Assembly: GCA_964598395.1 (NCBI GenBank)
Contig: CAZRBW010000003.1
Location: 27,972 to 91,971, forward strand
DNA: 64,000 nucleotides
Reading direction: 5' to 3'
DNA from: an uncultured Roseivirgaceae bacterium
GTDB lineage: Bacteria; Bacteroidota; Bacteroidia; Cytophagales; Cyclobacteriaceae
Shown: positions 1 through 64,000 of the stretch, piece after piece
Numbering within the stretch: position 1 is the stretch's first letter
How the letters are laid out: each line of letters opens with the position of its first letter
The notes under the pieces: generated by a model
Database searches by the model: none
Seen by the model: the letters and a program-made list of their open reading frames with translations, nothing else
Told to the model about the DNA's origin: nothing
Made by a program: the position numbers and the translations under genes

Positions 1-312
1 CTTTCTTTTTATGATAAGATAAGTGAACAATCCTCAAAGAGAAAATGGAATTCACATGCTAATCGATCAAAACCCGTGTCATACCGACTATCTATCGGTA
101 GAATAAAGAAAACAAATACACAGCCTTTTTGGCTGGTCTTAACTTGGCTCAGATAAGCGAGTTCTCCTTAATTTTCGCTTGCTTTCTATCCTCCCGCAAA
201 TCTTCAATGCATTGCAATTCGAGTGCACAATAACCCTAATTTTATTGCTTTTCATTTTTAGATATGAAATTTGTCTTTATCTTATTGAAAATAAATAAGC
301 TTTTACTAAACT

Positions 313-1161
313 ATGAATTTCGAGGAAGCAGAATTTCTAGCATTAAAAAATAGACAAGAGTTTATTAGCGCTGCTAGCAAAAAAAACATTGATATAAGTA
401 ACGCCATCAATAAGCTAAAATACGAAACCGTACTTACCCAATTACAAACCGAGCTTGTGGCATTGCAACAGTGGATTCACCAAAATAAAATGCGGGTGGT
501 GGTGATATTTGAAGGGAGGGATGCGGCTGGTAAGGGTGGTTCGATAAAGCGATTTACCGAGCATCTAAATCCTCGATATTCTAATAGAATAGCCCTGCCA
601 AAGCCTACCGAAATTGAAAGAGGCCAATGGTATTTTCGTAGGTATATAAAAGAATTGCCAAACCCTGGGGAAATTGTGTTCTTTGATAGGAGCTGGTATA
701 ATCGAGCTGTAGTAGAGCCTGTAATGGGTTTTTGCAATGCAAAGGAATACAATCAATTTATGGTTCAAGTGCCTGAATTTGAGCATATGTTACACGAAGA
801 TGGTGTAAAAGTTATCAAATTTTGGTTTTCGATTTCCAAAGACGAACAGAAGAATCGGTTTACAGCAAGGCTGAAAAGTCCACTGAAAAGATGGAAGTAC
901 AGTCCTGTGGATATGAAAGGACAAGAATTGTGGGAAAGCTACACCAAATACAAAGAATTAATGTTCAGCCGAACCCACACCAATTATAGTCCATGGATTA
1001 TCGTGAAAACGAATGATAAAAAGCAGGCTCGACTTGAGAGTATGCGGTATGTATTGTCTCAATTCGATTTTCCATTGAGTGCAAAATCGTCTGTTTCTAT
1101 CTTTCCCGATCCTAATATAATCATGCGATATCATCGTAGTGCCGACCAAATAGATATATAA
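313..1161 (+). CDS. ppk2: Polyphosphate kinase 2 (PPK2) family protein, copy 1
   Basis: 282-aa ORF with the P-loop-like motif FEGRDAAGKGG and the FDRSWYNR motif typical of single-domain PPK2 polyphosphate:nucleotide phosphotransferases. Confidence 0.9.
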   Translation: MNFEEAEFLALKNRQEFISAASKKNIDISNAINKLKYETVLTQLQTELVALQQWIHQNKMRVVVIFEGRDAAGKGGSIKRFTEHLNPRYSNRIALPKPTEIERGQWYFRRYIKELPNPGEIVFFDRSWYNRAVVEPVMGFCNAKEYNQFMVQVPEFEHMLHEDGVKVIKFWFSISKDEQKNRFTARLKSPLKRWKYSPVDMKGQELWESYTKYKELMFSRTHTNYSPWIIVKTNDKKQARLESMRYVLSQFDFPLSAKSSVSIFPDPNIIMRYHRSADQIDI

Positions 1162-1167
1162 GTTGCT

Positions 1168-1938
1168 ATGGAAAAGCTAAGTAAAAATGCCGTAAAGCTC
1201 TTAAATAGTAAAATTGGTTTAAAATACCTTTTAGCTGACAAGGAGATTGATTTGAAGAAGGTATTGAATCGAACCAGATATGAATATGAACTTGTTCGAT
1301 TGCAAGCTAGGCTAGTAAAGTTGCAAACTTGGGTTATTGAAAATGGCAAAAAAGTAGTAGTGATATTTGAAGGACGGGATGCTGCAGGAAAAGGCGGTGC
1401 GATTCGTCGAATCACTGAACATATAAATCCACGTCATTTTAAAATTATTGCACTTGATATACCTTCAGAGGACGAAGCTCACCAATGGTTTTTTCAGCGA
1501 TATGTCAACCATTTACCCAAGCCGGGCCAAATGGTCTTCTTTGATCGGAGCTGGTATAATCGGGCAATTGTGGAGCCTGTGAATGGATTCTGTACAGATA
1601 AGGAGTATCGAGTATTCATGAGCCAAGTGAATGAATTCGAAAAAATGCTTATCCAATCAGAGATCTATTTGATTAAGTTTTATTTCTCTATCAACAAAGC
1701 AGAGCAAGCACAACGCTTTGATGATATTGAAAATAGTCCGCTGAAGAGATGGAAATTGACAGCCGTCGACAAAAGAGCACAGGAGCTTTGGGATGATTAC
1801 ACCAAATACAAGAACGCTATGTTTGAAGCTACTAATACTCAACTAGCACCTTGGACAGTTATTGAGGCAAATAAAAAAACTAAAGCAAGAATTGCAGCCA
1901 TAAATCATATTCTGCGTACTATACCATATGCATTGTAG
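1168..1938 (+). CDS. ppk2: Polyphosphate kinase 2 (PPK2) family protein, copy 2 (tandem paralog)
   Basis: 256-aa ORF starting 6 nt after copy 1. It has the same FEGRDAAGKGG and FDRSWYNRA motifs and is collinear with copy 1 over its whole length. Confidence 0.9.
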   Translation: MEKLSKNAVKLLNSKIGLKYLLADKEIDLKKVLNRTRYEYELVRLQARLVKLQTWVIENGKKVVVIFEGRDAAGKGGAIRRITEHINPRHFKIIALDIPSEDEAHQWFFQRYVNHLPKPGQMVFFDRSWYNRAIVEPVNGFCTDKEYRVFMSQVNEFEKMLIQSEIYLIKFYFSINKAEQAQRFDDIENSPLKRWKLTAVDKRAQELWDDYTKYKNAMFEATNTQLAPWTVIEANKKTKARIAAINHILRTIPYAL

Positions 1939-2003
1939 CATTGCTTGCAATTCTATTTAAAATAGTATTTCAATTTTTCTAATTATACATAAAACCATTA
2001 TCA

Positions 2004-2318
2004 ATGAAAATTCAACTTAATTCAGACAATAATATCGAAGGAACAGATGACCTAAAGGGCTATTTGGACGAAACTATAAGCAAAGGCTTGAGCAGATTTT
2101 CAGAACAAATCACAAGAATAGAAGTCCATGTTTCTGATGAGAACGGAGCGAAAGGTGGCCAAAAAGACAAACGTTGCTTATTAGAAGCTCGCTTAGCAGG
2201 TTTTGATCCTATAGCTGTTACTCATCAAGCTGATACGCTGCACCAATCTGTATCAGGCGCAGTTGATAAAATGAAAGCAGCCCTCGATACCCGGATTGGA
2301 AAGCTTAGAAATCATTAG
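2004..2318 (+). CDS. HPF/RaiA-family ribosome-associated (hibernation-type) protein, short form
   Basis: 104-aa ORF whose size and sequence pattern (MKIQL..., ITRIEVHVSDENG..., CLLEARL...) match short sigma54-modulation/S30EA-type proteins. Confidence 0.7.
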   Translation: MKIQLNSDNNIEGTDDLKGYLDETISKGLSRFSEQITRIEVHVSDENGAKGGQKDKRCLLEARLAGFDPIAVTHQADTLHQSVSGAVDKMKAALDTRIGKLRNH

Positions 2319-2325
2319 AATTTAC

Positions 2326-2357
2326 AATGCTGACCCATTAGAGTCAGCATTTTTTTT
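2326..2357 (+). terminator. Rho-independent terminator after the HPF-like gene
   Basis: Hairpin aatgctgac/gtcagcatt followed by a T7 run. Confidence 0.8.
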
Positions 2358-2490
2358 CCCTTTCTATGCGTAATTATTGAATATCAATCATATAACGTCT
2401 ACAATTTTCTGAATACATTATTTATCTAACCCATTTTCAATTATATTAGCAACATCTAATGTATATACACGTATTTGTGACATATAATTA

Positions 2491-2946
2491 ATGAGGATGA
2501 AGCTAGAAGAAGCCATACAGCAGAAGAAGTTTGTAAGCGAGAGGCAAAAAGCCAACTTGAATATAATGTACACCTCCTCTTGGATCACGGGTAAGATTAG
2601 TTCGGTGCTCAAGCCTCACGGCATTTCACCACAGCAATTCAACATTCTACGAATCCTGAACGGGCAAAAGGGTAAGCCAGCTACAGTGAAAATGCTAACC
2701 GAGCGAATGATTGACAAGATGTCAAATACGAGCAGGTTGGTAGAGAAGCTCAAAATGAAAGGTTTGGTTGATCGCCGAGAATGTGAGCAAGATCGGAGAC
2801 AAGTAGATATATTTCTGACTGATAACGGATTAAAAATAATGAATGAGTGCTCTACTGAAATTTCGAATAAAGTAGAAGCGGCATTGAATCTGACGGAAGA
2901 AGAAGCTGGAATTTTAAATAAATTACTAGATAAAATAAGAGCTTAG
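2491..2946 (+). CDS. MarR family transcriptional regulator
   Basis: 151-aa ORF with a winged-HTH pattern (ISPQQFNILRIL..., LVDRRECEQDRRQVDIFLTDNG) typical of MarR. Confidence 0.85.
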   Translation: MRMKLEEAIQQKKFVSERQKANLNIMYTSSWITGKISSVLKPHGISPQQFNILRILNGQKGKPATVKMLTERMIDKMSNTSRLVEKLKMKGLVDRRECEQDRRQVDIFLTDNGLKIMNECSTEISNKVEAALNLTEEEAGILNKLLDKIRA

Positions 2947-2967
2947 CATGGCTTAAAATGTAAGTAC

Positions 2968-2995
2968 AAAGCGATCATGAGGTCGCTTTTTTTTA
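2968..2995 (+). terminator. Rho-independent terminator after marR
   Basis: Hairpin aaagcgatc/ggtcgcttt followed by a T-run. Confidence 0.7.
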
Positions 2996-3021
2996 TTCAA
3001 GGCAATCTTGCATATTAGTTT

Positions 3022-3753
3022 ATGGATAATATTTATCAACAAATATTCACGATACGAGCTTCTGAAATAGATCAACAAAAGCGATTGAGAATAGATGCAT
3101 TTGCTGCCCAATTGCAAGAAGTAGCATGGGAGCATGCCAATGTTTTGAATGTAGGCAAGCAATTTTTTGAAGAAAATAGATTTTGGGTATTGTCTCGCTT
3201 GCAAATTAAAGTAAATAGATTGCCAACATGGGGTGAAGAAGTTATACTAAAAACATGGCCAAAAGGAATTGATAAGCTTTTTGCGTTACGGGATTTTGAA
3301 ATGAAAACGCGGGAGGGAGAAGTTCTTTTAAGTGCCACTTCGGCTTGGCTGATAATGAATAGAACATCCCGCCGTCCAATCCGCCCAGATGAAATAATAA
3401 GTAGGCTAAAACCAATAGCAAATGTAGAAGCTATAGCAGGTACGGCGCCAAAAATTGAAAGTGCCCAAACAACCTCCCGCCATATTTGCACACGAACGGC
3501 TCGAGCATCCGATTTGGATATGAACGGTCATGTAAACAACGTTGCCTACCTCCGCTGGGCTTTAGATGGAGCAGCAGAATTGAGCGCTATAGAAGCTATG
3601 TCTTTTTCCGAAATATCAATAAATTATCAATCAGAAAGCTTTTTACTTGAAGAAATAAGTCTTTCAATTGCTTCTGAATCAAATCATTCATGTATAATGA
3701 CGGGTATTTCGAACCGTGACCAAAGAAAAGTATTTACGGTAAGGTTAAATTGA
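3022..3753 (+). CDS. Acyl-ACP thioesterase family protein
   Basis: 243-aa ORF with a double hot-dog layout and FatA/FatB-like motifs (IRASEID..., DLDMNGHVNNVAYLRW). Confidence 0.8.
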   Translation: MDNIYQQIFTIRASEIDQQKRLRIDAFAAQLQEVAWEHANVLNVGKQFFEENRFWVLSRLQIKVNRLPTWGEEVILKTWPKGIDKLFALRDFEMKTREGEVLLSATSAWLIMNRTSRRPIRPDEIISRLKPIANVEAIAGTAPKIESAQTTSRHICTRTARASDLDMNGHVNNVAYLRWALDGAAELSAIEAMSFSEISINYQSESFLLEEISLSIASESNHSCIMTGISNRDQRKVFTVRLN

Positions 3754-3825
3754 ATAATTTGGATTAATTTCGAGTGGACAAAAGATTAAATCTGTCAAAT
3801 TAATTATGGGTTATAGATCTTTCTT

Positions 3826-5856
3826 ATGAGAGCAGCTTCCTTTATCCTATTTACCTATGCGTTTATTGGTGTTGCTTTTTTTGCTTCTAGTCAAACCAAA
3901 TTAGACAGTTTACTTACAGTGCTACCAGCCCAAAAGGATTTTGAGCAGCTCAAAACATTAAATAATCTTGTATATGAGTATGCTTTTTTCGATACAGAAT
4001 CTGCTGAGTTTTATGGATTGAAAGCTTATGATTTAGCTTCTCGCTTAGGAGATGAAAGAGAGAGGATAGAAACCATGAACTACTTTGGCATTGCTTTAAT
4101 AGCCGCAAGGAAGTTTGACGATGCTAAAGAAATTTTGGAAAATGCTAGGGATCTTGCAGAAGAGAGCGGATATAAAAAAGCCTTAGCGAATGCTTTTAAT
4201 AACTTAGGCAGGTACTATTATGCGCTATCTAATTTCCCAATTGCCCTAGAGCATTTTCTACTAGCTAAAGAACTCCGTGAAGAAATTGGAGATAGTTTGG
4301 GTTTGGCTGCTTCTTATAATAACCTAGGAGTGATTGAGAATCAGCAAGGGAATTATCAGCAAACTAGAGAGTATTTAGAAAAAGCATATTTTTTCTATTT
4401 GAAAACCGGTGACTTAGAAAGATCGGGTACCTCCCTTAATAACATTGGTAATTTTTATAGAGATCAAGGATCTTTGGATAAAGCAATAGAAGCTTACCTT
4501 GAAGGCATCAGGATCATCGAGAAAGTAGGTAAGAATCATGAATTAGCCATTTTGCAAAATAACTTGGCCATTGCGTTGGCTAAAAACGACGAACTTGAAA
4601 GGGCATTAGAATTTGTAAATAAAGCCTTGGCATTTAGAAGGGCTGGTACTAATGACAATGAGAAGATTTCTGTATTGAACACTACGGGTAATATTTTGCT
4701 CCAGTTAGGTAAATTAGATAGTGCATTAATCTTGTTGAAGGAAGCGGAAGAACTTATTATAGATAATACTCAAAATGCCTTGTATCTGGAAATTTCCAAG
4801 AATCTGGCTGATGCTTATGCAAATTTGGGAGATTATGATCAAGGTTTCTTGTATATGGAAAAAGCCTTTGCACTAAAAGACAGTGTGAATAGTGCAGAAA
4901 AGCAAAAAGCATTGCAAGAAATGAAAAATCGCTTTGAACTTGATAAATATCAAGAGGAATTGGCAATGCTCAATTTAGAATCCGAATCTCAGCAAAACTC
5001 AATCAAGCGACTCTTTGTAATTAGTCTAGCAGTAGGGGCAATTGTGGTAATACTAGTGATTTTACTGTATTTTCTGTTCCGATCAAGCAACCAAAAAAAG
5101 AAATTAAACGATGAGCTTCAGCTTAGTTCAATGCTGATAGAGAAGCAAAGGAACTCCTTGATTGAGCTAAATAAGGAGAAGGATTATTTCTTAAGAATAG
5201 TGGCACATGATATTGCCAATCAGCTTGCCAACATAAAAGGCTTGCTTACCTTGATGGAGCATGACAAGAATGATGGAGTTGACAGATGTGAGTTGGATCA
5301 TTATTGTGAAAGAATTGATAGCATCACTGGCAATATGATTCTGATGGTGCGCAAAGTTTTAGACGTTCGGAATTTAGAGTTAGCAGTACTTGTACCTGAT
5401 ATGAAATCAGTTAATGTTCATGATTTGATTCAGAATTTACTTTTGTCTTACAAGGAAAAAGCGCGAAGTAAAAATATCAAAATCCTAGAACCTAAACTTT
5501 CGATTGAAGAAAGTATAATTTCTGATCCTCAGTTTTTGATGCAGGCATTGGATAATTTACTAAACAATGCCATCAAATTTTCTCCCGTGGATTCTCAAGT
5601 TGGTATTGATATTCAAAAAAATAGTGAGGCTCTAGTTTTTTCTGTTTTTGATGATGGTCCAGGTATTCCACCGAATGAATCTGATAGACTTTTCGAAAAA
5701 TATTCGAAGCTATCAACTAAGCCCACAGCCGGCGAGGATTCCAATGGTTTGGGTTTATCTATAGTTCGAAAATATGTAACGGTTTTGGGTGGGGAAGTTT
5801 GGCAAGAAAATCGTCCAGAAGGAGGTTCAGTATTTAAGATTAAGCTACCATTGTGA
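3826..5856 (+). CDS. TPR-repeat sensor histidine kinase
   Basis: 676-aa ORF with an N-terminal signal/TM segment, many TPR-like repeats and one TM helix. These are followed by a HisKA H-box (RIVAHDIANQL) and HATPase boxes (LDNLLNNAIKFS, DDGPGI, GLGLSIV). Confidence 0.85.
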   Translation: MRAASFILFTYAFIGVAFFASSQTKLDSLLTVLPAQKDFEQLKTLNNLVYEYAFFDTESAEFYGLKAYDLASRLGDERERIETMNYFGIALIAARKFDDAKEILENARDLAEESGYKKALANAFNNLGRYYYALSNFPIALEHFLLAKELREEIGDSLGLAASYNNLGVIENQQGNYQQTREYLEKAYFFYLKTGDLERSGTSLNNIGNFYRDQGSLDKAIEAYLEGIRIIEKVGKNHELAILQNNLAIALAKNDELERALEFVNKALAFRRAGTNDNEKISVLNTTGNILLQLGKLDSALILLKEAEELIIDNTQNALYLEISKNLADAYANLGDYDQGFLYMEKAFALKDSVNSAEKQKALQEMKNRFELDKYQEELAMLNLESESQQNSIKRLFVISLAVGAIVVILVILLYFLFRSSNQKKKLNDELQLSSMLIEKQRNSLIELNKEKDYFLRIVAHDIANQLANIKGLLTLMEHDKNDGVDRCELDHYCERIDSITGNMILMVRKVLDVRNLELAVLVPDMKSVNVHDLIQNLLLSYKEKARSKNIKILEPKLSIEESIISDPQFLMQALDNLLNNAIKFSPVDSQVGIDIQKNSEALVFSVFDDGPGIPPNESDRLFEKYSKLSTKPTAGEDSNGLGLSIVRKYVTVLGGEVWQENRPEGGSVFKIKLPL

Positions 5857-5977
5857 TTCTTTTAAAAACCAAGGAGCCTACCCAAGTTTTTTTTTCAAAT
5901 TCCATCACAGATTTCTTAAGTCTATTTATTCAAACAAGCAGGAAAAGCTTAATTTTGCCAGTCAAAAATCAATTTCT

Positions 5978-6685
5978 ATGGGAAGAGCATTCGAATTTCG
6001 CAAAGCACGCAAAATGAAGCGTTGGGGCCAAATGGCCAAAACCTTCACTAAAATAGGTAAGGATATTGTAATTGCTGTGAAGGAAGGAGGTCCAGAGCCT
6101 GAAGCTAATGCGCGTCTTCGTGCGATTATTCAAAATGCCAAGGCAGTGAACATGCCGAAGGAAAATGTAGAGCGGGCAATCAAAAAAGCTAGCGCTAAAG
6201 ATGTTGCGAACTACGAGGAGTTGATTTATGAAGGCTATGGTCCACATGGAGTGGCCTTTCTAATTGAAACTGCAACTGACAACCCTTATCGTACTGTTGC
6301 TAATATCAGAATGTATTTTAGCAGATCAAATGGCTCTTTGGGCACAAGTGGTTCAGTGGCTTTTATGTTTGATCACAAATGTTTTTTGAAAATCGCTGCG
6401 GATGGAATTGATGTAGAGGAATTGGAGTTTGAACTGATCGATTTTGGTGCCGAAGAGGTTTTTGAGGACGATGATCAAATAGCTATTTATGGTGATTTCA
6501 CAGCTTTTGGCTCATTACAGAAATACTTAGAGGAAAAAGGACTTGAGGTTTTAAGTTCTGGTTTTGAGCGAATCCCATCGAATTTTGTAGAATTGGATGA
6601 AGAGCAGGAGGAAGAAATCCAAAAGCTTATCGAAAAATTTGAAGAAGATGATGATGTTCAATCCGTCTTTCATAATATGCAGTAA
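5978..6685 (+). CDS. yebC: YebC/PmpR family DNA-binding transcriptional regulator
   Basis: Starts at the internal ATG giving MGRAFEFRKARKMKRWG..., the canonical YebC N-terminus. The track ORF (5789) adds an implausible 63-aa extension that overlaps the kinase gene. Confidence 0.9.
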   Translation: MGRAFEFRKARKMKRWGQMAKTFTKIGKDIVIAVKEGGPEPEANARLRAIIQNAKAVNMPKENVERAIKKASAKDVANYEELIYEGYGPHGVAFLIETATDNPYRTVANIRMYFSRSNGSLGTSGSVAFMFDHKCFLKIAADGIDVEELEFELIDFGAEEVFEDDDQIAIYGDFTAFGSLQKYLEEKGLEVLSSGFERIPSNFVELDEEQEEEIQKLIEKFEEDDDVQSVFHNMQ

Positions 6686-6731
6686 TTCATTCTCAATTAG
6701 TTCTTTTTCCATCAGTTAGCGCACCCATTCA

Positions 6732-7259
6732 ATGAAGAAAATATATGTGGCATCCCGAAATCCTGTGAAAGTGGCTTGTACTCGAGCTGGATTTGAGCGG
6801 TGTTTTCCATATGTGATGTTTGATGTGGAAGGGGTGAATATTCCTTCTGGGGTACCTGACCAGCCAATGACTGATCAGGAAACTTACGATGGGGCAGTAA
6901 AGAGAGCTGAGCGAGCTAGAGAGGCTTTTCCTGATGGTGAATTTTGGGTTGGAATTGAAGGAGGGTTGGATCAAAAGAACGGTGCCATGGAAGCATTTGC
7001 CTGGGTGGTAATTATTGGCAAATTCAAATCTGGAAAATCTAGAACTTCCACCTTTTTTCTGCCGCCAGCCATAGTTGAGCTAGTATTGAAAGGCCATGAG
7101 CTAGGTGATGCTACCGATATTATTTTCAATAAAGACGGTACTAAAATGAAAAGTGGAGCAGTAGGGATGCTAACGCGCGATTTGCTTAACAGAACGGAAT
7201 ATTATGAGCAGGCTATTACACTTGCGTTAATTCCATTTATCAATCCACACCTTTTCTGA
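6732..7259 (+). CDS. yjjX: Inosine/xanthosine triphosphatase (YjjX family non-canonical purine NTPase)
   Basis: 175-aa ORF. The N-terminus VASRNPVKV..., SGVPDQP and FWVGIEGG parallel E. coli YjjX. Confidence 0.8.
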   Translation: MKKIYVASRNPVKVACTRAGFERCFPYVMFDVEGVNIPSGVPDQPMTDQETYDGAVKRAERAREAFPDGEFWVGIEGGLDQKNGAMEAFAWVVIIGKFKSGKSRTSTFFLPPAIVELVLKGHELGDATDIIFNKDGTKMKSGAVGMLTRDLLNRTEYYEQAITLALIPFINPHLF

Positions 7260-7263
7260 TTTA

Positions 7264-8271
7264 TCAAAAACCTTTACTTCGTAAATTCTGGAAATAGGCT
7301 CGCATAGCTTGTTCCCAATTTGCATTCGCATCCCAAGTATCACCAAGATAAATTTCTTGAGCGTAGAGCTGTCGCACATAATATTTGTGAACTAATTGGC
7401 CACCTGGTTGGGCATTTTCTTTAAAGCCAAGTATTTCTCGCAAGTTGCCTTCTGGCGCTCGCAGGAAGCTAAGAATCCACTGAAATCCATTCCGTCGAAG
7501 TACATCCTCGCTTATCGTAGCATTTACCAATTCATATTTGTAAGGATAAGTTCTGGCAATTTCTTCCAGTCGTGCATTTTTTGAGCTCGCATTTGGGTCA
7601 CTTTCTGGAAACATCCTTATGGCGAGGTTGTCCAATTTTAAATCTGGGTTATAGGTTTCAAACCGTTTGTTGGCTGGGATGCTTGCTGCTCTGAAAAACG
7701 CAGGGAAATCTGGAATAAGGAAATTGGTTGAAGCAATACTAGAGCTGCCTAATGCAGTTTTGAATGCCTCATTTAATTGTTCAAATTTATTGAAAGACAC
7801 GTACCAAGCAGTTGCATTACCCTTCACAAAATCAGCATCTTTGCTAAATGGCGCAATAGTCAGTTCCATTCCTCCCGTTCTATTTTGCGATAATATCAGC
7901 ACATTGGCAAATTGACGACGAAGTAATAAAGGCAGTAATTCTTTTTGTGCGTCAGGCCCAGCCACCACTTCTTCTAATTGATAATAGGCGATTGCATCAA
8001 TTTTATTCTCTTGCAAAATAGGATGGATTTTCTTTGCCAAATCTTGCCATGAAGTATTGCCTGGAGATATCAAAACCATGCTTCGCTCACGAAGCAATTC
8101 TGGCGGCAAGGTATTGCCACTTTTCAATTGAGCTAGCTGTGGCATCACCTCTGTGGCTTGAGCATGACTTTTGATTGGCAATATTGCCCAACCGCAAATG
8201 ATAATGACTGTTAAAAATCTAAAAAAATTCAATTTCAGTTTATATTTACCTTTGGATATAAAAGTAACCAC
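7264..8271 (-). CDS. Hypothetical secreted protein
   Basis: 335-aa ORF with an N-terminal hydrophobic signal-like segment. I recognise no family. Long ORF with good coding character. Confidence 0.6.
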   Translation of the reverse strand: MVTFISKGKYKLKLNFFRFLTVIIICGWAILPIKSHAQATEVMPQLAQLKSGNTLPPELLRERSMVLISPGNTSWQDLAKKIHPILQENKIDAIAYYQLEEVVAGPDAQKELLPLLLRRQFANVLILSQNRTGGMELTIAPFSKDADFVKGNATAWYVSFNKFEQLNEAFKTALGSSSIASTNFLIPDFPAFFRAASIPANKRFETYNPDLKLDNLAIRMFPESDPNASSKNARLEEIARTYPYKYELVNATISEDVLRRNGFQWILSFLRAPEGNLREILGFKENAQPGGQLVHKYYVRQLYAQEIYLGDTWDANANWEQAMRAYFQNLRSKGF

Positions 8272-8305
8272 AGCAAATTAACAACGCTATCAATCTAAGA
8301 ATTTT

Positions 8306-9325
8306 ATGAGCTCGATATATTTTTTTTCTAAAACCCATCAATCAATGCAATCGCTAAGAAAATCAATCAGGAATATTTTGAATAAATCAAGTCTAATTTC
8401 CTTTCTATTGATTGTAGGTTTTATTGGATTATTATTTCCAATCGAATTAAGTGCTCAAAAAATTGACAGAGAGCAATTGCTCAAAGATATACAAATACTA
8501 TCTGCCGACGATATGGAAGGTCGCAAGGCTGGAACAGCGGGAGGAGAAAAAGCAAGACAATACTTGATTGAACGCTTTAGAGGCAATCATATTTTGTCCT
8601 ACGAGGGAGGTTACGAGCAACAGTTCAGCTTCAACACATTTCGTGCGAACGAGCGCTTTGATAATAATGTGAATTTGATTGGCTACATCGAAGGTGAGAT
8701 TGAGGACATTATAGTAGTATCTGCACATTATGACCACATAGGCTTTGCAGAAGATAAAATTTATAATGGCGCAGATGACAATGCTTCTGGTGTTTCAGCA
8801 ATGTTAGCAATTGCGGCTTACTTCAAGGAAAATAAGCCAAGGCATACCATAGTATTTGCGGCATTTGATGCGGAGGAGCAAGGTAAAAAAGGAGCGATAT
8901 ATTTCATATCCAAGCCACCCGAGCAATTGCGAAAAGGGCTAATCCGTCTCAACATCAATATGGATATGCTTTCGCAAAATGATAAAAACGAACTTTATGC
9001 GTCTGGTACATTTCACAATCCTTGGCTTAAGCCGATTTTAGAAGAAGTTGCGACTCCAGCAAATTTTACCTTACAATTTGGCCACGATAGGCCAGAGCAG
9101 GGTGCCGACGATTGGACAAATTCATCCGATCATGGCCCATTCCATAAGGAAGGTATTCCATTCATTTATTTTGGCGTGGAGGATCATGCCAATTACCACC
9201 AAGCGACGGATACTTTTGAAAATATCCATCCAGACTTTTACTATAATGCTGCATCATTTGTGTTGGATGCAATTATTCGTTTGGATAAAGTGGACTTGAT
9301 GACGGCACCATCCTCCCGCGATTAA
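8306..9325 (+). CDS. M28 family metallopeptidase (aminopeptidase)
   Basis: 339-aa ORF with a signal/TM segment and Zn-ligand motifs SAHYDH, DDNASG and DAEEQG. The start may be at an internal Met. Confidence 0.85.
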   Translation: MSSIYFFSKTHQSMQSLRKSIRNILNKSSLISFLLIVGFIGLLFPIELSAQKIDREQLLKDIQILSADDMEGRKAGTAGGEKARQYLIERFRGNHILSYEGGYEQQFSFNTFRANERFDNNVNLIGYIEGEIEDIIVVSAHYDHIGFAEDKIYNGADDNASGVSAMLAIAAYFKENKPRHTIVFAAFDAEEQGKKGAIYFISKPPEQLRKGLIRLNINMDMLSQNDKNELYASGTFHNPWLKPILEEVATPANFTLQFGHDRPEQGADDWTNSSDHGPFHKEGIPFIYFGVEDHANYHQATDTFENIHPDFYYNAASFVLDAIIRLDKVDLMTAPSSRD

Positions 9326-9326
9326 A

Positions 9327-9755
9327 CTACCTTGCAAATATCTGAGATGGATCTTGGAATGATTTGAACTCCAAGGCATTTCCGCTTGGGTCAAGAAAAA
9401 ACATTGTGGCTTGCTCACCAACTTCTCCTTTGAATCTGATATAAGGTTCAATTATGAAGTCTGTTCCAACTTCTTTCAGTTTGTCAGCTAAGATATGCCA
9501 TTGCTCCCAAGGCAAAACAGCGCCAAAGTGCCTTACAGGTACAGACTTAGCATCTACTTCGTTGGTTTTGGCATTGCTTAGTTCCTCTGGTTTCAGGTGA
9601 GCCGAAAGCTGATGGCCAAAGAAATTAAAGTCCACCCATTTGTCGGTAAATCGGCCCATTTCACAGCCAAGTAATTCTCCATAAAAGGTTTTAGTTGCTT
9701 CCAAATCGGCAACTGGAAAAGCAAGATGAAAAGGTGTATAATTTAAAGTGCTCAT
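9327..9755 (-). CDS. VOC (glyoxalase/bleomycin-resistance/dioxygenase) family protein
   Basis: 142-aa ORF with a VOC-type N-terminus ([17 protein letters not shown]). Confidence 0.8.
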
Positions 9756-9815
9756 TTTTGTAGATAATAAAGTAATTTAGAAATTGAGTTTCCAATACAA
9801 GCGCAAGTTGCTAAA

Positions 9816-10724
9816 ATGAATCAAGATTTAATAAATAAAAAAGTGGCATTGGTGCTGTCGAGTGGTGGTGCCCGTGGGGTTGCGCATATTGGTGTGATTG
9901 AAGCTTTAGAAGAATTGGGCTACGATATCCACGCCATTGCAGGTTGCTCTATAGGAGCGGTGGTTGGGGGAATTTATGCAGCAGGCAAATTACCAGAATT
10001 TAAAGAATGGCTTTGCAATTTAGATAAGGTCGACTTATTCAAGTTATTCGATTTCACTCTCAGCAGTCAGGGATTTGTGAAAGGCGAAAAGGTATTTAAG
10101 GAACTTAGAAATTTTATAGACGATTACGAAATTGAGGACTTGCGAATCCCATTCGTTTGTGTGGCAGTTGATATCCTCGGCGACGAGGAAGTGGTGTTCG
10201 ACAAAGGCAGTTTATTCGATGCCATGCGAGCATCTGCCGCGATTCCTTCCATTGTGACGCCAGTGCGTTTTGGAAATAGAATAATGGTAGACGGTGGAGT
10301 ATTAAATCCCATTCCGCTGAATCTTATCAAAAGAGTGAATGATGATGTGTTGGTTTGTGTGGATGTGAATGGTAAGGTGAAAGCTCAAAAAAATGTAAGT
10401 AAAAGGAAGCCTAAGGAAGAAAAAGAATATCAAAACAAGGTGGAGGAATTTGCCCAAAAACTGTGGGCCTTGTGGCCGAAAAGTCAAGAGGAAGAAGAAA
10501 AGAAATTTGGGATACTAGAATTGGTCACTAAGTCTTTGGACTTAATGCAGGATAAACTTTCAGATAATATTTTAGAAAAGCATCAGCCAGATATATTGGT
10601 AACGGTGCCTAGAAATACAGCGGGAACATTTGAATTTTACAAATCAGCTGAGTTGATAGACTTTGGTAAGAAATTATTTCTCAAAAACCACGAAGAATGG
10701 ATTCGAAGCAAGAAGGAAGCGTAA
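9816..10724 (+). CDS. Patatin-like phospholipase
   Basis: Has the GGxRG (SSGGARG), GxSxG (GCSIGA) and DGG motifs. Confidence 0.9.
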   Translation: MNQDLINKKVALVLSSGGARGVAHIGVIEALEELGYDIHAIAGCSIGAVVGGIYAAGKLPEFKEWLCNLDKVDLFKLFDFTLSSQGFVKGEKVFKELRNFIDDYEIEDLRIPFVCVAVDILGDEEVVFDKGSLFDAMRASAAIPSIVTPVRFGNRIMVDGGVLNPIPLNLIKRVNDDVLVCVDVNGKVKAQKNVSKRKPKEEKEYQNKVEEFAQKLWALWPKSQEEEEKKFGILELVTKSLDLMQDKLSDNILEKHQPDILVTVPRNTAGTFEFYKSAELIDFGKKLFLKNHEEWIRSKKEA

Positions 10725-11329
10725 GTCAGTTCAACCAAAGGCTAGGGAATATTGACATCTACTTGCTCGACCAAATCCTGAAAGGTCGATTTGTTGCTAG
10801 CATGAAAGTGCTAGATGCAGGTTGTGGAGAAGGCCGCAACTTAATTTGGTTTATGCAGCAGGGTTACGAAATCCACGCAATAGATCAGAATGAGAGTGCT
10901 TTGCAAATGCTCAAATACCAAATGCACAGTCTCCATAGGGAAGATTTGGTAGAGAATGTATATAAAATGGATCTTGCAGAAATGCTTTTTCCAGACAAGG
11001 CATTCAAAATAGTGATTTGCTCTGCAGTGCTTCATTTTGCAAATAATGAGCAGCATTTTGATGCCATGCTTAATGAACTCACTAGAGTAACGGCGGGAGG
11101 TGGTTATCTATTTATCAGAGCCACCACGACTAGAGGATTATCACCGGCTTCCTATCAAACTATTGGTAATGGCCGATTTTATTTGGCCGATGGCAGCGAG
11201 CGTTTTTTGATGACGGATGCACACATATCCAAACTACTAGCAATGGGTTGGGAAGCAGTAGAACCGATTAAATCTGTATTGGTAGAAGATTATCGAAGTA
11301 TGCTAGTGGCTATATTGCGAAGAAAGTAA
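10697..11329 (+). CDS. Class I SAM-dependent methyltransferase
   Basis: Motif I is VLDAGCGEGRN. 210 aa. Overlaps the patatin gene 3' end by 28 nt. Confidence 0.8.
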   Translation: MDSKQEGSVSQFNQRLGNIDIYLLDQILKGRFVASMKVLDAGCGEGRNLIWFMQQGYEIHAIDQNESALQMLKYQMHSLHREDLVENVYKMDLAEMLFPDKAFKIVICSAVLHFANNEQHFDAMLNELTRVTAGGGYLFIRATTTRGLSPASYQTIGNGRFYLADGSERFLMTDAHISKLLAMGWEAVEPIKSVLVEDYRSMLVAILRRK

Positions 11330-11340
11330 TGGTTGATTTT

Positions 11341-12003
11341 TTACTTGAGCAAGACCAATTTTCGTCTAGCAATTTTTATACTCCACATTCCTCTTAAGTC
11401 GCCCATTTCGTGGTTTAATGCATTGTCGTTTGGGTATTTCTCTTGCAGTGCTTCCAAGGTTTCTAATTGCACTTGGGTGTTCTCAATACCGTGGCAATTC
11501 AAGCAAAGCCCGTTTCCTATTACGATTGGCTTTGTATAGAGAATATAGTCGGAGCCAATTTTCTGCACATTATCGGTGAGTTCCAGCCCATTCTCCATAT
11601 TGTATTCATAAGCCTCAAGCAATGGTAGTTCAGATTCATTGGGTTGGTCTTGTGGGTTTCTCCATCTATTGCTTGCTCGTCTTACTTCCACATCATATTC
11701 TTCCGATACCGAATTCAATAGAGGTAAAGCATTTACATTACAATAGTCAATAGCGTTGGTTATTCCTCCCGCTTCTATGGCTTGCATCAACTCTTGGATC
11801 AAACTAGCTTGGGCACTGTCGGCCACTTTTCGTCCATATTCGAATGCTCGATCTATAATTTCACCGTCGCTAATTACCCTTATTTCTCTTTCATCCAATT
11901 CTTTAGCTACATCTTTGGTAATAAGTCCCTGCTGGCTTTCTGGATTTCCACAGCCAATTATTAGACATCCAATAGCAATTAAGGAGCAAATAGATTTATA
12001 CAT
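11341..12003 (-). CDS. DUF3365 (Tll0287-like) heme-c-binding lipoprotein
   Basis: Lipoprotein-type signal (LIIGC), a single CxxCH site (CLNCHG) near the C-terminus, and a size typical of DUF3365 proteins. Confidence 0.7.
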   Translation of the reverse strand: MYKSICSLIAIGCLIIGCGNPESQQGLITKDVAKELDEREIRVISDGEIIDRAFEYGRKVADSAQASLIQELMQAIEAGGITNAIDYCNVNALPLLNSVSEEYDVEVRRASNRWRNPQDQPNESELPLLEAYEYNMENGLELTDNVQKIGSDYILYTKPIVIGNGLCLNCHGIENTQVQLETLEALQEKYPNDNALNHEMGDLRGMWSIKIARRKLVLLK

Positions 12004-12086
12004 AATTCAAAGCTTTAGGTTAATAACCACGCAAAAGCAAAATTCTCTTTTCAATTTCGTAATTTTGCAGTCAATTACACAAAGAT

Positions 12087-13160
12087 ATGTTAGATAAGCT
12101 CGAAGCCATAAAAAATAGATTTGAAGAAGTTGCCGAATTCTTGGTAGATCCCAATGTAATGAGCGATGTGAAACGTTACACACAGCTCAACAAAGAGTAT
12201 AAAGATCTTGACAAGATTGTAACTAAATACCATGAGTACAAGGATGTGCTTGAAGGTATAAAAAACTGCAAGCAAATACTTGAAAAAGAGAAGGATCCAG
12301 ATTTTAGAGAAATGGCTAAGGAGGAATTGGATTTACTTTTGCCCAAAAAGGATGAGCTGGAAGAGGTGATGCGGCAAATGATGATTCCAAAGGATCCAAA
12401 TGATAGTAAAAATGCCATTTTAGAAATTCGTGCAGGAACGGGTGGAGATGAAGCAGGGATATTTGCTGGGGATTTATTCAGGATGTATCAACGATTTGCA
12501 GAAAAAATGGGATGGAGATTGAATGTGATGGATTTCACAGAAGGCTCATCTGGAGGATATAAGGAGATTGTTTGCGAGATTTCTGGCGAAGATGTTTATG
12601 GTAAAATGAAATATGAATCGGGAGTGCATAGAGTGCAACGTGTGCCTGCTACCGAAACTCAAGGTCGAGTTCATACTTCTGCAGCGACTGTTGCAGTACT
12701 ACCCGAAATGGAAGAAGTAGAAGTAAACATCGATATGAATGATGTGAGAAAAGATACTTTCTGTTCTTCTGGGCCAGGAGGTCAGTCAGTGAATACCACT
12801 TACTCCGCTGTGCGACTTACACATGGGCCAACTGGTTTGGTAGTGTCGTGTCAGGATGAAAAATCTCAGATAAAAAACTTCGAGAAGGCCCTCAAAGTAT
12901 TGCGCTCAAGGATTTACGAATTGGAGCTGAAAAAGCACAATGATGCTGTAGGCGCTCAAAGAAACTCTATGATCGGTAGCGGCGATAGAGCAGATAAAAT
13001 AAGAACGTATAATTATCCTCAAGGAAGAGTTACAGATCACCGCATCGGATATACTGTTTATAATTTACCAGTAGTAATGGAGGGAGAAATTGCCGAATTT
13101 ATCCAGCAATTACGACTAGCCGAAAATGCGGAGAAGCTAAAAGCGGGAGGTGGTGCCTAA
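12087..13160 (+). CDS. prfA: Peptide chain release factor 1
   Basis: Has the PAT tripeptide anticodon (RVPATETQGR) and the GGQ motif (SGPGGQSVN). 357 aa. Confidence 0.95.
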   Translation: MLDKLEAIKNRFEEVAEFLVDPNVMSDVKRYTQLNKEYKDLDKIVTKYHEYKDVLEGIKNCKQILEKEKDPDFREMAKEELDLLLPKKDELEEVMRQMMIPKDPNDSKNAILEIRAGTGGDEAGIFAGDLFRMYQRFAEKMGWRLNVMDFTEGSSGGYKEIVCEISGEDVYGKMKYESGVHRVQRVPATETQGRVHTSAATVAVLPEMEEVEVNIDMNDVRKDTFCSSGPGGQSVNTTYSAVRLTHGPTGLVVSCQDEKSQIKNFEKALKVLRSRIYELELKKHNDAVGAQRNSMIGSGDRADKIRTYNYPQGRVTDHRIGYTVYNLPVVMEGEIAEFIQQLRLAENAEKLKAGGGA

Positions 13161-13235
13161 GAGCTTTTTTTGGGTTGAAGGGCAATTGGAAGGAGGCATT
13201 AATTATATTGCATTTTATTAATCATTCCTTCAACG

Positions 13236-14897
13236 ATGAAAAAATTTTTACTTCCAAGTTTAGTTCTTTTAGCTTTTATCTTTGGTTTTGGTATTGCGAA
13301 ATATCAAAGCGAAATCACAATTGAAAGCATAGCCGAAGCAGAGAAAATTCTAGGTTTAGAATTTAATGATGCTAAGCGTAACCAAATGCTCAATAGCCTC
13401 AAATCCAATAAAGCATCGCTGGAAGCATTGCATGGTTATCAGCTCGATAACAACACGCCTCCTGCGATGGTTTTCAATCCACTACCCGTTGGATTCCAGG
13501 TTCCTTCGCAGCAGACAGCTATTAATTGGAATATCCCAAGCAATGTGGAAATGCCAGCAAATAAGGATGAGTTGGCATTTATGGGTATTGCTAATCTTGC
13601 TTCTCTTATTCAAAACAAGAAAATTACTTCTGTAGAATTAACCCAATTCTTTATCGACAGGCTCAAAGCCTATGGCGATACGCTAGAATGCGTGGTGACC
13701 ATCACGGAGGAAAGAGCAATGGAAATGGCTCAGAAGGCAGATAGAGAAATCGCTGCTGGCAATTATAAGGGGCCTCTTCATGGAATACCTTATGGAGTAA
13801 AGGATCTGTTTGCGGTAGAAGGTTATAAAACGACCTGGGGTGCTATGCCTTACAAAGATCAAATTCGCGAGGAAACGGCTACGGTGGTACAAAAACTAGA
13901 TGAAGCTGGCGCAGTATTAATTGCAAAGCTTACTCTTGGTGCTTTGGCGATGGGCGATGTTTGGTATGACGGTGTCACCAAAAATCCATGGAATATGGAG
14001 CAAGGTTCGAGTGGTTCATCTGCTGGATCGGCTTCAGCCGTGGCGGCAGGTTTGGTGCCATTTGCTTTGGGCACGGAAACTCTTGGTTCTATTGTGTCAC
14101 CATCCACGCGCTGTGGAGTTACGGGTTTGCGCCCAACCTTTGGTAGAGTAAGTAGGGCAGGAGGAATGGCACTGAGCTGGAGTATGGACAAAGTTGGTCC
14201 AATGGCTAGAAATGCAAAAGATTTAGCCATTGTTTTCGACGCAATACAAGGAGTGGATGGTTTGGATCCTTCCTTGATATCATCAGCATTCAATTACGAT
14301 TCGAGTAAAGATTTGAGTCAGCTAAAAGTGGGCTACATCAAAAGCTTTTTCGATGGGCAGTATAGAGGGAATGAATTTGATAAACAGGTGTTGAAGGATT
14401 TGGAGTCTCTAGGAGTAGAATTGCGGGAGGTTAATTGGGACTTTGAATTGCCAATTGCTGCCTTAAGAATAATCCTGAATGCCGAAGCTGGCGCAGCATT
14501 CGATGAATTGACTCGCACAGGTATGGATAGTTTGTTAGTAGCTCAAGGCAATAATGCTTGGCCGAATATATTTCGGTCTTCTAGGTTTATTTCCGCCGCC
14601 GATTATATCAATGCTAATAGAGTACGCACCGAGTTAATTCAGCAAGTAAATGCCTTGATGCAAGATTTTGATGTAATTGTAACCCCGAGCTACGGAGGAA
14701 GTCAGTTGCTGGTGACTAATCTCACTGGGCAGCCATGTTTGGTCGCTCCAAATGGCTTTTTCGATAATGGGAGTCCGTCCAGTATTTCATTTATTGGTAA
14801 TCTATTCGAAGAGGAGAAATTGATTAAACTAGCAAGCGCTTGGCAAGAAATTACTGAGCATAATAAATTGCAACCACCTATGTTTGCCAGTAATTAA
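13236..14897 (+). CDS. Amidase (amidase-signature family), secreted
   Basis: Signal peptide plus the Gly/Ser-rich amidase signature (GSSGSSAGSASAVAAG). 553 aa. Confidence 0.9.
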   Translation: MKKFLLPSLVLLAFIFGFGIAKYQSEITIESIAEAEKILGLEFNDAKRNQMLNSLKSNKASLEALHGYQLDNNTPPAMVFNPLPVGFQVPSQQTAINWNIPSNVEMPANKDELAFMGIANLASLIQNKKITSVELTQFFIDRLKAYGDTLECVVTITEERAMEMAQKADREIAAGNYKGPLHGIPYGVKDLFAVEGYKTTWGAMPYKDQIREETATVVQKLDEAGAVLIAKLTLGALAMGDVWYDGVTKNPWNMEQGSSGSSAGSASAVAAGLVPFALGTETLGSIVSPSTRCGVTGLRPTFGRVSRAGGMALSWSMDKVGPMARNAKDLAIVFDAIQGVDGLDPSLISSAFNYDSSKDLSQLKVGYIKSFFDGQYRGNEFDKQVLKDLESLGVELREVNWDFELPIAALRIILNAEAGAAFDELTRTGMDSLLVAQGNNAWPNIFRSSRFISAADYINANRVRTELIQQVNALMQDFDVIVTPSYGGSQLLVTNLTGQPCLVAPNGFFDNGSPSSISFIGNLFEEEKLIKLASAWQEITEHNKLQPPMFASN

Positions 14898-14915
14898 TGG
14901 AATTAAAAAAAATAG

Positions 14916-15527
14916 TTAAAATGGCTCTCCAAGGAGCCATTTTTCATTTTGGCTTGAGCTAATAGAGATCAATCCGCTGGCAGTAGTGCAAATTTGATTA
15001 TCCGAAATTCGCGAAAAGTTTCCTTGAATATTCAAGGCCTCCCGTTTGGCTGACATCAAATTTAAAGTGGTATTAGCAGGCAGCCATTTTTCGAATTTCA
15101 AGTCGATTGGCAAATGCCATTTGATGTTTTGGGAGAAAATCACGATTTGAGAATGCTGAGATTCAAATAATAGGAAATCAATAGATAAAGTATTTGCAGT
15201 ATCGAATACATTGAGATTCCTCCCGCCATTTTTTTCGACAATACTCAGTGATTTATGAATCAAATGATCTGTTGGCACTATTTCGAATAACGAAATATTC
15301 CATTGCATTTCTATCAATTCTAATATGAGTTCTCTATTCACTTTTTGACAAAGTACCGCATCGATTTTTATTTCCTTCTCAAGGATATCGGCAAATACAT
15401 TTTCATGTACGATCACATAAGGCGCCCATTCTAGCAAGGATTCCAATTTCTCAATATCATTCTCCTTCAGCGAAAGAATGAGCAATGCTGGCTCTTGAAA
15501 TTCTTTAACAAAGTGATGGGAAGACAT
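14916..15527 (-). CDS. Hypothetical protein, weakly thiamine-pyrophosphokinase-like
   Basis: 203-aa ORF downstream of the TPP-riboswitch-controlled receptor. It has a TPK-like size and layout and a GGR motif (NGGRNL), but I see no GDFDS motif. The functional call is weak. Confidence 0.4.
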   Translation of the reverse strand: MSSHHFVKEFQEPALLILSLKENDIEKLESLLEWAPYVIVHENVFADILEKEIKIDAVLCQKVNRELILELIEMQWNISLFEIVPTDHLIHKSLSIVEKNGGRNLNVFDTANTLSIDFLLFESQHSQIVIFSQNIKWHLPIDLKFEKWLPANTTLNLMSAKREALNIQGNFSRISDNQICTTASGLISISSSQNEKWLLGEPF

Positions 15528-15586
15528 TTGATTGATTAATTGATTTCTGCAATAATAAGAAATGAATTGGGAATGAAAGGCAATAA

Positions 15587-15619
15587 AAAAGGCTGACAGA
15601 AATAATCCATCAGCCTTAA
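15587..15619 (-). terminator. Rho-independent terminator after the TonB-dependent receptor
   Basis: On the minus strand, hairpin aaggctga/tcagcctt followed by TTTTTT. Confidence 0.7.
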
Positions 15620-15636
15620 GAAAGAGATTAAGTTTT

Positions 15637-18087
15637 TCAGAAATCGAAGCTTAACCCTATCATGAAATTTCTACCTGCCATTGGGTAGTAGAAGTTTTCC
15701 TGCACCCGCTCACCGCCAGCTATATAGCCGAAAGTATATCCATTTGGCTCGTATTCTATATCAAATATATTGTTGAGCATAAAGGTAAATCGAGTGCTTT
15801 TGATGTGTTTGGAACGGATCAAATAATTGAAGCGTAGATTTTGGACAAAAAAGGCATCCAATTTTCGATTTTGGTTGGAAGTATTATCCAAAAATTGATC
15901 TCCTACATATTTATTAACTAATGCGATTTCCAAATCGCGGGAGGGTTGATAAGCTAATGTAGCTCCACCAATCCACTCTGGACTTAGCGCGATATTGGTG
16001 TTGCCATGAGCAATTTCTTGCTGACCTCCCGCATCATAATCGTCCACATATTCTACAAAGTCGATAATCCTGTTTTTGCTCCAGGCAAGGTTAGCTGCCA
16101 AAGTCCATTTGCTATTCAATTGGAAACTACCATCCAATTCGATACCTGCGCGGTAGCTATCATCTACATTGGTACGGTTGTATGCGCCTACGTCATTTAC
16201 TTGGCCTGTTATTACCAATTGATTTTTGTAGAGCATCAGAAAGTGATTTGCTGTGAAGCTGAATCGCTCATTTCTCCAACGAATACCTGCTTCCACATTT
16301 TGCATTGATTCTGCTTTTGGTCGACTATCTGGCGAAGATTCCGTAAGGTCGCGACGAACTGGCTCTCTGTTACCTACACTGTAGCTAGCATATAGCATAG
16401 TGTTGGCATTTGCTTCGAATGTTGCACCAGCTTTTGGATTGAAGAAAGCAAAATCCACATCCTGTGTAATATTAGTGAGATTGCGATCGAAACCTAAGAA
16501 TGTGTAATTGATGGTGCGCAATTGCAAATCGCCAAAGAGGTTCAACTTGTTAGTAAGCTGATAATTTGCTTTGGTAAATATGTTAAAATCCGTTTTGAGG
16601 CCATTGTTATCGTAATAGCGATCACCTGGTGTGATGGTATTTCCAAGGAATCTTCCCCACATTACCTCACCATAATGGTCTCCATCATATCTATTCCAAG
16701 CGCCACCTACGGTTACTTCTAGCTTATCGTCTGGACGATAAGTGCCACTGAAAGTGGTTCCGTAAAAGTGATTGTCCAGCCACCTGCGTCTCACTAGGTC
16801 GGTTCTACTTATTGTTTCGTCGCCAATGGTGATGGCAGGCAGATTGTAATTCGATAGTCGGTCATTAAATCGAAACTGCTCGAAATAGCCTCTGCCACGC
16901 GTGTAGTGTAGAGCCGCATTGAAAGTGAATTGAGGGTTTGCTTCCAACGCATAAATAAGCTGATAATGATCTTGCTGATAATTGTCAACTTGATTGTTGT
17001 ACTCATAGAAATTGTAGGTACGGCTATCGCTATTAAGCAAGTTTTGTTGCTGCTGCTCATTCAAGCCATTGCGATCAATATAGGCTAGCATTTCTTCACG
17101 ATTACCTCTAAGTCTCGATTCGGGAGTTCCTTCCCAAGCTTGGTAGGTTTCTTCAGCTCCTGAAAATACATTTAGCTTCAAAAGGCTTTTTTTGCCATGG
17201 TAGCCACCAGAAAGATAAAATGATTTCAAATCAGATCTAGCTCTATCAAGAAATCCATCTGACGAGATTCTTGACAATCGCGCATCGAAAGTGAATTTAT
17301 CGTTGATTAAGCCTGTGCCGACTCTCACAGTATTTTTCCAGCTATTGAATGAGCCTACCGAATTATCAATCTGAGCATAAGCCTCCTGATTGATTAGGTC
17401 GGTTTGGATATTGATTGATGCGCCAAATGCGGCAGCTCCATTTGTGGAAGTGCCTACCCCACGCTGTATTTGGATATTCTCCACTGAAGACGCAAAGTCG
17501 GGCATATTTACCCAAAATACTCCATGCGATTCAGAGTCATTGATTGGGATTCCATTTACCGTCACGTTTACTCTTGTGGCGTCGCTGCCTCGTATTCGCA
17601 GGCCTGTGTATCCAATACCCGCTCCCGCATCGGAATGGGTGACAATAGAGGGAGTTTGGTCTAGCAATATTGGGATATCTTGTCCCAAATTCTGCTTTTG
17701 AATTTCTTTTCTATTGACTGTGGTAAAGGTTGCAGGAGTCTTGTCAGAGGCTCTTGTGGCAAATACAATCACTTCTTGTCCAAGCAATTCGCTCTGTTCC
17801 AATTCGAAAGTAGGCCTTCCAGTTAGGTTGGCGGGTACATTCTGAATCAGCGTTTTGTAACCGACAAAGGAGATTTTGAGGGTGAAATCGCTTTCTGGAG
17901 CATTTGAAATAATGAAATTACCTTCTAAATCGGAAACTGCTCCAAATCGAGTTCCTTCAATAGTGATGTTGGCATTGGGTAATGCCAATTTAGTTTCCTT
18001 ATCGATTACCTTCCCTTCAAATGAAGTTTGGGCAAAGGAAACAACTGAGCCAAGGCAAATTGCCAGGCAGATAACGTACTTAAACAT
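15637..18087 (-). CDS. TonB-dependent receptor (candidate thiamine/thiamine-precursor outer-membrane transporter)
   Basis: Has a signal peptide (MFKYVICLAICLGSVVSFAQ), a CarboxypepD_reg-like N-domain, a plug, a long beta-barrel and a terminal ...LSFDF. The track ORF extends to 18111 (alternative ATG). A TPP riboswitch lies directly upstream. Confidence 0.9.
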   Translation of the reverse strand: MFKYVICLAICLGSVVSFAQTSFEGKVIDKETKLALPNANITIEGTRFGAVSDLEGNFIISNAPESDFTLKISFVGYKTLIQNVPANLTGRPTFELEQSELLGQEVIVFATRASDKTPATFTTVNRKEIQKQNLGQDIPILLDQTPSIVTHSDAGAGIGYTGLRIRGSDATRVNVTVNGIPINDSESHGVFWVNMPDFASSVENIQIQRGVGTSTNGAAAFGASINIQTDLINQEAYAQIDNSVGSFNSWKNTVRVGTGLINDKFTFDARLSRISSDGFLDRARSDLKSFYLSGGYHGKKSLLKLNVFSGAEETYQAWEGTPESRLRGNREEMLAYIDRNGLNEQQQQNLLNSDSRTYNFYEYNNQVDNYQQDHYQLIYALEANPQFTFNAALHYTRGRGYFEQFRFNDRLSNYNLPAITIGDETISRTDLVRRRWLDNHFYGTTFSGTYRPDDKLEVTVGGAWNRYDGDHYGEVMWGRFLGNTITPGDRYYDNNGLKTDFNIFTKANYQLTNKLNLFGDLQLRTINYTFLGFDRNLTNITQDVDFAFFNPKAGATFEANANTMLYASYSVGNREPVRRDLTESSPDSRPKAESMQNVEAGIRWRNERFSFTANHFLMLYKNQLVITGQVNDVGAYNRTNVDDSYRAGIELDGSFQLNSKWTLAANLAWSKNRIIDFVEYVDDYDAGGQQEIAHGNTNIALSPEWIGGATLAYQPSRDLEIALVNKYVGDQFLDNTSNQNRKLDAFFVQNLRFNYLIRSKHIKSTRFTFMLNNIFDIEYEPNGYTFGYIAGGERVQENFYYPMAGRNFMIGLSFDF

Positions 18088-18112
18088 GTTAGAAATTTTT
18101 AGGTGAAACATT

Positions 18113-18235
18113 GCGAAGCATCTAAGGGGCAGATGCTTCCTTTATTTGTTTTACCATACCTCCCTTCGACCGCATTACCGGCATCAGGTTCAATGGGTAT
18201 AATCTCAGCCCGAAATGTTAGGGCACCCCTTATTC
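18113..18235 (-). promoter_or_regulatory. TPP (THI-box) riboswitch with downstream hairpin
   Basis: The minus strand reads AGGGGTGCCC..GGCTGAGATTATACCCATTGAACCTGATGCCGGTAATGCGGTCGAAGGGAGG. This contains the conserved CUGAGA, ACCC, GAACCUGAU and GGUAAU elements of the THI element. A perfect 9-bp hairpin (GAAGCATCT/AGATGCTTC, 18115-18139) follows, just before the receptor start. Confidence 0.85.
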
Positions 18236-18240
18236 TGCTG

Positions 18241-18271
18241 CAAATGTACGCCTATTTGCTTTTAGTGCAAA
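18241..18271 (-). promoter_or_regulatory. Putative Bacteroidota-type promoter (-33 TTTG / -7 TAcaTTTG) for the riboswitch-receptor transcript
   Basis: The minus strand reads TTTGcactaaaagcaaataggcgTACATTTG, with 19-nt spacing, ending about 8 nt before the riboswitch. The -33 element lies inside the 3' end of the upstream ATPase gene. Confidence 0.4.
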
Positions 18272-18771
18272 TTTCCAATTACTTTTAAAGCACTTTCCAG
18301 TCTTTCGTTTTCTTTACCTTTAATGATTGTGTAAGGGAGCCTACGCTTTTTACACTCTTCCAGATAGATATTGAAGAAGTAATTTCTAAGTTCAGGATGT
18401 TCACGCTGAGGATCTTCCACCCAGGGTGTGTCGATGTACATCAAGAAGTAATGATCGTATGTTCGAGCTCTCAATTCTCTTTCGATCCAGCCTTCCACTT
18501 GTTTGAAACGGTGTAAGCTCCAGATTTTGATTACCGTAAGATCCGTATCACAGATCAAAAGCGGGGGGTTAGATTCTGCTAATTTATCTTCACTAGAAAT
18601 TTGCCCTTTGGCAATTTCAGATAAGTCGCTGTATTTATATTCTCTATTTAAGTTTTTAAGATATTCACGTGCAAATTCAGGTACTAATGGAAACGAAAGT
18701 TCATTTGAGAGTTGATTCGCAAGTGTGCTTTTGCCCGTAGATTCTGGGCCTATTATGGCAATTTTTTTCAT
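18262..18771 (-). CDS. AAA-type ATPase resembling the NadR C-terminal ribosylnicotinamide kinase domain
   Basis: P-loop GPESTGKST. 169 aa. Positioned immediately downstream of pnuC, as in pnuC-nadR pairs. Confidence 0.7.
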   Translation of the reverse strand: MKKIAIIGPESTGKSTLANQLSNELSFPLVPEFAREYLKNLNREYKYSDLSEIAKGQISSEDKLAESNPPLLICDTDLTVIKIWSLHRFKQVEGWIERELRARTYDHYFLMYIDTPWVEDPQREHPELRNYFFNIYLEECKKRRLPYTIIKGKENERLESALKVIGNLH

Positions 18772-18776
18772 ATATT

Positions 18777-19385
18777 CTATTTGACACTAAGTTCTCGACG
18801 CCATCGGGTGTAACCCAATATGGCAAGGATTAAAAAAATTATAAATTGAAAGGAAGTTAATATTAGTCCCTTATGGAAGTACAACGGAATAGAAAGCAAA
18901 TTAGTGAAAATCCAGGCGATCCAATTTTCCAATTTCTTTTTTGCCATCAATAACATAGCCACAAAAGCCATGGAGGTGGTAAGTGCATCCCAATAGGGCA
19001 CATCGCTATCAGTGAAGTTGATTAATGCATAGGTAATTATTGCAAAAGAACCAATGAGTGTTGCAATACTTATGGCCCACTCTTTTGGGCTATTGGTGGT
19101 GATTGGCAAGAAGTTATTGTTCAAATCCTTTCTTGACCAAAGGTACCAGCCGTAAATGCTCATGATAAAATAATAGGCATTAATACCAACATCTGCATAT
19201 AGTTTGGCACCAAAGCAAATATATACGTAAATCAATACGCTAATGATCCCTGTTGGGAAAACGAGTATATTTTCAAGTCTAGAATACCAAACACTAAGTA
19301 ATCCAAAAAATACTGCTGTGGCCTCAAGTAAGGTAATTTGTTTAACACCCTCCCGCAATCCGTCCCAGATTACATTTACTTCCAT
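18777..19385 (-). CDS. pnuC: PnuC-family (nicotinamide riboside / vitamin) transporter
   Basis: 202-aa polytopic membrane protein with Trp-rich helices typical of the Pnu family. Substrate (NR versus thiamine) cannot be decided from sequence alone. Confidence 0.8.
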   Translation of the reverse strand: MEVNVIWDGLREGVKQITLLEATAVFFGLLSVWYSRLENILVFPTGIISVLIYVYICFGAKLYADVGINAYYFIMSIYGWYLWSRKDLNNNFLPITTNSPKEWAISIATLIGSFAIITYALINFTDSDVPYWDALTTSMAFVAMLLMAKKKLENWIAWIFTNLLSIPLYFHKGLILTSFQFIIFLILAILGYTRWRRELSVK

Positions 19386-19730
19386 GCCGCAAAAATAGTG
19401 TAATGTTTAATCGGATTGCTAATTAGATTGAATTTTAGATAAGTTTAGAAAAATGCGCCATTCAAATCAATATTTCACTTTTTAATATAAAGCCTAGAAA
19501 AAAGTAATTCTAAATAGCTAAATTGTACCTCGTTTAAATGGAATGACTCGTGCCAATTTGTATTAAGAAAAAGCATCCCAATAGGGTAAGGATCTAGTCA
19601 ATGCAACCTGTATGCAGTTTATTCTGTTTTTCTGTTCAAAATCAAAACATTATTAAGGGTTTAAGAGATTATTAATTAAGTTTGGAGTCTCTTTTGCTTT
19701 ATCGCAATTATTAACTGGTATAACGGAGAA

Positions 19731-21056
19731 ATGAAAATGAAAAAAGTATTAGCAATTGTAGCGTTTTTTGTTGTGGGGATTTTTTCTACTCCACTTTTTG
19801 CGCAAGGCGGTTTCAACTGGCCTCCAGATGAAACATTAGCGCAGTCGGCGAAGGAAAAGTATGTACTGCATACAGATTCTAGAAAAATGGGTGATTACAA
19901 AACTGCTCATTCAACTTTAGTGTGGTTGTTGAAAAATACACCAGAATTAAGTGAGTCTTTATATATCTCTGGTCATAGAGTATTTGAAGAAATGGCTGAT
20001 GTTGAAGAAAGCGAAACTAGGAAGTATGAACTCCAAGATTCCGCTTTGATGCTTTATGACTTAAGAACAAAGTACTACGGAAATGAAGCAAATATTTTAA
20101 ATAGAAAGCTTATTCCTGCATATAAGTACCTTGCAAATAGGACTGATAAACTACAAGAATTGGTAAACGACTATACAAGGTTGTTTGAAATAGCTCCTGT
20201 AGGAGAAATCAATGATTTCCATATGTTGACGTATATTGATGCTGTTCGTCGTAATCAGAAAAACAATGGAGGGTCGTTGACTGATCCTGAAATCATGGCC
20301 ATTTACGATAAAGTAATGTCTGTGTACGAAGAGAAAATTCAGGATGCTAAGAATAAGGCGCAGCTTGAGGACATGAAAGGTCAGATTGATGGTGTTCTTG
20401 CAGATATGGTTACAATTGATTGTAAATTCATTGATGGTCAATTAGGCGATAAACTGAGAGCAAATCCAACTGACTTGGAAATGGCTAAAAAGATATTCAG
20501 CTATTCAATTACAGCTTCTTGTACTGATACTGATATATTCACTCAGGCAGCAAAAGTTTATTATGCAAGCGAACCACAATTGGCAGTTGCTAAAGTATTA
20601 GCATCAAGAGCTATTAGAGAAGAAAACTATGATGAAGGCTTGAAATACCTTAATGATGCTATCAAAATGTCTGAAGACAATGCTGAACAAGGTGAGTTAA
20701 CTATGCGAATTGCTGATATTGCATCTTTCAGAAACGAAAAAGGCAAAGCAAGAGAATTATATTTGAAGGCTGTGCAGATTGATCCTTCTTTGAAAGAAGC
20801 ATATTCTAAAATAGGCGATTTGATCTTGGGCAGCTACGATCAGTGTAAGCAAGAAAAAAGCAGAGTTGATGACAGAGCTATATTTATTGCGGCTTACGAT
20901 TATTACGTAAGAGGTGGCAATGGTCAAAGAGCTGCTCAAATGAAACAACAGTTCCCTACTGCTGAAATGATCTTTACTGAGGGCAAATCAGTAGGTGATG
21001 AAGTGAGAGTAGGATGTTGGATTGGAATGACTGTTAAGATTCAGAAAGCTGATTAA
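19731..21056 (+). CDS. Hypothetical secreted TPR-like protein
   Basis: 441-aa ORF with a signal peptide (…TPLFAQ) and a helical-repeat composition. I recognise no family. Confidence 0.6.
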   Translation: MKMKKVLAIVAFFVVGIFSTPLFAQGGFNWPPDETLAQSAKEKYVLHTDSRKMGDYKTAHSTLVWLLKNTPELSESLYISGHRVFEEMADVEESETRKYELQDSALMLYDLRTKYYGNEANILNRKLIPAYKYLANRTDKLQELVNDYTRLFEIAPVGEINDFHMLTYIDAVRRNQKNNGGSLTDPEIMAIYDKVMSVYEEKIQDAKNKAQLEDMKGQIDGVLADMVTIDCKFIDGQLGDKLRANPTDLEMAKKIFSYSITASCTDTDIFTQAAKVYYASEPQLAVAKVLASRAIREENYDEGLKYLNDAIKMSEDNAEQGELTMRIADIASFRNEKGKARELYLKAVQIDPSLKEAYSKIGDLILGSYDQCKQEKSRVDDRAIFIAAYDYYVRGGNGQRAAQMKQQFPTAEMIFTEGKSVGDEVRVGCWIGMTVKIQKAD

Positions 21057-21076
21057 AGCTCAATATATAAATAACA

Positions 21077-21106
21077 AAAGGCCGCAAATAGCGGCCTTTT
21101 TTGTTT
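21077..21106 (+). terminator. Rho-independent terminator
   Basis: aaaaggccgc-aaata-gcggcctttttt. Confidence 0.85.
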
Positions 21107-21383
21107 TAAAGAAAAACGAAATGATTGACGAGTTAGTTTTTAATGTCGTGGGGGTTTTTGCTAATTTTCTTATTTGGAAAAATCCAGATAGATAAAATTG
21201 CTAATATAAAGAGCGCAATAATTAAAAAGAGCATTGCCATGATTCAGAATATTTTGTTCAGGGCAAAAGTAATAAAAACTTACAAATTATTGGCTTAAAA
21301 AATAATTTACATTCATGCCGTACTATTAGCAACTAATGTCTAATTTTGTCCGGCAAATAAGGAATCCATTAGAATTATTTGCT

Positions 21384-22856
21384 ATGTCTTTCGAAAACTC
21401 AAAAATTGCCTACGAAGCACTCACCTATGAGGATGTGCTATTGGCTCCAGGTTACTCAGAAATTCTTCCAAGAGAGACTGACACAACCACCCGCCTCACG
21501 AGGAATATTACTTTAAACATCCCACTTATTTCATCTGCAATGGATACAGTTACCGAAACTGATCTCGCTATTGCAATGGCTTTAGAAGGTGGAATGGGCT
21601 TTATTCACAAAAATATGCCTAAAGAAATGCAGGCAGAGCAAGTGAGAAAAGTTAAACGATCGCAGAGTGGTTTAATCATTGACCCAATTACGCTTCCTTT
21701 TGATGCTACTATAGGTGATGCGAATCGTATCATGAGAGAATTCAAAATCGGTGGTATTCCAGTAATTGATGATAACAACACATTGATCGGTATAATCACA
21801 AATCGTGATTTGCGTTTTCAGAAAAATATGAGTCGTCCAATTAAAGAAGTGATGACAACTGAAAATTTGATTACAGCTAGCGTGGGAATTTCTTTGCTTC
21901 AGGCGGAGGATATATTGCAGGAATATAAAATAGAGAAGCTACCTATTGTTGATAAAAATGGAAAGCTCACGGGCCTGATTACCTATAAAGACATTCTGAA
22001 AAGAAAGGATAAGCCAAATGCCTGTAAGGATGAGTATGGAAGACTTAGAGTTGGAGCTGCAGTTGGTGTAACACCAGATATACTAGAGCGAATAGAGGCG
22101 CTCAAAACGGCTGGGGTGGATGTGATTTCTATTGACACTGCACATGGGCATTCCAAAGGGGTGATAGATGCTGCCAAAAAGGTAAAAGCCCGTTTTCCTG
22201 AATTAGATTTGATTGTGGGTAATGTTGCAACTGCTGAAGGTGCTAGAGCATTGGCAGATGCAGGTGCAGATGCGGTGAAAGTAGGAGTTGGTCCGGGAAG
22301 TATTTGTACAACAAGGATCATCGCTGGTGTGGGTGTTCCACAGCTTTCGGCAGTAATGGAAGCTGCAAAAGGTTTGGAAGGCACTGGTGTTCCATTGATC
22401 GCTGATGGTGGCGTTCGCTACTCAGGCGATCTGGTGAAAGGATTAGCGGGAGGTGCTGACAGTGTTATGATAGGCAGCTTGCTTGCGGGTACAGAAGAAG
22501 CTCCTGGCGAAGTAATCATTTACGAAGGAAGGAAATTCAAAAGCTACCGTGGCATGGGCTCATTAGAAGCAATGGAAGATGGATCTAAAGATAGATACTT
22601 CCAAGATGCCGAGGATGATATTAAAAAATTAGTGCCTGAAGGAATCGTTGGCCGTGTTCCATTCAAAGGTTCTGTAGCAGAAGTACTTTACCAATTGGTT
22701 GGTGGACTTAAAGCAGGAATGGGTTATTGTGGCTCAAAGGATATTGCTTCACTAAGAGATGCTAAGTTTGTGAAGATCACCTCGGCAGGCGTTAGAGAAA
22801 GTCACCCTCATGATGTACATGTAACTAGAGAGGCACCAAATTATAGCCTCAGATAA
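21384..22856 (+). CDS. guaB: IMP dehydrogenase
   Basis: The N-terminus [20 protein letters not shown] matches the canonical GuaB start. It has a CBS pair and the catalytic loop [11 protein letters not shown]. The track ORF start (21336) is a 16-aa extension. Confidence 0.95.
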
Positions 22857-22878
22857 AACATATTTTAAGGTTTAAATA

Positions 22879-22915
22879 AAAAAGGGATTCGCTAGCTAGC
22901 GAATCCCTTTTTTAT
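22879..22915. terminator. Bidirectional terminator between guaB and secDF
   Basis: 15-bp perfect palindromic stem aaagggattcgctag/ctagcgaatcccttt, flanked by A-runs and T-runs. Confidence 0.85.
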
Positions 22916-22931
22916 TGAATTTAATTTTTGA

Positions 22932-25900
22932 TTAAGCTTTTGAAGGCGCTGAAGCTGCTGCTTCAGCAGCTTTTTTCTGAGCCTTAGCCAAAGACTTACT
23001 TGTTAAGTCCACTACAAGTGGAGCTGCAATGTAAATCGAAGAATATGTACCAACTAGAATACCGATAAGGATTGAGAAAGAGAATCCTCTTAATACTTCG
23101 CCACCAAATATTAGTAGAATCACCATTACCAATAAAGTAGTTGTAGAAGTAATAATAGTACGACTGATTGTATCATTAATTGCCTCATTAAATACTTTCT
23201 CGAAGTTTTTCGATAATGTATTTTCAAGGTTTTCTCTGATACGGTCAAATACAATTACTGTATCGTTGATTGAGTAACCAATTACCGTAAGCATCGCAGC
23301 GATAAATACTTGATCCACCTCAAAGGCAAAACCAAATGCTCTAGCAATAGCGAATGCTGAAAGTACAATCATAACATCATGGAAGAGAGCGATAATTGCA
23401 CCTAAGCCAAACTGCCATTTTCTAAATCTGATAAAGATGTAAAGGAAAATAGCAATCAAGGAAAGGATAATAGACTCAATTGAGCTTTTCTTAATGTCAT
23501 CAGCGATAGTTCCACTTACTTTGGATTTACTCGAGATTGTGAAGAATCCATCACCTACTTTGCTATCATCAGCATTAAAGGTAAGTCCAGTATGACTTTC
23601 CAATCCAGCAATCAAAGCAGATTCTACATTGTCATCAGCTTCTTCACTAGTTTCAGTAATTAAGTAGCTGGTAGTTATTTTCAAAACATTGTTGCCACCG
23701 TAAGTTTTCACTTCTGTTCCAGCATTTTCAAACTGATCACCCAAAGCAATTTTTGTTTCTGTTGCAGACTGTGGGGTTGGGAAAGTCACCACAAATGAGC
23801 GACCACCAGTGAAATCAACACCAAGATTTAATCCCTGCTGAAAGATAATTAAGATTATACCTATGCCAATCACAACGGAAGAAGCAATGTATGCTTTTCT
23901 TCTTTTTGACATGAAATCAATATTGATATTTTTCAACAAGTCTTTTGACCAAGCAAAAGAGAAATCAAGTTTGGTAGAATCACCTTTGCGAGACATCCAC
24001 TCAATCACTACCCTAGTGATAAATACTGCTGAGAAGAAAGAACAGATGATACCAATAATTAGCGTGATAGCGAATCCTTTAACTGGACCTTGACCCATTG
24101 TGTAAAGGATGATACCAGTTAACAATGTAGTAACGTTTGCATCTATAATTGAGCTGTAGGCTTTCTCATAACCTAATTTAATAGCGTTTAAGAGATTTAC
24201 TCCTTTGCCTAGTTCCTCCCTAATCCTTTCAAAAATAAGTACGTTTGCATCAATCGACATACCAATAATTAGTACAATACCAGCAATACCAGGCAGGGTA
24301 AGAGCAGCATTGAGTTGAGCCAATATACCCACGATAAAGAACATGTTGAAAACCAATGCAAGGATAGCGACAGCTCCACCTTTGGCATAGTATGCAAACA
24401 TAAATACTACAACTAAAGCCAATCCCACAATGATGGAAATAATGCCTTGTGATTGAGCTTCTTTACCTAGTGTTGGGCCGATAATGCCATATTCAACAAT
24501 TTGAGTAGGAGCTGGTAATGCACCTGCTTTTAATAAATTCGCAAGGTCTCTAGCTTCGTTTATTTCGAAGTTACCTGTGATTTCTGAGCTTCCTCCAGAG
24601 ATTTCACTCTGTACTGTAGGTGCTGTAAGCACATAGTTATCAAGTACGATGGCTACTCTTTTGCCAATATTCTCTCCAGTAATTCTTCTCCAGCTTTTAG
24701 CACCATTAGAGTTCATGGTCATGCTAATTGCAGGTCTTGATCTTTGATCGAAGGACTGTCGAGCATCTGTAATTACGTCACCACCTAATGCAGGCTCAGA
24801 GTTGCGACCTTTTTTCAAGGCGATTAACTCTAAAGTTTCAGAGCCATCTGCCTCTACTGCTGGACTAATTGTCCATGCGAATGACAAATTATTGTTAAGT
24901 AAGGCTCTTACTTCATTTCTTTCAAGAATTCTATTGATTCTAGCTGTATCCCTTACAGAATAAGCCAGTCCAAACTGTGATCTATTTAAAGAAAGCAAAG
25001 GCGAAACTTGACTGCCTAAAAGGTCCTGATCTGTATCTTGGGCCAATTCTGCTTCTAAGTCACTTACACCTGTTGTATCACCTTCTAATACTTCTTGTTC
25101 GTCAGATAGTTCATCAGCTAAAGGAGTGACAGGAGTAGTAGAAGTTTTAGCTTTTTCTTCGGCAACAAGAAAATCATTTACGGATTGAATAGATGATCCA
25201 TATTCTTGAATATCCCAAACTTCCCAGAACTCTAGCTTGGCAACACCTTGCAAAAGTCTTTTTACTCTTTCAGGGTTATCTACACCAGGTAATTCAATTT
25301 GGATACGACCACTGCCTTGTAGCTTTTGGATACTTGGCTGAGAAGTACCGAAACGGTCAATTCTAGTTCTTAAAATGTTGAATGAACGATCAATTGCATC
25401 TTCAACTTCTTTGTTGATTTCTGCTAAGATGTCATTATCTGAAGTATTAAAGTCAAACCTCCCGCTATTTGCTGCAGTTGCAAAAATGTTTGCTAGTGAC
25501 TGGTCAGGATTGTTTTCTTTGAAAGCATTGTAAAAATGGTTGGTATAATTACCACCTTGTTCACGCACTCTTATATTTGCTTGAGCTATTGCATTTTCTA
25601 CCTCTTGGCCAGAATTTCTTCCAGCTAATCCACGAATAATATCCGATGGATCGATTTCAAGGGTTACTTGCATACCACCTTGCAAATCAAGTCCAAGACC
25701 TAACTCAGTTTCTTTTACTTCTTGGAATGTATATGCAATTCCAAATAGGTTGTAAACTGGCTCTCTCCATACGGAGTCCAAGTATTGTTGTTTTTTAGTA
25801 AAATCGATATTGCCTGCTTCGTCTGTTGCATATTCTGTAGCATTTTGTTGTACAGAGCTAGATACAAATGTGAAAGACAAGTAGTATAAACACAGAAGTG

Positions 25901-25943
25901 TTGTAACTATCGAGATGAATATAACTCCACCTTTGTTACGCAT
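22932..25943 (-). CDS. secDF: Protein translocase subunit SecDF (fused)
   Basis: 1003-aa polytopic protein with SecD and SecF halves. Fusion is typical of Bacteroidota. Confidence 0.95.
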   Translation of the reverse strand: MRNKGGVIFISIVTTLLCLYYLSFTFVSSSVQQNATEYATDEAGNIDFTKKQQYLDSVWREPVYNLFGIAYTFQEVKETELGLGLDLQGGMQVTLEIDPSDIIRGLAGRNSGQEVENAIAQANIRVREQGGNYTNHFYNAFKENNPDQSLANIFATAANSGRFDFNTSDNDILAEINKEVEDAIDRSFNILRTRIDRFGTSQPSIQKLQGSGRIQIELPGVDNPERVKRLLQGVAKLEFWEVWDIQEYGSSIQSVNDFLVAEEKAKTSTTPVTPLADELSDEQEVLEGDTTGVSDLEAELAQDTDQDLLGSQVSPLLSLNRSQFGLAYSVRDTARINRILERNEVRALLNNNLSFAWTISPAVEADGSETLELIALKKGRNSEPALGGDVITDARQSFDQRSRPAISMTMNSNGAKSWRRITGENIGKRVAIVLDNYVLTAPTVQSEISGGSSEITGNFEINEARDLANLLKAGALPAPTQIVEYGIIGPTLGKEAQSQGIISIIVGLALVVVFMFAYYAKGGAVAILALVFNMFFIVGILAQLNAALTLPGIAGIVLIIGMSIDANVLIFERIREELGKGVNLLNAIKLGYEKAYSSIIDANVTTLLTGIILYTMGQGPVKGFAITLIIGIICSFFSAVFITRVVIEWMSRKGDSTKLDFSFAWSKDLLKNINIDFMSKRRKAYIASSVVIGIGIILIIFQQGLNLGVDFTGGRSFVVTFPTPQSATETKIALGDQFENAGTEVKTYGGNNVLKITTSYLITETSEEADDNVESALIAGLESHTGLTFNADDSKVGDGFFTISSKSKVSGTIADDIKKSSIESIILSLIAIFLYIFIRFRKWQFGLGAIIALFHDVMIVLSAFAIARAFGFAFEVDQVFIAAMLTVIGYSINDTVIVFDRIRENLENTLSKNFEKVFNEAINDTISRTIITSTTTLLVMVILLIFGGEVLRGFSFSILIGILVGTYSSIYIAAPLVVDLTSKSLAKAQKKAAEAAASAPSKA

Positions 25944-26012
25944 AATTGTAAAATTTAGAAATGGTAAAATGTGAAATGTAATAAAAACTTTGATCTAGGA
26001 AATTAGATCCGT

Positions 26013-26387
26013 TTATGGGGCATTAGGCGAAATAATTCGTCTAAAAAGGACTTTCGAAAATCTAACTATAGGCTCGGGAGTGAGCACTTTAGTCCATACT
26101 ATTTTCTTCTCCTGCAATGGAGATTCCCATAGTAAAGATACTTCTTGATTTTTGTTGAGTTGCTTTAATACTGGAACTGTAGCCTCATATGAGCTGACTT
26201 GAACTTCCGTAGTATTTTCATTCTTTGATTCATCATCCGCAAATTGAGTTGAATTTTGTTGATGAGAATTTGCCGAAATCACAATAATAGAAGCAGGCTG
26301 AACTACAATAATGAACAATGCAGTGAATAGGGCTGCAAGCATAATTGCTGATTTCTTCAGTTGTTCTATTTTGTTTGTGGTTTTCAT
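26013..26387 (-). CDS. Hypothetical membrane-anchored protein
   Basis: 124-aa ORF with one N-terminal TM helix. No recognisable family. Confidence 0.5.
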   Translation of the reverse strand: MKTTNKIEQLKKSAIMLAALFTALFIIVVQPASIIVISANSHQQNSTQFADDESKNENTTEVQVSSYEATVPVLKQLNKNQEVSLLWESPLQEKKIVWTKVLTPEPIVRFSKVLFRRIISPNAP

Positions 26388-26473
26388 TTAGGCCTACAAA
26401 ACTATAAAGCTTTTGTCAATTCGCAATAGCTGGAGGGAATTGTTTCTTGAATAGCCTACTAAAAATCAATCTT

Positions 26474-27103
26474 TTAAAGATTTTTCAACTTGTGATTGAG
26501 ATAAACGACCAAAACATCCATTGCATTTTTGAAATGGTTGTTGTTGGGAATCACCAAGTCAGCGTCGCTTTTGAATGGGGCAATGTACTTTTCGTAAGTA
26601 GGTGCAACATGGCGATCGTAGCGGTAGAGTACATCTTCCAGATCGTAACCACGTTCATCACGGTCGCGGATAATTCTTCTTGAGAGCTTAATATATTCTT
26701 TGGCGTCGATAAAAACTTTGAGATCGAGTAAACTTGCAACCTCTGGATAGTAAAACACAAAAATACCTTCTACTACAATTATAGGGGCTGGTGAGAAGGT
26801 CAACACTTCTGGTTTAGCTGAGGGATTGTTAAAAGAATATTCAAGCTTACTTACTGTTCGACCAGCAAGTAGCTCTCGTATATCATGAGCAAATTGCTCA
26901 TAATCTATTGAGTTAGGAGTGTCAAAATTTTTGACGCCCATGTCGTCAATTGGCTGCAATTCGCGAGCACGGTAGTAATTGTCTTGGGAGATAAGGCATA
27001 TCTCCTTATTTGGGAAAGACTTCAATAGGGTGTTGAGGAATAATGTTTTTCCCGATGCGCTACCACCTGTAATGCCTATAATGTATGGTTTGGTCATCAT
27101 CAA
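26474..27103 (-). CDS. udk: Uridine kinase
   Basis: P-loop GITGGSASGKT plus Udk-like motifs. Overlaps rdgB by 4 nt. Confidence 0.9.
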   Translation of the reverse strand: MMMTKPYIIGITGGSASGKTLFLNTLLKSFPNKEICLISQDNYYRARELQPIDDMGVKNFDTPNSIDYEQFAHDIRELLAGRTVSKLEYSFNNPSAKPEVLTFSPAPIIVVEGIFVFYYPEVASLLDLKVFIDAKEYIKLSRRIIRDRDERGYDLEDVLYRYDRHVAPTYEKYIAPFKSDADLVIPNNNHFKNAMDVLVVYLNHKLKNL

Positions 27104-27690
27104 GCTTTGTCTATATCGTTTTGCTTGAGGAAATCAACGAGCTTTTTGACGGCAATTGCTCTATGACTAATTTTATTCTTTTCTTGGCGACTCATCTCAG
27201 CAAAAGTACAATCATATCCATCAGGAACAAAAATAGGGTCATAGCCAAAGCCGTCTTTTCCTCTCATTTCGTTGATAATTTTTCCTTTTACTATCCCTGT
27301 GAATTGTACTTCACCATTTTTCCAAGTTAAGGTTATCACGGTTTTGAATTGTGCTGTTCGATTTGTCTTCCCATCCAAATTTTTCAAAAGCTTTTGCATA
27401 TTAGCAAGGTCACTTCTCTCACCTCCCGCATATCTCGCCGAATATACGCCAGGTGCTCCATCGAGTGCCTCAACTTCTAATCCCGAATCATCTGCAAAGC
27501 TGGGCATTCCAAATTTCTCAAAACTAAAGTGAGCTTTCAGCCTAGAATTTCCTTCAAGTGTATTTTCAGTTTCTGGGATATCCTCCAGATAATTCAAATC
27601 ATGTAAATTCAAAATCTCAAATTGATCGCCCAATAGCTGATTTACTTCTTTGGTTTTATTGATATTTTGGCTAGCGAAACAGATTTTCAT
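27100..27690 (-). CDS. rdgB: RdgB/HAM1 family non-canonical purine NTP pyrophosphatase
   Basis: Has FASQNINKTKE, the FGYDPIF motif and KISHR. Confidence 0.9.
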   Translation of the reverse strand: MKICFASQNINKTKEVNQLLGDQFEILNLHDLNYLEDIPETENTLEGNSRLKAHFSFEKFGMPSFADDSGLEVEALDGAPGVYSARYAGGERSDLANMQKLLKNLDGKTNRTAQFKTVITLTWKNGEVQFTGIVKGKIINEMRGKDGFGYDPIFVPDGYDCTFAEMSRQEKNKISHRAIAVKKLVDFLKQNDIDKA

Positions 27691-27815
27691 ATTCGTGAAT
27701 TGGAAAGTAATTAAAGATGATTTTATCTAAAAAATGTTTCTATCCAACATTTTCATTGGAAATGGAGCGGGAGGTAAAAGAAAAAGGTGCCCAACTTGGA
27801 CACCTTTTGTTTTAT

Positions 27816-28346
27816 TTACGGCCTAACCGAAATTAGGTGAACATCGAAAACTAAAATTCCTCTATCTGGTATAAGTCCGCCAGGCGAATAAGCACCATAA
27901 GCCAATGGCGAAGGCACATAAAATGTAGCTCTGCCATTTTCTTTTAAGTATTGGAAGCCGATATCCCAGCCTTCGATCACTGCACCAGTTTGATATCTAA
28001 ACTCAAATGGGACATAGGCTCTGCTAGGATTAAATATTTGGGCAGTTCTTGCAACTTGCTCATAGCTTGTATCGAAAACCACACCATTAAGTAATTTGCC
28101 GGTGTAGTTCACCCTGAGGATATTGCCAGCTGTAGGAATATTACCCGCTCCAGGTTCGTGAATTACGTAAAACAAACCTTTATTGTGAAATTGGGCTGTA
28201 ATATTATTAGCTGTAAAATACTCTTGCAAAACTTGGATATCATCTTCTAATTGCTTTTCGGGATCATACAAGTCATTATCGCTAAAACAAGCTGATTGTA
28301 ATAGTACCAATGCAGAAAAGGCTGCCAGAGCAAAAATTTTATTCAT
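27816..28346 (-). CDS. FKBP-type peptidyl-prolyl cis-trans isomerase (lipoprotein)
   Basis: C-terminal FKBP domain (VIEGWDIGF, PSPLAYG) and a signal with Cys. Confidence 0.85.
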   Translation of the reverse strand: MNKIFALAAFSALVLLQSACFSDNDLYDPEKQLEDDIQVLQEYFTANNITAQFHNKGLFYVIHEPGAGNIPTAGNILRVNYTGKLLNGVVFDTSYEQVARTAQIFNPSRAYVPFEFRYQTGAVIEGWDIGFQYLKENGRATFYVPSPLAYGAYSPGGLIPDRGILVFDVHLISVRP

Positions 28347-28351
28347 CTAAA

Positions 28352-29287
28352 TTATTTTTTGATTATGTCAACCATTTCAACGTCAAACATCAGAATTGAG
28401 TTTTCTGTGATTTCGGCACTACGTGCTTGTGGGCCATATGCCAAAGGAGAAGGTATATAAATTGTACCTTTAGAGCCTTTTGGAAACATCATTAGACCTT
28501 CGTCCCATCCACGGATAACCATACCTTGACCAACCGTAAATTGTAGAGGCTCATATGTTCTTTCTTCGTTGAATTTACCAACTTCCTTTGCTATATTTTC
28601 AATGCTAGTATCGAAAACGGTACCGTTCAGCAATTTGCCTACATAGTGCACTTTTACCTCGTCTCCAGCTGCAGGTAGTGGACCTGAGCCTGGCTGAGAT
28701 ATTACATACCTTAAGCCATTTTCAGCTATGTTTGCAGAAATTCCATTATCAGAAAGATATTGATCTATGATGCCAATATCTGTTGTTAGTTGCAATGCGA
28801 TCATTTCATCAGCTTCTCTTTGACTTTTTTCCATAAACTCTTGCTGTAATGCCATGATACCTTCTTCATCAGTAATAGAAGTTACACCCATCATCACAGT
28901 GAGCATGTCATTTGCAGAAAGTCCAGGAGGTAAATTTTGCTCATAAATATCTTCTGCTGTAAGCTTAATGTGAAGACTATCACCTGCTTTTTTGCCTAAA
29001 AGGAATGCTTCTTCCACCTTGTTTTTTGCTGGAAGCGAATCGCTAACTGCAAAAATATTAGGGAAACCACTTTCAATTGAACTGAAGAGTACAGAATCAT
29101 TTGAATTCCTAAGCTCAAGATTCATGACAAGAAACTGTCCATCCTTTACTTCATCGCCAGTACCTTTGTTGATGTAGGTATAGCTTATACCAGAAGCTGT
29201 TTTTTGTTCAGATTGTGAATCACATGCTGAAATGATAGCTGTTAGTGCAATTATTGTTGCAATCCAGCCGGCTGATTTTAAACTCAT
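28352..29287 (-). CDS. FKBP-type peptidyl-prolyl cis-trans isomerase with N-terminal extension
   Basis: C-terminal FKBP domain (VIRGWDEGL, PSPLAYG) and a lipoprotein-type signal (IISAC). Confidence 0.85.
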   Translation of the reverse strand: MSLKSAGWIATIIALTAIISACDSQSEQKTASGISYTYINKGTGDEVKDGQFLVMNLELRNSNDSVLFSSIESGFPNIFAVSDSLPAKNKVEEAFLLGKKAGDSLHIKLTAEDIYEQNLPPGLSANDMLTVMMGVTSITDEEGIMALQQEFMEKSQREADEMIALQLTTDIGIIDQYLSDNGISANIAENGLRYVISQPGSGPLPAAGDEVKVHYVGKLLNGTVFDTSIENIAKEVGKFNEERTYEPLQFTVGQGMVIRGWDEGLMMFPKGSKGTIYIPSPLAYGPQARSAEITENSILMFDVEMVDIIKK

Positions 29288-29298
29288 TATTGGTTTAT

Positions 29299-30312
29299 TT
29301 AATTGTTTATAAGTTGTTCTTTAACTTCAATAAGGGCATTTTTGAATTTAGTTACCGTCTCTTCTAGGCTTGTGGTTGATTGACCGCCCGCCGCATTTTT
29401 ATGTCCGCCACCTTCAAAATAGGTTCTTGCAAAGTCATTTACAGAAAAATTTCCTACAGATCGAAAGGACATTTTAACAGCAACGGCTCTATCGATAATT
29501 ACTGCTGCAAACACAATTCCGTTTATAGAAAGTGCATAATTCACTATTCCTTCAGTATCACCAGTTTTAGATGAAAATTTCTTCAAATCTTCTTGGTCGA
29601 TTACGAAGTAGGCAGTTTTCAATTCGGGCAATACAATTAGCTTTTGTGAAAGTGCATAACCCAAAAATTGAAGTCTCTCCACTGAATTATTATCGTAAAT
29701 CAATTTGGAAACTTTGGAGACATCCACACCCATATCTATCAATTCTGCAGTAATCAAGTGCACCTTTTTGGTTGTGTTGGGATGCTTAAATGATCCAGTA
29801 TCAGTCATTATTCCAGCATATATCGCTTCACCTATAGAAGCATCTATAAGTTCAGGATCTCCAAAATGGTGAATTAAATCGAAGATCAGTTCCGCTGTAG
29901 AAGCAGCACTAGTATCGTGCAATACATAATCAGCAAAATCTTCTGGCTCAGGGTGATGGTCGATATGAAGTTTTTTACCTCTCGCCTTTCTTACAAGGTC
30001 GCCCATTTCATTGATTCGCTTTAGCACTGGGAAGTCCAAACATACAATTAGTTCGGCTTCTTCTATTAGCTTGGCAGATCTTTCTTGATTTCCTTCTTCA
30101 AATATAATTACCTCATCATTTCCCGACATCCAATTCAAAAAATTGGGATAATCTGTAGGAGTGATTACGGTAACTTGGTGATTCTTTTTATTTAAATAAC
30201 CTGCCAATCCCAACGATGAGCCTAATGCATCCGCATCCGGCTTATGGTGAGTTGTAATAACCACTTTTCGCGGGGTTTGTAGGAATTCTATTAAACCATT
30301 TAGTTTTTGCAT
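29299..30312 (-). CDS. nrnA: DHH-family phosphoesterase (NrnA-like oligoribonuclease/pAp phosphatase)
   Basis: Has DHH motifs (HHKPDADALGS, DHHP) and the DHHA1 GGGHKNAAG motif. Confidence 0.85.
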   Translation of the reverse strand: MQKLNGLIEFLQTPRKVVITTHHKPDADALGSSLGLAGYLNKKNHQVTVITPTDYPNFLNWMSGNDEVIIFEEGNQERSAKLIEEAELIVCLDFPVLKRINEMGDLVRKARGKKLHIDHHPEPEDFADYVLHDTSAASTAELIFDLIHHFGDPELIDASIGEAIYAGIMTDTGSFKHPNTTKKVHLITAELIDMGVDVSKVSKLIYDNNSVERLQFLGYALSQKLIVLPELKTAYFVIDQEDLKKFSSKTGDTEGIVNYALSINGIVFAAVIIDRAVAVKMSFRSVGNFSVNDFARTYFEGGGHKNAAGGQSTTSLEETVTKFKNALIEVKEQLINN

Positions 30313-30493
30313 GCTTTAGTTCAAACCGGAATTTACCCCGCTTGTTGTTAGACAAGATGCAAAACTGAGAAGAAAATTTGACAATCAAAAAAATGGCATT
30401 TCGGCGCCATAAAATTGATCAAATTTTGAAATGCTTAGGGCAATAAGATTTAATGTTCTAATTTTGCTGCCGAATTAACAAAATATATTCAAA

Positions 30494-30913
30494 ATGTCAG
30501 GAAACAAGACTTTTACGATGTTGAAGCCGGATGCCACAGGCGCAAATAATTCCGGTGCAATTATCAAAATGATGGAAGAAGCAGGCTTCAAAATTGTAGC
30601 CATGAAAAGAACTCGAATGACAGCGGAGGTTGCTGGGCAATTTTACGCTGTGCACAGCGAAAGACCATTCTACGCTGATTTGTGTGCGTATATGTCGTCT
30701 GGCCCAATCGTGGCTATGATTTTGGAAAAGGACAATGCAGTTGCAGACTTCCGTACTTTAATTGGCGCTACTGATCCAGCTAAAGCTGAAAAAGGTACCA
30801 TCCGTAACTTATTTGCCAAGTCTATTGAAGCAAATGCAGTTCACGGTTCTGATTCGGACGAGAATGCTGAAATCGAAGGTAACTTCTTTTTCTCCGCTCT
30901 TGAGAGATTCTAA
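30494..30913 (+). CDS. ndk: Nucleoside-diphosphate kinase
   Basis: 139 aa with the active-site region NAVHGSDS. Confidence 0.95.
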
Positions 30914-30937
30914 TCCATCGAATTTATTGGAATAAAG

Positions 30938-30969
30938 AAAACGAAGGCTGATCCAGTCTTCGTTTTTTT
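30938..30969 (+). terminator. Rho-independent terminator after ndk
   Basis: Hairpin acgaaggctg/cagtcttcgt followed by T7. Confidence 0.85.
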
Positions 30970-31000
30970 GTGCCCTAGATTGAGAATTTTAAAGACATAA

Positions 31001-31030
31001 AAAAACCCTTCTCAATAATGAAAAGGGTTT
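31001..31030 (-). terminator. Rho-independent terminator after tRNA-His
   Basis: On the minus strand, aaaccctt/aagggttt hairpin followed by TTTTTTT. Confidence 0.75.
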
Positions 31031-31036
31031 CTAAAA

Positions 31037-31113
31037 TGGGTGAAAGACGGGATTCGAACCCGCGGCCTCTAGTGCCACAAACTAGCGCTCTAACCGGCTG
31101 AGCTACAATCACC
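31037..31113 (-). tRNA. tRNA-His (anticodon GTG) with encoded G-1
   Basis: The minus strand reads GGTGATTGTAGCTCAGCCGGTTAGAGCGCTAGTTTGTGGCACTAGAGGCCGCGGGTTCGAATCCCGTCTTTCACCCA. It has D, anticodon (loop TTGTGGC) and T (TTCGAAT) arms. The extra 5' G is typical of tRNA-His. Confidence 0.85.
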
Positions 31114-31205
31114 ATTTTTGGGAGTACAAAAGTAGATGTTTGCTTCTATTTTGCCAAAATTTTGAGCTTATTTTTATTTAGCTTCAAATTAGTACTTTGC
31201 ATCGA

Positions 31206-32540
31206 CTAGCGATCATAGGCTAATCTCTGTCCTAAGCCACCTTCAATAATTTGGCCATTTTCGTAGGCCACTCGACCATTCACGAAAGTATGACTTACAG
31301 CAGACTGAAATTTCTGCCCTTCGAATGGCGACCAACCGCATTTATAAAGCAGATTGCTTTTGCTTACCTCCCAAGGTGAATTCAGATCTACCAAAACCAA
31401 ATCTGCTATATACCCTTCTCTTATATAGCCTCTGTCTTTTACAGCAAAAAGATCTGCCACATTATGACTCGTCATTTTGACAATATGCTCCAGACTGATT
31501 TTGCCTTGATGATAAAACTCCAACATCGCTACTAAGCTATGCTGAATAAGTGGTCCACCAGATGGCGCTTTGAGGTAATCTTGCATTTTTTCTTCTAAGG
31601 TATGCGGCGCATGGTCGGTGGCAATTACATCTATTCTGCCATCGAGCACAGCGGCAAAAATTGCATCACGATCTTGCTCGGCTTTTACAGCCGGATTCCA
31701 TTTAATGAAATTGCCTTTGCTGGCATAATCCTTATCGCTAAACCAAAGATGATGCACACAAGCTTCGGCAGTGATCTTTTTTTCGGCCAGCGGAATAGTA
31801 TTGTCAAACTGATCTAATTCGCGGGAGGTTGAAATGTGCAGAATATGTAATCTGCTGCCATATTTTTTGGCCAATGATATTGCATAAGAGGATGACTTGT
31901 AGCATGCTTCTGCATCACGGATTTTTGGATGAAACGAGGCATCTATTTGCTCACCGTATTCGGCAACGATTCTTGCCTGATTGGCCTTAATCATTGGGTC
32001 ATCCTCACAATGTGTGGCAATAAGCATTGGTGCATGTTCGAAAATACCTTCTAATGCTTTAATATCATCTACCACCAAATTGCCTGTGGAGGAACCCATG
32101 AAAATCTTTATTCCCGCTATATTCTTTGGATTGGCTTTTTTTATTTCCTCCAGATTGTGATTGGAAGTGCCTAAGTAAAAGGAATAATTTGCCAAACTGG
32201 TATTGGCGGCAATGTTGAATTTATCCTCTAGCAGCTCCAAAGTAGTTGCGGCTGGCGATGTATTTGGCATTTCCATAAAGCTAGTAACACCTCCCGCCAC
32301 CGCTGCACGCGACTCGGTATATATATCTGCTTTGTGGGTGAGCCCTGGTTCCCTGAAGTGTACTTGATCGTCAATTAGGCCAGGAAGCAAATATTTACCT
32401 CCCGCATCTATTACTTTAGCGGCTGAATCAGAGATAGTCCCAGCAATTTTTTCAATCCTTTCGCCTACTATCAATACATCGGCCTGAATGATCTTGCCTT
32501 CGTTGACTATATTTGCATTGGTTATCAGTATTTTCGACAT
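31206..32540 (-). CDS. pyrC: Dihydroorotase (amidohydrolase superfamily, long form)
   Basis: 444 aa with the metal-binding motif DDQVHFREPG and later His/Asp ligands. Confidence 0.85.
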   Translation of the reverse strand: MSKILITNANIVNEGKIIQADVLIVGERIEKIAGTISDSAAKVIDAGGKYLLPGLIDDQVHFREPGLTHKADIYTESRAAVAGGVTSFMEMPNTSPAATTLELLEDKFNIAANTSLANYSFYLGTSNHNLEEIKKANPKNIAGIKIFMGSSTGNLVVDDIKALEGIFEHAPMLIATHCEDDPMIKANQARIVAEYGEQIDASFHPKIRDAEACYKSSSYAISLAKKYGSRLHILHISTSRELDQFDNTIPLAEKKITAEACVHHLWFSDKDYASKGNFIKWNPAVKAEQDRDAIFAAVLDGRIDVIATDHAPHTLEEKMQDYLKAPSGGPLIQHSLVAMLEFYHQGKISLEHIVKMTSHNVADLFAVKDRGYIREGYIADLVLVDLNSPWEVSKSNLLYKCGWSPFEGQKFQSAVSHTFVNGRVAYENGQIIEGGLGQRLAYDR

Positions 32541-32552
32541 AATTAATTATTT

Positions 32553-33869
32553 GTGGACACACCCAAAGATAAGGAAAGTCAAGTTTCATTCGAGGATTTT
32601 AAGCTGAATAAGCAAGTGCTTGATGCAATTGCCGAAGCAGGATTGGAGCAGCCTACTGAAATTCAACAGAAAGCCATTCCTCAAATTATGGCTGGCCATG
32701 ATATTTTTGGAATTGCACCTACGGGTACGGGCAAAACTGCTGCATTCATTCTGCCCATATTAATGAAGCTTCGCTATCCGCAGGGAGATCATGCTCGAGT
32801 ACTGATATTGGGACCCACGAGGGAGCTTATTTCTCAAGTGGCAGACGAGGCTCGGAAATTTGCCAAGAATACAGGACTTCGGGTAGTGGAATTGTATGGA
32901 GGGATTGGCCCGAAAACTCAGATAGAAAATATACAAGCCGGTGCAGATATCATTGTAGCCACACCAGGTCGCTTTTTGGACATTTATAGCCGAGGCGAAA
33001 TGGTGGTGAAGCTCATCAAAACGCTGATTCTAGACGAAGCAGATAAGATGATGGATATGGGTTTTATGCCTCAGATTAGGCAAATACTAGAAGTAATCCC
33101 TACCAAAAGGCAGAATTTGCTCTTTTCGGCTACCATCCCGCAAAAGGTAGAAAAGCTATCGGAAGAGTTTCTGGAATTCCCTGTGAAAGTGCAAGTAGCA
33201 CTTACACAGACCACTGCAATTACAGTGAGTCAAGAGAAATATCTTACTCCGAATTTGAAAACGAAGATTAACCTATTGCTGCATTTATTGACAACAAATG
33301 ACGATTTCGAAAGAGCAATTGTTTTTGTGAAAAAGCGTGGGCATGCAGATGCTGTGTTCAAATATTTGGAGAGGAAGAATTTGGGTGATGTTAGAGTAAT
33401 CCATGCGAATAAAGGCCAAAACACCCGCATGAATAGCATTGAGGCATTTAAAGCGGGAGGTATTAGGGTTTTGGTAGCTACAGATGTGATGGCGCGTGGC
33501 ATCGATGTACTTGATGTAAGCCATGTGATCAATTTCGATGTGCCATTGATTTACGAAGACTATATCCACCGAATCGGTCGCACTGGTCGTGCTTTCAAAT
33601 CAGGTATTTCTATCACTTTTGTGACACCTGCCGAAGAATACCATTTCGATAGAATAGAGAAGTTGATTAAGCAAAAAGTGCCACTAGCTCATATTCCAAA
33701 AGGAGTAGAAATAGTAAAAACACCAAAGGCAGAAGAGCAAGAAATGCTACGTGAAATAGATGAGCAAAACCGAAGAGAAAATCCTGAGTTTAAAGGTGCC
33801 TTTCATGAGAAGAAGGAAAGGAAATTTAAAAAGAGCTCAAGTCCTAAAAAGGGTAACAAGAGAAGGTGA
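32553..33869 (+). CDS. DEAD-box ATP-dependent RNA helicase
   Basis: GTG start. Has the Q motif, APTGTGKT, DEAD (LDEADKM), SAT, HRIGRTGR and a basic C-terminal tail. Confidence 0.9.
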   Translation: MDTPKDKESQVSFEDFKLNKQVLDAIAEAGLEQPTEIQQKAIPQIMAGHDIFGIAPTGTGKTAAFILPILMKLRYPQGDHARVLILGPTRELISQVADEARKFAKNTGLRVVELYGGIGPKTQIENIQAGADIIVATPGRFLDIYSRGEMVVKLIKTLILDEADKMMDMGFMPQIRQILEVIPTKRQNLLFSATIPQKVEKLSEEFLEFPVKVQVALTQTTAITVSQEKYLTPNLKTKINLLLHLLTTNDDFERAIVFVKKRGHADAVFKYLERKNLGDVRVIHANKGQNTRMNSIEAFKAGGIRVLVATDVMARGIDVLDVSHVINFDVPLIYEDYIHRIGRTGRAFKSGISITFVTPAEEYHFDRIEKLIKQKVPLAHIPKGVEIVKTPKAEEQEMLREIDEQNRRENPEFKGAFHEKKERKFKKSSSPKKGNKRR

Positions 33870-33900
33870 GAATTTCAACCCACTAACTAAAGTGCCTTTG

Positions 33901-34872
33901 CTATTTTCTATTTTTTTCCGCCCATTCCTTAGCAAAATAAGTAAGAATAATATCTGCACCCGCTCTGCGCATGCTTGTAAGGGTTTCGTCAATAGCTCTT
34001 TGACGGTCGATCCAGCCTCGCTCGGCAGCAGCGGTGATCATGGAATATTCTCCGCTTACATTATAAGCTGCAATAGGTAATTCAAAATTGTCCTTGAGCA
34101 AGCGAATGACATCTAAATAGGCCAATGCGGGTTTTACCATTAGGAAGTCAGCTCCTTCATCTTCGTCTAGCCCAGCTTCAATCAATGCCTCATTTCTATT
34201 AGCTGGGTTCATTTGGTAGGTTTTCTTATCGCCAAATTTTGGAGCGGAATCCAAAGCATCGCGGAATGGCCCATAAAATGCGCTCGCATATTTGGCCGTA
34301 TAGCTCATGATGGAAGTCTCGGTAAAGCCATTATCATCCAAAAGCTCACGAATATAGCCAACTCGCCCATCCATCATATCCGATGGCCCAAGGATATCGA
34401 TACCACAATCTGCTTGCGCCAAAGCCATGTTTCCGAGTATTTCTAAGCTTTCGTCATTTAGGATTTTGCCATTTTCGACCAAGCCGTCATGACCATCGCT
34501 ACTGTAAGGATCCATCGCTACGTCCGTCATAATGCAAGCTTCGGGAAATTGCTTTTTGATTTCTCTGAGTGCTTGTAAATAGAAAAAATTGGGATCGTAG
34601 CTTTTAGTGGCAGTTTTGTCTTTGTGTTTTTCATCAACCACAGGAAAAATGTCGAAAGTCATAATACCTAGATTCATACATTGCTCGATTTCTTTCAACA
34701 TATGGTCTAAAGTATAGCGATAAATTCCAGGCATAGAATTCACCTCGATTTTCCTCCCGCTTCCTTCCAACAAAAACAGCGGGAGGATAAGGTTTGTGGC
34801 TTGTAAATGCGTTTCCTGCACCATATTTCGGATAGCAGCTGATTTGCGGTTGCGACGAGGACGTTGATTCAT
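33901..34872 (-). CDS. hemB: Porphobilinogen synthase (delta-aminolevulinate dehydratase)
   Basis: 323 aa with a conserved ALAD pattern including the Schiff-base Lys region FLMVKPA. Confidence 0.95.
   Translation of the reverse strand: MNQRPRRNRKSAAIRNMVQETHLQATNLILPLFLLEGSGRKIEVNSMPGIYRYTLDHMLKEIEQCMNLGIMTFDIFPVVDEKHKDKTATKSYDPNFFYLQALREIKKQFPEACIMTDVAMDPYSSDGHDGLVENGKILNDESLEILGNMALAQADCGIDILGPSDMMDGRVGYIRELLDDNGFTETSIMSYTAKYASAFYGPFRDALDSAPKFGDKKTYQMNPANRNEALIEAGLDEDEGADFLMVKPALAYLDVIRLLKDNFELPIAAYNVSGEYSMITAAAERGWIDRQRAIDETLTSMRRAGADIILTYFAKEWAEKNRK
34752..34787. repeat. Perfect 10-bp inverted repeat built from two copies of the over-represented octamer, inside hemB
   Basis: tcctcccgct (34752-34761) and agcgggagga (34778-34787), with a 16-nt spacer. 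Confidence 0.9.
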
Positions 34873-35030
34873 GTTCTTTATTTTTTGCTAAATTAACAAA
34901 AGCAAAGGTGCATTACCAATTACTGTTATTTGCTTTATTGCTATACCTTTAGCATTACTTTTCGTATTTGTAACTTAAACACCTTTGTTCAAAATGGACA
35001 AATTTGCTTGGTCAGTTTGAAAATTAATTA

Positions 35031-36491
35031 ATGTTCCAGCGGCTCAAACGGTTACAAGAGGCTTTAGATATATTTCGCTTTTTTGAGCGAATTTCTGGCA
35101 AGAAGCCTCCCTTAGCAATTCGTAATCTTTTCATATTTTCATTTGGCGCTGTGGTTGCCATAGCCGTTGTATTCTATTTGAATATCAACACGGATTTGCC
35201 AAGAGAAAAGGTTTTTATGCTGGGGATTTTCATTTTGGCATCTTGGCTTTGGCTTACGGAAGCAGTGCCTTTATTTGCCACTGCTGTGCTTATTATTGGG
35301 TTAGAGGTACTGCTACTTGGCAATCCAGGAAATTGGGATAGCCTTGGGTTTGAAGTTGCCGAGAATCCTGGTTTTCGCAATTTCTTAATGCCTTTGTCCG
35401 ATCCTGTAATCGTGCTTTTCTTTGGCGGATTTATATTAGCGATGGCTACCGTAAAAGAAGGTGTAGATAAAGCCCTTGCTGGCCAATTACTAAATATTTT
35501 TGGAAAAAGTCCATCGAAAGTGTTATTCGGCATGATGGGAGTTACCGCCATTTTTTCAATGTTTATGAGTAATACCGCTACTGCTGCGATGATGATTACA
35601 TTGAGTATTCCAATCCTTGCGCAAATTCCTGCCAAAGAACCTTTTCGCAAATCATTGATGTTGGCCATACCATTTGCAGCGAATATAGGCGGTATGGGCA
35701 CTCCAATTTCATCTCCGCCAAATGCAGTCGCAGTAGCCTATTTGCGTACTTCGGGATATGATGTAAGCTTTTTTGAGTGGTTTCTAATTGCACTCCCAAT
35801 TTGGGTTATTTTGCTGTTTGTCTTATTTTTTCTATTATCCAAGATATATAAAGCACCAGTTGGATTTGCTGAGTTTGATGTGCCAAAAAGCCCTATCGAT
35901 AAGAGAGGTTGGTTTGTCATAATTATTTTTGCTTCAACTGTTTTACTTTGGCTCACAGATTTTTTCCATGGGTTACCTCCCGCCGTTGTTGCATTGATTC
36001 CGCCAATCGTATTTACTACTACCGGCCTTATCAGTACTAAAGATTTAAAGAGACTCGATTGGCATATTTTATTATTGATTGCTGGAGGAATTGCACTAGG
36101 TACGGGCATGCAGGTTACAGAATTAGATTTGGAAGTATTGAATTATCTGCCAACTGATTCTCCTTACATTTTGGGAATATTATTATTTAGCACTTTGATT
36201 ATGAGTACTTTCTTATCCAATACGGCAAGTGCAAACTTAATTATCCCATTAGCTTTGGCAATTTCCTATGCGATAGATGACTATGGTGCAAAGGCCTTAA
36301 TTATTGGTGTAGCATTAATGGCATCTTCTGCAATGGCATTACCTGTGAGCACACCGCCAAACGCAATGGCTTATGCTAAAGGTGAGTTGCTTTCGAAAGA
36401 TTTCGTATTTACAGGATCCATAGTTGGCATTATTGGTTTAGGCTTAGTTTTAGCATACTTTAGACTGATGAGTTATTTCGGAATTCTTTAG
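35031..36491 (+). CDS. SLC13/DASS family anion:sodium symporter
   Basis: 486-aa polytopic protein with two re-entrant SNT/SxPN-type motifs (FMSNTATAAMM, ISSPPNAVA, FLSNTASANL, VSTPPNAMA). Confidence 0.8.
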   Translation: MFQRLKRLQEALDIFRFFERISGKKPPLAIRNLFIFSFGAVVAIAVVFYLNINTDLPREKVFMLGIFILASWLWLTEAVPLFATAVLIIGLEVLLLGNPGNWDSLGFEVAENPGFRNFLMPLSDPVIVLFFGGFILAMATVKEGVDKALAGQLLNIFGKSPSKVLFGMMGVTAIFSMFMSNTATAAMMITLSIPILAQIPAKEPFRKSLMLAIPFAANIGGMGTPISSPPNAVAVAYLRTSGYDVSFFEWFLIALPIWVILLFVLFFLLSKIYKAPVGFAEFDVPKSPIDKRGWFVIIIFASTVLLWLTDFFHGLPPAVVALIPPIVFTTTGLISTKDLKRLDWHILLLIAGGIALGTGMQVTELDLEVLNYLPTDSPYILGILLFSTLIMSTFLSNTASANLIIPLALAISYAIDDYGAKALIIGVALMASSAMALPVSTPPNAMAYAKGELLSKDFVFTGSIVGIIGLGLVLAYFRLMSYFGIL

Positions 36492-36687
36492 CAAGCCTGA
36501 TTTCCCTTTTGTCATCAAATTAGTACCTTATAAGATAAGTAAATTCCGTAATTGAATTTCTTGCATCATTTTTGAACAATTGGCGTTTTATTAGGGTAAA
36601 GAAAATTGAAAACTTACTTCGTGTTTATAGATTTAATAATCGGATTTCTTTAATTTCCTCATTTAAGAATTATTTCAAATATTATAT

Positions 36688-38733
36688 ATGAAAAGGTTAA
36701 GCATATTTTTTAGTCTAATCGCTATTCTGTCTTTCAATGCTTTTGCGCAATCGCAAAGTAACGAGGCTATGGAGGTTTTACAACCTACGGAAGCTCAGAT
36801 GAAGCAAACTGTGGTCGTTACCAATCTGCTAAACAATTACCATTATCGTAAAACACCTCTTTCTGATTCTTTATCTCAAGTTGTTTTCGATCAATATTTA
36901 TCTTCATTGGACAATGGTAAACTGTATTTCCAGCAATCTGATATTGATGCATTTCAGCGATATAAGCTGCGATTGGACGATGACTTAAAAAGAGGAAATC
37001 TCGAAGCAGCCTATGTGATATTTGAGATATTTCGTCAGCGAATGATCGATAGAATGGTCTATTTGAATGAAGTATTGGATGAGGGTTTTGACTTCTCAAC
37101 CGAAGAATATTTTGATACCAAAGCTGAAAATGAAAAATATGCAAGTAGTCTTGCGGAATGGAATGAGCGTTGGAGAAAATACATGAAGTTACAAGCATTG
37201 AATTTGATGCTTGCTGATAGAGATTATGAAAGTGCAAAAGAAGTACTTAAAAAGAGATACAATACCATTAGCAGGACGCTAAGACAATATAGAAGTGAAG
37301 ATGTATTTCAAGTTTATATGAATGCATTAACAGAAGCATTTGATCCGCATACAAGTTATTTTTCACCAATCACTGCTGAAAAATTTCAAGAGGAGATGAG
37401 TTTGACCTTTGAGGGAATTGGCGCAAGACTCCAAATGGAAGATGAATACACAAAAATAGTTGAAGTAATCGCAGGTGGCCCGGCTTTTAAGAGTAAGGAG
37501 CTACAAGCAAATGATTTGATTGTAGGTGTAGGGCAAGGTGTAGATGGCGAAATTGAAGATGTGGTAGGTTGGAGACTTGATGATGTAGTAGCGCTAATCA
37601 AAGGCCCAAAAGGTACCAAAGTAAGATTGAAAATCAAGCCAGGTGAAGGTGGTATTAATGCGCCTCCAATGGAAGTGGTATTGGAGAGAGACCAAATAAA
37701 ACTAGAAGATGAAGCTGCAAAAGCAGAATTGTTGCAAGTGGAGAGAAATGGGCGAAACTACAATGTGGGTGTAATTACGATTCCAAATTTCTATATGGAT
37801 TTTGCTGCAGCCTCCAAAGGTGATCCAAATTACCGTAGCACTACTCGCGATGTAAAAAGACTAATTACCGAACTACAAGAACAAAAGGTAGAAGGGATTA
37901 TTATTGACTTGAGAAGAAATGGTGGAGGAGCTTTGCTTGAGGCTATTCAACTTACGGGACTTTTTGTAAATCAAGGTCCGGTTGTGCAAATCCGTAGTGG
38001 GAATGGGGCTGTGAGAGTAGAAGAAGATGACACGCCAAACGTATTTTATGATGGCCCATTAAGTGTACTAGTAGATAGATTTTCTGCATCAGCTTCTGAG
38101 ATTTTTGCTGGAGCTATTCAAGATTATAAACGTGGTGTTGTAATAGGAGAAACTACATTTGGAAAAGGAACCGTACAGAATGTAATCGACCTTGAAACCT
38201 ATTTACCTCAAGAAAGAGATAAATTAGGCCAGTTGAAATTCACCCTAGGGATGTATTACAGAGTTAATGGCGAGAGTACTCAACAGAGAGGGGTTGTCCC
38301 TGATGTAAACCTTCCTTCAATTATGAGCGCGGAGGAATTTGGAGAAAGCTCAAGATCTAATGCATTGCCATTCGAAAAAATAAATCAAGCTAAGTTCAAA
38401 CCAAACAATAAAATTGATACTGACTTGGTGAAAAACCTTAACAATTATTTTGCTAACCGACTGAAAAATGAGCAAGACTTAAATAATTTGCTTGCTGAGA
38501 TTGAAGACATTAAAAAGGAAAGAGCTGAAACACGTATTTCGCTGAACCTTGAGGTGCGAAAAGATCAAATTAAATTGGCTGAGCAAATAAGAACTGCCAG
38601 AAACAAACTAAGTGGAAATGTTGGCTCAAGTGAAATCAAAAATGTGAAAGATAAAGCACCTCTTACTAATGACATTTACTTGAAAGAATCAGTGATGATA
38701 ATGAGTGAGATGTTGTTTCGAAAGGTTGGTTAA
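36688..38733 (+). CDS. prc: Carboxy-terminal processing (tail-specific) peptidase, S41 family
   Basis: 681 aa with a signal peptide, a PDZ region and the S41 catalytic region (LVDRFSASASEIFAG...GKGTVQ). Confidence 0.9.
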   Translation: MKRLSIFFSLIAILSFNAFAQSQSNEAMEVLQPTEAQMKQTVVVTNLLNNYHYRKTPLSDSLSQVVFDQYLSSLDNGKLYFQQSDIDAFQRYKLRLDDDLKRGNLEAAYVIFEIFRQRMIDRMVYLNEVLDEGFDFSTEEYFDTKAENEKYASSLAEWNERWRKYMKLQALNLMLADRDYESAKEVLKKRYNTISRTLRQYRSEDVFQVYMNALTEAFDPHTSYFSPITAEKFQEEMSLTFEGIGARLQMEDEYTKIVEVIAGGPAFKSKELQANDLIVGVGQGVDGEIEDVVGWRLDDVVALIKGPKGTKVRLKIKPGEGGINAPPMEVVLERDQIKLEDEAAKAELLQVERNGRNYNVGVITIPNFYMDFAAASKGDPNYRSTTRDVKRLITELQEQKVEGIIIDLRRNGGGALLEAIQLTGLFVNQGPVVQIRSGNGAVRVEEDDTPNVFYDGPLSVLVDRFSASASEIFAGAIQDYKRGVVIGETTFGKGTVQNVIDLETYLPQERDKLGQLKFTLGMYYRVNGESTQQRGVVPDVNLPSIMSAEEFGESSRSNALPFEKINQAKFKPNNKIDTDLVKNLNNYFANRLKNEQDLNNLLAEIEDIKKERAETRISLNLEVRKDQIKLAEQIRTARNKLSGNVGSSEIKNVKDKAPLTNDIYLKESVMIMSEMLFRKVG

Positions 38734-38742
38734 ATATTCTTT

Positions 38743-38768
38743 AAAAGGTGCTTTAAGCACCTTTTTTT
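38743..38768 (+). terminator. Rho-independent terminator after prc
   Basis: aaaaggtgc-ttta-agcacctttttttt. Confidence 0.85.
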
Positions 38769-38821
38769 ATTTGATAGTGTGCTACTCAGAGAAAATATTT
38801 ATTTTCAAGAAATTCTTTAAT

Positions 38822-40462
38822 ATGAAAAATTCATCTATTCGCAGCGTTTCATGTGCTTGTGTTTATCTGCTTTTCGCAGTGACTTTTATCCTACCCAATT
38901 TCTCAGCCATTGCTATGCAAGAGCCAGATGCATTAAGTGCGGAATGGCATCGCGAAAGAAGAAATGAACTTCGTAAAATAATGCCTGAAAACTCCGTTGC
39001 CGTGCTTTTCTCGAATCCAGTGCGCAATAGAGCCAATGATGTCGATTACGACTATCATCAAGATCCAGATTTTTACTATCTCACTGGTTATAAAGAACCA
39101 CACTCGGTACTATTGATTTTTTCTGAAATTCAATCTGATACAAATGGGAATCAATTTGATGAAATGCTTTTTGCACAAGAAAGAAATCCACAAGCCGAAA
39201 TGTGGAATGGGCGGAGATTAGGCGTAGAAGGTGTGAAGGAAAAGCTGGGATTCAAAATGGCTTTTAACGGCAAGGATTTTAAAGACCTACCGATCAATTT
39301 CAGTAATTTCGATAAGGTGCTATTTTTCAATTTCTTCAACGATGTGCGAGATACCAGAGATGGTGCAGATTTATTTGATTTGATAAATACCTTCAAAGAA
39401 AAGGCTAGTTTCCCTGCCAATCATAGTGCTGATAAACAACGACTCTATAACTTAATAAGAACAACAGATGCCAACAATCATAGCAATGTAGCCTCCACCA
39501 TCGATCGTTCATTGAGTACGAATGAAAGTCTGAAATCTGATAAAATATTATCTGATTATGCATTGAATTCTAATCCTGAAATTCGCTTAAAAATTGCTCA
39601 AACCTTACCGAAAGATAATTTGGATGGAACAGCTTTGGCAGGATTAATGGGGCAGTTGAGAGAAATAAAGACGCCAGAAGAGGTAGATTTGATGAGAAAG
39701 GCCGTAAGCATAAGCGCTCAAGGCCAAATTGAAGTTATGAAAGCCATGCATCCAGATATGTCGGAGCGGGAGGTTCAAGGAATTCATGAGTTTGTTTACA
39801 AAAAGTATGGATCAGAAGCGGTTGGCTATGGCTCAATCGTAGGTGCTGGAGAAAATGGGTGTATTCTTCATTACATAGAAAACAGTGACACCCAAGTTGG
39901 CGATAGACTTGTATTAATGGATTTGGGAGCACAATACAGAGGCTATACAGCAGATGTAACCCGTACAATTCCTGCAAATGGAAAATTTACCAATGAGGAA
40001 AGAGCCATTTACGATTTGGTATATGCAGCCCAAGAAGCTGGATTTGCTGAATGTACTCCAGGCAACAACTTTAGAGCACCTCACTTGGCAGCAGCAAAAG
40101 TGATCAATGATGGATTAGTGAAATTGGGAATCATAAAGGAGGGTCAGCGTCATTCTTATTTTCCACATGGCACTTCTCATTATTTAGGCTTAGATGTGCA
40201 CGATAGAGGCACTGGCGGAGTGTTTAGACCAAACACAGTTATTACTGTTGAACCGGGCATTTATATCCCAGTGGGCAGTCCTTGCGATGAGAAATGGTGG
40301 GGAATTGCCGTACGAATTGAAGACGATATATTAATAACTGAAACGGGCTGGGAAAATCTTTCAGCAGCTGCACCAAGAAAGTCTACAGAAATAGAAGCAA
40401 TGATGCAACAAGAAGGAATTTTTAGCAAAATCAGTCTACCTAACATAACTGATATAAAGTAA
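38822..40462 (+). CDS. pepP: Xaa-Pro aminopeptidase (M24B)
   Basis: Starts at MKNSSIRS with a signal-like N-terminus. Has an AMP_N domain and M24 metal ligands (DLGAQYRGYTADVTRT, HGTSHYLGLDVHD, VEPGIY, IRIEDD). The track start (38705) overlaps prc and its terminator. Confidence 0.9.
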   Translation: MKNSSIRSVSCACVYLLFAVTFILPNFSAIAMQEPDALSAEWHRERRNELRKIMPENSVAVLFSNPVRNRANDVDYDYHQDPDFYYLTGYKEPHSVLLIFSEIQSDTNGNQFDEMLFAQERNPQAEMWNGRRLGVEGVKEKLGFKMAFNGKDFKDLPINFSNFDKVLFFNFFNDVRDTRDGADLFDLINTFKEKASFPANHSADKQRLYNLIRTTDANNHSNVASTIDRSLSTNESLKSDKILSDYALNSNPEIRLKIAQTLPKDNLDGTALAGLMGQLREIKTPEEVDLMRKAVSISAQGQIEVMKAMHPDMSEREVQGIHEFVYKKYGSEAVGYGSIVGAGENGCILHYIENSDTQVGDRLVLMDLGAQYRGYTADVTRTIPANGKFTNEERAIYDLVYAAQEAGFAECTPGNNFRAPHLAAAKVINDGLVKLGIIKEGQRHSYFPHGTSHYLGLDVHDRGTGGVFRPNTVITVEPGIYIPVGSPCDEKWWGIAVRIEDDILITETGWENLSAAAPRKSTEIEAMMQQEGIFSKISLPNITDIK

Positions 40463-40470
40463 TATCATCT

Positions 40471-40510
40471 TAATTCGGCAAATTGAGTGTCATCTCAATT
40501 TGCCGAATTA
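40471..40510. terminator. Perfect 17-bp inverted repeat (hairpin or operator) between pepP and the glycosyltransferase gene
   Basis: taattcggcaaattgag-tgtcat-ctcaatttgccgaatta. There is no clear T-run afterwards, so terminator versus protein-binding palindrome is undecided. Confidence 0.5.
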
Positions 40511-40528
40511 TCCATTTTGGAACCAACC

Positions 40529-41650
40529 ATGGCCAAAAAGCTCACGATTTTACAATTGGTTACCCGACGGCAATATCGAGGTGCTGAAATGTTTGCCTCC
40601 AAACTGAGTGAGGGATTGGTAAGCCAAGGTTACAGGGTAATTTTTCTTGGGCTTTATGCTCCACCTCCCGCTGATTTGCAACCTAAAGGTGCGGAATGCT
40701 ACGATTTAAATGGAGATAGCTCTGGGTTTGTTTCACTCAAATTATTAAAATCCCTCAAGAAATTTATCGCTGATAATCAGCCCGATGTCATCCAGGCAAA
40801 TGGTTCTGATACTTTGAAGTATTCGGCACTTTGCAAAAGACATTTCCCTCGTATTCCACTAATCTATAGGCTAATATCTATGCCTTCTTATTGGATGGGT
40901 ACCAACCCATTTAAGCGAATGGTTTATCGTTATTTTTATAGCAAAATTGATTTTGTAAGTGGAGTTGGGAGGCCAGCAATAGACCAATTGGTAGAGTTGA
41001 TGAACTATCCTCCCGCCAATACCAATGTGATATATCGCGGTGTAGATGAGCATTTATTTGATAAAGAAATTTGTAGGCAAACGCTCAGAAATGAATTGAA
41101 TATCTCGCAAACTGCAAAAGTTTTAATTACCGTAGGAGCACTAAAAGACGAAAAGGATCACCATTTCATGATTAATGCTTTCGCCCAAATGAATCATTTT
41201 GATAAGGAACTTCATTTAGTTTTATTAGGAGAAGGTGCCTTGAAAAGTGACTTAGTAGCCAAGAGTAAATCTATCGGGTTTGAAAATAGAGTACATTTTG
41301 TTGGCTTTAAGGATAATGTAGGGGAATGGCTCGCTGGTGCAGATTTATTTCTGTTGACGAGTAAAATAGAAGGAGTGCCAGGTGTTGTGCTTGAGGCGGC
41401 AATTCAAAATATACCAACTCTGGCAATTGATGTTGGAGGAGTGCGGGAGGTAATAGAGCACGAGAAAACCGGAATTTCCTTGCATGAAAGGGATTTTAAA
41501 TCTTTCGCATTTAAAGCGGATTATCTGCTAAGTCAGCCAACTTTATTAGCCGAAATGGGAGCTAATGCCCGCCAATTGGTTATTGGAAAATTTGGCTTGT
41601 CTCGAGCCGTTAGAGAGTTTGAGGAGCTTTATTTGCGATTGCTCAATTGA
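40529..41650 (+). CDS. Glycosyltransferase family 4 (GT-B fold)
   Basis: Starts at MAKKLTILQLV. The C-terminal EX7E-like region is SKIEGVPGVVLEAAIQNIP. Confidence 0.85.
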   Translation: MAKKLTILQLVTRRQYRGAEMFASKLSEGLVSQGYRVIFLGLYAPPPADLQPKGAECYDLNGDSSGFVSLKLLKSLKKFIADNQPDVIQANGSDTLKYSALCKRHFPRIPLIYRLISMPSYWMGTNPFKRMVYRYFYSKIDFVSGVGRPAIDQLVELMNYPPANTNVIYRGVDEHLFDKEICRQTLRNELNISQTAKVLITVGALKDEKDHHFMINAFAQMNHFDKELHLVLLGEGALKSDLVAKSKSIGFENRVHFVGFKDNVGEWLAGADLFLLTSKIEGVPGVVLEAAIQNIPTLAIDVGGVREVIEHEKTGISLHERDFKSFAFKADYLLSQPTLLAEMGANARQLVIGKFGLSRAVREFEELYLRLLN

Positions 41651-41655
41651 GCCAC

Positions 41656-42207
41656 TTAGTCTCTTTGAAACTCAATGAAATCACCCTCTGCAATGCCATA
41701 TTTTTGGCAAAAGCCAGCAAGTGTTTCAACCACAAACATTGCAGGGTATTCAGAGGGCATAGTCTCCTCTGAATAAGGAATTGCATTTCTGTATATTTTA
41801 ACTATTTCGCCAGTACTATTGGCATACATAATGTCCAAAGACAATCTGGTATTTCTCATCCAAAAACCTTGTTCTTCTTCTTTGTCAAAAGTGAAGAGCA
41901 TTCCTTGACTTTCCGTCATGGTAGTGCGATACATCAAGCCCTGCGCTCTTTTGATATCGTCATCCGCAATTTCAATGTCAATTCGACGGATTTCGCTGCC
42001 ATCGGCTTTTTTGAATACTAATTCTCCTTGCTTCTTGAATGCAGGCTCAGTTTTAAGGCTGGATGAGTCATCGCTTCCTCCTTCGTAAAAGCTCAAAACT
42101 GAATAAATAATCATTAAAAGAATTAAAAGAGCTGCAAAAATTATGGTTTTTTTGCCTGTATTTTTCTTAGTTGCCGGTCTTTGGATGTATGGTTTTTTCT
42201 CTCTCAT
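41656..42207 (-). CDS. DUF192 domain-containing protein (membrane-anchored)
   Basis: N-terminal TM segment plus a DUF192-like core (QGLMYR...GMLFTF...FWMRNTRLSLDIMY). Confidence 0.7.
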   Translation of the reverse strand: MREKKPYIQRPATKKNTGKKTIIFAALLILLMIIYSVLSFYEGGSDDSSSLKTEPAFKKQGELVFKKADGSEIRRIDIEIADDDIKRAQGLMYRTTMTESQGMLFTFDKEEEQGFWMRNTRLSLDIMYANSTGEIVKIYRNAIPYSEETMPSEYPAMFVVETLAGFCQKYGIAEGDFIEFQRD

Positions 42208-42210
42208 GAT

Positions 42211-42750
42211 TTATTCATCGATATTTTCGGAAGCACTAGTTACATACTGTTGGCATTGAACAAGTAATTGCGCCGCTTTAGCTTGAATGGTTTGGATTAT
42301 ATTTCTCTGCTCTTTTTGAAGCTCAAGCATTTGGTTTGGAAGAATATCCACCGCATTATTACTTCCATGATTATGGTCATGTCCTTCATGGTCATGATCA
42401 TGTTCTTCGCCAGGTATTTCTACTTCTATAAGTTCTGCTTTCCAGTTGTTCAGCTCTTCTTCTACCGTTTCAATTTCTAGTAATAGTCCTTTAATTTTTT
42501 CCACCTCTTCTTGGGCTATTTCATCAGCCTGACTTTCACTATTGTTGGACAGTGCCACTTGCATGAAATTTTTATGTTCAGCAATTTGGGCCATCATTGC
42601 ATCAACTTGACCTTGAATAGAATATGCTTCATCATGAATGACTTTGGCTTCATTCAACGTCGCTAATTCATCTTCGCTTAATCCGCTGCTTGTGCACGCA
42701 GAAATTACCAAAATTAAAAGGGCTGAAAAAAGGATATTGACTCTATTCAT
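42211..42750 (-). CDS. Hypothetical lipoprotein with a His-rich tract
   Basis: Lipobox LVISAC, a predicted helical/coiled region, and the motif GEEHDHDHEGHDHNHG. Confidence 0.55.
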   Translation of the reverse strand: MNRVNILFSALLILVISACTSSGLSEDELATLNEAKVIHDEAYSIQGQVDAMMAQIAEHKNFMQVALSNNSESQADEIAQEEVEKIKGLLLEIETVEEELNNWKAELIEVEIPGEEHDHDHEGHDHNHGSNNAVDILPNQMLELQKEQRNIIQTIQAKAAQLLVQCQQYVTSASENIDE

Positions 42751-42803
42751 GTTTGCAAAATTTTTAGGCCATCACAAATTTACTAATTTATCTAATCTAA
42801 CTA

Positions 42804-43733
42804 TTACCTCGAATGGATTTCTTCTTTTTGGAAGTGATCCTTGTTACTTGCTTCCATTGGTTTTGGGTATTTCCATCTGCGATGAGACCACAGCCAATCT
42901 GACGGGTTTTCGCGAGTGCTTTTTTCCAGCAAATTAATATATCCATCTAAGATCGGAAACTCACTTGTATTTCCGTCCTCTACAGTTATTTGCTTATATT
43001 CTGCTATGTAGTGGCCTCTTTTGACCCGACGCATGCTGTTCATAAATACTGGCCATTTGGTAAACTTAGCTAACTGCTCAGGCCCAAGGTAAAATGCTGT
43101 ATCTCTACCCAAAAATTTCGCCCAATATTTTTCAGTGGCTTGTATAGGCAATTGATCAGCTACCATAGCAACATCACGTTGGAGTTTTCTGCGTTTTACG
43201 AGCTCTCGAACCGTTTCATCTTTAGCTATTGGAGTGCCACCAAAACGAGATCTTACTTCCATGATAAATTTGTCCACTCCCTTGTTTTTTAGTGGTTTGT
43301 ACACAGGATCTATCGGGTAGTTTAGCTCCATGGTGCTTGCCAACAGCATCCATTCCCAATTTCCTGTATGCCCAGTAAAGATGAAAGCAGGACTTCCATT
43401 GTCATGACACTTTTTGATTTTATCCAATCCTATTATATCAACTCTCTTTTGGATTTCGGTGTAAGATAGATTGTGCGCTTTTATTGTCTCAATAGCCAAG
43501 TCACAGAGATTTCGGTAAAATTGTTTGGCGATCTTTTTCTTTTCTGCCTTGCTTTTTTCGGGAAAGCAAAGAGCCAGATTTTCCTTTACCACAGGTCTTC
43601 TGTATCGGATTATGTAATAGATAATTAGGTACAAGAAGTCGGAAACTCCATAGAGTATCGAAAGAGGTAGTTTCGAAATTAGGGTGAGAAACCTGTACAT
43701 GGGCGGAAAATTACATATTTTCGGCCTATCCAT
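42804..43733 (-). CDS. Lipid A biosynthesis (LpxL/HtrB-type) lysophospholipid acyltransferase
   Basis: Has an HX4E/D motif (GHTGNWEW) and an N-terminal TM segment. The start may instead be the Met at 43700. Confidence 0.8.
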   Translation of the reverse strand: MDRPKICNFPPMYRFLTLISKLPLSILYGVSDFLYLIIYYIIRYRRPVVKENLALCFPEKSKAEKKKIAKQFYRNLCDLAIETIKAHNLSYTEIQKRVDIIGLDKIKKCHDNGSPAFIFTGHTGNWEWMLLASTMELNYPIDPVYKPLKNKGVDKFIMEVRSRFGGTPIAKDETVRELVKRRKLQRDVAMVADQLPIQATEKYWAKFLGRDTAFYLGPEQLAKFTKWPVFMNSMRRVKRGHYIAEYKQITVEDGNTSEFPILDGYINLLEKSTRENPSDWLWSHRRWKYPKPMEASNKDHFQKEEIHSR

Positions 43734-43750
43734 TTCAAAGATTCTTAATT

Positions 43751-44479
43751 ATGGTTGGAAAAGAGGTTGAAGTATTCACTAAAATCATTGAAAATCGTCG
43801 CTCAGTGCGCAAGTATATGCCTGATGTTGAAATACCCAATGAGGTGATAGAACGATCCGTAAGCTGCGCTAGCTTGGCACCAAATAGTAGCAATTTACAG
43901 CTTTGGGAATTTCATAGGGTTAAATCAGCTAAACTGTTAAGAGAGCTTATCCCATATTGTATGAAGCAAAATGCGGCAAAAACGGCTTCTGAATTGATGG
44001 TGGTAGTAGTTCGCAAAGATTTGTGGAGAAGTAGGAGAGAAGCCCTACTTGAACCTATTATGAAGCAAAAGGATTTGCCTGAAAAGCAAAAGAAAATGGT
44101 TGCCAAATATTACAGGAAGCTAATTCCCATTTTTTACACGAACGATTGGTTCAATATCGCTGGTTTATTGAGAAAAATCACAGCCTTTTCCATTGGTCTT
44201 TTCAAGCCTATAGTGCGGGAGGTTGGTTATGCTGATGTCCGAGTTACTGCACACAAAAGCGCTGCATTGGCAGCTATGAACTTTATGAATAGCATTAGCG
44301 CCGAAGGATACGACTCATGCCCAATGGAAGGGATGGATTCCTCCCGCATCAAAAGGGCTTTGGGGTTGCCCAATTCGGCTGAGATAAATATGGTGATTTC
44401 TCTAGGCAAACGCTTACCAGAGGGCGTGTATGGAGAGCGATGGAGAGTGCCACAAACTGAAGTGTACTTTGAACATTAA
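43751..44479 (+). CDS. Nitroreductase family protein
   Basis: 242 aa with an N-terminal RRSVRKY motif and an overall nitroreductase pattern. Confidence 0.8.
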   Translation: MVGKEVEVFTKIIENRRSVRKYMPDVEIPNEVIERSVSCASLAPNSSNLQLWEFHRVKSAKLLRELIPYCMKQNAAKTASELMVVVVRKDLWRSRREALLEPIMKQKDLPEKQKKMVAKYYRKLIPIFYTNDWFNIAGLLRKITAFSIGLFKPIVREVGYADVRVTAHKSAALAAMNFMNSISAEGYDSCPMEGMDSSRIKRALGLPNSAEINMVISLGKRLPEGVYGERWRVPQTEVYFEH

Positions 44480-44502
44480 AAGGAATTGTTTATCTTAATT
44501 GC

Positions 44503-45264
44503 ATGATTTCCAAACTAAAAGAAATTTTATTCATAGATATTGAAACTGTAAGTGCCAAAGCAGAATTCGATGAAATGGATGAAAGACTGCAAAAGCAATG
44601 GAAAAAAAAGGCTAATTTCTTTAAACAAGAAGAAAAAGAACCAGCCGAATTGTATAAAGATAAAGCCGCTATTTATTCAGAATTTGGTCAAATTGTATGC
44701 CTAGGAATGGGCTTTTTGCGAGAAAAGGACGGAGAATTCGTTTTACGCTTGGGAGAGCTTTCTGGAAAGGATGAGAAGGATCTATTAGAGAAGTTTGCCA
44801 AGCTTTTGGATGAACAATTTCCTAAAAACCAGCCAAGACTCTGTGCCCACAATGGATTCGAATTTGACTTTCCGTATATCTGCCGACGAATGCGAGTGCA
44901 TGGAATTCCTTTGCCTAGTTCGCTTGCCTTACTCATCAATGCCAAGCCTTGGACCAACCCGCATATCGATACCATGGAAATGTGGAAGTTTGGTGATCGA
45001 AAGCATTTTACTTCCTTGGACTTAATGGCGACTATTTTTGATGTGGAAACTAGCAAAAGCGATATCGATGGAAGTCTGGTTTCTCATGTATATCATGTTG
45101 ATGATGATTTGCCGAGAATCACAAGATATTGCATTCGCGATGTAGAAGTACTCACACGTGTGTATCTCAAATTAGCTGGCCTCGATTTGGAAATAAGTTC
45201 TGTGGAATATCCAGATTCCTACTTTGAAGCTGAAGATCAAAACCCTCCCGCCGATTTAGCATAA
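44503..45264 (+). CDS. RNase H-fold 3'-5' exonuclease (PolB-exonuclease-like)
   Basis: 253 aa with acidic ExoI-like FIDIETVS, followed by HNGFEFDFPY and a later D-containing motif (YCIRDVE). Confidence 0.7.
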   Translation: MISKLKEILFIDIETVSAKAEFDEMDERLQKQWKKKANFFKQEEKEPAELYKDKAAIYSEFGQIVCLGMGFLREKDGEFVLRLGELSGKDEKDLLEKFAKLLDEQFPKNQPRLCAHNGFEFDFPYICRRMRVHGIPLPSSLALLINAKPWTNPHIDTMEMWKFGDRKHFTSLDLMATIFDVETSKSDIDGSLVSHVYHVDDDLPRITRYCIRDVEVLTRVYLKLAGLDLEISSVEYPDSYFEAEDQNPPADLA

Positions 45265-45352
45265 TACAATTCTGCCATCCTGTCACTTCTTTGCTTGTGG
45301 TACAGGAATTGGGATTGACGGTCATCGTCTAATCAACAAAAGAATATATATT

Positions 45353-47242
45353 ATGCAAGAAAAAGGTACTATATCAATCCATACCGAAAACATTTTCCCG
45401 ATCATTAAGAAATTTCTCTATTCTGACCATGAGATATTTTTGAGGGAACTGATAGCCAATGCGGTAGATGCTACACAAAAAATTAAACGCCTTACTTCTT
45501 TAGGAGAAAATACTTCGGAACTAGGGGATCTTAGCATAGAAGTATCTTTCGATAAAGACAAAAAGACCATTACCGTGAAGGATAAAGGTCTTGGTATGAC
45601 AGGCGACGAAATCAAAAAATATATTAACCAAATAGCCTTTTCGGGTGCGACTGAGTTTGTAGAGAAATTCAAAGACGCCGAGGACGCAAAGCAGATTATA
45701 GGTAAGTTTGGTCTAGGTTTCTACTCAGCATTTATGGTGGCTGATACTGTGGAGATCATTTCTAAATCCTACCAAGAAGGAACCGAAGCAGCAAGATGGA
45801 CTTGTGATGGAAATACGGAGTTTGAATTAGGCCCAGCTGAAAAAACAGATCGTGGCACTGAAATAATACTGCATGTTAATAAGGATTCAGAAGAATTTCT
45901 GGAAGAATACAGACTAAAAAGCATACTTGATAAGTATTGCAAGTTTATGCCTGTAGATATCATTTTTGGCACCGAGGAGGAAAGATTACCAGATGGTAAA
46001 GATGAAGAAGGCAAAGACAAATTTAAAACGGAAAAGAAGCCAAGAATCATCAATAATACGGCTCCAATATGGACAAAGGCTCCAGCGGAATTGAAGGATG
46101 AAGATTACTTGGAGTTTTATAAAGAGCTGTACCCATTTAGCGAAGATCCGCTGTTCTGGATTCACCTTAATGTGGATTATCCATTCAACTTGACGGGTGT
46201 ATTGTACTTCCCGAAAGTGAAAGGCGACTTGGAATTGCAACGAAACAAAATTCAACTATACAGCCGCCAAGTATTCATCACCGATGAAGTGAAAGATGTG
46301 GTGCCTGAGTTTTTGATGCTATTACATGGTGTAATTGACTCTCCAGATATTCCGCTCAACGTATCGCGTAGCTATTTGCAATCGGATAGCAATGTGAAGA
46401 AAATCAACAGCTACATTACCAAAAAGGTGGCTGATAAGCTGGAAGAATTATTCAAAAAAGATAGAGCAGGTTTCGAAACCAAATGGGATCATATTGGACT
46501 GTTCGTAAAGTACGGGATGATTTCAGAAGAGAAATTTGCTGAAAAAGCTCAGAAATTTACTTTGCTGAAGAATACGGAGGGCAAATACTTCACGCTTGAG
46601 GAGTACGGTGAGAAAACGAAAGTAAACCAAACCGACAAGAATGGTCAGAACATTTGGCTATATGCAAGCGATGAAGGTAAGCAGGATGGATATATCAGAA
46701 GTGCAGGCAAGGTAGGTTATGATGTGGCAATTCTAGATGGCATACTTGATAGCCACTTTGTAAACCACTTAGAGCAAAAAATTGAGAAAACTAGCTTGAA
46801 GCGGGTGGATGCGGATGTTATTGATAAGCTTATCGAAAAAGATGAGAAGAGAGAAAGCTTATTGAATGACAAAGAGCAAGAAAGCTTGAAGGAAATATTT
46901 ACCAAAGCTATTGCAAATGAAAGTGCTCAAGTGTCAGTAGAAGCATTAGCTCAAGATGAATTGCCAGTGGTGATTACGCAAAATGAATTTATGCGCCGTA
47001 TGAAAGATATGGCCAAAACTGGCGGGGGGATGAACATGTTTGGCGCCATGCCAGAAACGCAACAAGTTACGCTGAATGCTAACCACCCTATCATGGCTAA
47101 AATCATTAAAGAAGAAAATGATGAGCTAAAAGGGCAAATGGCAACTCAAGCTTATGATATTGCATTGCTTGGTCAGGATATGCTCAAAGGAAAGCGTCTT
47201 ACAGAATTCTTACTGAGAAGTGTCGATTTGCTTGGAAAGTAA
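45353..47242 (+). CDS. htpG: Molecular chaperone HtpG (Hsp90)
   Basis: 629 aa with the GHKL N-terminal motif (FLRELIANAVDA) and an Hsp90 middle and C-terminal pattern. Confidence 0.95.
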   Translation: MQEKGTISIHTENIFPIIKKFLYSDHEIFLRELIANAVDATQKIKRLTSLGENTSELGDLSIEVSFDKDKKTITVKDKGLGMTGDEIKKYINQIAFSGATEFVEKFKDAEDAKQIIGKFGLGFYSAFMVADTVEIISKSYQEGTEAARWTCDGNTEFELGPAEKTDRGTEIILHVNKDSEEFLEEYRLKSILDKYCKFMPVDIIFGTEEERLPDGKDEEGKDKFKTEKKPRIINNTAPIWTKAPAELKDEDYLEFYKELYPFSEDPLFWIHLNVDYPFNLTGVLYFPKVKGDLELQRNKIQLYSRQVFITDEVKDVVPEFLMLLHGVIDSPDIPLNVSRSYLQSDSNVKKINSYITKKVADKLEELFKKDRAGFETKWDHIGLFVKYGMISEEKFAEKAQKFTLLKNTEGKYFTLEEYGEKTKVNQTDKNGQNIWLYASDEGKQDGYIRSAGKVGYDVAILDGILDSHFVNHLEQKIEKTSLKRVDADVIDKLIEKDEKRESLLNDKEQESLKEIFTKAIANESAQVSVEALAQDELPVVITQNEFMRRMKDMAKTGGGMNMFGAMPETQQVTLNANHPIMAKIIKEENDELKGQMATQAYDIALLGQDMLKGKRLTEFLLRSVDLLGK

Positions 47243-47264
47243 TAGTGAATCGAATCAAAAATTC

Positions 47265-47296
47265 AAAAGGCTACTCAAACTGGGTAGCCTTTTTTA
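47265..47296. terminator. Terminator between htpG and the convergent gene
   Basis: aaaaggctac-tcaaactgg-gtagcctttttt. Confidence 0.85.
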
Positions 47297-47944
47297 TTAG
47301 TCTTTACTTTTGAGGGATCGGATAAATTCTGCCCAAGCAAATGGGTTGAGGAAAGAGAAGGAGCGAGGTCCCACACGATCTTGAGACATTTGCCGCTGCT
47401 GGTCAAGAAAATATCGATAATTCATTTGAGGAGACATTGCTACATTTTGCACATATTGCTCATAGACCTCTGGATCTATACTTCTGGAAAATAAATTATC
47501 TGTAAGTTCTGTTGGAGCACGCATCGCTAGTATAGCTTCTTTAAAATCTCTTTCATTTGGAAATAGCATTACATTTACATTATCCAATTCTATTGTATCC
47601 TGCTTCATCTCAATCACTACAGTATAGCTATCTCCATCTATAGCAGGAATCTTCAAATATTGCCTTTGATAGCCAATCATGTTGAATACAATACTATCAC
47701 CCGTTAATACTGGCAAAGTGAAAAAGCCATTATCATCCGTGTTGGTGACTAGCCTTCGGGAAGGTATGTAAATATTGACCCTAGGTATGTAAGTAGGGCT
47801 GTCTTCATCGAGAATCACACCAGAAAACTGAATGACTTTTGGAGGGTCCTGTTTAGGAGGAACCTGGGATAAAGCGTGTTGATTCACCAAACAAAGACTA
47901 GAAATCAATACTACAAAAAATATAAAGTAGATTCTAAGGCTCAT
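47297..47944 (-). CDS. CarboxypepD_reg-like domain protein (hypothetical)
   Basis: Signal peptide followed by a beta-sandwich pattern (FSGVILDEDS...NTDDNGFFTLPV...GDSIVFNMIGYQ). Confidence 0.6.
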   Translation of the reverse strand: MSLRIYFIFFVVLISSLCLVNQHALSQVPPKQDPPKVIQFSGVILDEDSPTYIPRVNIYIPSRRLVTNTDDNGFFTLPVLTGDSIVFNMIGYQRQYLKIPAIDGDSYTVVIEMKQDTIELDNVNVMLFPNERDFKEAILAMRAPTELTDNLFSRSIDPEVYEQYVQNVAMSPQMNYRYFLDQQRQMSQDRVGPRSFSFLNPFAWAEFIRSLKSKD

Positions 47945-48011
47945 ATTATATAAATTACGACGTTCGAAGATAAAGGTTAGTAAGCCTTAAAACAAAAATT
48001 TCATAAAAGCC

Positions 48012-48398
48012 ATGCGGTTAAAGAACATTAGTTTGCCCTATAGTATTCAGATTTTTAAAGCTCTTTCAGAAGAAGCAAGAGTTCGTATAATCAATTTGTT
48101 GGCAAATAATAAGGAAATGTGCATTACTGATTTGGAGTTAGTTCTTGGTTTTACACAAACCAAAACCTCCCGCCACTTGACCTTCTTGAAAAATGCAGGA
48201 ATTGTAAATAGCAAAAGAGTTGATAAATGGATTTTCTATTACATCAAGGAAGAAGTATCTGAAATTTTAAGGCAAATTTTCGTCTTTATCCAAAAAGATC
48301 CACAACTGATCAAAGATCAAGAAATTTTCAAGGTGTTGTACTCAAATAGAGAACTTGCCCTCAACCAAATTGAAACGCGCAAATGGCAAGGTGATTAG
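48012..48398 (+). CDS. ArsR/SmtB family transcriptional regulator
   Basis: 128 aa with a winged HTH (RVRIINLL...EMCITDLELVLGFTQTKTSRHLTFLKNAGIV). Confidence 0.8.
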   Translation: MRLKNISLPYSIQIFKALSEEARVRIINLLANNKEMCITDLELVLGFTQTKTSRHLTFLKNAGIVNSKRVDKWIFYYIKEEVSEILRQIFVFIQKDPQLIKDQEIFKVLYSNRELALNQIETRKWQGD

Positions 48399-48473
48399 TT
48401 TTTGAACATTTAGAATTAAGTCAAGCTTATTATATGAGTACTGTATCCAAATTTCTCTGACGTTCGATTTCCT

Positions 48474-49166
48474 ATGGCTTACCAATCTCTTTTTTTCGAT
48501 CTCGACCACACTTTGTGGGATTATGACAAAAGTGCTCGTGAAACCTTGCGAGAACTGTACGATGGATATCAATTGCAGGATAAGGTAGCTTTTAATGTGG
48601 AGGCATTACAAGAAAAATTTTTTGAGGTTAATTATCAACTTTGGGCAGATTATAATATCGGGAAAATTGATAGCGAATACCTAAGGACGCAGCGTTTTGT
48701 ACGAATATTTCAGGAGCTGGGTGCCGATAAAAGCTTGATTCCTGCAAATTTCACAAATGAGTATGTAAATGGTTGCCCACAAAAACCTAACGTAATTGAT
48801 GGCGCTTTTGAATTGTTAGATCATTTGCACGATCGTTTTTCACTGCACATAATTACCAATGGTTTTGAAGATGTACAACATGTGAAATTAGAGAAATCTG
48901 GCCTTAGAAAGTATTTCGATGAGGTAGTAACCTCTGAAAGAGCGGGAGGTAAAAAGCCGGGTAAAGAGATATTCGAATTTGCACTTAAAGTCTCGAAGGC
49001 TCAACAAAAGCAAAGTTTAATGATTGGTGATAATATCCAAACAGATATCCTTGGTGCCAAAGGAGTTGGAATTGGCCAGGTGTATTACAATCCGGAAAAA
49101 GTGGCACATCAAGAAGAGCTTACTTTTGAAATTAGCCATTTATCTGAGCTTAAGTCTATTCTCTAA
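48474..49166 (+). CDS. HAD-superfamily hydrolase, YjjG-like (noncanonical pyrimidine nucleotidase type)
   Basis: DxDxT motif (FDLDHTLWD), a cap domain, and a late GDN..TDI motif. Confidence 0.75.
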   Translation: MAYQSLFFDLDHTLWDYDKSARETLRELYDGYQLQDKVAFNVEALQEKFFEVNYQLWADYNIGKIDSEYLRTQRFVRIFQELGADKSLIPANFTNEYVNGCPQKPNVIDGAFELLDHLHDRFSLHIITNGFEDVQHVKLEKSGLRKYFDEVVTSERAGGKKPGKEIFEFALKVSKAQQKQSLMIGDNIQTDILGAKGVGIGQVYYNPEKVAHQEELTFEISHLSELKSIL

Positions 49167-49261
49167 CACAACTCTACCTTCCTTTGAATTCCTCTAAGTA
49201 TTCTCTGCATAGATGCTTATCTTTGTGTATAATTTAGTTTTCAATCAAATCTAAAAAAGAT

Positions 49262-50893
49262 ATGTCAGTAGGCTTTTTCAACGTACCAAAACCTTATAAC
49301 GAACCTATAAAAAGCTATGCTCCTGGAAGTCCAGAAAGAGCATCTCTACAAGCGGCTCTTAAGGAAGCTCGTAGCAAAAAAATAGATATCCCGATGGTAA
49401 TTGGGGGGCAGGAAATATTCACCGATAAAAAAGTGAATATTAGACCTCCTCATGATCATCAACATATACTAGGCACCTTCAGCGAAGGAGATGCAGACCA
49501 TGTAAATCAGGCAATAAATGCTGCGCTAGGAGCTCGTGAAGCTTGGGCGGCAATGGCTTGGGAACATAGAGCAAGTATCTTCTTAAAAGCTGCAGAGCTG
49601 ATTGCTGGTCCATACAGGGACAGGCTGAATGCTGCTACCATGCTAGGCCAGTCCAAAAATGCTTTTCAAGCTGAGATCGATGCTGCTTGTGAAATCATCG
49701 ATTTCCTAAGATTCAACGTGCAATACATGACAGAAATCTACGCACAGCAACCAATATCCTCACCGGGTGTATGGAACCGCGTAGAGCAGAGAGGGCTAGA
49801 AGGTTTTATATTTGCCTTAACACCATTCAATTTTACAGCCATTGCAGGCAACTTGCCAACATCGTGCGCTATGATGGGCAATGTGGTTGTTTGGAAACCA
49901 GCCTACACACAAATTTATTCAGCCAATGTGCTTATGGAAATTTTCCGTGAAGCAGGCGTACCAGATGGCGTAATCAACTTGGTATATGTAGATGGCCCAA
50001 CTACTGGAGACATTGTATTCAAGCATCCAGATTTTGCAGGTATCCATTTTACAGGTAGTACTGGCGTATTCCAAACTATCTGGAAAACCATTGGCAACAA
50101 TATCCATGCTTACAAAACCTACCCGCGTATAGTTGGCGAAACTGGCGGTAAGGATTTCATAATGGTGCACAAGACTGCAAATGCCAAAGCAGTAGCTACT
50201 GCCATGTCAAGAGGCGCATTTGAATATCAAGGGCAAAAATGCTCTGCTGCCTCTAGAGCTTATATTCCATCAAATCTTTGGAATGAAGTGAAAGGTTACG
50301 TGCAAGAAGATTTGGCAAGTATGAAGATGGGAGGAACAGAAGATTTCGGTAATTTTATTAATGCTGTAATTGATGAAAAATCCTTCGATAAAATTGCTAA
50401 ATACATTGATGACGCAAAAGCAAATCCAATGGTGGAAGTAATAGCGGGAGGTAATTACGATAAATCTAAAGGTTACTTCATTGAGCCCACAGTATTGCTA
50501 ACTAAAGATCCGATGTATGTTACTATGTGCGAAGAGATCTTCGGTCCAGTATTGACGGTTTATGTATATCAAGCTGAAAATTTTGAGGAAACGCTAGAAT
50601 TACTCGATTCTACAAGTCCATATGCATTGACTGGAGCGATATTCTCTCAAGATAGATATGCGATTGAATTGGCAACAAAGAGACTAAACCATGCTGCAGG
50701 TAATTTCTACATAAATGATAAGCCAACAGGAGCAGTTGTAGGTCAGCAGCCATTTGGTGGATCTAGAGCTTCAGGCACTAATGACAAAGCAGGCTCTATG
50801 ATCAACCTATTGCGTTGGGTGAGTCCGCGTACAATTAAGGAGACACTAGTTTCTGCTACAGATTATCGATATCCATTTTTGGGAGAAGAATAA
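49262..50893 (+). CDS. pruA: L-glutamate gamma-semialdehyde (1-pyrroline-5-carboxylate) dehydrogenase
   Basis: 543-aa ALDH-superfamily protein with ETGGKD and the catalytic Cys region GQKCSAAS. Confidence 0.9.
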   Translation: MSVGFFNVPKPYNEPIKSYAPGSPERASLQAALKEARSKKIDIPMVIGGQEIFTDKKVNIRPPHDHQHILGTFSEGDADHVNQAINAALGAREAWAAMAWEHRASIFLKAAELIAGPYRDRLNAATMLGQSKNAFQAEIDAACEIIDFLRFNVQYMTEIYAQQPISSPGVWNRVEQRGLEGFIFALTPFNFTAIAGNLPTSCAMMGNVVVWKPAYTQIYSANVLMEIFREAGVPDGVINLVYVDGPTTGDIVFKHPDFAGIHFTGSTGVFQTIWKTIGNNIHAYKTYPRIVGETGGKDFIMVHKTANAKAVATAMSRGAFEYQGQKCSAASRAYIPSNLWNEVKGYVQEDLASMKMGGTEDFGNFINAVIDEKSFDKIAKYIDDAKANPMVEVIAGGNYDKSKGYFIEPTVLLTKDPMYVTMCEEIFGPVLTVYVYQAENFEETLELLDSTSPYALTGAIFSQDRYAIELATKRLNHAAGNFYINDKPTGAVVGQQPFGGSRASGTNDKAGSMINLLRWVSPRTIKETLVSATDYRYPFLGEE

Positions 50894-50913
50894 TTTTCTC
50901 AATTGGTATAAAA

Positions 50914-50944
50914 CAAAAAAACCTGCTTTTGGCAGGTTTTTTTG
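50914..50944 (+). terminator. Rho-independent terminator after pruA
   Basis: aaaaaacctgc-tttt-ggcaggttttttt. Confidence 0.85.
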
Positions 50945-50960
50945 TAAAATAATTTAATCC

Positions 50961-51506
50961 TTACTCTGGAAGTACTACACCGTCAATTACGTGTACAACA
51001 CCATTTGTACCAACTAAATCAGCAGCGATTACTTTCGCGCCGTTGATCATAACATTGCCATCAGCAATAGTCACTCTCAATTGTTGGCCATTTACTGTTG
51101 TTACCATTTGACCGTCAGAAAGATCAGCAGCCATAACATTACCCGCTACTACGTGGTAAGTTAAAATGCTAGCTAGCATTTCTTTGTTTTCTGGTAATAA
51201 TAGATTAGCAACAGTTCCTTCTGGAAGGCTAGCAAAAGCAGCATTAGTTGGGGCGAATACTGTAAAAGGACCATCACCTGAAAGAACTTCTACCAAACCA
51301 GCTGCAGTAACTGCTGCTACTAGCGTAGTATGATCTGGAGAGCTGATAGCAATATCAACAACTGTGTTACTTTCAACTGGAGCTTCAATTACTTCTTCGA
51401 TTTCCTCTACTTCATTTTCAGAACCTTGTTCGCTAGAACAGCTGATCATTGTAAAGCTAGAAAATGCAATAGCAATTGCTAAGAATTTTAAATTCATCTT
51501 TTTCAT
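50961..51506 (-). CDS. Fasciclin domain-containing lipoprotein
   Basis: Lipoprotein signal (MISC) and a FAS1 pattern (TVFAPTNAAF...ILTYHVV...VHVIDGVLLP-like). Confidence 0.85.
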   Translation of the reverse strand: MKKMNLKFLAIAIAFSSFTMISCSSEQGSENEVEEIEEVIEAPVESNTVVDIAISSPDHTTLVAAVTAAGLVEVLSGDGPFTVFAPTNAAFASLPEGTVANLLLPENKEMLASILTYHVVAGNVMAADLSDGQMVTTVNGQQLRVTIADGNVMINGAKVIAADLVGTNGVVHVIDGVVLPE

Positions 51507-51671
51507 GTTTGTTTAATTTGATGCAAAGTTACAACTATTAAATAATCACTTGGTTCAAAATTTATCTATTTATTTTTTTAACGGTTAAATATGGGCGCTC
51601 TTCAGAGCTGAGAGCTCATTTAATTTAATATATAGTTGAAATTCAATTGATTAATGATTCTAAAATAAATA

Positions 51672-51704
51672 AAAATGCCTTTGATTTTTGGTCATAGGCA
51701 TTTT
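51672..51704 (-). terminator. Terminator after the cyclophilin gene
   Basis: Hairpin aaaatgcct/aggcatttt with flanking A-runs and T-runs. Confidence 0.65.
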
Positions 51705-51729
51705 AAAATGGGCTGAATTTATAAAAGGA

Positions 51730-52167
51730 TTATTCCTCGTGAATCTCAATTTTTTGGATCAAGTCACCTTGCTTTATTTGGTCAATTAAGTCTTGGCCCT
51801 CCACCACTTTGCCGAAGCAAGTATGGTTACGATCAAGATGCTGTGTGTTGTCTCTATTGTGGCAAATGAAAAATTGTGAACCACCAGTATTGCGACCAGC
51901 GTGAGCCATGCTAAGTACACCACGATCATGATATTGATTTTCGCCATCAAGTTCACAAGGAATTGTATAGCCTGGGCCACCAGCACCAGTACCATTAGGG
52001 CAGCCACCTTGAACCACGAAGTTTGGAATTACACGGTGGAATTTTAAACCATCATAATAGCCTTCCTTTGCTAGTTTTACAAAATTGGCTACTGTGCCAG
52101 GAGCGTCTTTTTCATAAAAGTCTACTTTCATGGCTCCATTGGCAGTATGTATTGTTGCAGTAATCAT
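51730..52167 (-). CDS. Cyclophilin-type peptidyl-prolyl cis-trans isomerase
   Basis: Has the FHRVIPNFVVQGG and GGSQFFI motifs. Confidence 0.95.
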   Translation of the reverse strand: MITATIHTANGAMKVDFYEKDAPGTVANFVKLAKEGYYDGLKFHRVIPNFVVQGGCPNGTGAGGPGYTIPCELDGENQYHDRGVLSMAHAGRNTGGSQFFICHNRDNTQHLDRNHTCFGKVVEGQDLIDQIKQGDLIQKIEIHEE

Positions 52168-52356
52168 ATGTTAAATTTTTTACGAAATTAGGGATTGAGG
52201 AGGTATTTTTTACTCTATTATTCATTTTAATTCAATAGAGGCAATTTTTGCAGACGACAATTTCCCTCCCGCTTTGTTTTTTTGCTCAAATTGAAAATAG
52301 AAAAGCGCTTACCATAAATATGATAAACGCTTTCTCAACCATCTAACACCTATTTT

Positions 52357-52893
52357 TTAAGCTTGTACAGCAAATTGCACTTCAGCTTGAATACGTACAT
52401 CGTCACTTACCAAAACACCACCTGCTTCTAATGCAGCATTCCAGTTTAGTCCCCAATCTTTTCTATTGATTTTGCCACTCAAAGAGAAACCAGCTTTGTC
52501 ATTTCCCCAAGGGTCTTTCATAATACCACCAAATTCCACATCTAGTGTTACTTCATTGGTGACACCTTTTATAGTAAGGTCACCTTTCAATTTGAAGTTC
52601 TCATCATCTAACTTCTCGAATGATGTTCCTTCGAATGTTAATTCTTTGTGAGTGTCGGTATCGAAGAAATCGCCACTTCTCAAGTGTGCATCCCTGTCGT
52701 TATTGTTTGTGAAGACTGATGCAGCATCAATTGTTACTTTCACTTTTGCTTTGCTGAAATCATCTCCATTGGTTACAATCGTAGCATTGAACGTTCTGAA
52801 TTCACCTTTCACATTTGTGATCATAAGGTGCTTCACTTTAAATAAGATTTCACTGTGCGTTGGGTCAATTGCCCATGTTTTTGTGTTAGCCAT
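52357..52893 (-). CDS. YceI family protein
   Basis: 178 aa with a YceI-like pattern (W.IDP.HSEI.FKVKH..., RDAHLRS.DFFD). Confidence 0.85.
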   Translation of the reverse strand: MANTKTWAIDPTHSEILFKVKHLMITNVKGEFRTFNATIVTNGDDFSKAKVKVTIDAASVFTNNNDRDAHLRSGDFFDTDTHKELTFEGTSFEKLDDENFKLKGDLTIKGVTNEVTLDVEFGGIMKDPWGNDKAGFSLSGKINRKDWGLNWNAALEAGGVLVSDDVRIQAEVQFAVQA

Positions 52894-52992
52894 TCTATTA
52901 TTATTTTATTTAGTTTTTCATTTGATGATACAAATGTCCAACTCAAAAACTTGAAAGCTGTTCACCTATGTTAATAAATGATGTATATACAT

Positions 52993-53592
52993 CTATTTTT
53001 GCGAAATCAATTCTTTTCTGATTCTGCTAAGGGATTGTGGCTTGATTCCCAAATAGGTAGCGATGAGGTATTGTGGGATGCGTTGGGTGAAATGAGGGTA
53101 TTTGGTTGCGAACTCAAGGTATCGTTTGCTTGCTTCTTCGCTATTGGTCTTCGCCAATCTGTACTGCAAATTGATAAAAGCATTCTGGATGAGTATTCTG
53201 AAAAAGTGTTCGAACAGATGGCTTTCTTTGCAAATGGCTTCATAGCTTTCCTTGTTGATTACCAAGACATCCGAATCCTCAAGTGTTTCGATTGTGTAAA
53301 TGCCACTTTGGCCTGAGAAAAAGCTGTAGTGGTCCGTAATCCAATAGCCTTCCAATGCAAATTGAATTACATTTTTCTCTCCTTTTTCATTTATCAGATA
53401 GGAGTAGGCCGAGCCCTTCAGAAAGAAATATACGTATTTGCAATACTGTCCTTCTTCTGCCAAAATCGTCTTTTTATTAAATGATCTGACGAAAATATGC
53501 TTCCAAATGATGGAGAAATCTTTATCACTAATCTTTTTGCTAATAGTGCGCTCAATGTTATGCTTGAGTAGTGATTGTTGTTTTGCTTCCAC
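52993..53592 (-). CDS. Crp/Fnr family transcriptional regulator
   Basis: cNMP-binding-like N-domain plus a C-terminal HTH (IPQYLIATYLGIKPQSLSRIRK). Confidence 0.8.
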   Translation of the reverse strand: MEAKQQSLLKHNIERTISKKISDKDFSIIWKHIFVRSFNKKTILAEEGQYCKYVYFFLKGSAYSYLINEKGEKNVIQFALEGYWITDHYSFFSGQSGIYTIETLEDSDVLVINKESYEAICKESHLFEHFFRILIQNAFINLQYRLAKTNSEEASKRYLEFATKYPHFTQRIPQYLIATYLGIKPQSLSRIRKELISQK

Positions 53593-53658
53593 AATTAAAA
53601 ATATGAATTAAAAATTCAGCACGTAAAGTCGAAATTTATTCATCTTAAAAATCTTAAA

Positions 53659-54516
53659 TCATTCGGTTGAATCCATAAAATCCAGAATCCATTTATACGC
53701 CTTATTTGGTGTGTAAATGAATTGGACAATCATGGGTTTATGTTTTTTTCCTTTTTGGAGATAGTAGTTCGGGTTTGGGTTATACTTTTGATACTCTTCC
53801 AAAAAGCGGGTGGTTGTTAGTTCGATTCCTGGTAGTGTCTTTTCGCCCATCAGGATGATCATTGGTGTGGTATTTTTATCTAAATAATAATAAGGAGAAG
53901 TATCTTTCCATACTTGTGGGTTTTCTGTAAATGCCTCAAGGTAAATATTCCCAGAAGGATAATTCATTTGATTCAAAAACCAGTACATATCGAGTCCTGC
54001 AGCATCAATCAATACAGTGCCTTTTATTGGATTTTCTACATTAAGACTATCGAAATAGACATCTCGAACGGAAATCAAACTAGCCAAATGACCTCCCGCC
54101 GAATGACCCGAAACGAATATCCTATCAGGATTGCCACCATAATTCTGAATGTTATCATGCACCCATTGCACAGCTTGGGATGAGGCTTTGGCCATATCAT
54201 GTACTTGATATTCGGGACTCAGTGGATAGTCAATAATTACCGTCACAATTCCCTTTCGTGCGAAGCGGCTTCCCAAGAAATTGTAAATATCCTTATTGCC
54301 CGAATTCCAACTTCCGCCATGGATAAAGATTAAGACGTCATTTTGACCATTGGATTTCTTCGGACTGAAGATATTTAGTTGCTTTTCGGGCAAGGAGCTC
54401 AAAAAGCCATTTTCCATGTAGGTAATGTCCTTGTACTTATTTACGCCTTTGAATGAGCAGGAAAGTGAAAGCAGTACAATTCCTGTAAGTGGTAAAAGCT
54501 TGATTAATGTTTTCAA
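53659..54516 (-). CDS. Alpha/beta hydrolase (esterase/lipase type)
   Basis: Has the HGGSW oxyanion motif and the GHSAGG nucleophile elbow. Lipoprotein-like signal. Confidence 0.8.
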   Translation of the reverse strand: MKTLIKLLPLTGIVLLSLSCSFKGVNKYKDITYMENGFLSSLPEKQLNIFSPKKSNGQNDVLIFIHGGSWNSGNKDIYNFLGSRFARKGIVTVIIDYPLSPEYQVHDMAKASSQAVQWVHDNIQNYGGNPDRIFVSGHSAGGHLASLISVRDVYFDSLNVENPIKGTVLIDAAGLDMYWFLNQMNYPSGNIYLEAFTENPQVWKDTSPYYYLDKNTTPMIILMGEKTLPGIELTTTRFLEEYQKYNPNPNYYLQKGKKHKPMIVQFIYTPNKAYKWILDFMDSTE

Positions 54517-54665
54517 TTCTTTTCTGATTAAAACTCAAAAGTGAAGGTAAGGTTTGGAATGGGATGATTAAGTCATAAATAGATTTTTTTCGCAGAATAC
54601 GCTGAAATATAAAAGCCAGTCGAATGTGACTGGCTTTTAGGATCTTCTAGAAAATAAGTTAGCTT

Positions 54666-56984
<2,319 letters not shown>

Positions 56985-57656
56985 TTAGTCTTAAATATTT
57001 CAACAAGACTTAGATTTTTTTAAAATACTGTTTTCTTATTCGATGTTAAAATCAATTTTAAGATTGCTTTAACTCTTCTAAAGTTCTTAAATCTAATGCA
57101 TTGATCTCAACCGAAAATGTAATAATCTTGAAAAAAGAGGTTTTTTATATTGATCAAATGATTTTAAAACTAGGCTGATCTTTGGCAGACAAAGTGGTTT
57201 TAATTTTCCTTTTAGAATAATGTGTCTCTATATTTAGTTTCAAGCCTTCAAGCTGATTCCTCAAGCCAAATTTAATTGTGTCGAATGAGCTATAAGCAGA
57301 TGTCTTGATAAGCCTTCTCTTAATTTAGTTCATGAGCAAATTGTATAACCTAAATTCACCTATTTTTCAATTTTTTTTACACGCAAATAATTTCTGTCTT
57401 TTAATCAGTGCTTTATGGTTTTTCTCTTTTCCTCCATTATTCAATATTAAAATTTTATATACAAGCAGGGGTTTAGCTTCATTGGTTTATAAAAAGATTA
57501 TTAACATAAGATTCTGTTAAACAGTTAATTAGCAATTTAATATTTCCATTAGGAAGGTTTTGTTAATATAATGTATGTATAAGATTGAGGATAATTATGC
57601 CTAGATTTTAAAATCATTTCAGACAAATGCAGTCAAATTTCAAAAATAAATACCCT

Positions 57657-60600
57657 ATGAAACGATTAACCTTACTGCTTTTTACCCTCTTGATTTCCAC
57701 CTCTATATACAGCCAATCTGGTCGAGTGGTAATTGATGAAAATAGGGAAGGTATGAAGCTGCTTGTGAATGGAGAACCATTTATGGTAAATGGCATGAAC
57801 TGGGATTATTTCCCAATCGGTACCAACTTTTCCTATAGCTTATGGAATCAGCCAGATGACTTTATAATGAAGGCGCTGGATGATGAAATGTCCCTGCTGA
57901 AAAATATGGGTGTAAATACGATTAGAGTTTACACGGGTATTCAGAGAAAATGGATTCAGTATATATATGAAAAGCATGGTATTTACACGATGTTAAATCA
58001 CTCATTTGGTAGATACGGACTTACTTTAAATGGCACATGGGCACCTAATACCGATTATGCTGATCCAAGAGTAAGAGAGGTGTTGTTGCGGGAGGTTACT
58101 GAAATGGTACAGGAGTTTAGAGGCACACCTGGCCTGCTATTGTATCTGCTAGGTAATGAAAACAACTACGGATTGTTTTGGGATGGAGCAGAAACTGAAG
58201 ATATACCTGTAGAGGATAGACAATCAACCATCAGAGCAGAATCAATGTACAAGCTTTTCAATGAAGCTACACTTGCTATGAAAGCGGTGGATTCGTCAAA
58301 TCCAATCGCTATATGTAATGGTGATCTACTCTTTTTAGATCTGATTGCTGAAGAATGTAAAGACATAGATATACTTGGTATTAACGTTTACCGTGGCATT
58401 TCATTTACTGATATGTTTGATAGAGTGAAGAATGAGTTTGGTAAACCTGTACTTCTTACTGAATTTGGTAGTGATGCTTTCAATGCGCTCACAAATGAAG
58501 AAGATCAACAATCTCAAGCAATTTATAATCTTGCCAACTGGAAAGAAATATATGAAAATGCAGCCGGTTTAGGTAAAGCTGGAAATTCGCTTGGTGGTTT
58601 CACATTTCAATTTAGTGATGGCTGGTGGAAATATGGCCAGACAACAAATTTAAGTGTACATGACAACAATGCTTCATGGTCGAATGGAGGGTATCAATTC
58701 GACTATGTTGAGGGCGAAAATAATATGAATGAAGAGTGGTTTGGGATTGCTGCTAAAGGACCAACCAACGCAATGGGCTTTTATCAACTTTATCCCCGTA
58801 CTGCTTATTATGTATTGAAAGAAGCCCATCAGGTTAATCCTTATTCAAGTGGAACTTCGTTAGCTTCCATTCAAAGAGACTTCGCGCAAATTAAAATCAC
58901 TGATGCATTTTTAAGAGCTAGAGGAGATAAGGCTGCACTTCAAGGAGATCAATTAAGTAAAATCAGTTTGAGCAGACTTAGTGCTCAATTTTCCACATTC
59001 AATACGGGAGGTAGTTTAATCACGACACCAAGTTCAGCGATCCCTGGAAGCAATGATTTTCCAAACCAATTGGGCTTCGACCACATGCAATCATTTTTTG
59101 TAGGTGTGCAGGCCAATCCAGCTCCTGAGTTTAGAGCCAATGTTGAATTCAATATTTTGGGCAATGTAGCTCGCAACCCAATAGATCAGATTTTCTACGA
59201 AAATAGAGGAAGGCCAGTAGAAGTTCGATCACCCAATGGCACCATTGAATTGCAGTCTGAAAATAGAGTTCAAGTATATCAGGCGAGCTATGAATGGAAT
59301 CATAAAATGTTCAATTTGAATGGATTCTATCGTACAGGTCATTACCATTGGGGCTACGAAGGAGATTTCTTCGGTCTCTATCCAGAAGCGAACTATGGCC
59401 CAATGATCGATATATATAATGGTATGGCACCATTTGGTATTGAGATGGAAGGGAAGAAACAATTAAAAGATTTTAAACTAGCATTCGGGCCAGAATTGTG
59501 GTGGGGAGCTAACCCAGCCTTTTTGTTAAAGTACAGAAAGGAACTAGGTAAGAGCACTACAGTAACTGGTATTTTCCATGAGGATTTACAGCAACGAGGT
59601 CTTTCAGAAAGTTCCTTTGCTATTCCTCAGCCGAAAACGAGAAGACTGAGTGTTCACTTGAATCAAGACCTTGGAAAATTTGGAATTGATCTTGGAGGTG
59701 TATGGGGTGGCCAACCTTTGCAGGGAAGGGTATTCCAAGCAGTGAGAGAGGAAAGTACTGGTATGGCAATTTATCAAGACCAAATCAGAGCTAAGGATAA
59801 CTTCGGCGGAAAAGCGAAATTAACTTACGAGGGAGGGAAATTCAATTGGTATGCACAATCGGCTGCTATGGGATTAGTTGCTCAAGGTGGCGCCGACCAA
59901 ACATTAACATTCACAGGCTGGAGACTAAAGGATAGCGGAAGTGGCAATCAATACAATTTCCTCTCTGGATTTACTTACAATGTAGGCAACCTTCAAATTG
60001 CGCCTAATTTCCTTTGGCAAAAGCCACTTGAAGGGCCGATTCCAACTACTATAGGAGGTGCGGCTCGCCCAAGAAATATTCTCGACGACCCATTCGTAGT
60101 TAGAAGTAATAGAGAACAAACAGCAGGAGAAATATTATTCACTTTTGACAAAACACCAGGCACTTACATGTACGATTGGGATAGTGACAGGACGGAAGAT
60201 TCTGAATTAGCTTTCAGTCTAGGTTTTGTATTTCGACACTTGCCAACAATCCAAGATGCTGCCATAGGTATCTTACCGGATGGACGTACCTTATTTGCTT
60301 TTCCAGGCTCCGCTCCAGCGCAAGACTTATGGGAAGTGAATGCAAGAGTAGTTTCTAAACTGAGTAAGGATTTTGGATGGATTGCAAACATGTATATAGG
60401 GGATGCGCAAGCTAATGGTAGCGATGCACGTACCATCCAAAGACAAGGAATGGATTTGAGAATGATCTATAAAACGGTAAAGCTTAATTCATTCGTAAGA
60501 ATAAACGACTGGGGGCCATATGATTACCACCGAGATTTCAACCTTACTTTCCCTTCGCAATTTATGACAGATATTTCGGTAGCACTTGGCAAGCCAGATT

Positions 60601-60794
60601 GGTTCGACATGCCAGATACTCGTATTGGTCTGAGAGGTACTTACCGTACACTTGATAGATTTTCGCCTCGCTATAACCCAACTCAAACAATTGATGGCGC
60701 TGGCAATATGGTTCCTGATCCTACAGCTATTGGCTTTGGCAATGGTAATGAATGGGAAATCAGGACTTACATTTTCATTAACATCGTTAAATAA
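57657..60794 (+). CDS. Secreted clan GH-A (TIM-barrel, GH2-like) glycoside-hydrolase-like protein fused to a ~610-aa C-terminal region of unknown family
   Basis: Starts at MKRLTLLLFTLLISTSIYSQ (signal peptide); the track ORF starts 30 nt earlier. It has GNE-type acid/base (LLGNENNYG) and TEFG-type nucleophile (VLLTEFGSDAF) motifs spaced as in (beta/alpha)8 hydrolases. The C-terminal half has no motif I recognise. Confidence 0.7.
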   Translation: MKRLTLLLFTLLISTSIYSQSGRVVIDENREGMKLLVNGEPFMVNGMNWDYFPIGTNFSYSLWNQPDDFIMKALDDEMSLLKNMGVNTIRVYTGIQRKWIQYIYEKHGIYTMLNHSFGRYGLTLNGTWAPNTDYADPRVREVLLREVTEMVQEFRGTPGLLLYLLGNENNYGLFWDGAETEDIPVEDRQSTIRAESMYKLFNEATLAMKAVDSSNPIAICNGDLLFLDLIAEECKDIDILGINVYRGISFTDMFDRVKNEFGKPVLLTEFGSDAFNALTNEEDQQSQAIYNLANWKEIYENAAGLGKAGNSLGGFTFQFSDGWWKYGQTTNLSVHDNNASWSNGGYQFDYVEGENNMNEEWFGIAAKGPTNAMGFYQLYPRTAYYVLKEAHQVNPYSSGTSLASIQRDFAQIKITDAFLRARGDKAALQGDQLSKISLSRLSAQFSTFNTGGSLITTPSSAIPGSNDFPNQLGFDHMQSFFVGVQANPAPEFRANVEFNILGNVARNPIDQIFYENRGRPVEVRSPNGTIELQSENRVQVYQASYEWNHKMFNLNGFYRTGHYHWGYEGDFFGLYPEANYGPMIDIYNGMAPFGIEMEGKKQLKDFKLAFGPELWWGANPAFLLKYRKELGKSTTVTGIFHEDLQQRGLSESSFAIPQPKTRRLSVHLNQDLGKFGIDLGGVWGGQPLQGRVFQAVREESTGMAIYQDQIRAKDNFGGKAKLTYEGGKFNWYAQSAAMGLVAQGGADQTLTFTGWRLKDSGSGNQYNFLSGFTYNVGNLQIAPNFLWQKPLEGPIPTTIGGAARPRNILDDPFVVRSNREQTAGEILFTFDKTPGTYMYDWDSDRTEDSELAFSLGFVFRHLPTIQDAAIGILPDGRTLFAFPGSAPAQDLWEVNARVVSKLSKDFGWIANMYIGDAQANGSDARTIQRQGMDLRMIYKTVKLNSFVRINDWGPYDYHRDFNLTFPSQFMTDISVALGKPDWFDMPDTRIGLRGTYRTLDRFSPRYNPTQTIDGAGNMVPDPTAIGFGNGNEWEIRTYIFINIVK

Positions 60795-60805
60795 AATATT
60801 TTAGG

Positions 60806-63800
60806 ATGAGAACTTATAATAAAAATAACTGGAGGAGGGATTTTTCCATTTGTCTGCTTCTGGCACTTTCTCTTGGTTGCATTAGAGATATAGATGAGCT
60901 GGAGCCAGCCACATTCTCTACCAATCCAGCGGTATTTTTGGATGGCTTTAGTGCAGGCTTAAATTATGCAGCCTTTGGTGGATCAGTACCCACTGCATTT
61001 AACGTGGATACAGAGGTAACTTTCACTACTACATCCCAAGCTTCCATGCGATTTGAAGTGCCCGATGCAAATGACCCGAGAGGAGCATATGCGGGAGGTA
61101 CATTCTTTACCGATGTGCCAAGAGATTTATCTGAATATGACGCGCTTACTTTCTGGGCAAAAGCTAGTAAGGCAGCGACCATAGATGTAGTCGGTTTTGG
61201 CAATGATTTGGGTGAATCAAAATATCAAGTCGCACTAAATGGAATGGCCGTTAATACCAATTGGCAGAAATACTACATTCCAATCCCGGATCCAGCCAAA
61301 TTATCGGCTGAAAGAGGAATGTTTTATTATAGTGAAGGACCCGAAGAGGGTAGAGGCTATACCTTTTGGATTGATGATTTGAAATTTGAAAAGCTGGGCA
61401 CAATTTCTCAGCCACAACACAGTATTATTAGTGGTAATACTCAAGTTGAAACTTCATTTATTGGTGCAAATAGAAGGATAGATGGCTTACAATCATCATT
61501 TAATTTACCTAATGGTATAAACCAGATACTAAACATTGCTCCAAGCTATTTTGTATTCTCATCTTCCAACGAATCAATTGCTTCAGTAGATGCTGCAGGA
61601 AATGTTTCGGTAGTGGGTGGACCTGGGAATGCCATAATTTCTGCCACTTTGGGCAGTGTTCAAACTAGAGGTTCTTTGACTATTCAATCTATTGGCCAAT
61701 TCGTTGCTGCGCCAGTTCCAACTCACCCAGCAGATAGAGTAATCTCACTTTTCAGTGAAGCTTATACTAATGTGCCAGTAGATTTTTTTAATGGATATTG
61801 GGAGCCTTTCCAGACTACATTGTCTGCAGATTTCGAAGTCCAAGGAAATCGAATTTTGAATTACTTTAATTTCAATTTTGTAGGCATTCAATTTAGCTCA
61901 CCCACTATTAATGCAACTGATATGACTCACTTGCATGTGGATATTTTCATACCTAATGCGTTGAGTGGAAATGCCCGCTTAACTCTTGAAATGGTAGATA
62001 ATTTAGTGGAACCAGCAGGTATATTTACAACAAATATTCAGGCATCCCAATCTCAAGAATGGATAAGTCTGGATATCCCGCTTTCTAATTTTGCAGGACT
62101 TAAAAGCAGAGCAAATCTCTATCAATTAATCTTTGTGGATGCATCTGGAAATATCCCAGGCTTCTATGCAGATAATATTTATTTCTACAAAGCTGAAGTT
62201 CCTCCTGCTGTTTTATCGGAGCCAGCTCCTACACCAACGAGGAACGCGGCAGGTGTGATATCCATGTTTAGTGATGCTTATCCAAATGTTACGGTGGATA
62301 CTTGGAGAACAGATTGGTCCTCAGCAATCTTAGAAGATATCTCCATTCAAGGAGATGCAATTAAGAAGTATTCAGCACTTGATTTCGTAGGAATTGAAAC
62401 AGTAAGCAATCAAATCAATATCGAGAACATGACGCATCTTCACGTAGATGTATGGTCACCAAACTTCACTAATTTTGGAATTAAGTTAGTTGATTTTGGC
62501 CCTGATGGTGGATTTGCGGGAGGTGATGATACAGAGCATCAAGTGGATTTTGCTGGATTACCAACAGGCGAATGGGTGAGTTTGGATATTCCTTTAAGTA
62601 ATTTCACAGGGTTGACTACTAGAAAGAATTTAGCTCAAATGATATTGGTTTCTCAGCCATCCGGTGGTGCCATTGTTCATATTGATAATATGTATTTCTA
62701 TGATGAAAATGCTGCAACTACTCCTGTTGGGTTAACTGTACCGGCACCAACACCAACAAGACCTGCTTCTGGTGTGATATCCATGTTTAGCGATGCCTAC
62801 CCTAACGTAACAGTTGATACCTGGCGTACAGATTGGTCGTCGGCTGTATTAGAAGATATCTTGGTGCAAGGCAATGCTGTCAAAAAGTATTCTTCTTTAG
62901 ATTTTGTGGGTATTGAAACCGTAAGCAATCAAATCAATATCGAGAATATGACGCACATGCACATGGATGTGTGGTCTGCTGATTTCACCAATTTCGCGAT
63001 TAAGTTGGTGGACTTTGGCCCTGATGGAGGCTTTGGTGGAGGTGATGATACGGAGCATCAAATTAATTTTGCCACCCCAGCACAAGGTCGTTGGGTAAGT
63101 TTGGATATTCCTTTGAGCAACTTCACAAACCTAACCACCCGCAAAAATTTGGCTCAAATGATTCTCGTTGGTCAACCTTCTGGTGCTACCATTGTGCATA
63201 TCGACAATGTTTATTTTTACGATGCAAATGCAGGAAATGGATCAACAGGATTATCAACACCAGCACCTGCCCCAACCCAGCCAGCAGCTGATGTAATATC
63301 AATGTTTAGCGATAGTTACACTAATGTAACTGTAAATACCTGGCGAACAGACTGGTCATCCGCTACATTAGAAGAGTTATCTATACAAGGTAATGCAGTT
63401 AAAAAATACTCCTCATTAGATTTTGTGGGTATTGAGACTGTGAGTAACCAAATAAACATTGAGGAAATGACGCATTTCCGGATGGATGTATGGTCTGCCG
63501 ATTTCACCAGCTTTGGGATAAAGCTGGTTGATTTTGGTCCTGATGGCAGCTTTGGTGGAGGTGATGATACAGAGCATCAAGTAAATGTTGCCACACCTGC
63601 AAAGAGCCGTTGGGTAAGCTTAGATATACCATTGAGTAGTTTCGCAGGCCTAACCACCCGCAAGAATTTGGCTCAAATGATTCTTGTGGCACAGCCATCT
63701 GGTGCAGCAACTGTTTATGTTGACAACGTCTTTTTCTACAAAACCAGTGGAAATGGAGGAGGCGGATCTCAAACTGGTACAGCCATATTTGAGGAATCAT

Positions 63801-64000
63801 TCTCTCAAGCAACATCTATCAATACCTGGGAAAAAATTGCAGATGCTAATAGCAATGAAGCTACTATCCAGTGGCTGGCAACTGGTGGAGTAGAAGGTGG
63901 TGCCATGCGAGTGTCGGGTAGTAATCCAAACACAGCCGCTGGCAAAGCCTATATTTTCCAAACCCAAAAGAGTGGGCTTAATTTTGGTGGAAAAACCAAA
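60806..64000 (+). CDS. Very large surface lipoprotein (partial; continues past the window end) with a Big_2-like domain and four CBM-like modules
   Basis: ATG at 60806, with an open frame of 1065 codons to the window end and no stop, which is why it is absent from the ORF track. It has a lipobox LSLGC and a Big_2-like segment (SSNESIASVDAAGNVSVVGGPGNAIISATLG). The repeated ~172-aa modules begin ...VISMFSDAYPNVTVDTWRTDWS... and end ...IDNMYFYD. Confidence 0.8.
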   Translation, partial: MRTYNKNNWRRDFSICLLLALSLGCIRDIDELEPATFSTNPAVFLDGFSAGLNYAAFGGSVPTAFNVDTEVTFTTTSQASMRFEVPDANDPRGAYAGGTFFTDVPRDLSEYDALTFWAKASKAATIDVVGFGNDLGESKYQVALNGMAVNTNWQKYYIPIPDPAKLSAERGMFYYSEGPEEGRGYTFWIDDLKFEKLGTISQPQHSIISGNTQVETSFIGANRRIDGLQSSFNLPNGINQILNIAPSYFVFSSSNESIASVDAAGNVSVVGGPGNAIISATLGSVQTRGSLTIQSIGQFVAAPVPTHPADRVISLFSEAYTNVPVDFFNGYWEPFQTTLSADFEVQGNRILNYFNFNFVGIQFSSPTINATDMTHLHVDIFIPNALSGNARLTLEMVDNLVEPAGIFTTNIQASQSQEWISLDIPLSNFAGLKSRANLYQLIFVDASGNIPGFYADNIYFYKAEVPPAVLSEPAPTPTRNAAGVISMFSDAYPNVTVDTWRTDWSSAILEDISIQGDAIKKYSALDFVGIETVSNQINIENMTHLHVDVWSPNFTNFGIKLVDFGPDGGFAGGDDTEHQVDFAGLPTGEWVSLDIPLSNFTGLTTRKNLAQMILVSQPSGGAIVHIDNMYFYDENAATTPVGLTVPAPTPTRPASGVISMFSDAYPNVTVDTWRTDWSSAVLEDILVQGNAVKKYSSLDFVGIETVSNQINIENMTHMHMDVWSADFTNFAIKLVDFGPDGGFGGGDDTEHQINFATPAQGRWVSLDIPLSNFTNLTTRKNLAQMILVGQPSGATIVHIDNVYFYDANAGNGSTGLSTPAPAPTQPAADVISMFSDSYTNVTVNTWRTDWSSATLEELSIQGNAVKKYSSLDFVGIETVSNQINIEEMTHFRMDVWSADFTSFGIKLVDFGPDGSFGGGDDTEHQVNVATPAKSRWVSLDIPLSSFAGLTTRKNLAQMILVAQPSGAATVYVDNVFFYKTSGNGGGGSQTGTAIFEESFSQATSINTWEKIADANSNEATIQWLATGGVEGGAMRVSGSNPNTAAGKAYIFQTQKSGLNFGGKTK
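61709..63778 (+). repeat. In-frame tandem coding repeats: three 519-bp units plus one diverged ~513-bp unit
   Basis: Units start at about 62222, 62741 and 63260. The anchor GGTGTGATATCCATGTTTAG recurs at 62252, 62771 and (as GATGTAATATCAATGTTTAG) 63290, an exact 519-nt period. An older, diverged copy lies at 61709-62221. Confidence 0.9.

What the first reader, a model, noticed from the sequence alone, without database searches (positions are those of the whole stretch)
190..62523. Sharply bounded octamer GCGGGAGG/CCTCCCGC is massively over-represented, at least 40 copies or about one per 1.6 kb
By eye I find exact copies starting at 190, 3309, 3473, 8537, 9312, 11093, 11765, 13143, 14423, 15219, 15937, 16025, 19350, 22446, 25458, 27422, 27767, 31821, 32290, 32398, 33453, 34753, 34779, 35976, 39766, 40664, 41009, 41443, 44215, 44340, 45244, 48166, 48942, 50444, 52265, 54092, 56080, 58088, 61091 and 62516. 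A zero-order estimate at ~40% G+C (0.2^7 x 0.3 x 64000 x 2 strands) predicts about 0.5 copies. On the plus strand the orientation is balanced, 19 GCGGGAGG versus 21 CCTCCCGC. Thirty-seven copies lie inside CDSs and three are intergenic (190, 27767, 52265). Within genes the motif occurs in all three frames in the sense orientation: Ala-Gly-Gly (GCG GGA GGN) 16 times, x-Arg-Glu (NCG GGA...read as CGG GAG) 7 times, and x-Gly-Arg 3 times. It occurs 11 times in antisense orientation, read as Ser/Thr-Ser-Arg, Pro-Pro-Ala or Leu-Pro. No single peptide therefore explains it, which points to selection or drive at the DNA level. Flanks are not conserved, so it is not part of a longer MITE or REP element. 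The exception is the base after GCGGGAGG, which is T in 25, A in 10, G in 5 and never C. One-mismatch variants are rare (for example ACGGGAGG 3 times and GCGGGTGG 2 times), as expected for a specifically maintained word. Density, strand symmetry and frame-independence resemble DNA uptake signal sequences (Neisseria DUS, Pasteurellaceae USS) or highly iterated words such as cyanobacterial HIP1. I know of no such element described for Bacteroidota. The word also shares the GCnGGnGG skeleton of E. coli Chi and the GCGG core of Firmicute AddAB Chi sites, and it contains a Shine-Dalgarno-like GGAGG.
Basis: partly seen in the sequence, partly recalled or inferred. Interest (0 to 1): 0.85.

Follow-up and report, generated by a model that had tools for sequence, protein, structure and literature searches.

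The report
Hyper-abundant genomic word in Peijinzhouia
An eight-letter DNA word (GCGGGAGG) occurs about 80 times more often than chance in this Cytophagales bacterium and its closest relatives, is kept intact by selection on the DNA itself, and most resembles the "self-recognition" uptake signals known so far only from Neisseria and Haemophilus relatives.

Summary
GCGGGAGG/CCTCCCGC occurs 40 times in 64 kb (19 +, 21 -). Expectation is about 0.5 under dinucleotide or Markov nulls and 1.3 under synonymous-codon shuffles. It is the most frequent 8-mer in the window, and no other word comes close.

The constraint acts on DNA, not protein. Sixteen of 24 Ala-Gly-Gly tripeptides use GCG-GGA-GGN although GCG makes up only 11% of Ala codons. 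Four-fold degenerate positions inside copies are identical in five genomes (77-95% nucleotide identity) 83% of the time, against 20% elsewhere.

Copies are orthologous, turn over by point mutation and have no conserved long flanks, only a weak extension (A at -4, T at +1). They show no strand skew. Density continues for 10 kb beyond the window in a relative.

The word is confined to a genus-level clade (Peijinzhouia, Cytophagales). Relatives at 74-77% SecDF identity have 0-1 copy per 18-23 kb.

The best explanation is a DNA-uptake or transformation signal that accumulated by molecular drive (confidence about 0.45; function untested). Chi- or KOPS-type polar motifs, REP/MITE elements, peptide or codon effects and Shine-Dalgarno-like roles are disfavoured or refuted. 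I found no comparable element described for Bacteroidota.

The parts
190..197 (-). motif copy, intergenic, upstream of PPK2 gene (313-1161)
3309..3316 (+). motif copy in acyl-ACP thioesterase gene, sense, read T-R-E-G
3473..3480 (-). motif copy in acyl-ACP thioesterase gene, antisense (T-S-R)
8537..8544 (+). motif copy in peptidase M28 gene, sense, Ala-Gly-Gly
9312..9319 (-). motif copy in peptidase M28 gene, antisense (S-S-R)
11093..11100 (+). motif copy in methyltransferase gene, sense, Ala-Gly-Gly
11765..11772 (-). motif copy in Tll0287-like gene (- strand), sense, Ala-Gly-Gly
13143..13150 (+). motif copy in peptide chain release factor 1 gene, sense, Ala-Gly-Gly; conserved in all 5 genomes
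14423..14430 (+). motif copy in amidase gene, sense (L-R-E-V); conserved in all 5 genomes
15219..15226 (-). motif copy in hypothetical gene 14916-15527 (-), sense (G-G-R); conserved in all 5 genomes
15937..15944 (+). motif copy in TonB-dependent receptor gene (-), antisense (P-S-R); conserved in all 5 genomes
16025..16032 (-). motif copy in TonB-dependent receptor gene (-), sense, Ala-Gly-Gly; conserved in all 5 genomes
22446..22453 (+). motif copy in IMP dehydrogenase gene, sense, Ala-Gly-Gly; conserved in all 5 genomes
25458..25465 (-). motif copy in SecDF gene (-), sense (S-G-R); all 8 outgroups have R-G/S-R here, so it is linked to an amino-acid replacement
27422..27429 (-). motif copy in Ham1-like NTP pyrophosphatase gene (-), sense, Ala-Gly-Gly; conserved in all 5 genomes; the three outgroups that align here have A-G-S or A-G-D
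27767..27774 (+). motif copy, intergenic between Ham1-like and FKBP genes; conserved in all 5 genomes
31821..31828 (+). motif copy in amidohydrolase/dihydroorotase-like gene (-), antisense (T-S-R)
32290..32297 (-). motif copy in amidohydrolase gene (-), sense, Ala-Gly-Gly
32398..32405 (-). motif copy in amidohydrolase gene (-), sense, Ala-Gly-Gly
33453..33460 (+). motif copy in DEAD-box helicase gene, sense, Ala-Gly-Gly; conserved in all 5 genomes
34753..34760 (-). motif copy in ALAD (hemB) gene (-), sense (S-G-R); left arm of an inverted pair with 34779
34779..34786 (+). motif copy in ALAD gene (-), antisense (L-P); right arm of the inverted pair (18-nt spacer)
35976..35983 (-). motif copy in Na/sulfate-citrate symporter gene, antisense (P-P-A)
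39766..39773 (+). motif copy in Xaa-Pro aminopeptidase gene, sense (E-R-E-V)
40664..40671 (-). motif copy in glycosyltransferase gene, antisense (P-P-A)
41009..41016 (-). motif copy in glycosyltransferase gene, antisense (P-P-A)
41443..41450 (+). motif copy in glycosyltransferase gene, sense (V-R-E-V)
44215..44222 (+). motif copy in nitroreductase gene, sense (V-R-E-V)
44340..44347 (-). motif copy in nitroreductase gene, antisense (S-S-R)
45244..45251 (-). motif copy in PolB-like 3'-5' exonuclease gene, antisense (P-P-A)
48166..48173 (-). motif copy in ArsR-family regulator gene, antisense (T-S-R)
48942..48949 (+). motif copy in HAD hydrolase gene, sense, Ala-Gly-Gly (A-G-G also in outgroup L009)
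50444..50451 (+). motif copy in glutamate-semialdehyde dehydrogenase gene, sense, Ala-Gly-Gly (A-G-G also in outgroup L009)
52265..52272 (-). motif copy, intergenic between cyclophilin and YceI genes
54092..54099 (-). motif copy in esterase (BD-FAE) gene (-), sense, Ala-Gly-Gly
56080..56087 (-). motif copy in catalase-peroxidase KatG gene (-), sense, Ala-Gly-Gly
58088..58095 (+). motif copy in large GH2-like gene 57627-60794, sense (L-R-E-V)
61091..61098 (+). motif copy in Ig-like surface protein gene (60806->64000), sense, Ala-Gly-Gly
62516..62523 (+). motif copy in Ig-like surface protein gene, sense, Ala-Gly-Gly

Best explanation
GCGGGAGG, with a weak extension of roughly A-A-N-N-GCGGGAGG-T, is a genome-wide, lineage-specific DNA word of the genus-level clade around Peijinzhouia (Cytophagales, Bacteroidota). 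It most likely works as a DNA uptake or transformation-enhancing signal, like the USS of Pasteurellaceae and the DUS of Neisseriaceae. The proposed mechanism has three steps. First, a component of the cell's DNA-uptake or transformation pathway prefers fragments that carry the word. Second, such fragments recombine into the chromosome more often than their word-free alleles. Third, point mutations that create or restore the word therefore spread by molecular drive, and mutations that destroy it are lost.

Shown here: extreme over-representation, a constraint acting on DNA rather than protein, orthologous conservation with point-mutation turnover, both orientations without skew, near-uniform scatter through housekeeping genes, restriction to one young clade, and measurable distortion of the proteome.
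For: 1. Abundance. There are 40 copies per 64 kb, against about 0.5 expected from shuffles or Markov nulls and 1.3 from synonymous-codon shuffles. Density is one per 1.6 kb, the same order as I recall for USS and DUS. No other word in the window behaves this way.

2. DNA-level maintenance. Sixteen of 24 A-G-G tripeptides are encoded GCGGGAGGN, although GCG is 11% of Ala codons. Seven of 25 x-R-E sites use CGG, which is 4% of Arg codons. Four-fold degenerate third positions inside copies are identical in 5 genomes at 15 of 18 sites. The figure is 20% for 1899 other such sites (P=2e-8). Nine of 12 window copies are intact in both L001 and L002, against 11% of all 8-mers (P=4e-7).

3. Spread by substitution, not transposition. 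Non-shared sites differ by single bases. One site in L020 was built from a sequence at least 3 changes away. Flanks are unrelated.

4. No polarity. Orientation is 19+/21- and interleaved. The 26:11 sense excess equals the coding-strand compositional expectation of 68-78%. Three of 40 copies are intergenic, matching the 7.9% non-coding fraction. Spacing is slightly more even than random (CV 0.79, P=0.07).

5. Core plus weak flanks, as in USS and DUS. One-mismatch forms are mildly enriched (28 against 13), and position 6 is the most tolerant. A drive acting on near-matches predicts this (PMC1939737).

6. Lineage specificity. Density is 0.5-0.8 per kb in all loci of at least 7 kb whose SecDF is at least 91% identical, and in the P. 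sedimentorum and LMO-SS25 isolates. It is 0-1 copy per 18-23 kb in relatives at 74-77% SecDF identity, and 0-1 per locus (9-23 kb) in those at about 60%.

7. Proteome imprint as reported for USS. A-G-G is 3.5x over composition in the clade against 1.8x in outgroups. P-P-A is 3.2x in the window against 0.75x in outgroups. There is a clade-specific R-to-S replacement in SecDF at a copy.

8. Plausibility in the phylum. Riemerella species are naturally competent, R. columbina prefers its own DNA, and uptake uses Bacteroidota-specific outer-membrane proteins (PMC7965970 and PMC8459023).

9. Mosaic identity and homoplasy among the relatives suggest frequent homologous exchange.
Against: There is no functional evidence of any kind. 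Competence has not been reported for Peijinzhouia, and the library holds no papers on it. I could not inspect the rest of the genome for comEC, comF, dprA, Riemerella-type uptake genes, pilus genes, methyltransferases or AddAB/RecBCD. The window itself holds only housekeeping genes. Only about 76 kb of one syntenic region was sampled in any genome, so 'genome-wide' is an extrapolation. I could not test whether mobile or foreign DNA in these genomes lacks the word. Every sequence signature listed would also arise from any other process that selects or drives a specific word symmetrically on both strands. The clade is much narrower than the families that carry DUS or USS.
Confidence: 0.45

Rival explanations
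1. A HIP1-like word. The octamer contains the target of a resident DNA methyltransferase, or another modification or repair enzyme. It accumulates through a methylation and mismatch-repair ratchet, or because methylated copies protect or favour incoming DNA after entry. No uptake receptor reads the sequence.
For: It shares gross features with HIP1. It is an octamer, it spreads by substitution without indels, it is conserved at orthologous coding and non-coding sites, and it is somewhat evenly spaced. HIP1's effect on transformation depends on methylation (bioRxiv 10.64898/2026.06.24.733823). A repair-driven ratchet would equally preserve synonymous sites.
Against: The word is not palindromic, unlike all described HIPs. 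The six G-to-A and one C-to-T transition neighbours are not depleted overall (11 observed against 5.2 expected). A very-short-patch type repair ratchet would predict depletion, although the counts are small. No methyltransferase acting on DNA was found in the window. The one methyltransferase present is a TehB or small-molecule type. It is my general knowledge that asymmetric 8-bp methylation targets are unusual.
Confidence: 0.17
2. A Chi-like recombination hotspot or nuclease-attenuating self marker, recognised by AddAB or RecBCD.
For: It is a G-rich octamer. It is one mismatch from GCTGGAGG, which I recall as a Haemophilus Chi variant, and two from E. coli Chi GCTGGTGG. The commonest variant, GCGGGTGG, mirrors the A/T alternative at position 6. 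It begins with GCGG, like the Firmicute Chi cores I recall. A self marker of this kind would be conserved and lineage specific.
Against: There is no orientation bias. The split is 19:21 and interleaved across a window with net positive GC skew and 60% of coding bases on +. P=0.0017 for at most 21 of 40 on either strand if the skew were 75%. An 80-fold enrichment that overrides codon usage and amino-acid sequence is far beyond the few-fold excess I recall for known Chi sites. The word is absent from relatives at 74-77% SecDF identity, whereas to my knowledge Chi specificity usually changes slowly.
Confidence: 0.1
3. A binding site for an abundant chromosome-associated protein, such as a nucleoid-organising factor or a self-versus-foreign discriminating factor of a defence or SMC-like system. 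Such a protein would need sites every 1-2 kb on both strands.
For: Spacing is even-ish (CV 0.79, P=0.07). There is no polarity. The core-plus-weak-flank architecture is typical of a protein site. Sites are under purifying constraint.
Against: I know of no precedent for a nucleoid or defence protein imposing thousands of exact 8-mers inside coding sequence at the cost of codon and amino-acid changes. This explanation offers no process that would create sites directionally, for example the site in L020 that needed at least 3 changes. No candidate gene was identified.
Confidence: 0.1
4. No function. The word would be an artefact of composition, codon or peptide preference, or the core of a dispersed mobile repeat (REP or MITE).
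For: The same octamer is the core of longer REP-like repeats in unrelated metagenome contigs (L061, L118, L135). The AGG reading frame dominates (16 of 37 copies in CDS).
Against: The codon-preserving null expects 1.3 against 37 observed. All three sense frames, antisense and intergenic copies occur. Flanks are unrelated. Copies sit at orthologous positions without indels and change by point mutation. Synonymous positions are conserved.
Confidence: 0.01

Closest known systems
Pasteurellaceae uptake signal sequence (USS; Haemophilus influenzae core AAGTGCGGT)
   Same: Both have a density of about one per 1-2 kb, occur in both orientations and lie mostly inside genes in several reading frames. 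Both have a strong core with weaker flanks, mildly enriched one-mismatch forms, spread by point mutation and leave an imprint on peptide content (PMC1939737). The layout A-A-N-N-GCGG...T is even shared, which may be coincidence.
   Different: The phylum, the word itself and the clade breadth differ (genus-level here, not family-wide). No uptake assay exists here. The uptake machinery is unknown: competence in Bacteroidota such as Riemerella uses non-pilus outer-membrane proteins (PMC8459023). Helically phased AT tracts were not seen.
Neisseriaceae DNA uptake sequence (DUS, ATGCCGTCTGAA, and its dialects; receptor ComP)
   Same: Both are hyper-abundant, lineage-specific 'watermarks'. The dialect-like restriction to one clade is similar.
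   Different: As I recall, DUS is often found as intergenic inverted pairs at terminators. Here copies are 92% in CDS, in proportion to coding density, and there is only one close inverted pair, which lies inside a gene. No ComP-like pilin could be sought.
Cyanobacterial HIP1 (GCGATCGC)
   Same: Both are octamers that propagate by substitutions and are conserved in coding and non-coding DNA. Spacing is quasi-even. HIP1 is now itself proposed to enhance transformation.
   Different: HIP1 is palindromic, carries known methyltransferase targets and is phylum-wide. This word is asymmetric, has no known methyltransferase and is genus-restricted.
Chi sites (E. coli GCTGGTGG; Firmicute AGCGG-type)
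   Same: Both are G-rich words of 5-8 bases. This word is one to two mismatches from proteobacterial Chi forms.
   Different: There is no replication-oriented skew, and the enrichment is one to two orders of magnitude higher.
FtsK/SpoIIIE polar sequences (KOPS GGGNAGGG, SRS GAGAAGGG) and other architecture-imparting sequences
   Same: Both are G-rich octamers.
   Different: Those sequences are defined by extreme strand polarity. Here orientation is 19:21.
REP/MITE-type dispersed repeats
   Same: Both are multi-copy short sequences. Elsewhere the octamer does occur as the core of such repeats.
   Different: Here there are no conserved flanks, no hairpin unit, no indels at copies, and the copies lie inside housekeeping genes.

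Membership tests
DNA uptake sequences (USS/DUS) | Short word hugely over-represented (about 1 per kb) across the chromosome | tested here: met
   There are 40 copies per 64 kb against about 0.5 expected. Density is the same in six related genomes and in 10 kb beyond the window. Only about 76 kb of any one genome was sampled.
DNA uptake sequences (USS/DUS) | Both orientations, no replichore polarity, inside and outside genes, spread by point mutation | tested here: met
DNA uptake sequences (USS/DUS) | Competent cells preferentially take up DNA carrying the word | not testable with these tools
   This needs uptake or transformation competition assays in isolates SYC-11 or LMO-SS25.
DNA uptake sequences (USS/DUS) | Genome encodes competence machinery (ComEC, DprA, ComF, an outer-membrane uptake system and a sequence-reading receptor) | not tested
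   The window has none.
DNA uptake sequences (USS/DUS) | Word depleted in recently acquired or mobile DNA relative to core | not tested
   There is no mobile element in the sampled region. Scans of viral contigs found no word-dense AT-rich phage, but host links are unknown.
Chi | Orientation bias with the direction of replication | tested here: not met
   Orientation is 19+/21-, interleaved. P=0.0017 under a 75% skew.
Chi | Recognition by RecBCD or AddAB, with attenuation of the nuclease | not testable with these tools
   This is a biochemical assay.
KOPS/SRS polar sequences | Strong strand polarity pointing to dif | tested here: not met
HIP-type highly iterated palindromes | Palindromic octamer containing a methyltransferase target | tested here: not met
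   The reverse complement of GCGGGAGG is CCTCCCGC, so the word is not a palindrome. Methylation status is unknown.
HIP-type highly iterated palindromes | Hyper-abundance, spread by substitution, conservation at orthologous sites | tested here: met
REP/MITE | Longer conserved unit, usually intergenic, inserted as a block | tested here: not met
   Flanks are random apart from single-base preferences. 92% of copies are in CDS, and there are no indels at copies.
Shine-Dalgarno-like or RNA-level signal | Sense-strand specific, positioned relative to start codons or RNA features | tested here: not met
   Eleven copies are antisense. Copies lie at relative positions 0.05-0.99 within genes. The sense excess equals the compositional expectation.

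The most novel reading that the evidence does not exclude
GCGGGAGG is the first sequence-specific DNA uptake signal of the phylum Bacteroidota. It would have arisen recently in the Peijinzhouia lineage. It would imply a sequence-reading receptor in a Bacteroidota-type competence apparatus that may not depend on type IV pili. That would be an independent, third invention of self-DNA recognition during natural transformation, in bacteria that exist as cultured isolates and can be tested directly.
Probability: 0.4. Interest if true: 0.85.

Novelty: new variant of a known kind. Interest (0 to 1): 0.72.

Why it matters
To my knowledge, uptake-signal-type words are firmly established in only two proteobacterial families, and HIP1 of cyanobacteria is now debated as a third case. 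The origin and function of these words are long-standing questions: drive or selection, and how the receptor reads DNA. A young, genus-restricted, 80-fold enriched word has close relatives that lack it. That offers a natural before/after comparison for finding the responsible gene by phylogenetic profiling. It also allows the accumulation process to be dated. Cultured isolates exist (P. sedimentorum SYC-11 and strain LMO-SS25) in which uptake, methylation and recombination can be tested directly. If it is an uptake signal, it would give a handle on the poorly understood competence machinery of Bacteroidota. It would also give a practical way to improve genetic transformation of these marine polysaccharide degraders. 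Even if the function proves different, a process that rewrites codons and amino acids across housekeeping genes to install one word is of general interest for genome evolution.

Tried and rejected
1. High-order Markov nulls on unmasked sequence give 19-37 expected copies. I rejected these as circular, because 40 of 41 GCGGGAG and 40 of 43 CGGGAGG occurrences are the motif itself. Masked models give 0.4-0.5.

2. I scanned viral contigs for convergent motif pairs (GCGGGAGGT N1-30 ACCTCCCGC) to find word-dense phages of this clade. The 39 hits were almost all GC-rich chance hairpins, and none was an AT-rich, word-dense contig.

3. The same scan of metagenome contigs was meant to sample random genome regions of the clade. 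It was uninformative.

4. Look-ups of the window's own proteins, to walk along its genome, either found only short contigs or were not on record. Walking succeeded only in the 82%-identity relative.

5. The full-text search for the word returned only eukaryotic or primer contexts among the 20 top-ranked hits listed, of 1,113 in all. Searches for uptake sequences in Bacteroidota found only the Riemerella work, which reports A-rich k-mers at about 5-fold enrichment and no comparable word.

6. An RNA-level or Shine-Dalgarno-like role was rejected.

7. A codon or peptide explanation was rejected.

8. REP/MITE was rejected.

9. A test for depletion of transition neighbours, as a footprint of very-short-patch repair, was inconclusive at this sample size.

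Full report
**Observation**

An exact search finds GCGGGAGG 19 times on the + strand and 21 times on the - strand, 40 copies in 64,000 bases. It is the most frequent 8-mer in a window of 38.9% G+C. The next most frequent are A/T-rich words, or the motif's own overlapping extension, at no more than 26 copies.

Expected counts are far lower:
- 0.49 from dinucleotide-preserving shuffles (maximum 3);
- 0.13-0.88 for Markov orders 1-3;
- 0.12-0.51 for orders 1-5 when the model is estimated with the copies masked.

Unmasked orders 5-6 give 19-37. That is circular, because 40 of the 41 GCGGGAG and 40 of the 43 CGGGAGG occurrences are the motif itself. The same numbers show how sharply the word is bounded. 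After masking, no other 6- to 8-mer approaches this enrichment. The best remaining 8-mers are 6-10 copies against 0.4-1.5 expected, and one of them is the motif's own variant GCGGGTGG.

**The constraint is on DNA, not on protein**

I called 55 genes covering 92% of the window.
- 16 copies read Ala-Gly-Gly;
- 7 read x-Arg-Glu;
- 3 read x-Gly-Arg;
- 11 are antisense (Pro-Pro-Ala, Ser/Thr-Ser-Arg, Leu-Pro);
- 3 are intergenic.

Shuffling synonymous codons within each gene, which keeps every protein and each gene's codon usage, gives 1.28 copies (maximum 5 in 500 shuffles) against 37 observed in CDS.

Sixteen of the 24 Ala-Gly-Gly tripeptides in the window are spelled GCG-GGA-GGN, although GCG is only 10.9% of Ala codons. 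Seven of 25 x-Arg-Glu-[GVADE] sites use CGG, which is 4.3% of Arg codons.

The 26:11 excess of sense copies needs no RNA-level explanation. The purine-rich, G>C composition of the coding strand predicts 68-78% sense. The three intergenic copies (7.5%) match the non-coding fraction (7.9%).

**Anatomy of the word**

Long flanks are unrelated, so this is not a REP or MITE unit. There is, however, a weak extension seen across reading frames and orientations:
- A at -4 in 26 of 40 copies (P=4e-5 against background);
- no C at -3;
- G at -9 in 20 of 40 copies;
- T at +1 in 25 of 40 copies, with C never present.

The 24 one-mismatch neighbours total 28 copies against about 13 expected. Position 6 is the most tolerant: GCGGGTGG occurs 6 times, GCGGGCGG twice and GCGGGGGG twice, 10 against about 1 expected. 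Transition neighbours are not depleted (11 against 5.2).

Spacing averages 1,598 bp and is slightly more even than random (CV 0.79; P=0.07). Orientations are interleaved, with 26 runs against about 21 expected.

**Where it occurs**

The window carries ordinary chromosomal genes. They include SecDF, HtpG, KatG, RF-1, IMP dehydrogenase, Prc, Xaa-Pro aminopeptidase, HemB and a DEAD-box helicase. No competence, pilus, recombination-nuclease or DNA-methyltransferase genes are present.

A scan of GTDB species genomes with SecDF found two close relatives:
- 'Cytophagales bacterium SYC-11' (94% amino-acid identity; locus L001).
- A MAG labelled Cyclobacteriaceae (91%; locus L002).

Further relatives came from the protein collection: ENA contigs at 98%, a JGI contig at 92%, and the isolate 'Fulvivirgaceae bacterium LMO-SS25'. 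All their loci of 7 kb or more carry the word at 0.5-0.8 copies per kb in both orientations, and it is the commonest or joint-commonest G+C-rich 8-mer.

Relatives whose SecDF is 74-77% identical (L009-L012) have 0-1 copy per 18-23 kb. Those at about 60% identity (Imperialibacter and other Cytophagales, L003-L007) have 0-1 copy per locus of 9-23 kb. None of these shows an alternative hyper-abundant word.

In the JGI relative, which is 82% nucleotide-identical to the window, the 10 kb lying beyond the window's right end holds 6 copies, 3+ and 3-. So the word is not confined to the window. It is a property of a young, genus-level clade.

**Evolution of the copies**

In a five-genome alignment of about 23 kb (77-95% pairwise nucleotide identity), 9 of 21 sites carry the word in all five genomes. 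Most of the others are present in four.

Nine of the 12 window copies that align in both L001 and L002 are intact in both. Only 11% of all 8-mers, and 8% of G+C-rich 8-mers, are conserved this way (P=4e-7).

Four-fold degenerate third-codon positions inside copies are identical in all five genomes at 15 of 18 sites (83%). The figure for 1,899 other four-fold sites is 20% (P=2e-8).

Where genomes differ, they differ by single substitutions (GCGAGAGG, GCAGGAGG, GCGGGCGG, GCGGGAGA and others), never by indels. One copy in L020 stands where the other genomes have sequences at least three changes away. Several sites show homoplasy on the genome tree. Sliding-window identity is mosaic: in some 500-bp segments the window is closer to L001 than to its 95%-identical relative L016. 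This hints at homologous exchange, with the caveat that several of these sequences are metagenome assemblies.

The proteome is affected. Ala-Gly-Gly is 3.5-fold over compositional expectation in the clade and 1.8-fold in outgroups. Pro-Pro-Ala is 3.2-fold over expectation in the window (1.8-fold in the clade relatives) and 0.75-fold in outgroups. Permuted controls are at expectation. In SecDF the copy encodes Ser-Gly-Arg where all eight outgroups have Arg-Gly/Ser-Arg.

**Interpretation**

These signatures exclude a compositional, codon, peptide or mobile-repeat origin. They show a word that is created and preserved at the DNA level, symmetrically on both strands.

Polar motifs are disfavoured. 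Orientation is 19:21 over a window with net positive GC skew and 60% of coding bases on one strand. The probability of at most 21 of 40 on either strand is 0.0017 if the bias were the 75% I recall for E. coli Chi. KOPS and SRS motifs are more polar still. To my knowledge the 80-fold enrichment is also far above that of any Chi.

A Shine-Dalgarno-like role is excluded by the antisense copies and by positions spread throughout genes. From my own knowledge, Bacteroidota largely do not use Shine-Dalgarno pairing. That may be why a GGAGG-containing word is tolerated in sense orientation.

The only well-understood process known to produce thousands of unskewed, sharply defined, lineage-specific words inside genes is biased DNA uptake followed by recombination. 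This is the molecular-drive model developed for USS and DUS (PMC1939737). All its sequence-level predictions are met here:
- a core plus weak flanks;
- mildly enriched near-matches;
- birth by point mutation;
- orthologous persistence;
- proportional occupancy of coding DNA;
- proteome distortion;
- dialect-like restriction to one lineage.

Natural transformation exists in Bacteroidota. Riemerella species are naturally competent, and R. columbina prefers its own DNA. That work found no convincing uptake word, only A-rich k-mers at about 5-fold enrichment. Uptake there uses Bacteroidota-specific outer-membrane proteins (PMC7965970 and PMC8459023).

I therefore rank an uptake or transformation-enhancing signal first, at about 0.45. 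The rivals are:
- a HIP1-like methylation or repair-linked word (about 0.17). It is not palindromic and I saw no transition-neighbour depletion, but this cannot be excluded. HIP1 itself is now proposed to act in transformation;
- an unskewed Chi-like self marker (about 0.10). The word is one mismatch from GCTGGAGG, which I recall as a Haemophilus Chi variant;
- a binding site for an abundant chromosomal protein (about 0.10).

**What is shown and what is inferred**

Shown:
- abundance;
- DNA-level purifying constraint;
- mode of spread;
- absence of polarity;
- clade restriction;
- continuation beyond the window;
- effects on proteins.

Not shown:
- competence of these bacteria;
- any protein that reads the word;
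- methylation status;
- behaviour at genome scale (origin/terminus, mobile DNA).

I could not reach the rest of the genome.

**Novelty**

Full-text searches found no bacterial report of this word, no hyper-abundant uptake-type word in Bacteroidota, and no paper on Peijinzhouia. I classify it as a new variant of a known kind: an uptake-signal or HIP-type genomic word, in a new phylum, with a new sequence, and unusually young and narrow in distribution.

Cultured isolates exist, and close relatives lack the word. The responsible gene and the function are therefore directly testable.

Noticed in passing
window 18144-18240 (-), with genes 15637-18111, 18262-18771 and 18777-19385: A TPP riboswitch (Rfam RF00059, 60 bits) lies directly upstream of a TonB-dependent receptor gene. 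Next to it are a PnuC-like transporter gene and an AAA_28 (NadR-type kinase-like) gene. This looks like a riboswitch-controlled vitamin (thiamine) salvage cluster.
   Followed up: partly
window 313-1161 and 1168-1938 (+): Two tandem polyphosphate kinase 2 (PPK2) paralogues. The arrangement is conserved in the relative L180.
   Followed up: no
window 57627-64000; L183 6854-23150; L185 6855-22623: Two genes of about 1050-1150 aa (GH2-like and Ig-like/CBM11) open what in relatives is a beta-glucan (laminarin-type) utilisation cluster, with GH16, GH17, GH30 and MFS transporter genes. The word is as dense there as in housekeeping genes.
   Followed up: partly
window 54666-56936 (-); L185 6272-6855: The catalase-peroxidase gene katG is present in the window and in L183 but missing from the same position in strain LMO-SS25 (L185). 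This is a presence/absence polymorphism within the clade. The katG copies nevertheless carry the word (1 and 2 copies).
   Followed up: partly
five-genome alignment of window 12901-35950 with L016, L001, L020 and L002: Identity is mosaic. In some 500-bp segments the window is closer to L001 than to its 95%-identical relative L016. Motif presence/absence is homoplastic at several sites. This suggests homologous recombination between lineages, or chimeric metagenome assemblies.
   Followed up: partly
L061 (12 copies in 5.3 kb), L118, L135 (12 copies in 9.2 kb): In unrelated, more G+C-rich metagenome contigs the same octamer is the core of a longer conserved, often inverted repeat (for example CACCTGCGGGAGGT and GTTTCNTCACCYGCGGGAGGTTA). 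This is a REP-like element and a different phenomenon from the one in the window.
   Followed up: partly
window 34753-34786: There is one close inverted pair of copies (CCTCCCGC, 18 nt, GCGGGAGG) that could form an 8-bp stem. It lies inside the 5' part of the hemB (ALAD) gene, not at a terminator.
   Followed up: no
window, dispersed: GCGGGTGG, the position-6 variant of the word, occurs 6 times against about 0.8 expected. Together with the C and G variants at that position the count is 10 against about 1 expected, so the recognised pattern may be GCGGGNGG with a preference for A.
   Followed up: partly
L079 (3.5 kb of a 146-kb metagenome contig, 38% G+C): A different 8-mer, AAGGCACT/AGTGCCTT, occurs 11 times in 3.5 kb. 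It may be a tandem or dispersed repeat and was not examined.
   Followed up: no
window 7264-8271, 14916-15527, 26013-26387, 42211-42750: Four conserved genes have no Pfam match. Gene 19731-21056 has only weak TPR hits. Function is unknown. The hypothetical genes at 14916-15527 and 26013-26387, and the weak-TPR gene at 19731-21056, are syntenic in all clade genomes examined.
   Followed up: no

What the first reader, a model, noticed from the sequence alone, without database searches (positions are those of the whole stretch)
57657..60794. Glycoside-hydrolase-like TIM barrel fused to a ~610-aa uncharacterised, possibly beta-barrel, C-terminal region
Roughly the first 420 residues after the signal peptide carry clan GH-A hallmarks: ...YLLGNENNYG (acid/base Glu) and ...PVLLTEFGSDAF (nucleophile Glu). 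The remaining ~610 aa (about 58960-60794) match nothing I recognise. That region is rich in short amphipathic beta-strand-like segments with alternating hydrophobic and aromatic residues, separated by Gly/Asn/Asp turns. Examples are KAKLTYEGGKFNWYAQSAAMGLV, NFLSGFTYNVGNLQIAPNFLW, ELAFSLGFVFRHL, GMDLRMIYKTVKLNSFVRIND and EWEIRTYIFINIV. This composition is reminiscent of outer-membrane porin or export barrels. A hydrolase covalently joined to an outer-membrane barrel would be an unusual architecture. It could serve either glycan capture and import without SusC/SusD (none is visible here) or exopolysaccharide export and trimming, since EPS systems typically pair a hydrolase or lyase with an outer-membrane porin. 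The gene is followed 11 nt later by the multi-CBM lipoprotein, suggesting a two-gene unit.
Basis: inference. Interest (0 to 1): 0.65.

Follow-up and report, generated by a model that had tools for sequence, protein, structure and literature searches.

The report
Laminarin glucanase fused to outer-membrane barrel
This gene joins a beta-1,3-glucan-cutting enzyme to a very large outer-membrane barrel of an undescribed family; together with a sugar-binding lipoprotein it heads a laminarin-feeding operon that lacks the usual SusC/SusD importer, so it is probably an unrecognised way for bacteria to take up one of the ocean's most abundant sugars.

Summary
ORF 57657-60794 encodes a 1045-aa protein with four parts: a type-I signal peptide, a clan GH-A TIM barrel, a C-terminal helix, and a ~610-aa region. 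The TIM barrel is closest to GH158 endo-beta-1,3-glucanases, and its catalytic N167-E168 and E269 are invariant. AlphaFold2 models the ~610-aa region confidently (pLDDT 82.8, pTM 0.83) as a ~26-strand barrel. All 339 significant Foldseek matches are outer-membrane barrels, but none is close (TM 0.39 or less). No Pfam, NCBIfam or PDB sequence matches the barrel.

The gene heads a complete laminarin operon: CBM lipoprotein, GH16, GH149, GH17, GH30, MFS, GH17 and a BguR-like regulator. There is no SusC/D. This gene order recurs in 80 related loci from several Bacteroidota classes and Balneolales. A partner lipoprotein follows directly in 77 of 81 loci. Both modules also exist separately: free GH in other laminarin loci, two of the seven with SusC/D beside it, and free barrels in gammaproteobacterial GH16/ABC-transporter loci.

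Best reading (about 0.6): a TonB-independent laminari-oligosaccharide channel with a periplasmic tethered glucanase. An export or EPS role is not supported. No experiment has tested the function. The literature calls homologs "GH2" or "GH158" and never mentions the barrel.

The parts
56937..57656 (.). AT-rich intergenic region between divergent katG and the fusion gene; presumed promoter region of the locus
   Evidence: ORF map. The sigma-70 consensus scan gave no more sites than chance, so no promoter is assigned.
57657..60794 (+). Whole gene: 1045-aa GH158-like glucanase fused to an outer-membrane barrel
   Evidence: Open frame. More than 5000 homologs of nearly fixed length, ~1044 aa.
57657..57716 (+). 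Type-I signal peptide (residues 1-20, MKRLTLLLFTLLISTSIYSQ); no lipobox
   Evidence: Read directly from the sequence. Q20 is invariant.
57717..58856 (+). Clan GH-A (beta/alpha)8 catalytic domain, GH158-like (residues ~21-400)
   Evidence: Pfam GH2_C E 9e-7. Best Foldseek hits are GH158 structures 9p26 and 6pal at E 4e-13 to 3e-12. GH158 gives the only profile hits in PDB sequences.
58155..58160 (+). Codons for N167-E168, the predicted acid/base pair (GNE motif)
   Evidence: Invariant in 38 homologs. Aligned with the GNE motif of BuGH158.
58461..58463 (+). Codon for E269, the predicted nucleophile (TEFG motif)
   Evidence: Invariant. Aligned with the TE motif of BuGH158 and GH158(Pro).
58611..58745 (+). 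Family-specific, almost invariant insert (residues 319-363, FSDGWWKYGQ...NNMNEEWFG); modelled with low confidence
   Evidence: Run of invariant columns. pLDDT below 50 over residues 319-362.
58860..58955 (+). C-terminal helices of the GH module (residues 402-433), joining it to the barrel
   Evidence: DSSP helices H402-410 and H414-433. Free GH homologs L123 and L124 keep an equivalent helix-type C-terminal stretch (...LQARRDKGALE) and all free forms end within ~10 residues of this point.
58962..60791 (+). ~26-strand outer-membrane beta-barrel of an undescribed family (residues 436-1045)
   Evidence: AF2 pLDDT 82.8, pTM 0.83. 339 Foldseek hits at E<1e-3; all 50 listed are outer-membrane barrels, maximum TM 0.39. 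Amphipathic strands and short/long loop asymmetry. No Pfam or PDB sequence hit.
59331..59432 (+). Most conserved barrel loop (residues 559-592, RTGHYHWGYEGDFFGLYPEANYG...); candidate pore constriction or sugar-binding loop
   Evidence: Mean conservation 0.78, with 12 positions at 90% or more across fused and free barrels from several phyla. H, W, G, D, E, D, A, P are invariant.
59496..59516 (+). Conserved short loop LWWGANP (residues 614-620)
   Evidence: Mean conservation 0.85.
60150..60209 (+). Conserved 20-residue loop on the predicted periplasmic side (residues 832-851, KTPGTYMYDWDSDRTEDSEL)
   Evidence: Seven positions conserved at 90% or more. It is an exception to the otherwise 2-6-residue periplasmic turns.
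60806..64000 (+). Partner surface lipoprotein (1156 aa; the gene runs to window-equivalent 64276): conserved N-module, Ig-like domain, CBM-like module, then lineage-specific 519-bp CBM-like repeats
   Evidence: Lipobox LSLGC followed by acidic IRDIDE. Weak Big_2 and CBM_11 hits. The N-module, Ig and first CBM follow the barrel gene in 77 of 81 loci.

Best explanation
The protein is the outer-membrane component of a laminarin (beta-1,3/1,6-glucan) utilisation operon that lacks SusC/SusD.

Proposed mechanism:
1. After Sec export, the C-terminal ~610 residues are inserted into the outer membrane as a ~26-strand barrel without a plug domain (predicted).
2. Both barrel termini lie on the periplasmic side, so the N-terminal GH158-like endo-beta-1,3-glucanase hangs in the periplasm at the channel exit (inferred from topology).
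3. The partner lipoprotein (CBM-like modules) and the GH16 lipoprotein capture laminarin and cut it at the cell surface (inferred from their sorting signals).
4. Oligosaccharides pass through the barrel without TonB energy. The strongly conserved inward-facing loops probably provide specificity (inferred).
5. The tethered glucanase cleaves chains as they emerge, which prevents back-diffusion (speculative).
6. Lipoproteins GH17 and GH30 trim the products in the periplasm. The MFS transporter imports them. Cytoplasmic GH149 phosphorylase and a second GH17 finish the breakdown (inferred from family functions and signals).
For: Fold and membrane character:
- The barrel model is confident and only outer-membrane barrels appear among its Foldseek hits: TBDTs, chitoporin, OprD/Occ, AlgE, ushers, MtrB.
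- Strands are amphipathic. Ten of 12 turns on one side are 2-6 residues, while loops on the other side reach 34 residues. The strand count is even.
- Distant family members end in an aromatic F or Y, like an OMP beta-signal.

Enzyme:
- GH158 is the closest fold and the only sequence-profile hit, and the catalytic residues align.

Context:
- The own-genome operon contains the CBM lipoprotein, GH16, GH149 (6hq6, 1657 bits), GH17, GH30, MFS, GH17 and a BguR-like regulator, with gaps of 0-99 nt.
- Among 80 related loci, GH16 is present in 73, GH149 in 56, GH17 in 52 and GH30 in 47.
- In 401 sampled genomes, 41 of 42 barrel-positive genomes have GH149 (Fisher p 5e-34).
- SusC/D lies within 10 kb in only 2 of 82 loci.
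- Sorting signals put a protein in every compartment, and the barrel is the only candidate for crossing the outer membrane.

Modularity:
- Free barrels in Gammaproteobacteria sit in LacI + oligosaccharide-ABC + GH16 loci.
- Free GH modules (60-67% identical) occur in barrel-less laminarin loci. Two of the seven have SusC/D beside them, and some carry type-I signal peptides, which implies a periplasmic location.
Against: - No experiment exists. Transport, localisation and enzyme activity are all inferred.
- The full-length model is poor (pLDDT 63), so the position of the GH domain relative to the barrel is unknown. I had no access to model coordinates to measure a pore.
- A 26-strand plug-less barrel would need its loops to close the pore, and I could not verify that.
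- One distant relative carries a CBM4_9 in front of the GH, and four of seven free GH forms are lipoproteins. Both would also fit an enzyme that meets polymer at the cell surface.
- The barrel versus SusC/D contrast is only partial: 27 of 34 barrel-less GH149 loci showed neither a free GH nor a barrel, and only 5-6 had SusC/D nearby.
- The window protein ends in ...INIVK rather than an aromatic residue.
Confidence: 0.6

Rival explanations
1. Autotransporter-like self-display. The barrel serves mainly to export and anchor its own N-terminal glucanase on the cell surface, where it cuts laminarin polymer. Uptake then happens through other porins or transporters.
For: The domain order (N-terminal enzyme, helix, C-terminal barrel) is the same as in classical autotransporters. 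The solved GH158 enzymes of gut Bacteroides are predicted cell-surface enzymes (PMC7157763). A distant relative has an N-terminal CBM4_9. Four of seven free GH homologs are lipoproteins.
Against: The barrel has ~26 strands rather than 12, and no autotransporter Pfam model hits it. Free barrels without any passenger exist in catabolic loci. The helix is retained by at least two free GH proteins that have no barrel, so it belongs to the GH module rather than being a pore-threading linker. Free GH forms with type-I signals should be periplasmic. The locus already has a surface GH16 and would be left with no outer-membrane uptake component.
Confidence: 0.17
2. Dedicated secretion or assembly pore. 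The barrel acts like a two-partner-secretion or LptD/LptE-type platform that exports or holds the partner lipoprotein or the neighbouring GH16 at the surface, rather than importing sugar.
For: A lipoprotein gene follows the barrel gene almost everywhere. In non-Bacteroidota fused loci a different ~207-aa lipoprotein family takes that place. In Gammaproteobacteria the free barrel gene is directly followed by GH16. LptD and MtrB are also ~26-strand barrels that enclose a partner protein, and MtrB gave the highest TM-score.
Against: Bacteroidota surface lipoproteins, including many SGBPs and GH16s, reach the surface without locus-specific barrels (established knowledge). There are no POTRA or TPS domains. 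The best-conserved residues are shared by barrels whose partners are of unrelated families, which suggests a common ligand such as the glucan rather than a common protein partner.
Confidence: 0.08
3. Exopolysaccharide export porin with a trimming hydrolase, analogous to the AlgE/AlgL, PgaA/PgaB or BcsC/BcsZ systems.
For: AlgE appears among the structural matches. EPS systems do pair a periplasmic hydrolase with an outer-membrane barrel (established knowledge).
Against: Every conserved neighbour is catabolic or an importer: GH16, GH149 phosphorylase, GH17, GH30, MFS or ABC importers, a LacI or BguR-type regulator, and in one locus the Entner-Doudoroff genes. None of the loci examined has a synthase, glycosyltransferase, TPR scaffold or Wza/Wzx gene.
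Confidence: 0.03
4. The C-terminal half is a set of soluble beta-sandwich domains (Ig, CBM or GH2-type accessory domains) and is not a membrane barrel.
For: Databases annotate homologs as GH2-type glycosidases. GH2 enzymes are ~1000 aa with beta-sandwich domains.
Against: Two independent AF2 runs give the same 26 long hairpin-connected strands. No soluble fold appears among the listed Foldseek hits. No Ig, CBM or GH2 accessory Pfam model hits the region. The TIM barrel starts directly after the signal peptide, so the GH2 N-terminal domains are missing.
Confidence: 0.02

Closest known systems
GH158 endo-beta-1,3-glucanases (BuGH158, PDB 6PAL; GH158(Pro), PDB 9ORO/9P25/9P26)
   Same: Clan GH-A TIM barrel. 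It is the best structural match and the only sequence-profile match. The N-E acid/base pair and E nucleophile are aligned. Both are encoded in beta-1,3-glucan utilisation loci next to GH16.
   Different: Identity is only ~14% and the profile E-value only 5e-4. There is no C-terminal Ig-like domain. The window protein has a type-I signal instead of a lipoprotein signal, carries a family-specific invariant insert (residues 319-363), and is fused to a ~610-aa barrel.
SusC/SusD pairs (TonB-dependent transporter plus surface lipoprotein) of Bacteroidota PULs
   Same: An outer-membrane barrel gene directly followed by a glycan-binding surface lipoprotein gene, at the head of a glycan operon. In two of seven loci with a free GH module, SusC/D is present nearby, where the fused loci carry the barrel.
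   Different: No plug domain, no TonB box and no TBDT Pfam signature. About 26 strands rather than 22. The partner is made of beta-sandwich CBM-like modules, not an alpha-helical SusD. There is no sequence similarity.
Sugar-specific, TonB-independent porins (maltoporin LamB/ScrY, chitoporin ChiP PDB 7VU2, CymA, OprB)
   Same: This is the proposed mode of action: passive, substrate-specific oligosaccharide channels encoded in catabolic loci. Chitoporin is among the best structural matches.
   Different: Those have 14-18 strands and no fused enzyme. No sequence relationship is detectable. Trimer formation is unknown for the window protein.
MFS-GH17 transporter-CAZyme fusion of Formosa sp. Hel1_33_131 (Unfried et al. 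2018, PMC6246565)
   Same: A transporter fused to a beta-1,3-glucanase within a laminarin locus. L123 carries the same inner-membrane fusion.
   Different: That fusion is in the inner membrane. Here MFS and GH17 are separate genes and the fusion is at the outer membrane, with a different GH family.
Classical (type Va) autotransporter enzymes such as the esterase EstA
   Same: N-terminal enzyme, helix, C-terminal outer-membrane barrel, in that order.
   Different: Those have a 12-strand barrel with its own Pfam family. In the window protein's family, the barrel also occurs free, and the helix is kept by GH proteins that have no barrel.
26-strand barrels LptD and MtrB
   Same: The same size class. 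MtrB gave the highest TM-score (0.39). Both work with a partner protein.
   Different: Different functions (LPS insertion, electron conduit). No sequence similarity and low structural similarity.

Membership tests
CAZy GH158 | (beta/alpha)8 clan GH-A catalytic fold | tested here: met
   The top Foldseek hits of the full-length model are GH158 structures (9p26, 6pal, 9p25, 9oro; E 4e-13 to 8e-12).
CAZy GH158 | Asn-Glu acid/base after strand 4 and Glu nucleophile after strand 7 (N136-E137 and E220 in BuGH158) | tested here: met
   N167-E168 and E269 align with the GNE and TE motifs of 6pal_A and 9oro_A and are invariant in 38 homologs.
CAZy GH158 | Significant sequence similarity to family members (the basis of CAZy assignment) | tested here: inconclusive
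   Profile E-values are 4.8e-4 (6pal) and 7e-3 (9oro) at ~14% identity. Pfam instead scores GH2_C at 28.7 bits. No dbCAN/CAZy models were available.
CAZy GH158 | C-terminal Ig-like domain packed on the TIM barrel (BuGH158 architecture) | tested here: not met
   After the TIM barrel the models show helices 402-433 and then the transmembrane-type barrel, with no Ig domain.
CAZy GH158 | [quoted passage not shown] | not testable with these tools
   Inferred only from the laminarin-locus context.
CAZy GH2 | N-terminal sugar-binding jelly-roll and Ig-like domains preceding the TIM barrel | tested here: not met
   The TIM barrel starts at about residue 24, right after the signal peptide. Only the GH2_C model hits. 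Beta-galactosidase PDB hits have E of about 0.006-0.1.
Bacterial outer-membrane beta-barrel proteins | Signal peptide plus a closed antiparallel barrel with an even number of strands | tested here: met
   This is a prediction only: 26 long strands in two independent AF2 runs, pTM 0.83. Every listed Foldseek hit is an outer-membrane barrel.
Bacterial outer-membrane beta-barrel proteins | Amphipathic strands, short periplasmic turns and long external loops | tested here: met
   Hydropathy alternation is 2.0 in strands against 0.72 in loops. Ten of 12 turns on one side are 2-6 residues. Loops on the other side reach 34 residues.
Bacterial outer-membrane beta-barrel proteins | C-terminal aromatic beta-signal | tested here: inconclusive
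   The free barrels and several distant fused forms (P0259) end in F or Y. The window protein and its Bacteroidota relatives end in ...INIVK or ...INIGK.
TonB-dependent transporters / SusC | N-terminal plug domain with TonB box and a 22-strand TonB_dep_Rec barrel | tested here: not met
   No Plug, TonB_dep_Rec or CarbopepD_reg hit at E of 1 or less or in 27 barrel sequences. The N-terminus is a GH domain. TM to BtuB is only 0.33-0.36.
TonB-dependent transporters / SusC | Adjacent SusD-family lipoprotein | tested here: not met
   The downstream lipoprotein has Big_2 and CBM-like modules, not SusD. The genome's two SusD genes are on another contig.
Type Va autotransporters | 12-strand C-terminal translocator (Pfam Autotransporter) with a pore-filling helix | tested here: not met
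   No such Pfam hit. The barrel has ~26 strands. The helix is retained in free GH proteins that lack any barrel.
Laminarin utilisation locus (PUL-like) | Co-localised, co-oriented genes for laminarin-active enzymes, a sugar importer and a regulator | tested here: met
   GH16, GH149, GH17 (two genes), GH30, MFS_2 and a propeller/LuxR regulator lie on one strand with gaps of 0-99 nt between the structural genes and 243 nt before the regulator. The arrangement is conserved in 80 loci.

The most novel reading that the evidence does not exclude
The fusion and its partner lipoprotein form a previously unrecognised class of glycan translocon. It would be a TonB-independent outer-membrane channel in which a tethered periplasmic endo-glucanase, rather than the proton-motive force, makes uptake effectively one-way (a hydrolytic ratchet). 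On this reading it takes the place of SusC/SusD for laminarin in roughly one in ten Bacteroidota species, and it also occurs in Balneolales, Gammaproteobacteria, Cloacimonadota and Desulfuromonadaceae.
Probability: 0.4. Interest if true: 0.9.

Novelty: new variant of a known kind. Interest (0 to 1): 0.78.

Why it matters
Laminarin is one of the largest fluxes of organic carbon in the ocean. Its uptake by Bacteroidota is described almost entirely in terms of SusC/SusD transporters. This protein family is present in about 10% of sampled Bacteroidota species and in several other diderm phyla. It occupies the head of laminarin operons that have no SusC/D. Databases and papers call it a "GH2" or "GH158" glycosidase and ignore its 600-residue barrel.

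If the barrel is the import channel, several things follow:
- The "CAZyme clusters lacking susCD" and the gammaproteobacterial "type I" GH149 clusters, for which the authors noted that no outer-membrane transporter gene is present, would gain their missing component.
- PUL prediction based on SusC/D pairs would be missing a common laminarin system.
- A new outer-membrane barrel family and a new enzyme-channel coupling principle would become open to study in culturable Flavobacterium, Algoriphagus, Chryseobacterium and Muricauda strains.

Tried and rejected
- Sequence searches of the barrel found nothing. These covered Pfam, NCBIfam, PDB phmmer, a 27-sequence profile against PDB, and Pfam on each of the 27 members.
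- The full-length AF2 model was too poor (pLDDT 63) to place the GH domain relative to the barrel.
- Cytophaga hutchinsonii chu_1276-1280 (an atypical cellulose PUL, PMC12016534) was considered as a possible relative. It was not tested, because no sequence was at hand. It concerns cellulose, and CHU_1276 is described as TBDT-like, so I do not rely on it.
- I tested whether the ~207-aa lipoproteins that follow the non-Bacteroidota fusions match the N-terminal module of the Bacteroidota partner. They do not (E 0.53), although they are homologous to each other.
- I tested for a clean either/or pattern of barrel versus SusC/D around GH149. It holds only partly: 2 of 82 against 5-6 of 34 loci have SusC/D (p 0.008-0.02), and most barrel-less GH149 loci have neither. 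The whole-genome SusC listing was truncated.
- The sigma-70 promoter scan found no more sites than chance (51 against 57.8 expected).
- Literature searches for a described GH-barrel fusion or a TonB-independent laminarin channel found nothing.


Full report
OBSERVATION

The frame 57657-60794 (+) is open and encodes 1045 aa. A start at 57627 is also possible. The start at 57657 gives a standard type-I signal peptide (MKRLTLLLFTLLISTSIYSQ) and matches where homologs begin. Pfam finds only weak clan GH-A matches in residues 34-292: GH2_C TIM barrel at E 9e-7, plus GH_cc and GH53. NCBIfam and PDB sequence searches give only marginal beta-galactosidase TIM-barrel hits. Nothing matches residues ~430-1045. 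The next gene starts 11 nt after the stop and encodes a lipoprotein with CBM-like repeats.

THE N-TERMINAL DOMAIN

A profile of 38 homologs searched against all PDB sequences returns only GH158 enzymes: BuGH158 (6pal) at E 4.8e-4 and GH158(Pro) (9oro) at E 7e-3. GH2 beta-galactosidases follow at E of 0.1 or more. The alignment places the window's GNE (N167-E168) and TEFG (E269) on the GNE and TE motifs of GH158. In BuGH158 these are N136, E137 and E220, and mutating any of them abolishes activity (PMC7157763). N167, E168 and E269 are invariant in the family. The full-length AlphaFold2 model, although poor overall (pLDDT 63), has a well-modelled TIM barrel, and its best Foldseek matches are the GH158 structures at E 4e-13 to 1e-10, ahead of GH2 glucuronidases. 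The domain lacks the Ig-like domain of BuGH158 and the N-terminal domains of GH2. It carries an almost invariant insert at residues 319-363. I call it GH158-like. Formal CAZy membership could not be tested.

THE C-TERMINAL REGION

I used a diverse alignment of 66 sequences, going down to 23% identity and including stand-alone forms. With it, AlphaFold2 models residues 430-1045 with mean pLDDT 82.8 and pTM 0.83, as 26 long antiparallel strands joined in hairpins. The full-length run gave the same strands independently.

Foldseek against the PDB gives 339 matches at E<1e-3. Every one of the 50 listed is an outer-membrane barrel: BtuB and other TonB-dependent transporters, chitoporin, OprD/Occ channels, AlgE, the FimD and PapC ushers, MOMP and MtrB. 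TM-scores are only 0.23-0.39. So this is a transmembrane-type barrel with no close solved relative.

Other features point the same way:
- The alignment-averaged hydropathy alternates within strands (2.0, against 0.72 in loops).
- Ten of the 12 connections on one side are 2-6 residues long, and those on the other side reach 34 residues.
- The strand number is even, which places both termini on the short-turn (periplasmic) side.

Distant members end in F or Y, as outer-membrane proteins typically do. The window protein ends in ...INIVK.

Conservation is concentrated in loops: residues 559-592 (HYHWGYEGDFFGL...), 614-620 (LWWGANP), 739-764, 791-820 and 832-851. This pattern is expected for loops that shape a specific pore. 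No Pfam model hits any of 27 barrel sequences, and a barrel-only profile finds nothing in PDB sequences.

GENOMIC CONTEXT

The window is G000:C3:27972-91971. The downstream sequence shows one co-oriented gene set, with gaps of 0-99 nt between the structural genes and 243 nt before the regulator:

| Order | Gene | Note |
|---|---|---|
| 1 | GH-barrel fusion | type-I signal peptide |
| 2 | 1156-aa lipoprotein | CBM-like modules |
| 3 | GH16 | lipoprotein |
| 4 | GH149 beta-1,3-oligoglucan phosphorylase | 1657 bits to PDB 6hq6; no signal peptide |
| 5 | GH17 | lipoprotein |
| 6 | GH30 | lipoprotein |
| 7 | MFS_2 transporter | inner membrane |
| 8 | second GH17 | no signal peptide |
| 9 | 896-aa propeller/Y_Y_Y/LuxR regulator | has a transmembrane segment; the BguR type described for laminarin PULs (preprint 10.64898/2026.01.10.698779) |

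The CBM lipoprotein and GH16 have acidic residues straight after the lipobox cysteine (C-IRDIDE and C-EVDD), which fits the Bacteroidota surface-export signal. GH17 and GH30 do not. Each compartment is therefore served, and the barrel is the only candidate in the locus for crossing the outer membrane. The 3.1-Mb genome, 99.8% complete, has only two SusD genes, both on another contig.

CONSERVATION OF THE CONTEXT

The family has more than 5000 members in the metagenomic protein collection, at 70-76% identity across orders and nearly constant length.

In the 80 loci fetched, which span Bacteroidales, Flavobacteriales, Chitinophagales, Saprospirales, Cytophagales and Balneolales, tblastn with the window's own locus proteins found:

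| Gene | Loci with a match (of 80) |
|---|---|
| GH16 | 73 |
| GH149 | 56 |
| GH17 | 52 |
| GH30 | 47 |
| MFS | 37 |

Most are in the same order as in the window, and many of the misses are loci cut short by contig ends. A SusC/SusD pair lies within 10 kb in only 2 of 82 loci. The gene directly downstream of the fusion encodes a lipoprotein in 77 of 81 loci. Its ~200-aa N-module (43-86% identity), Ig-like domain and first CBM-like module are conserved. The three further CBM-like repeat units and the C-terminal module in this window are a lineage-specific extension. A strong terminator-like hairpin follows this second gene.

In an even sample of 401 high-quality Bacteroidota genomes, the barrel occurs in 42 (24 of 180 genera). 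It is a single locus per genome, always inside an open frame of ~1045-1124 aa wherever the contig is intact. GH149 occurs in 75 genomes, and 41 of the 42 barrel genomes have it (Fisher p 5e-34).

BOTH MODULES ALSO EXIST APART

An exhaustive search with the barrel alone found 490 cluster representatives. Among them are ~570-615-aa stand-alone barrels with their own signal peptides. These belong to marine Gammaproteobacteria. They lie in loci with LacI, an SBP_bac_5 oligosaccharide ABC transporter, the barrel, and then GH16 or an unknown protein. This is the "type I" GH149-cluster architecture, for which the authors noted the lack of an outer-membrane transporter gene (PMC5827456).

Fused forms outside Bacteroidota sit with GH16, GH30, MFS, a GH149-sized gene and, in one case, the Entner-Doudoroff genes. 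Each is followed by a ~207-aa lipoprotein of a different family.

Conversely, 7 of the 34 GH149-positive, barrel-negative genomes carry a free GH module next to GH149. It is 410-475 aa and 60-67% identical to residues 1-~425 of the fusion. In L093 and L124 it lies in a SusC-SusD-GH16-GH-GH149 arrangement. Three free forms have type-I signals, as the fusion does, and four have lipoboxes. At least two of them keep a C-terminal helix equivalent to residues 402-433, so that helix belongs to the GH module and is not a pore-threading linker. The fusion is therefore a true "Rosetta stone" link between a beta-1,3-glucanase and this barrel.

The SusC/D contrast is significant but not clean: 2 of 82 against 5-6 of 34 loci (p 0.008-0.02). 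Most barrel-less GH149 loci have neither component.

MECHANISM

Shown or predicted:
- a Sec signal peptide
- intact catalytic residues of a GH158-like glucanase
- a ~26-strand transmembrane-type barrel without a plug or TonB box
- a conserved partner lipoprotein
- a conserved laminarin-catabolic operon without SusC/D

Inferred:
- The barrel is the outer-membrane passage for laminarin fragments produced at the surface by GH16 and captured by the CBM lipoprotein.
- The GH domain, attached to the barrel's periplasmic N-terminus, cleaves incoming chains.
- GH17 and GH30, then MFS, then GH149 and the second GH17, complete the pathway.

Speculative: hydrolysis at the exit makes uptake directional.

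I put about 0.6 on this model overall. I put about 0.9 on [quoted passage not shown].

RIVALS

| Rival | Confidence | Main points |
|---|---|---|
| Autotransporter-like surface display | 0.17 | Not excluded. A CBM4_9-bearing relative and lipoprotein-type free GH forms favour it. Free barrels, barrel size and retention of the helix in free GH argue against it. |
| Secretion or assembly platform for the partner lipoprotein or GH16 | 0.08 | Possible but less likely. |
| Exopolysaccharide export | 0.03 | Contradicted by the context. |
| Soluble beta-sandwich domains | 0.02 | Contradicted by the models. |

LITERATURE

- The Muricauda laminarin-locus papers list the first enzyme gene as a "GH2 beta-glycosidase" and mention no SusC or outer-membrane component.
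- Marine studies list "GH158" among laminarin PUL enzymes.
- The GH149 paper notes Bacteroidetes "CAZyme clusters lacking susCD".
- Unfried et al. describe an inner-membrane MFS-GH17 fusion as the first transporter-CAZyme fusion.
- Eight full-text searches found no description of the barrel or of a TonB-independent laminarin channel. The library is limited to open-access papers and preprints.

EARLIER NOTES OF THIS SCAN

After I had formed the reading above (stated), look-ups showed that follow-up agents had reported the same family in more than ten other genomes with the same interpretation. These notes are not independent evidence. Every claim used here was re-derived here. New here, as far as those short notes show, are the free GH module in barrel-less and SusC/D-containing laminarin loci, the assignment of the helix to the GH module, the quantified co-occurrence with GH149, and the partial rather than clean complementarity with SusC/D.

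LIMITS

- There are no experimental data.
- The CAZy family assignment was not tested.

VERDICT

This is a real, widespread and apparently undescribed enzyme-barrel fusion. It most likely provides a SusC/D-independent outer-membrane route for laminarin.

Noticed in passing
window 60806-64000 (gene runs to window-equivalent 64276; L084 3778-7248): The partner lipoprotein carries ~519-bp tandem CBM-like repeat units that are 73-76% identical at the DNA level, plus a C-terminal module found in only 3 of 81 related loci. The minimal form in other genomes is ~470 aa (N-module, Ig, one CBM). The repeats may correspond to the laminarin-binding 'CBMxx' modules of preprint 10.1101/2023.09.07.556657. 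This was not tested, and there is no PDB sequence hit.
   Followed up: partly
L084 7257-7281 (window-equivalent 64285-64309, just outside the window): A 10-11-bp GC-containing hairpin followed by a T-run lies in the 99-nt gap after the lipoprotein gene. This suggests that the barrel and lipoprotein genes may form their own transcription unit, or an attenuated one, ahead of GH16.
   Followed up: no
L084 17200-19890: The 896-aa regulator at the end of the locus has a signal or transmembrane segment, a propeller/Y_Y_Y sensor, a second transmembrane segment, a coiled coil and a LuxR HTH, with no kinase domains. This matches the recently described membrane-spanning one-component regulator BguR. In Flavobacterium loci a homolog lies directly upstream of the fusion gene instead.
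   Followed up: partly
L084 14562-16956; L123 8617-10968: MFS and the second GH17 are adjacent but separate genes here (49-nt gap). L123 has a 783-aa ORF that appears to be the MFS-GH17 fusion reported for Formosa sp. Hel1_33_131.
   Followed up: no
L087 12003-12629; L088 12120-12743: A family of ~207-aa lipoproteins with no Pfam match (P0406 and P0407, 36% identical to each other) directly follows the fused barrel gene in two non-Bacteroidota genomes. It is unrelated in sequence to the Bacteroidota partner.
   Followed up: partly
L087 1-8985 and 16076-20608: A giant protein of more than 4171 aa with GH16 and CBM4_9 domains precedes the fused barrel gene. The locus then runs straight into glucose-6-phosphate dehydrogenase, Edd, Eda and 6-phosphogluconolactonase, forming a laminarin-to-Entner-Doudoroff gene cluster.
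   Followed up: no
G022, G183 and G372; G011, G218 and G274: A few genomes show a single in-frame stop inside the fusion gene or inside GH149. These may be pseudogenes or sequencing errors.
   Followed up: no
L099, L102, L104, L108-L110, L117, L122 (one genus, g104): A group of related genomes has GH149, GH17, MFS and GH17b clusters with neither the barrel, nor a free GH158-like gene, nor SusC/D within 20 kb. Another species of the same genus (G355) has the fusion. How these genomes get laminarin across the outer membrane is unexplained.
   Followed up: no
window 54666-56936 (-): A catalase-peroxidase gene (katG, with two peroxidase domains) is transcribed divergently from the laminarin locus, across the 720-bp AT-rich spacer. 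katG is absent at this position in Peijinzhouia sedimentorum (L083).
   Followed up: no
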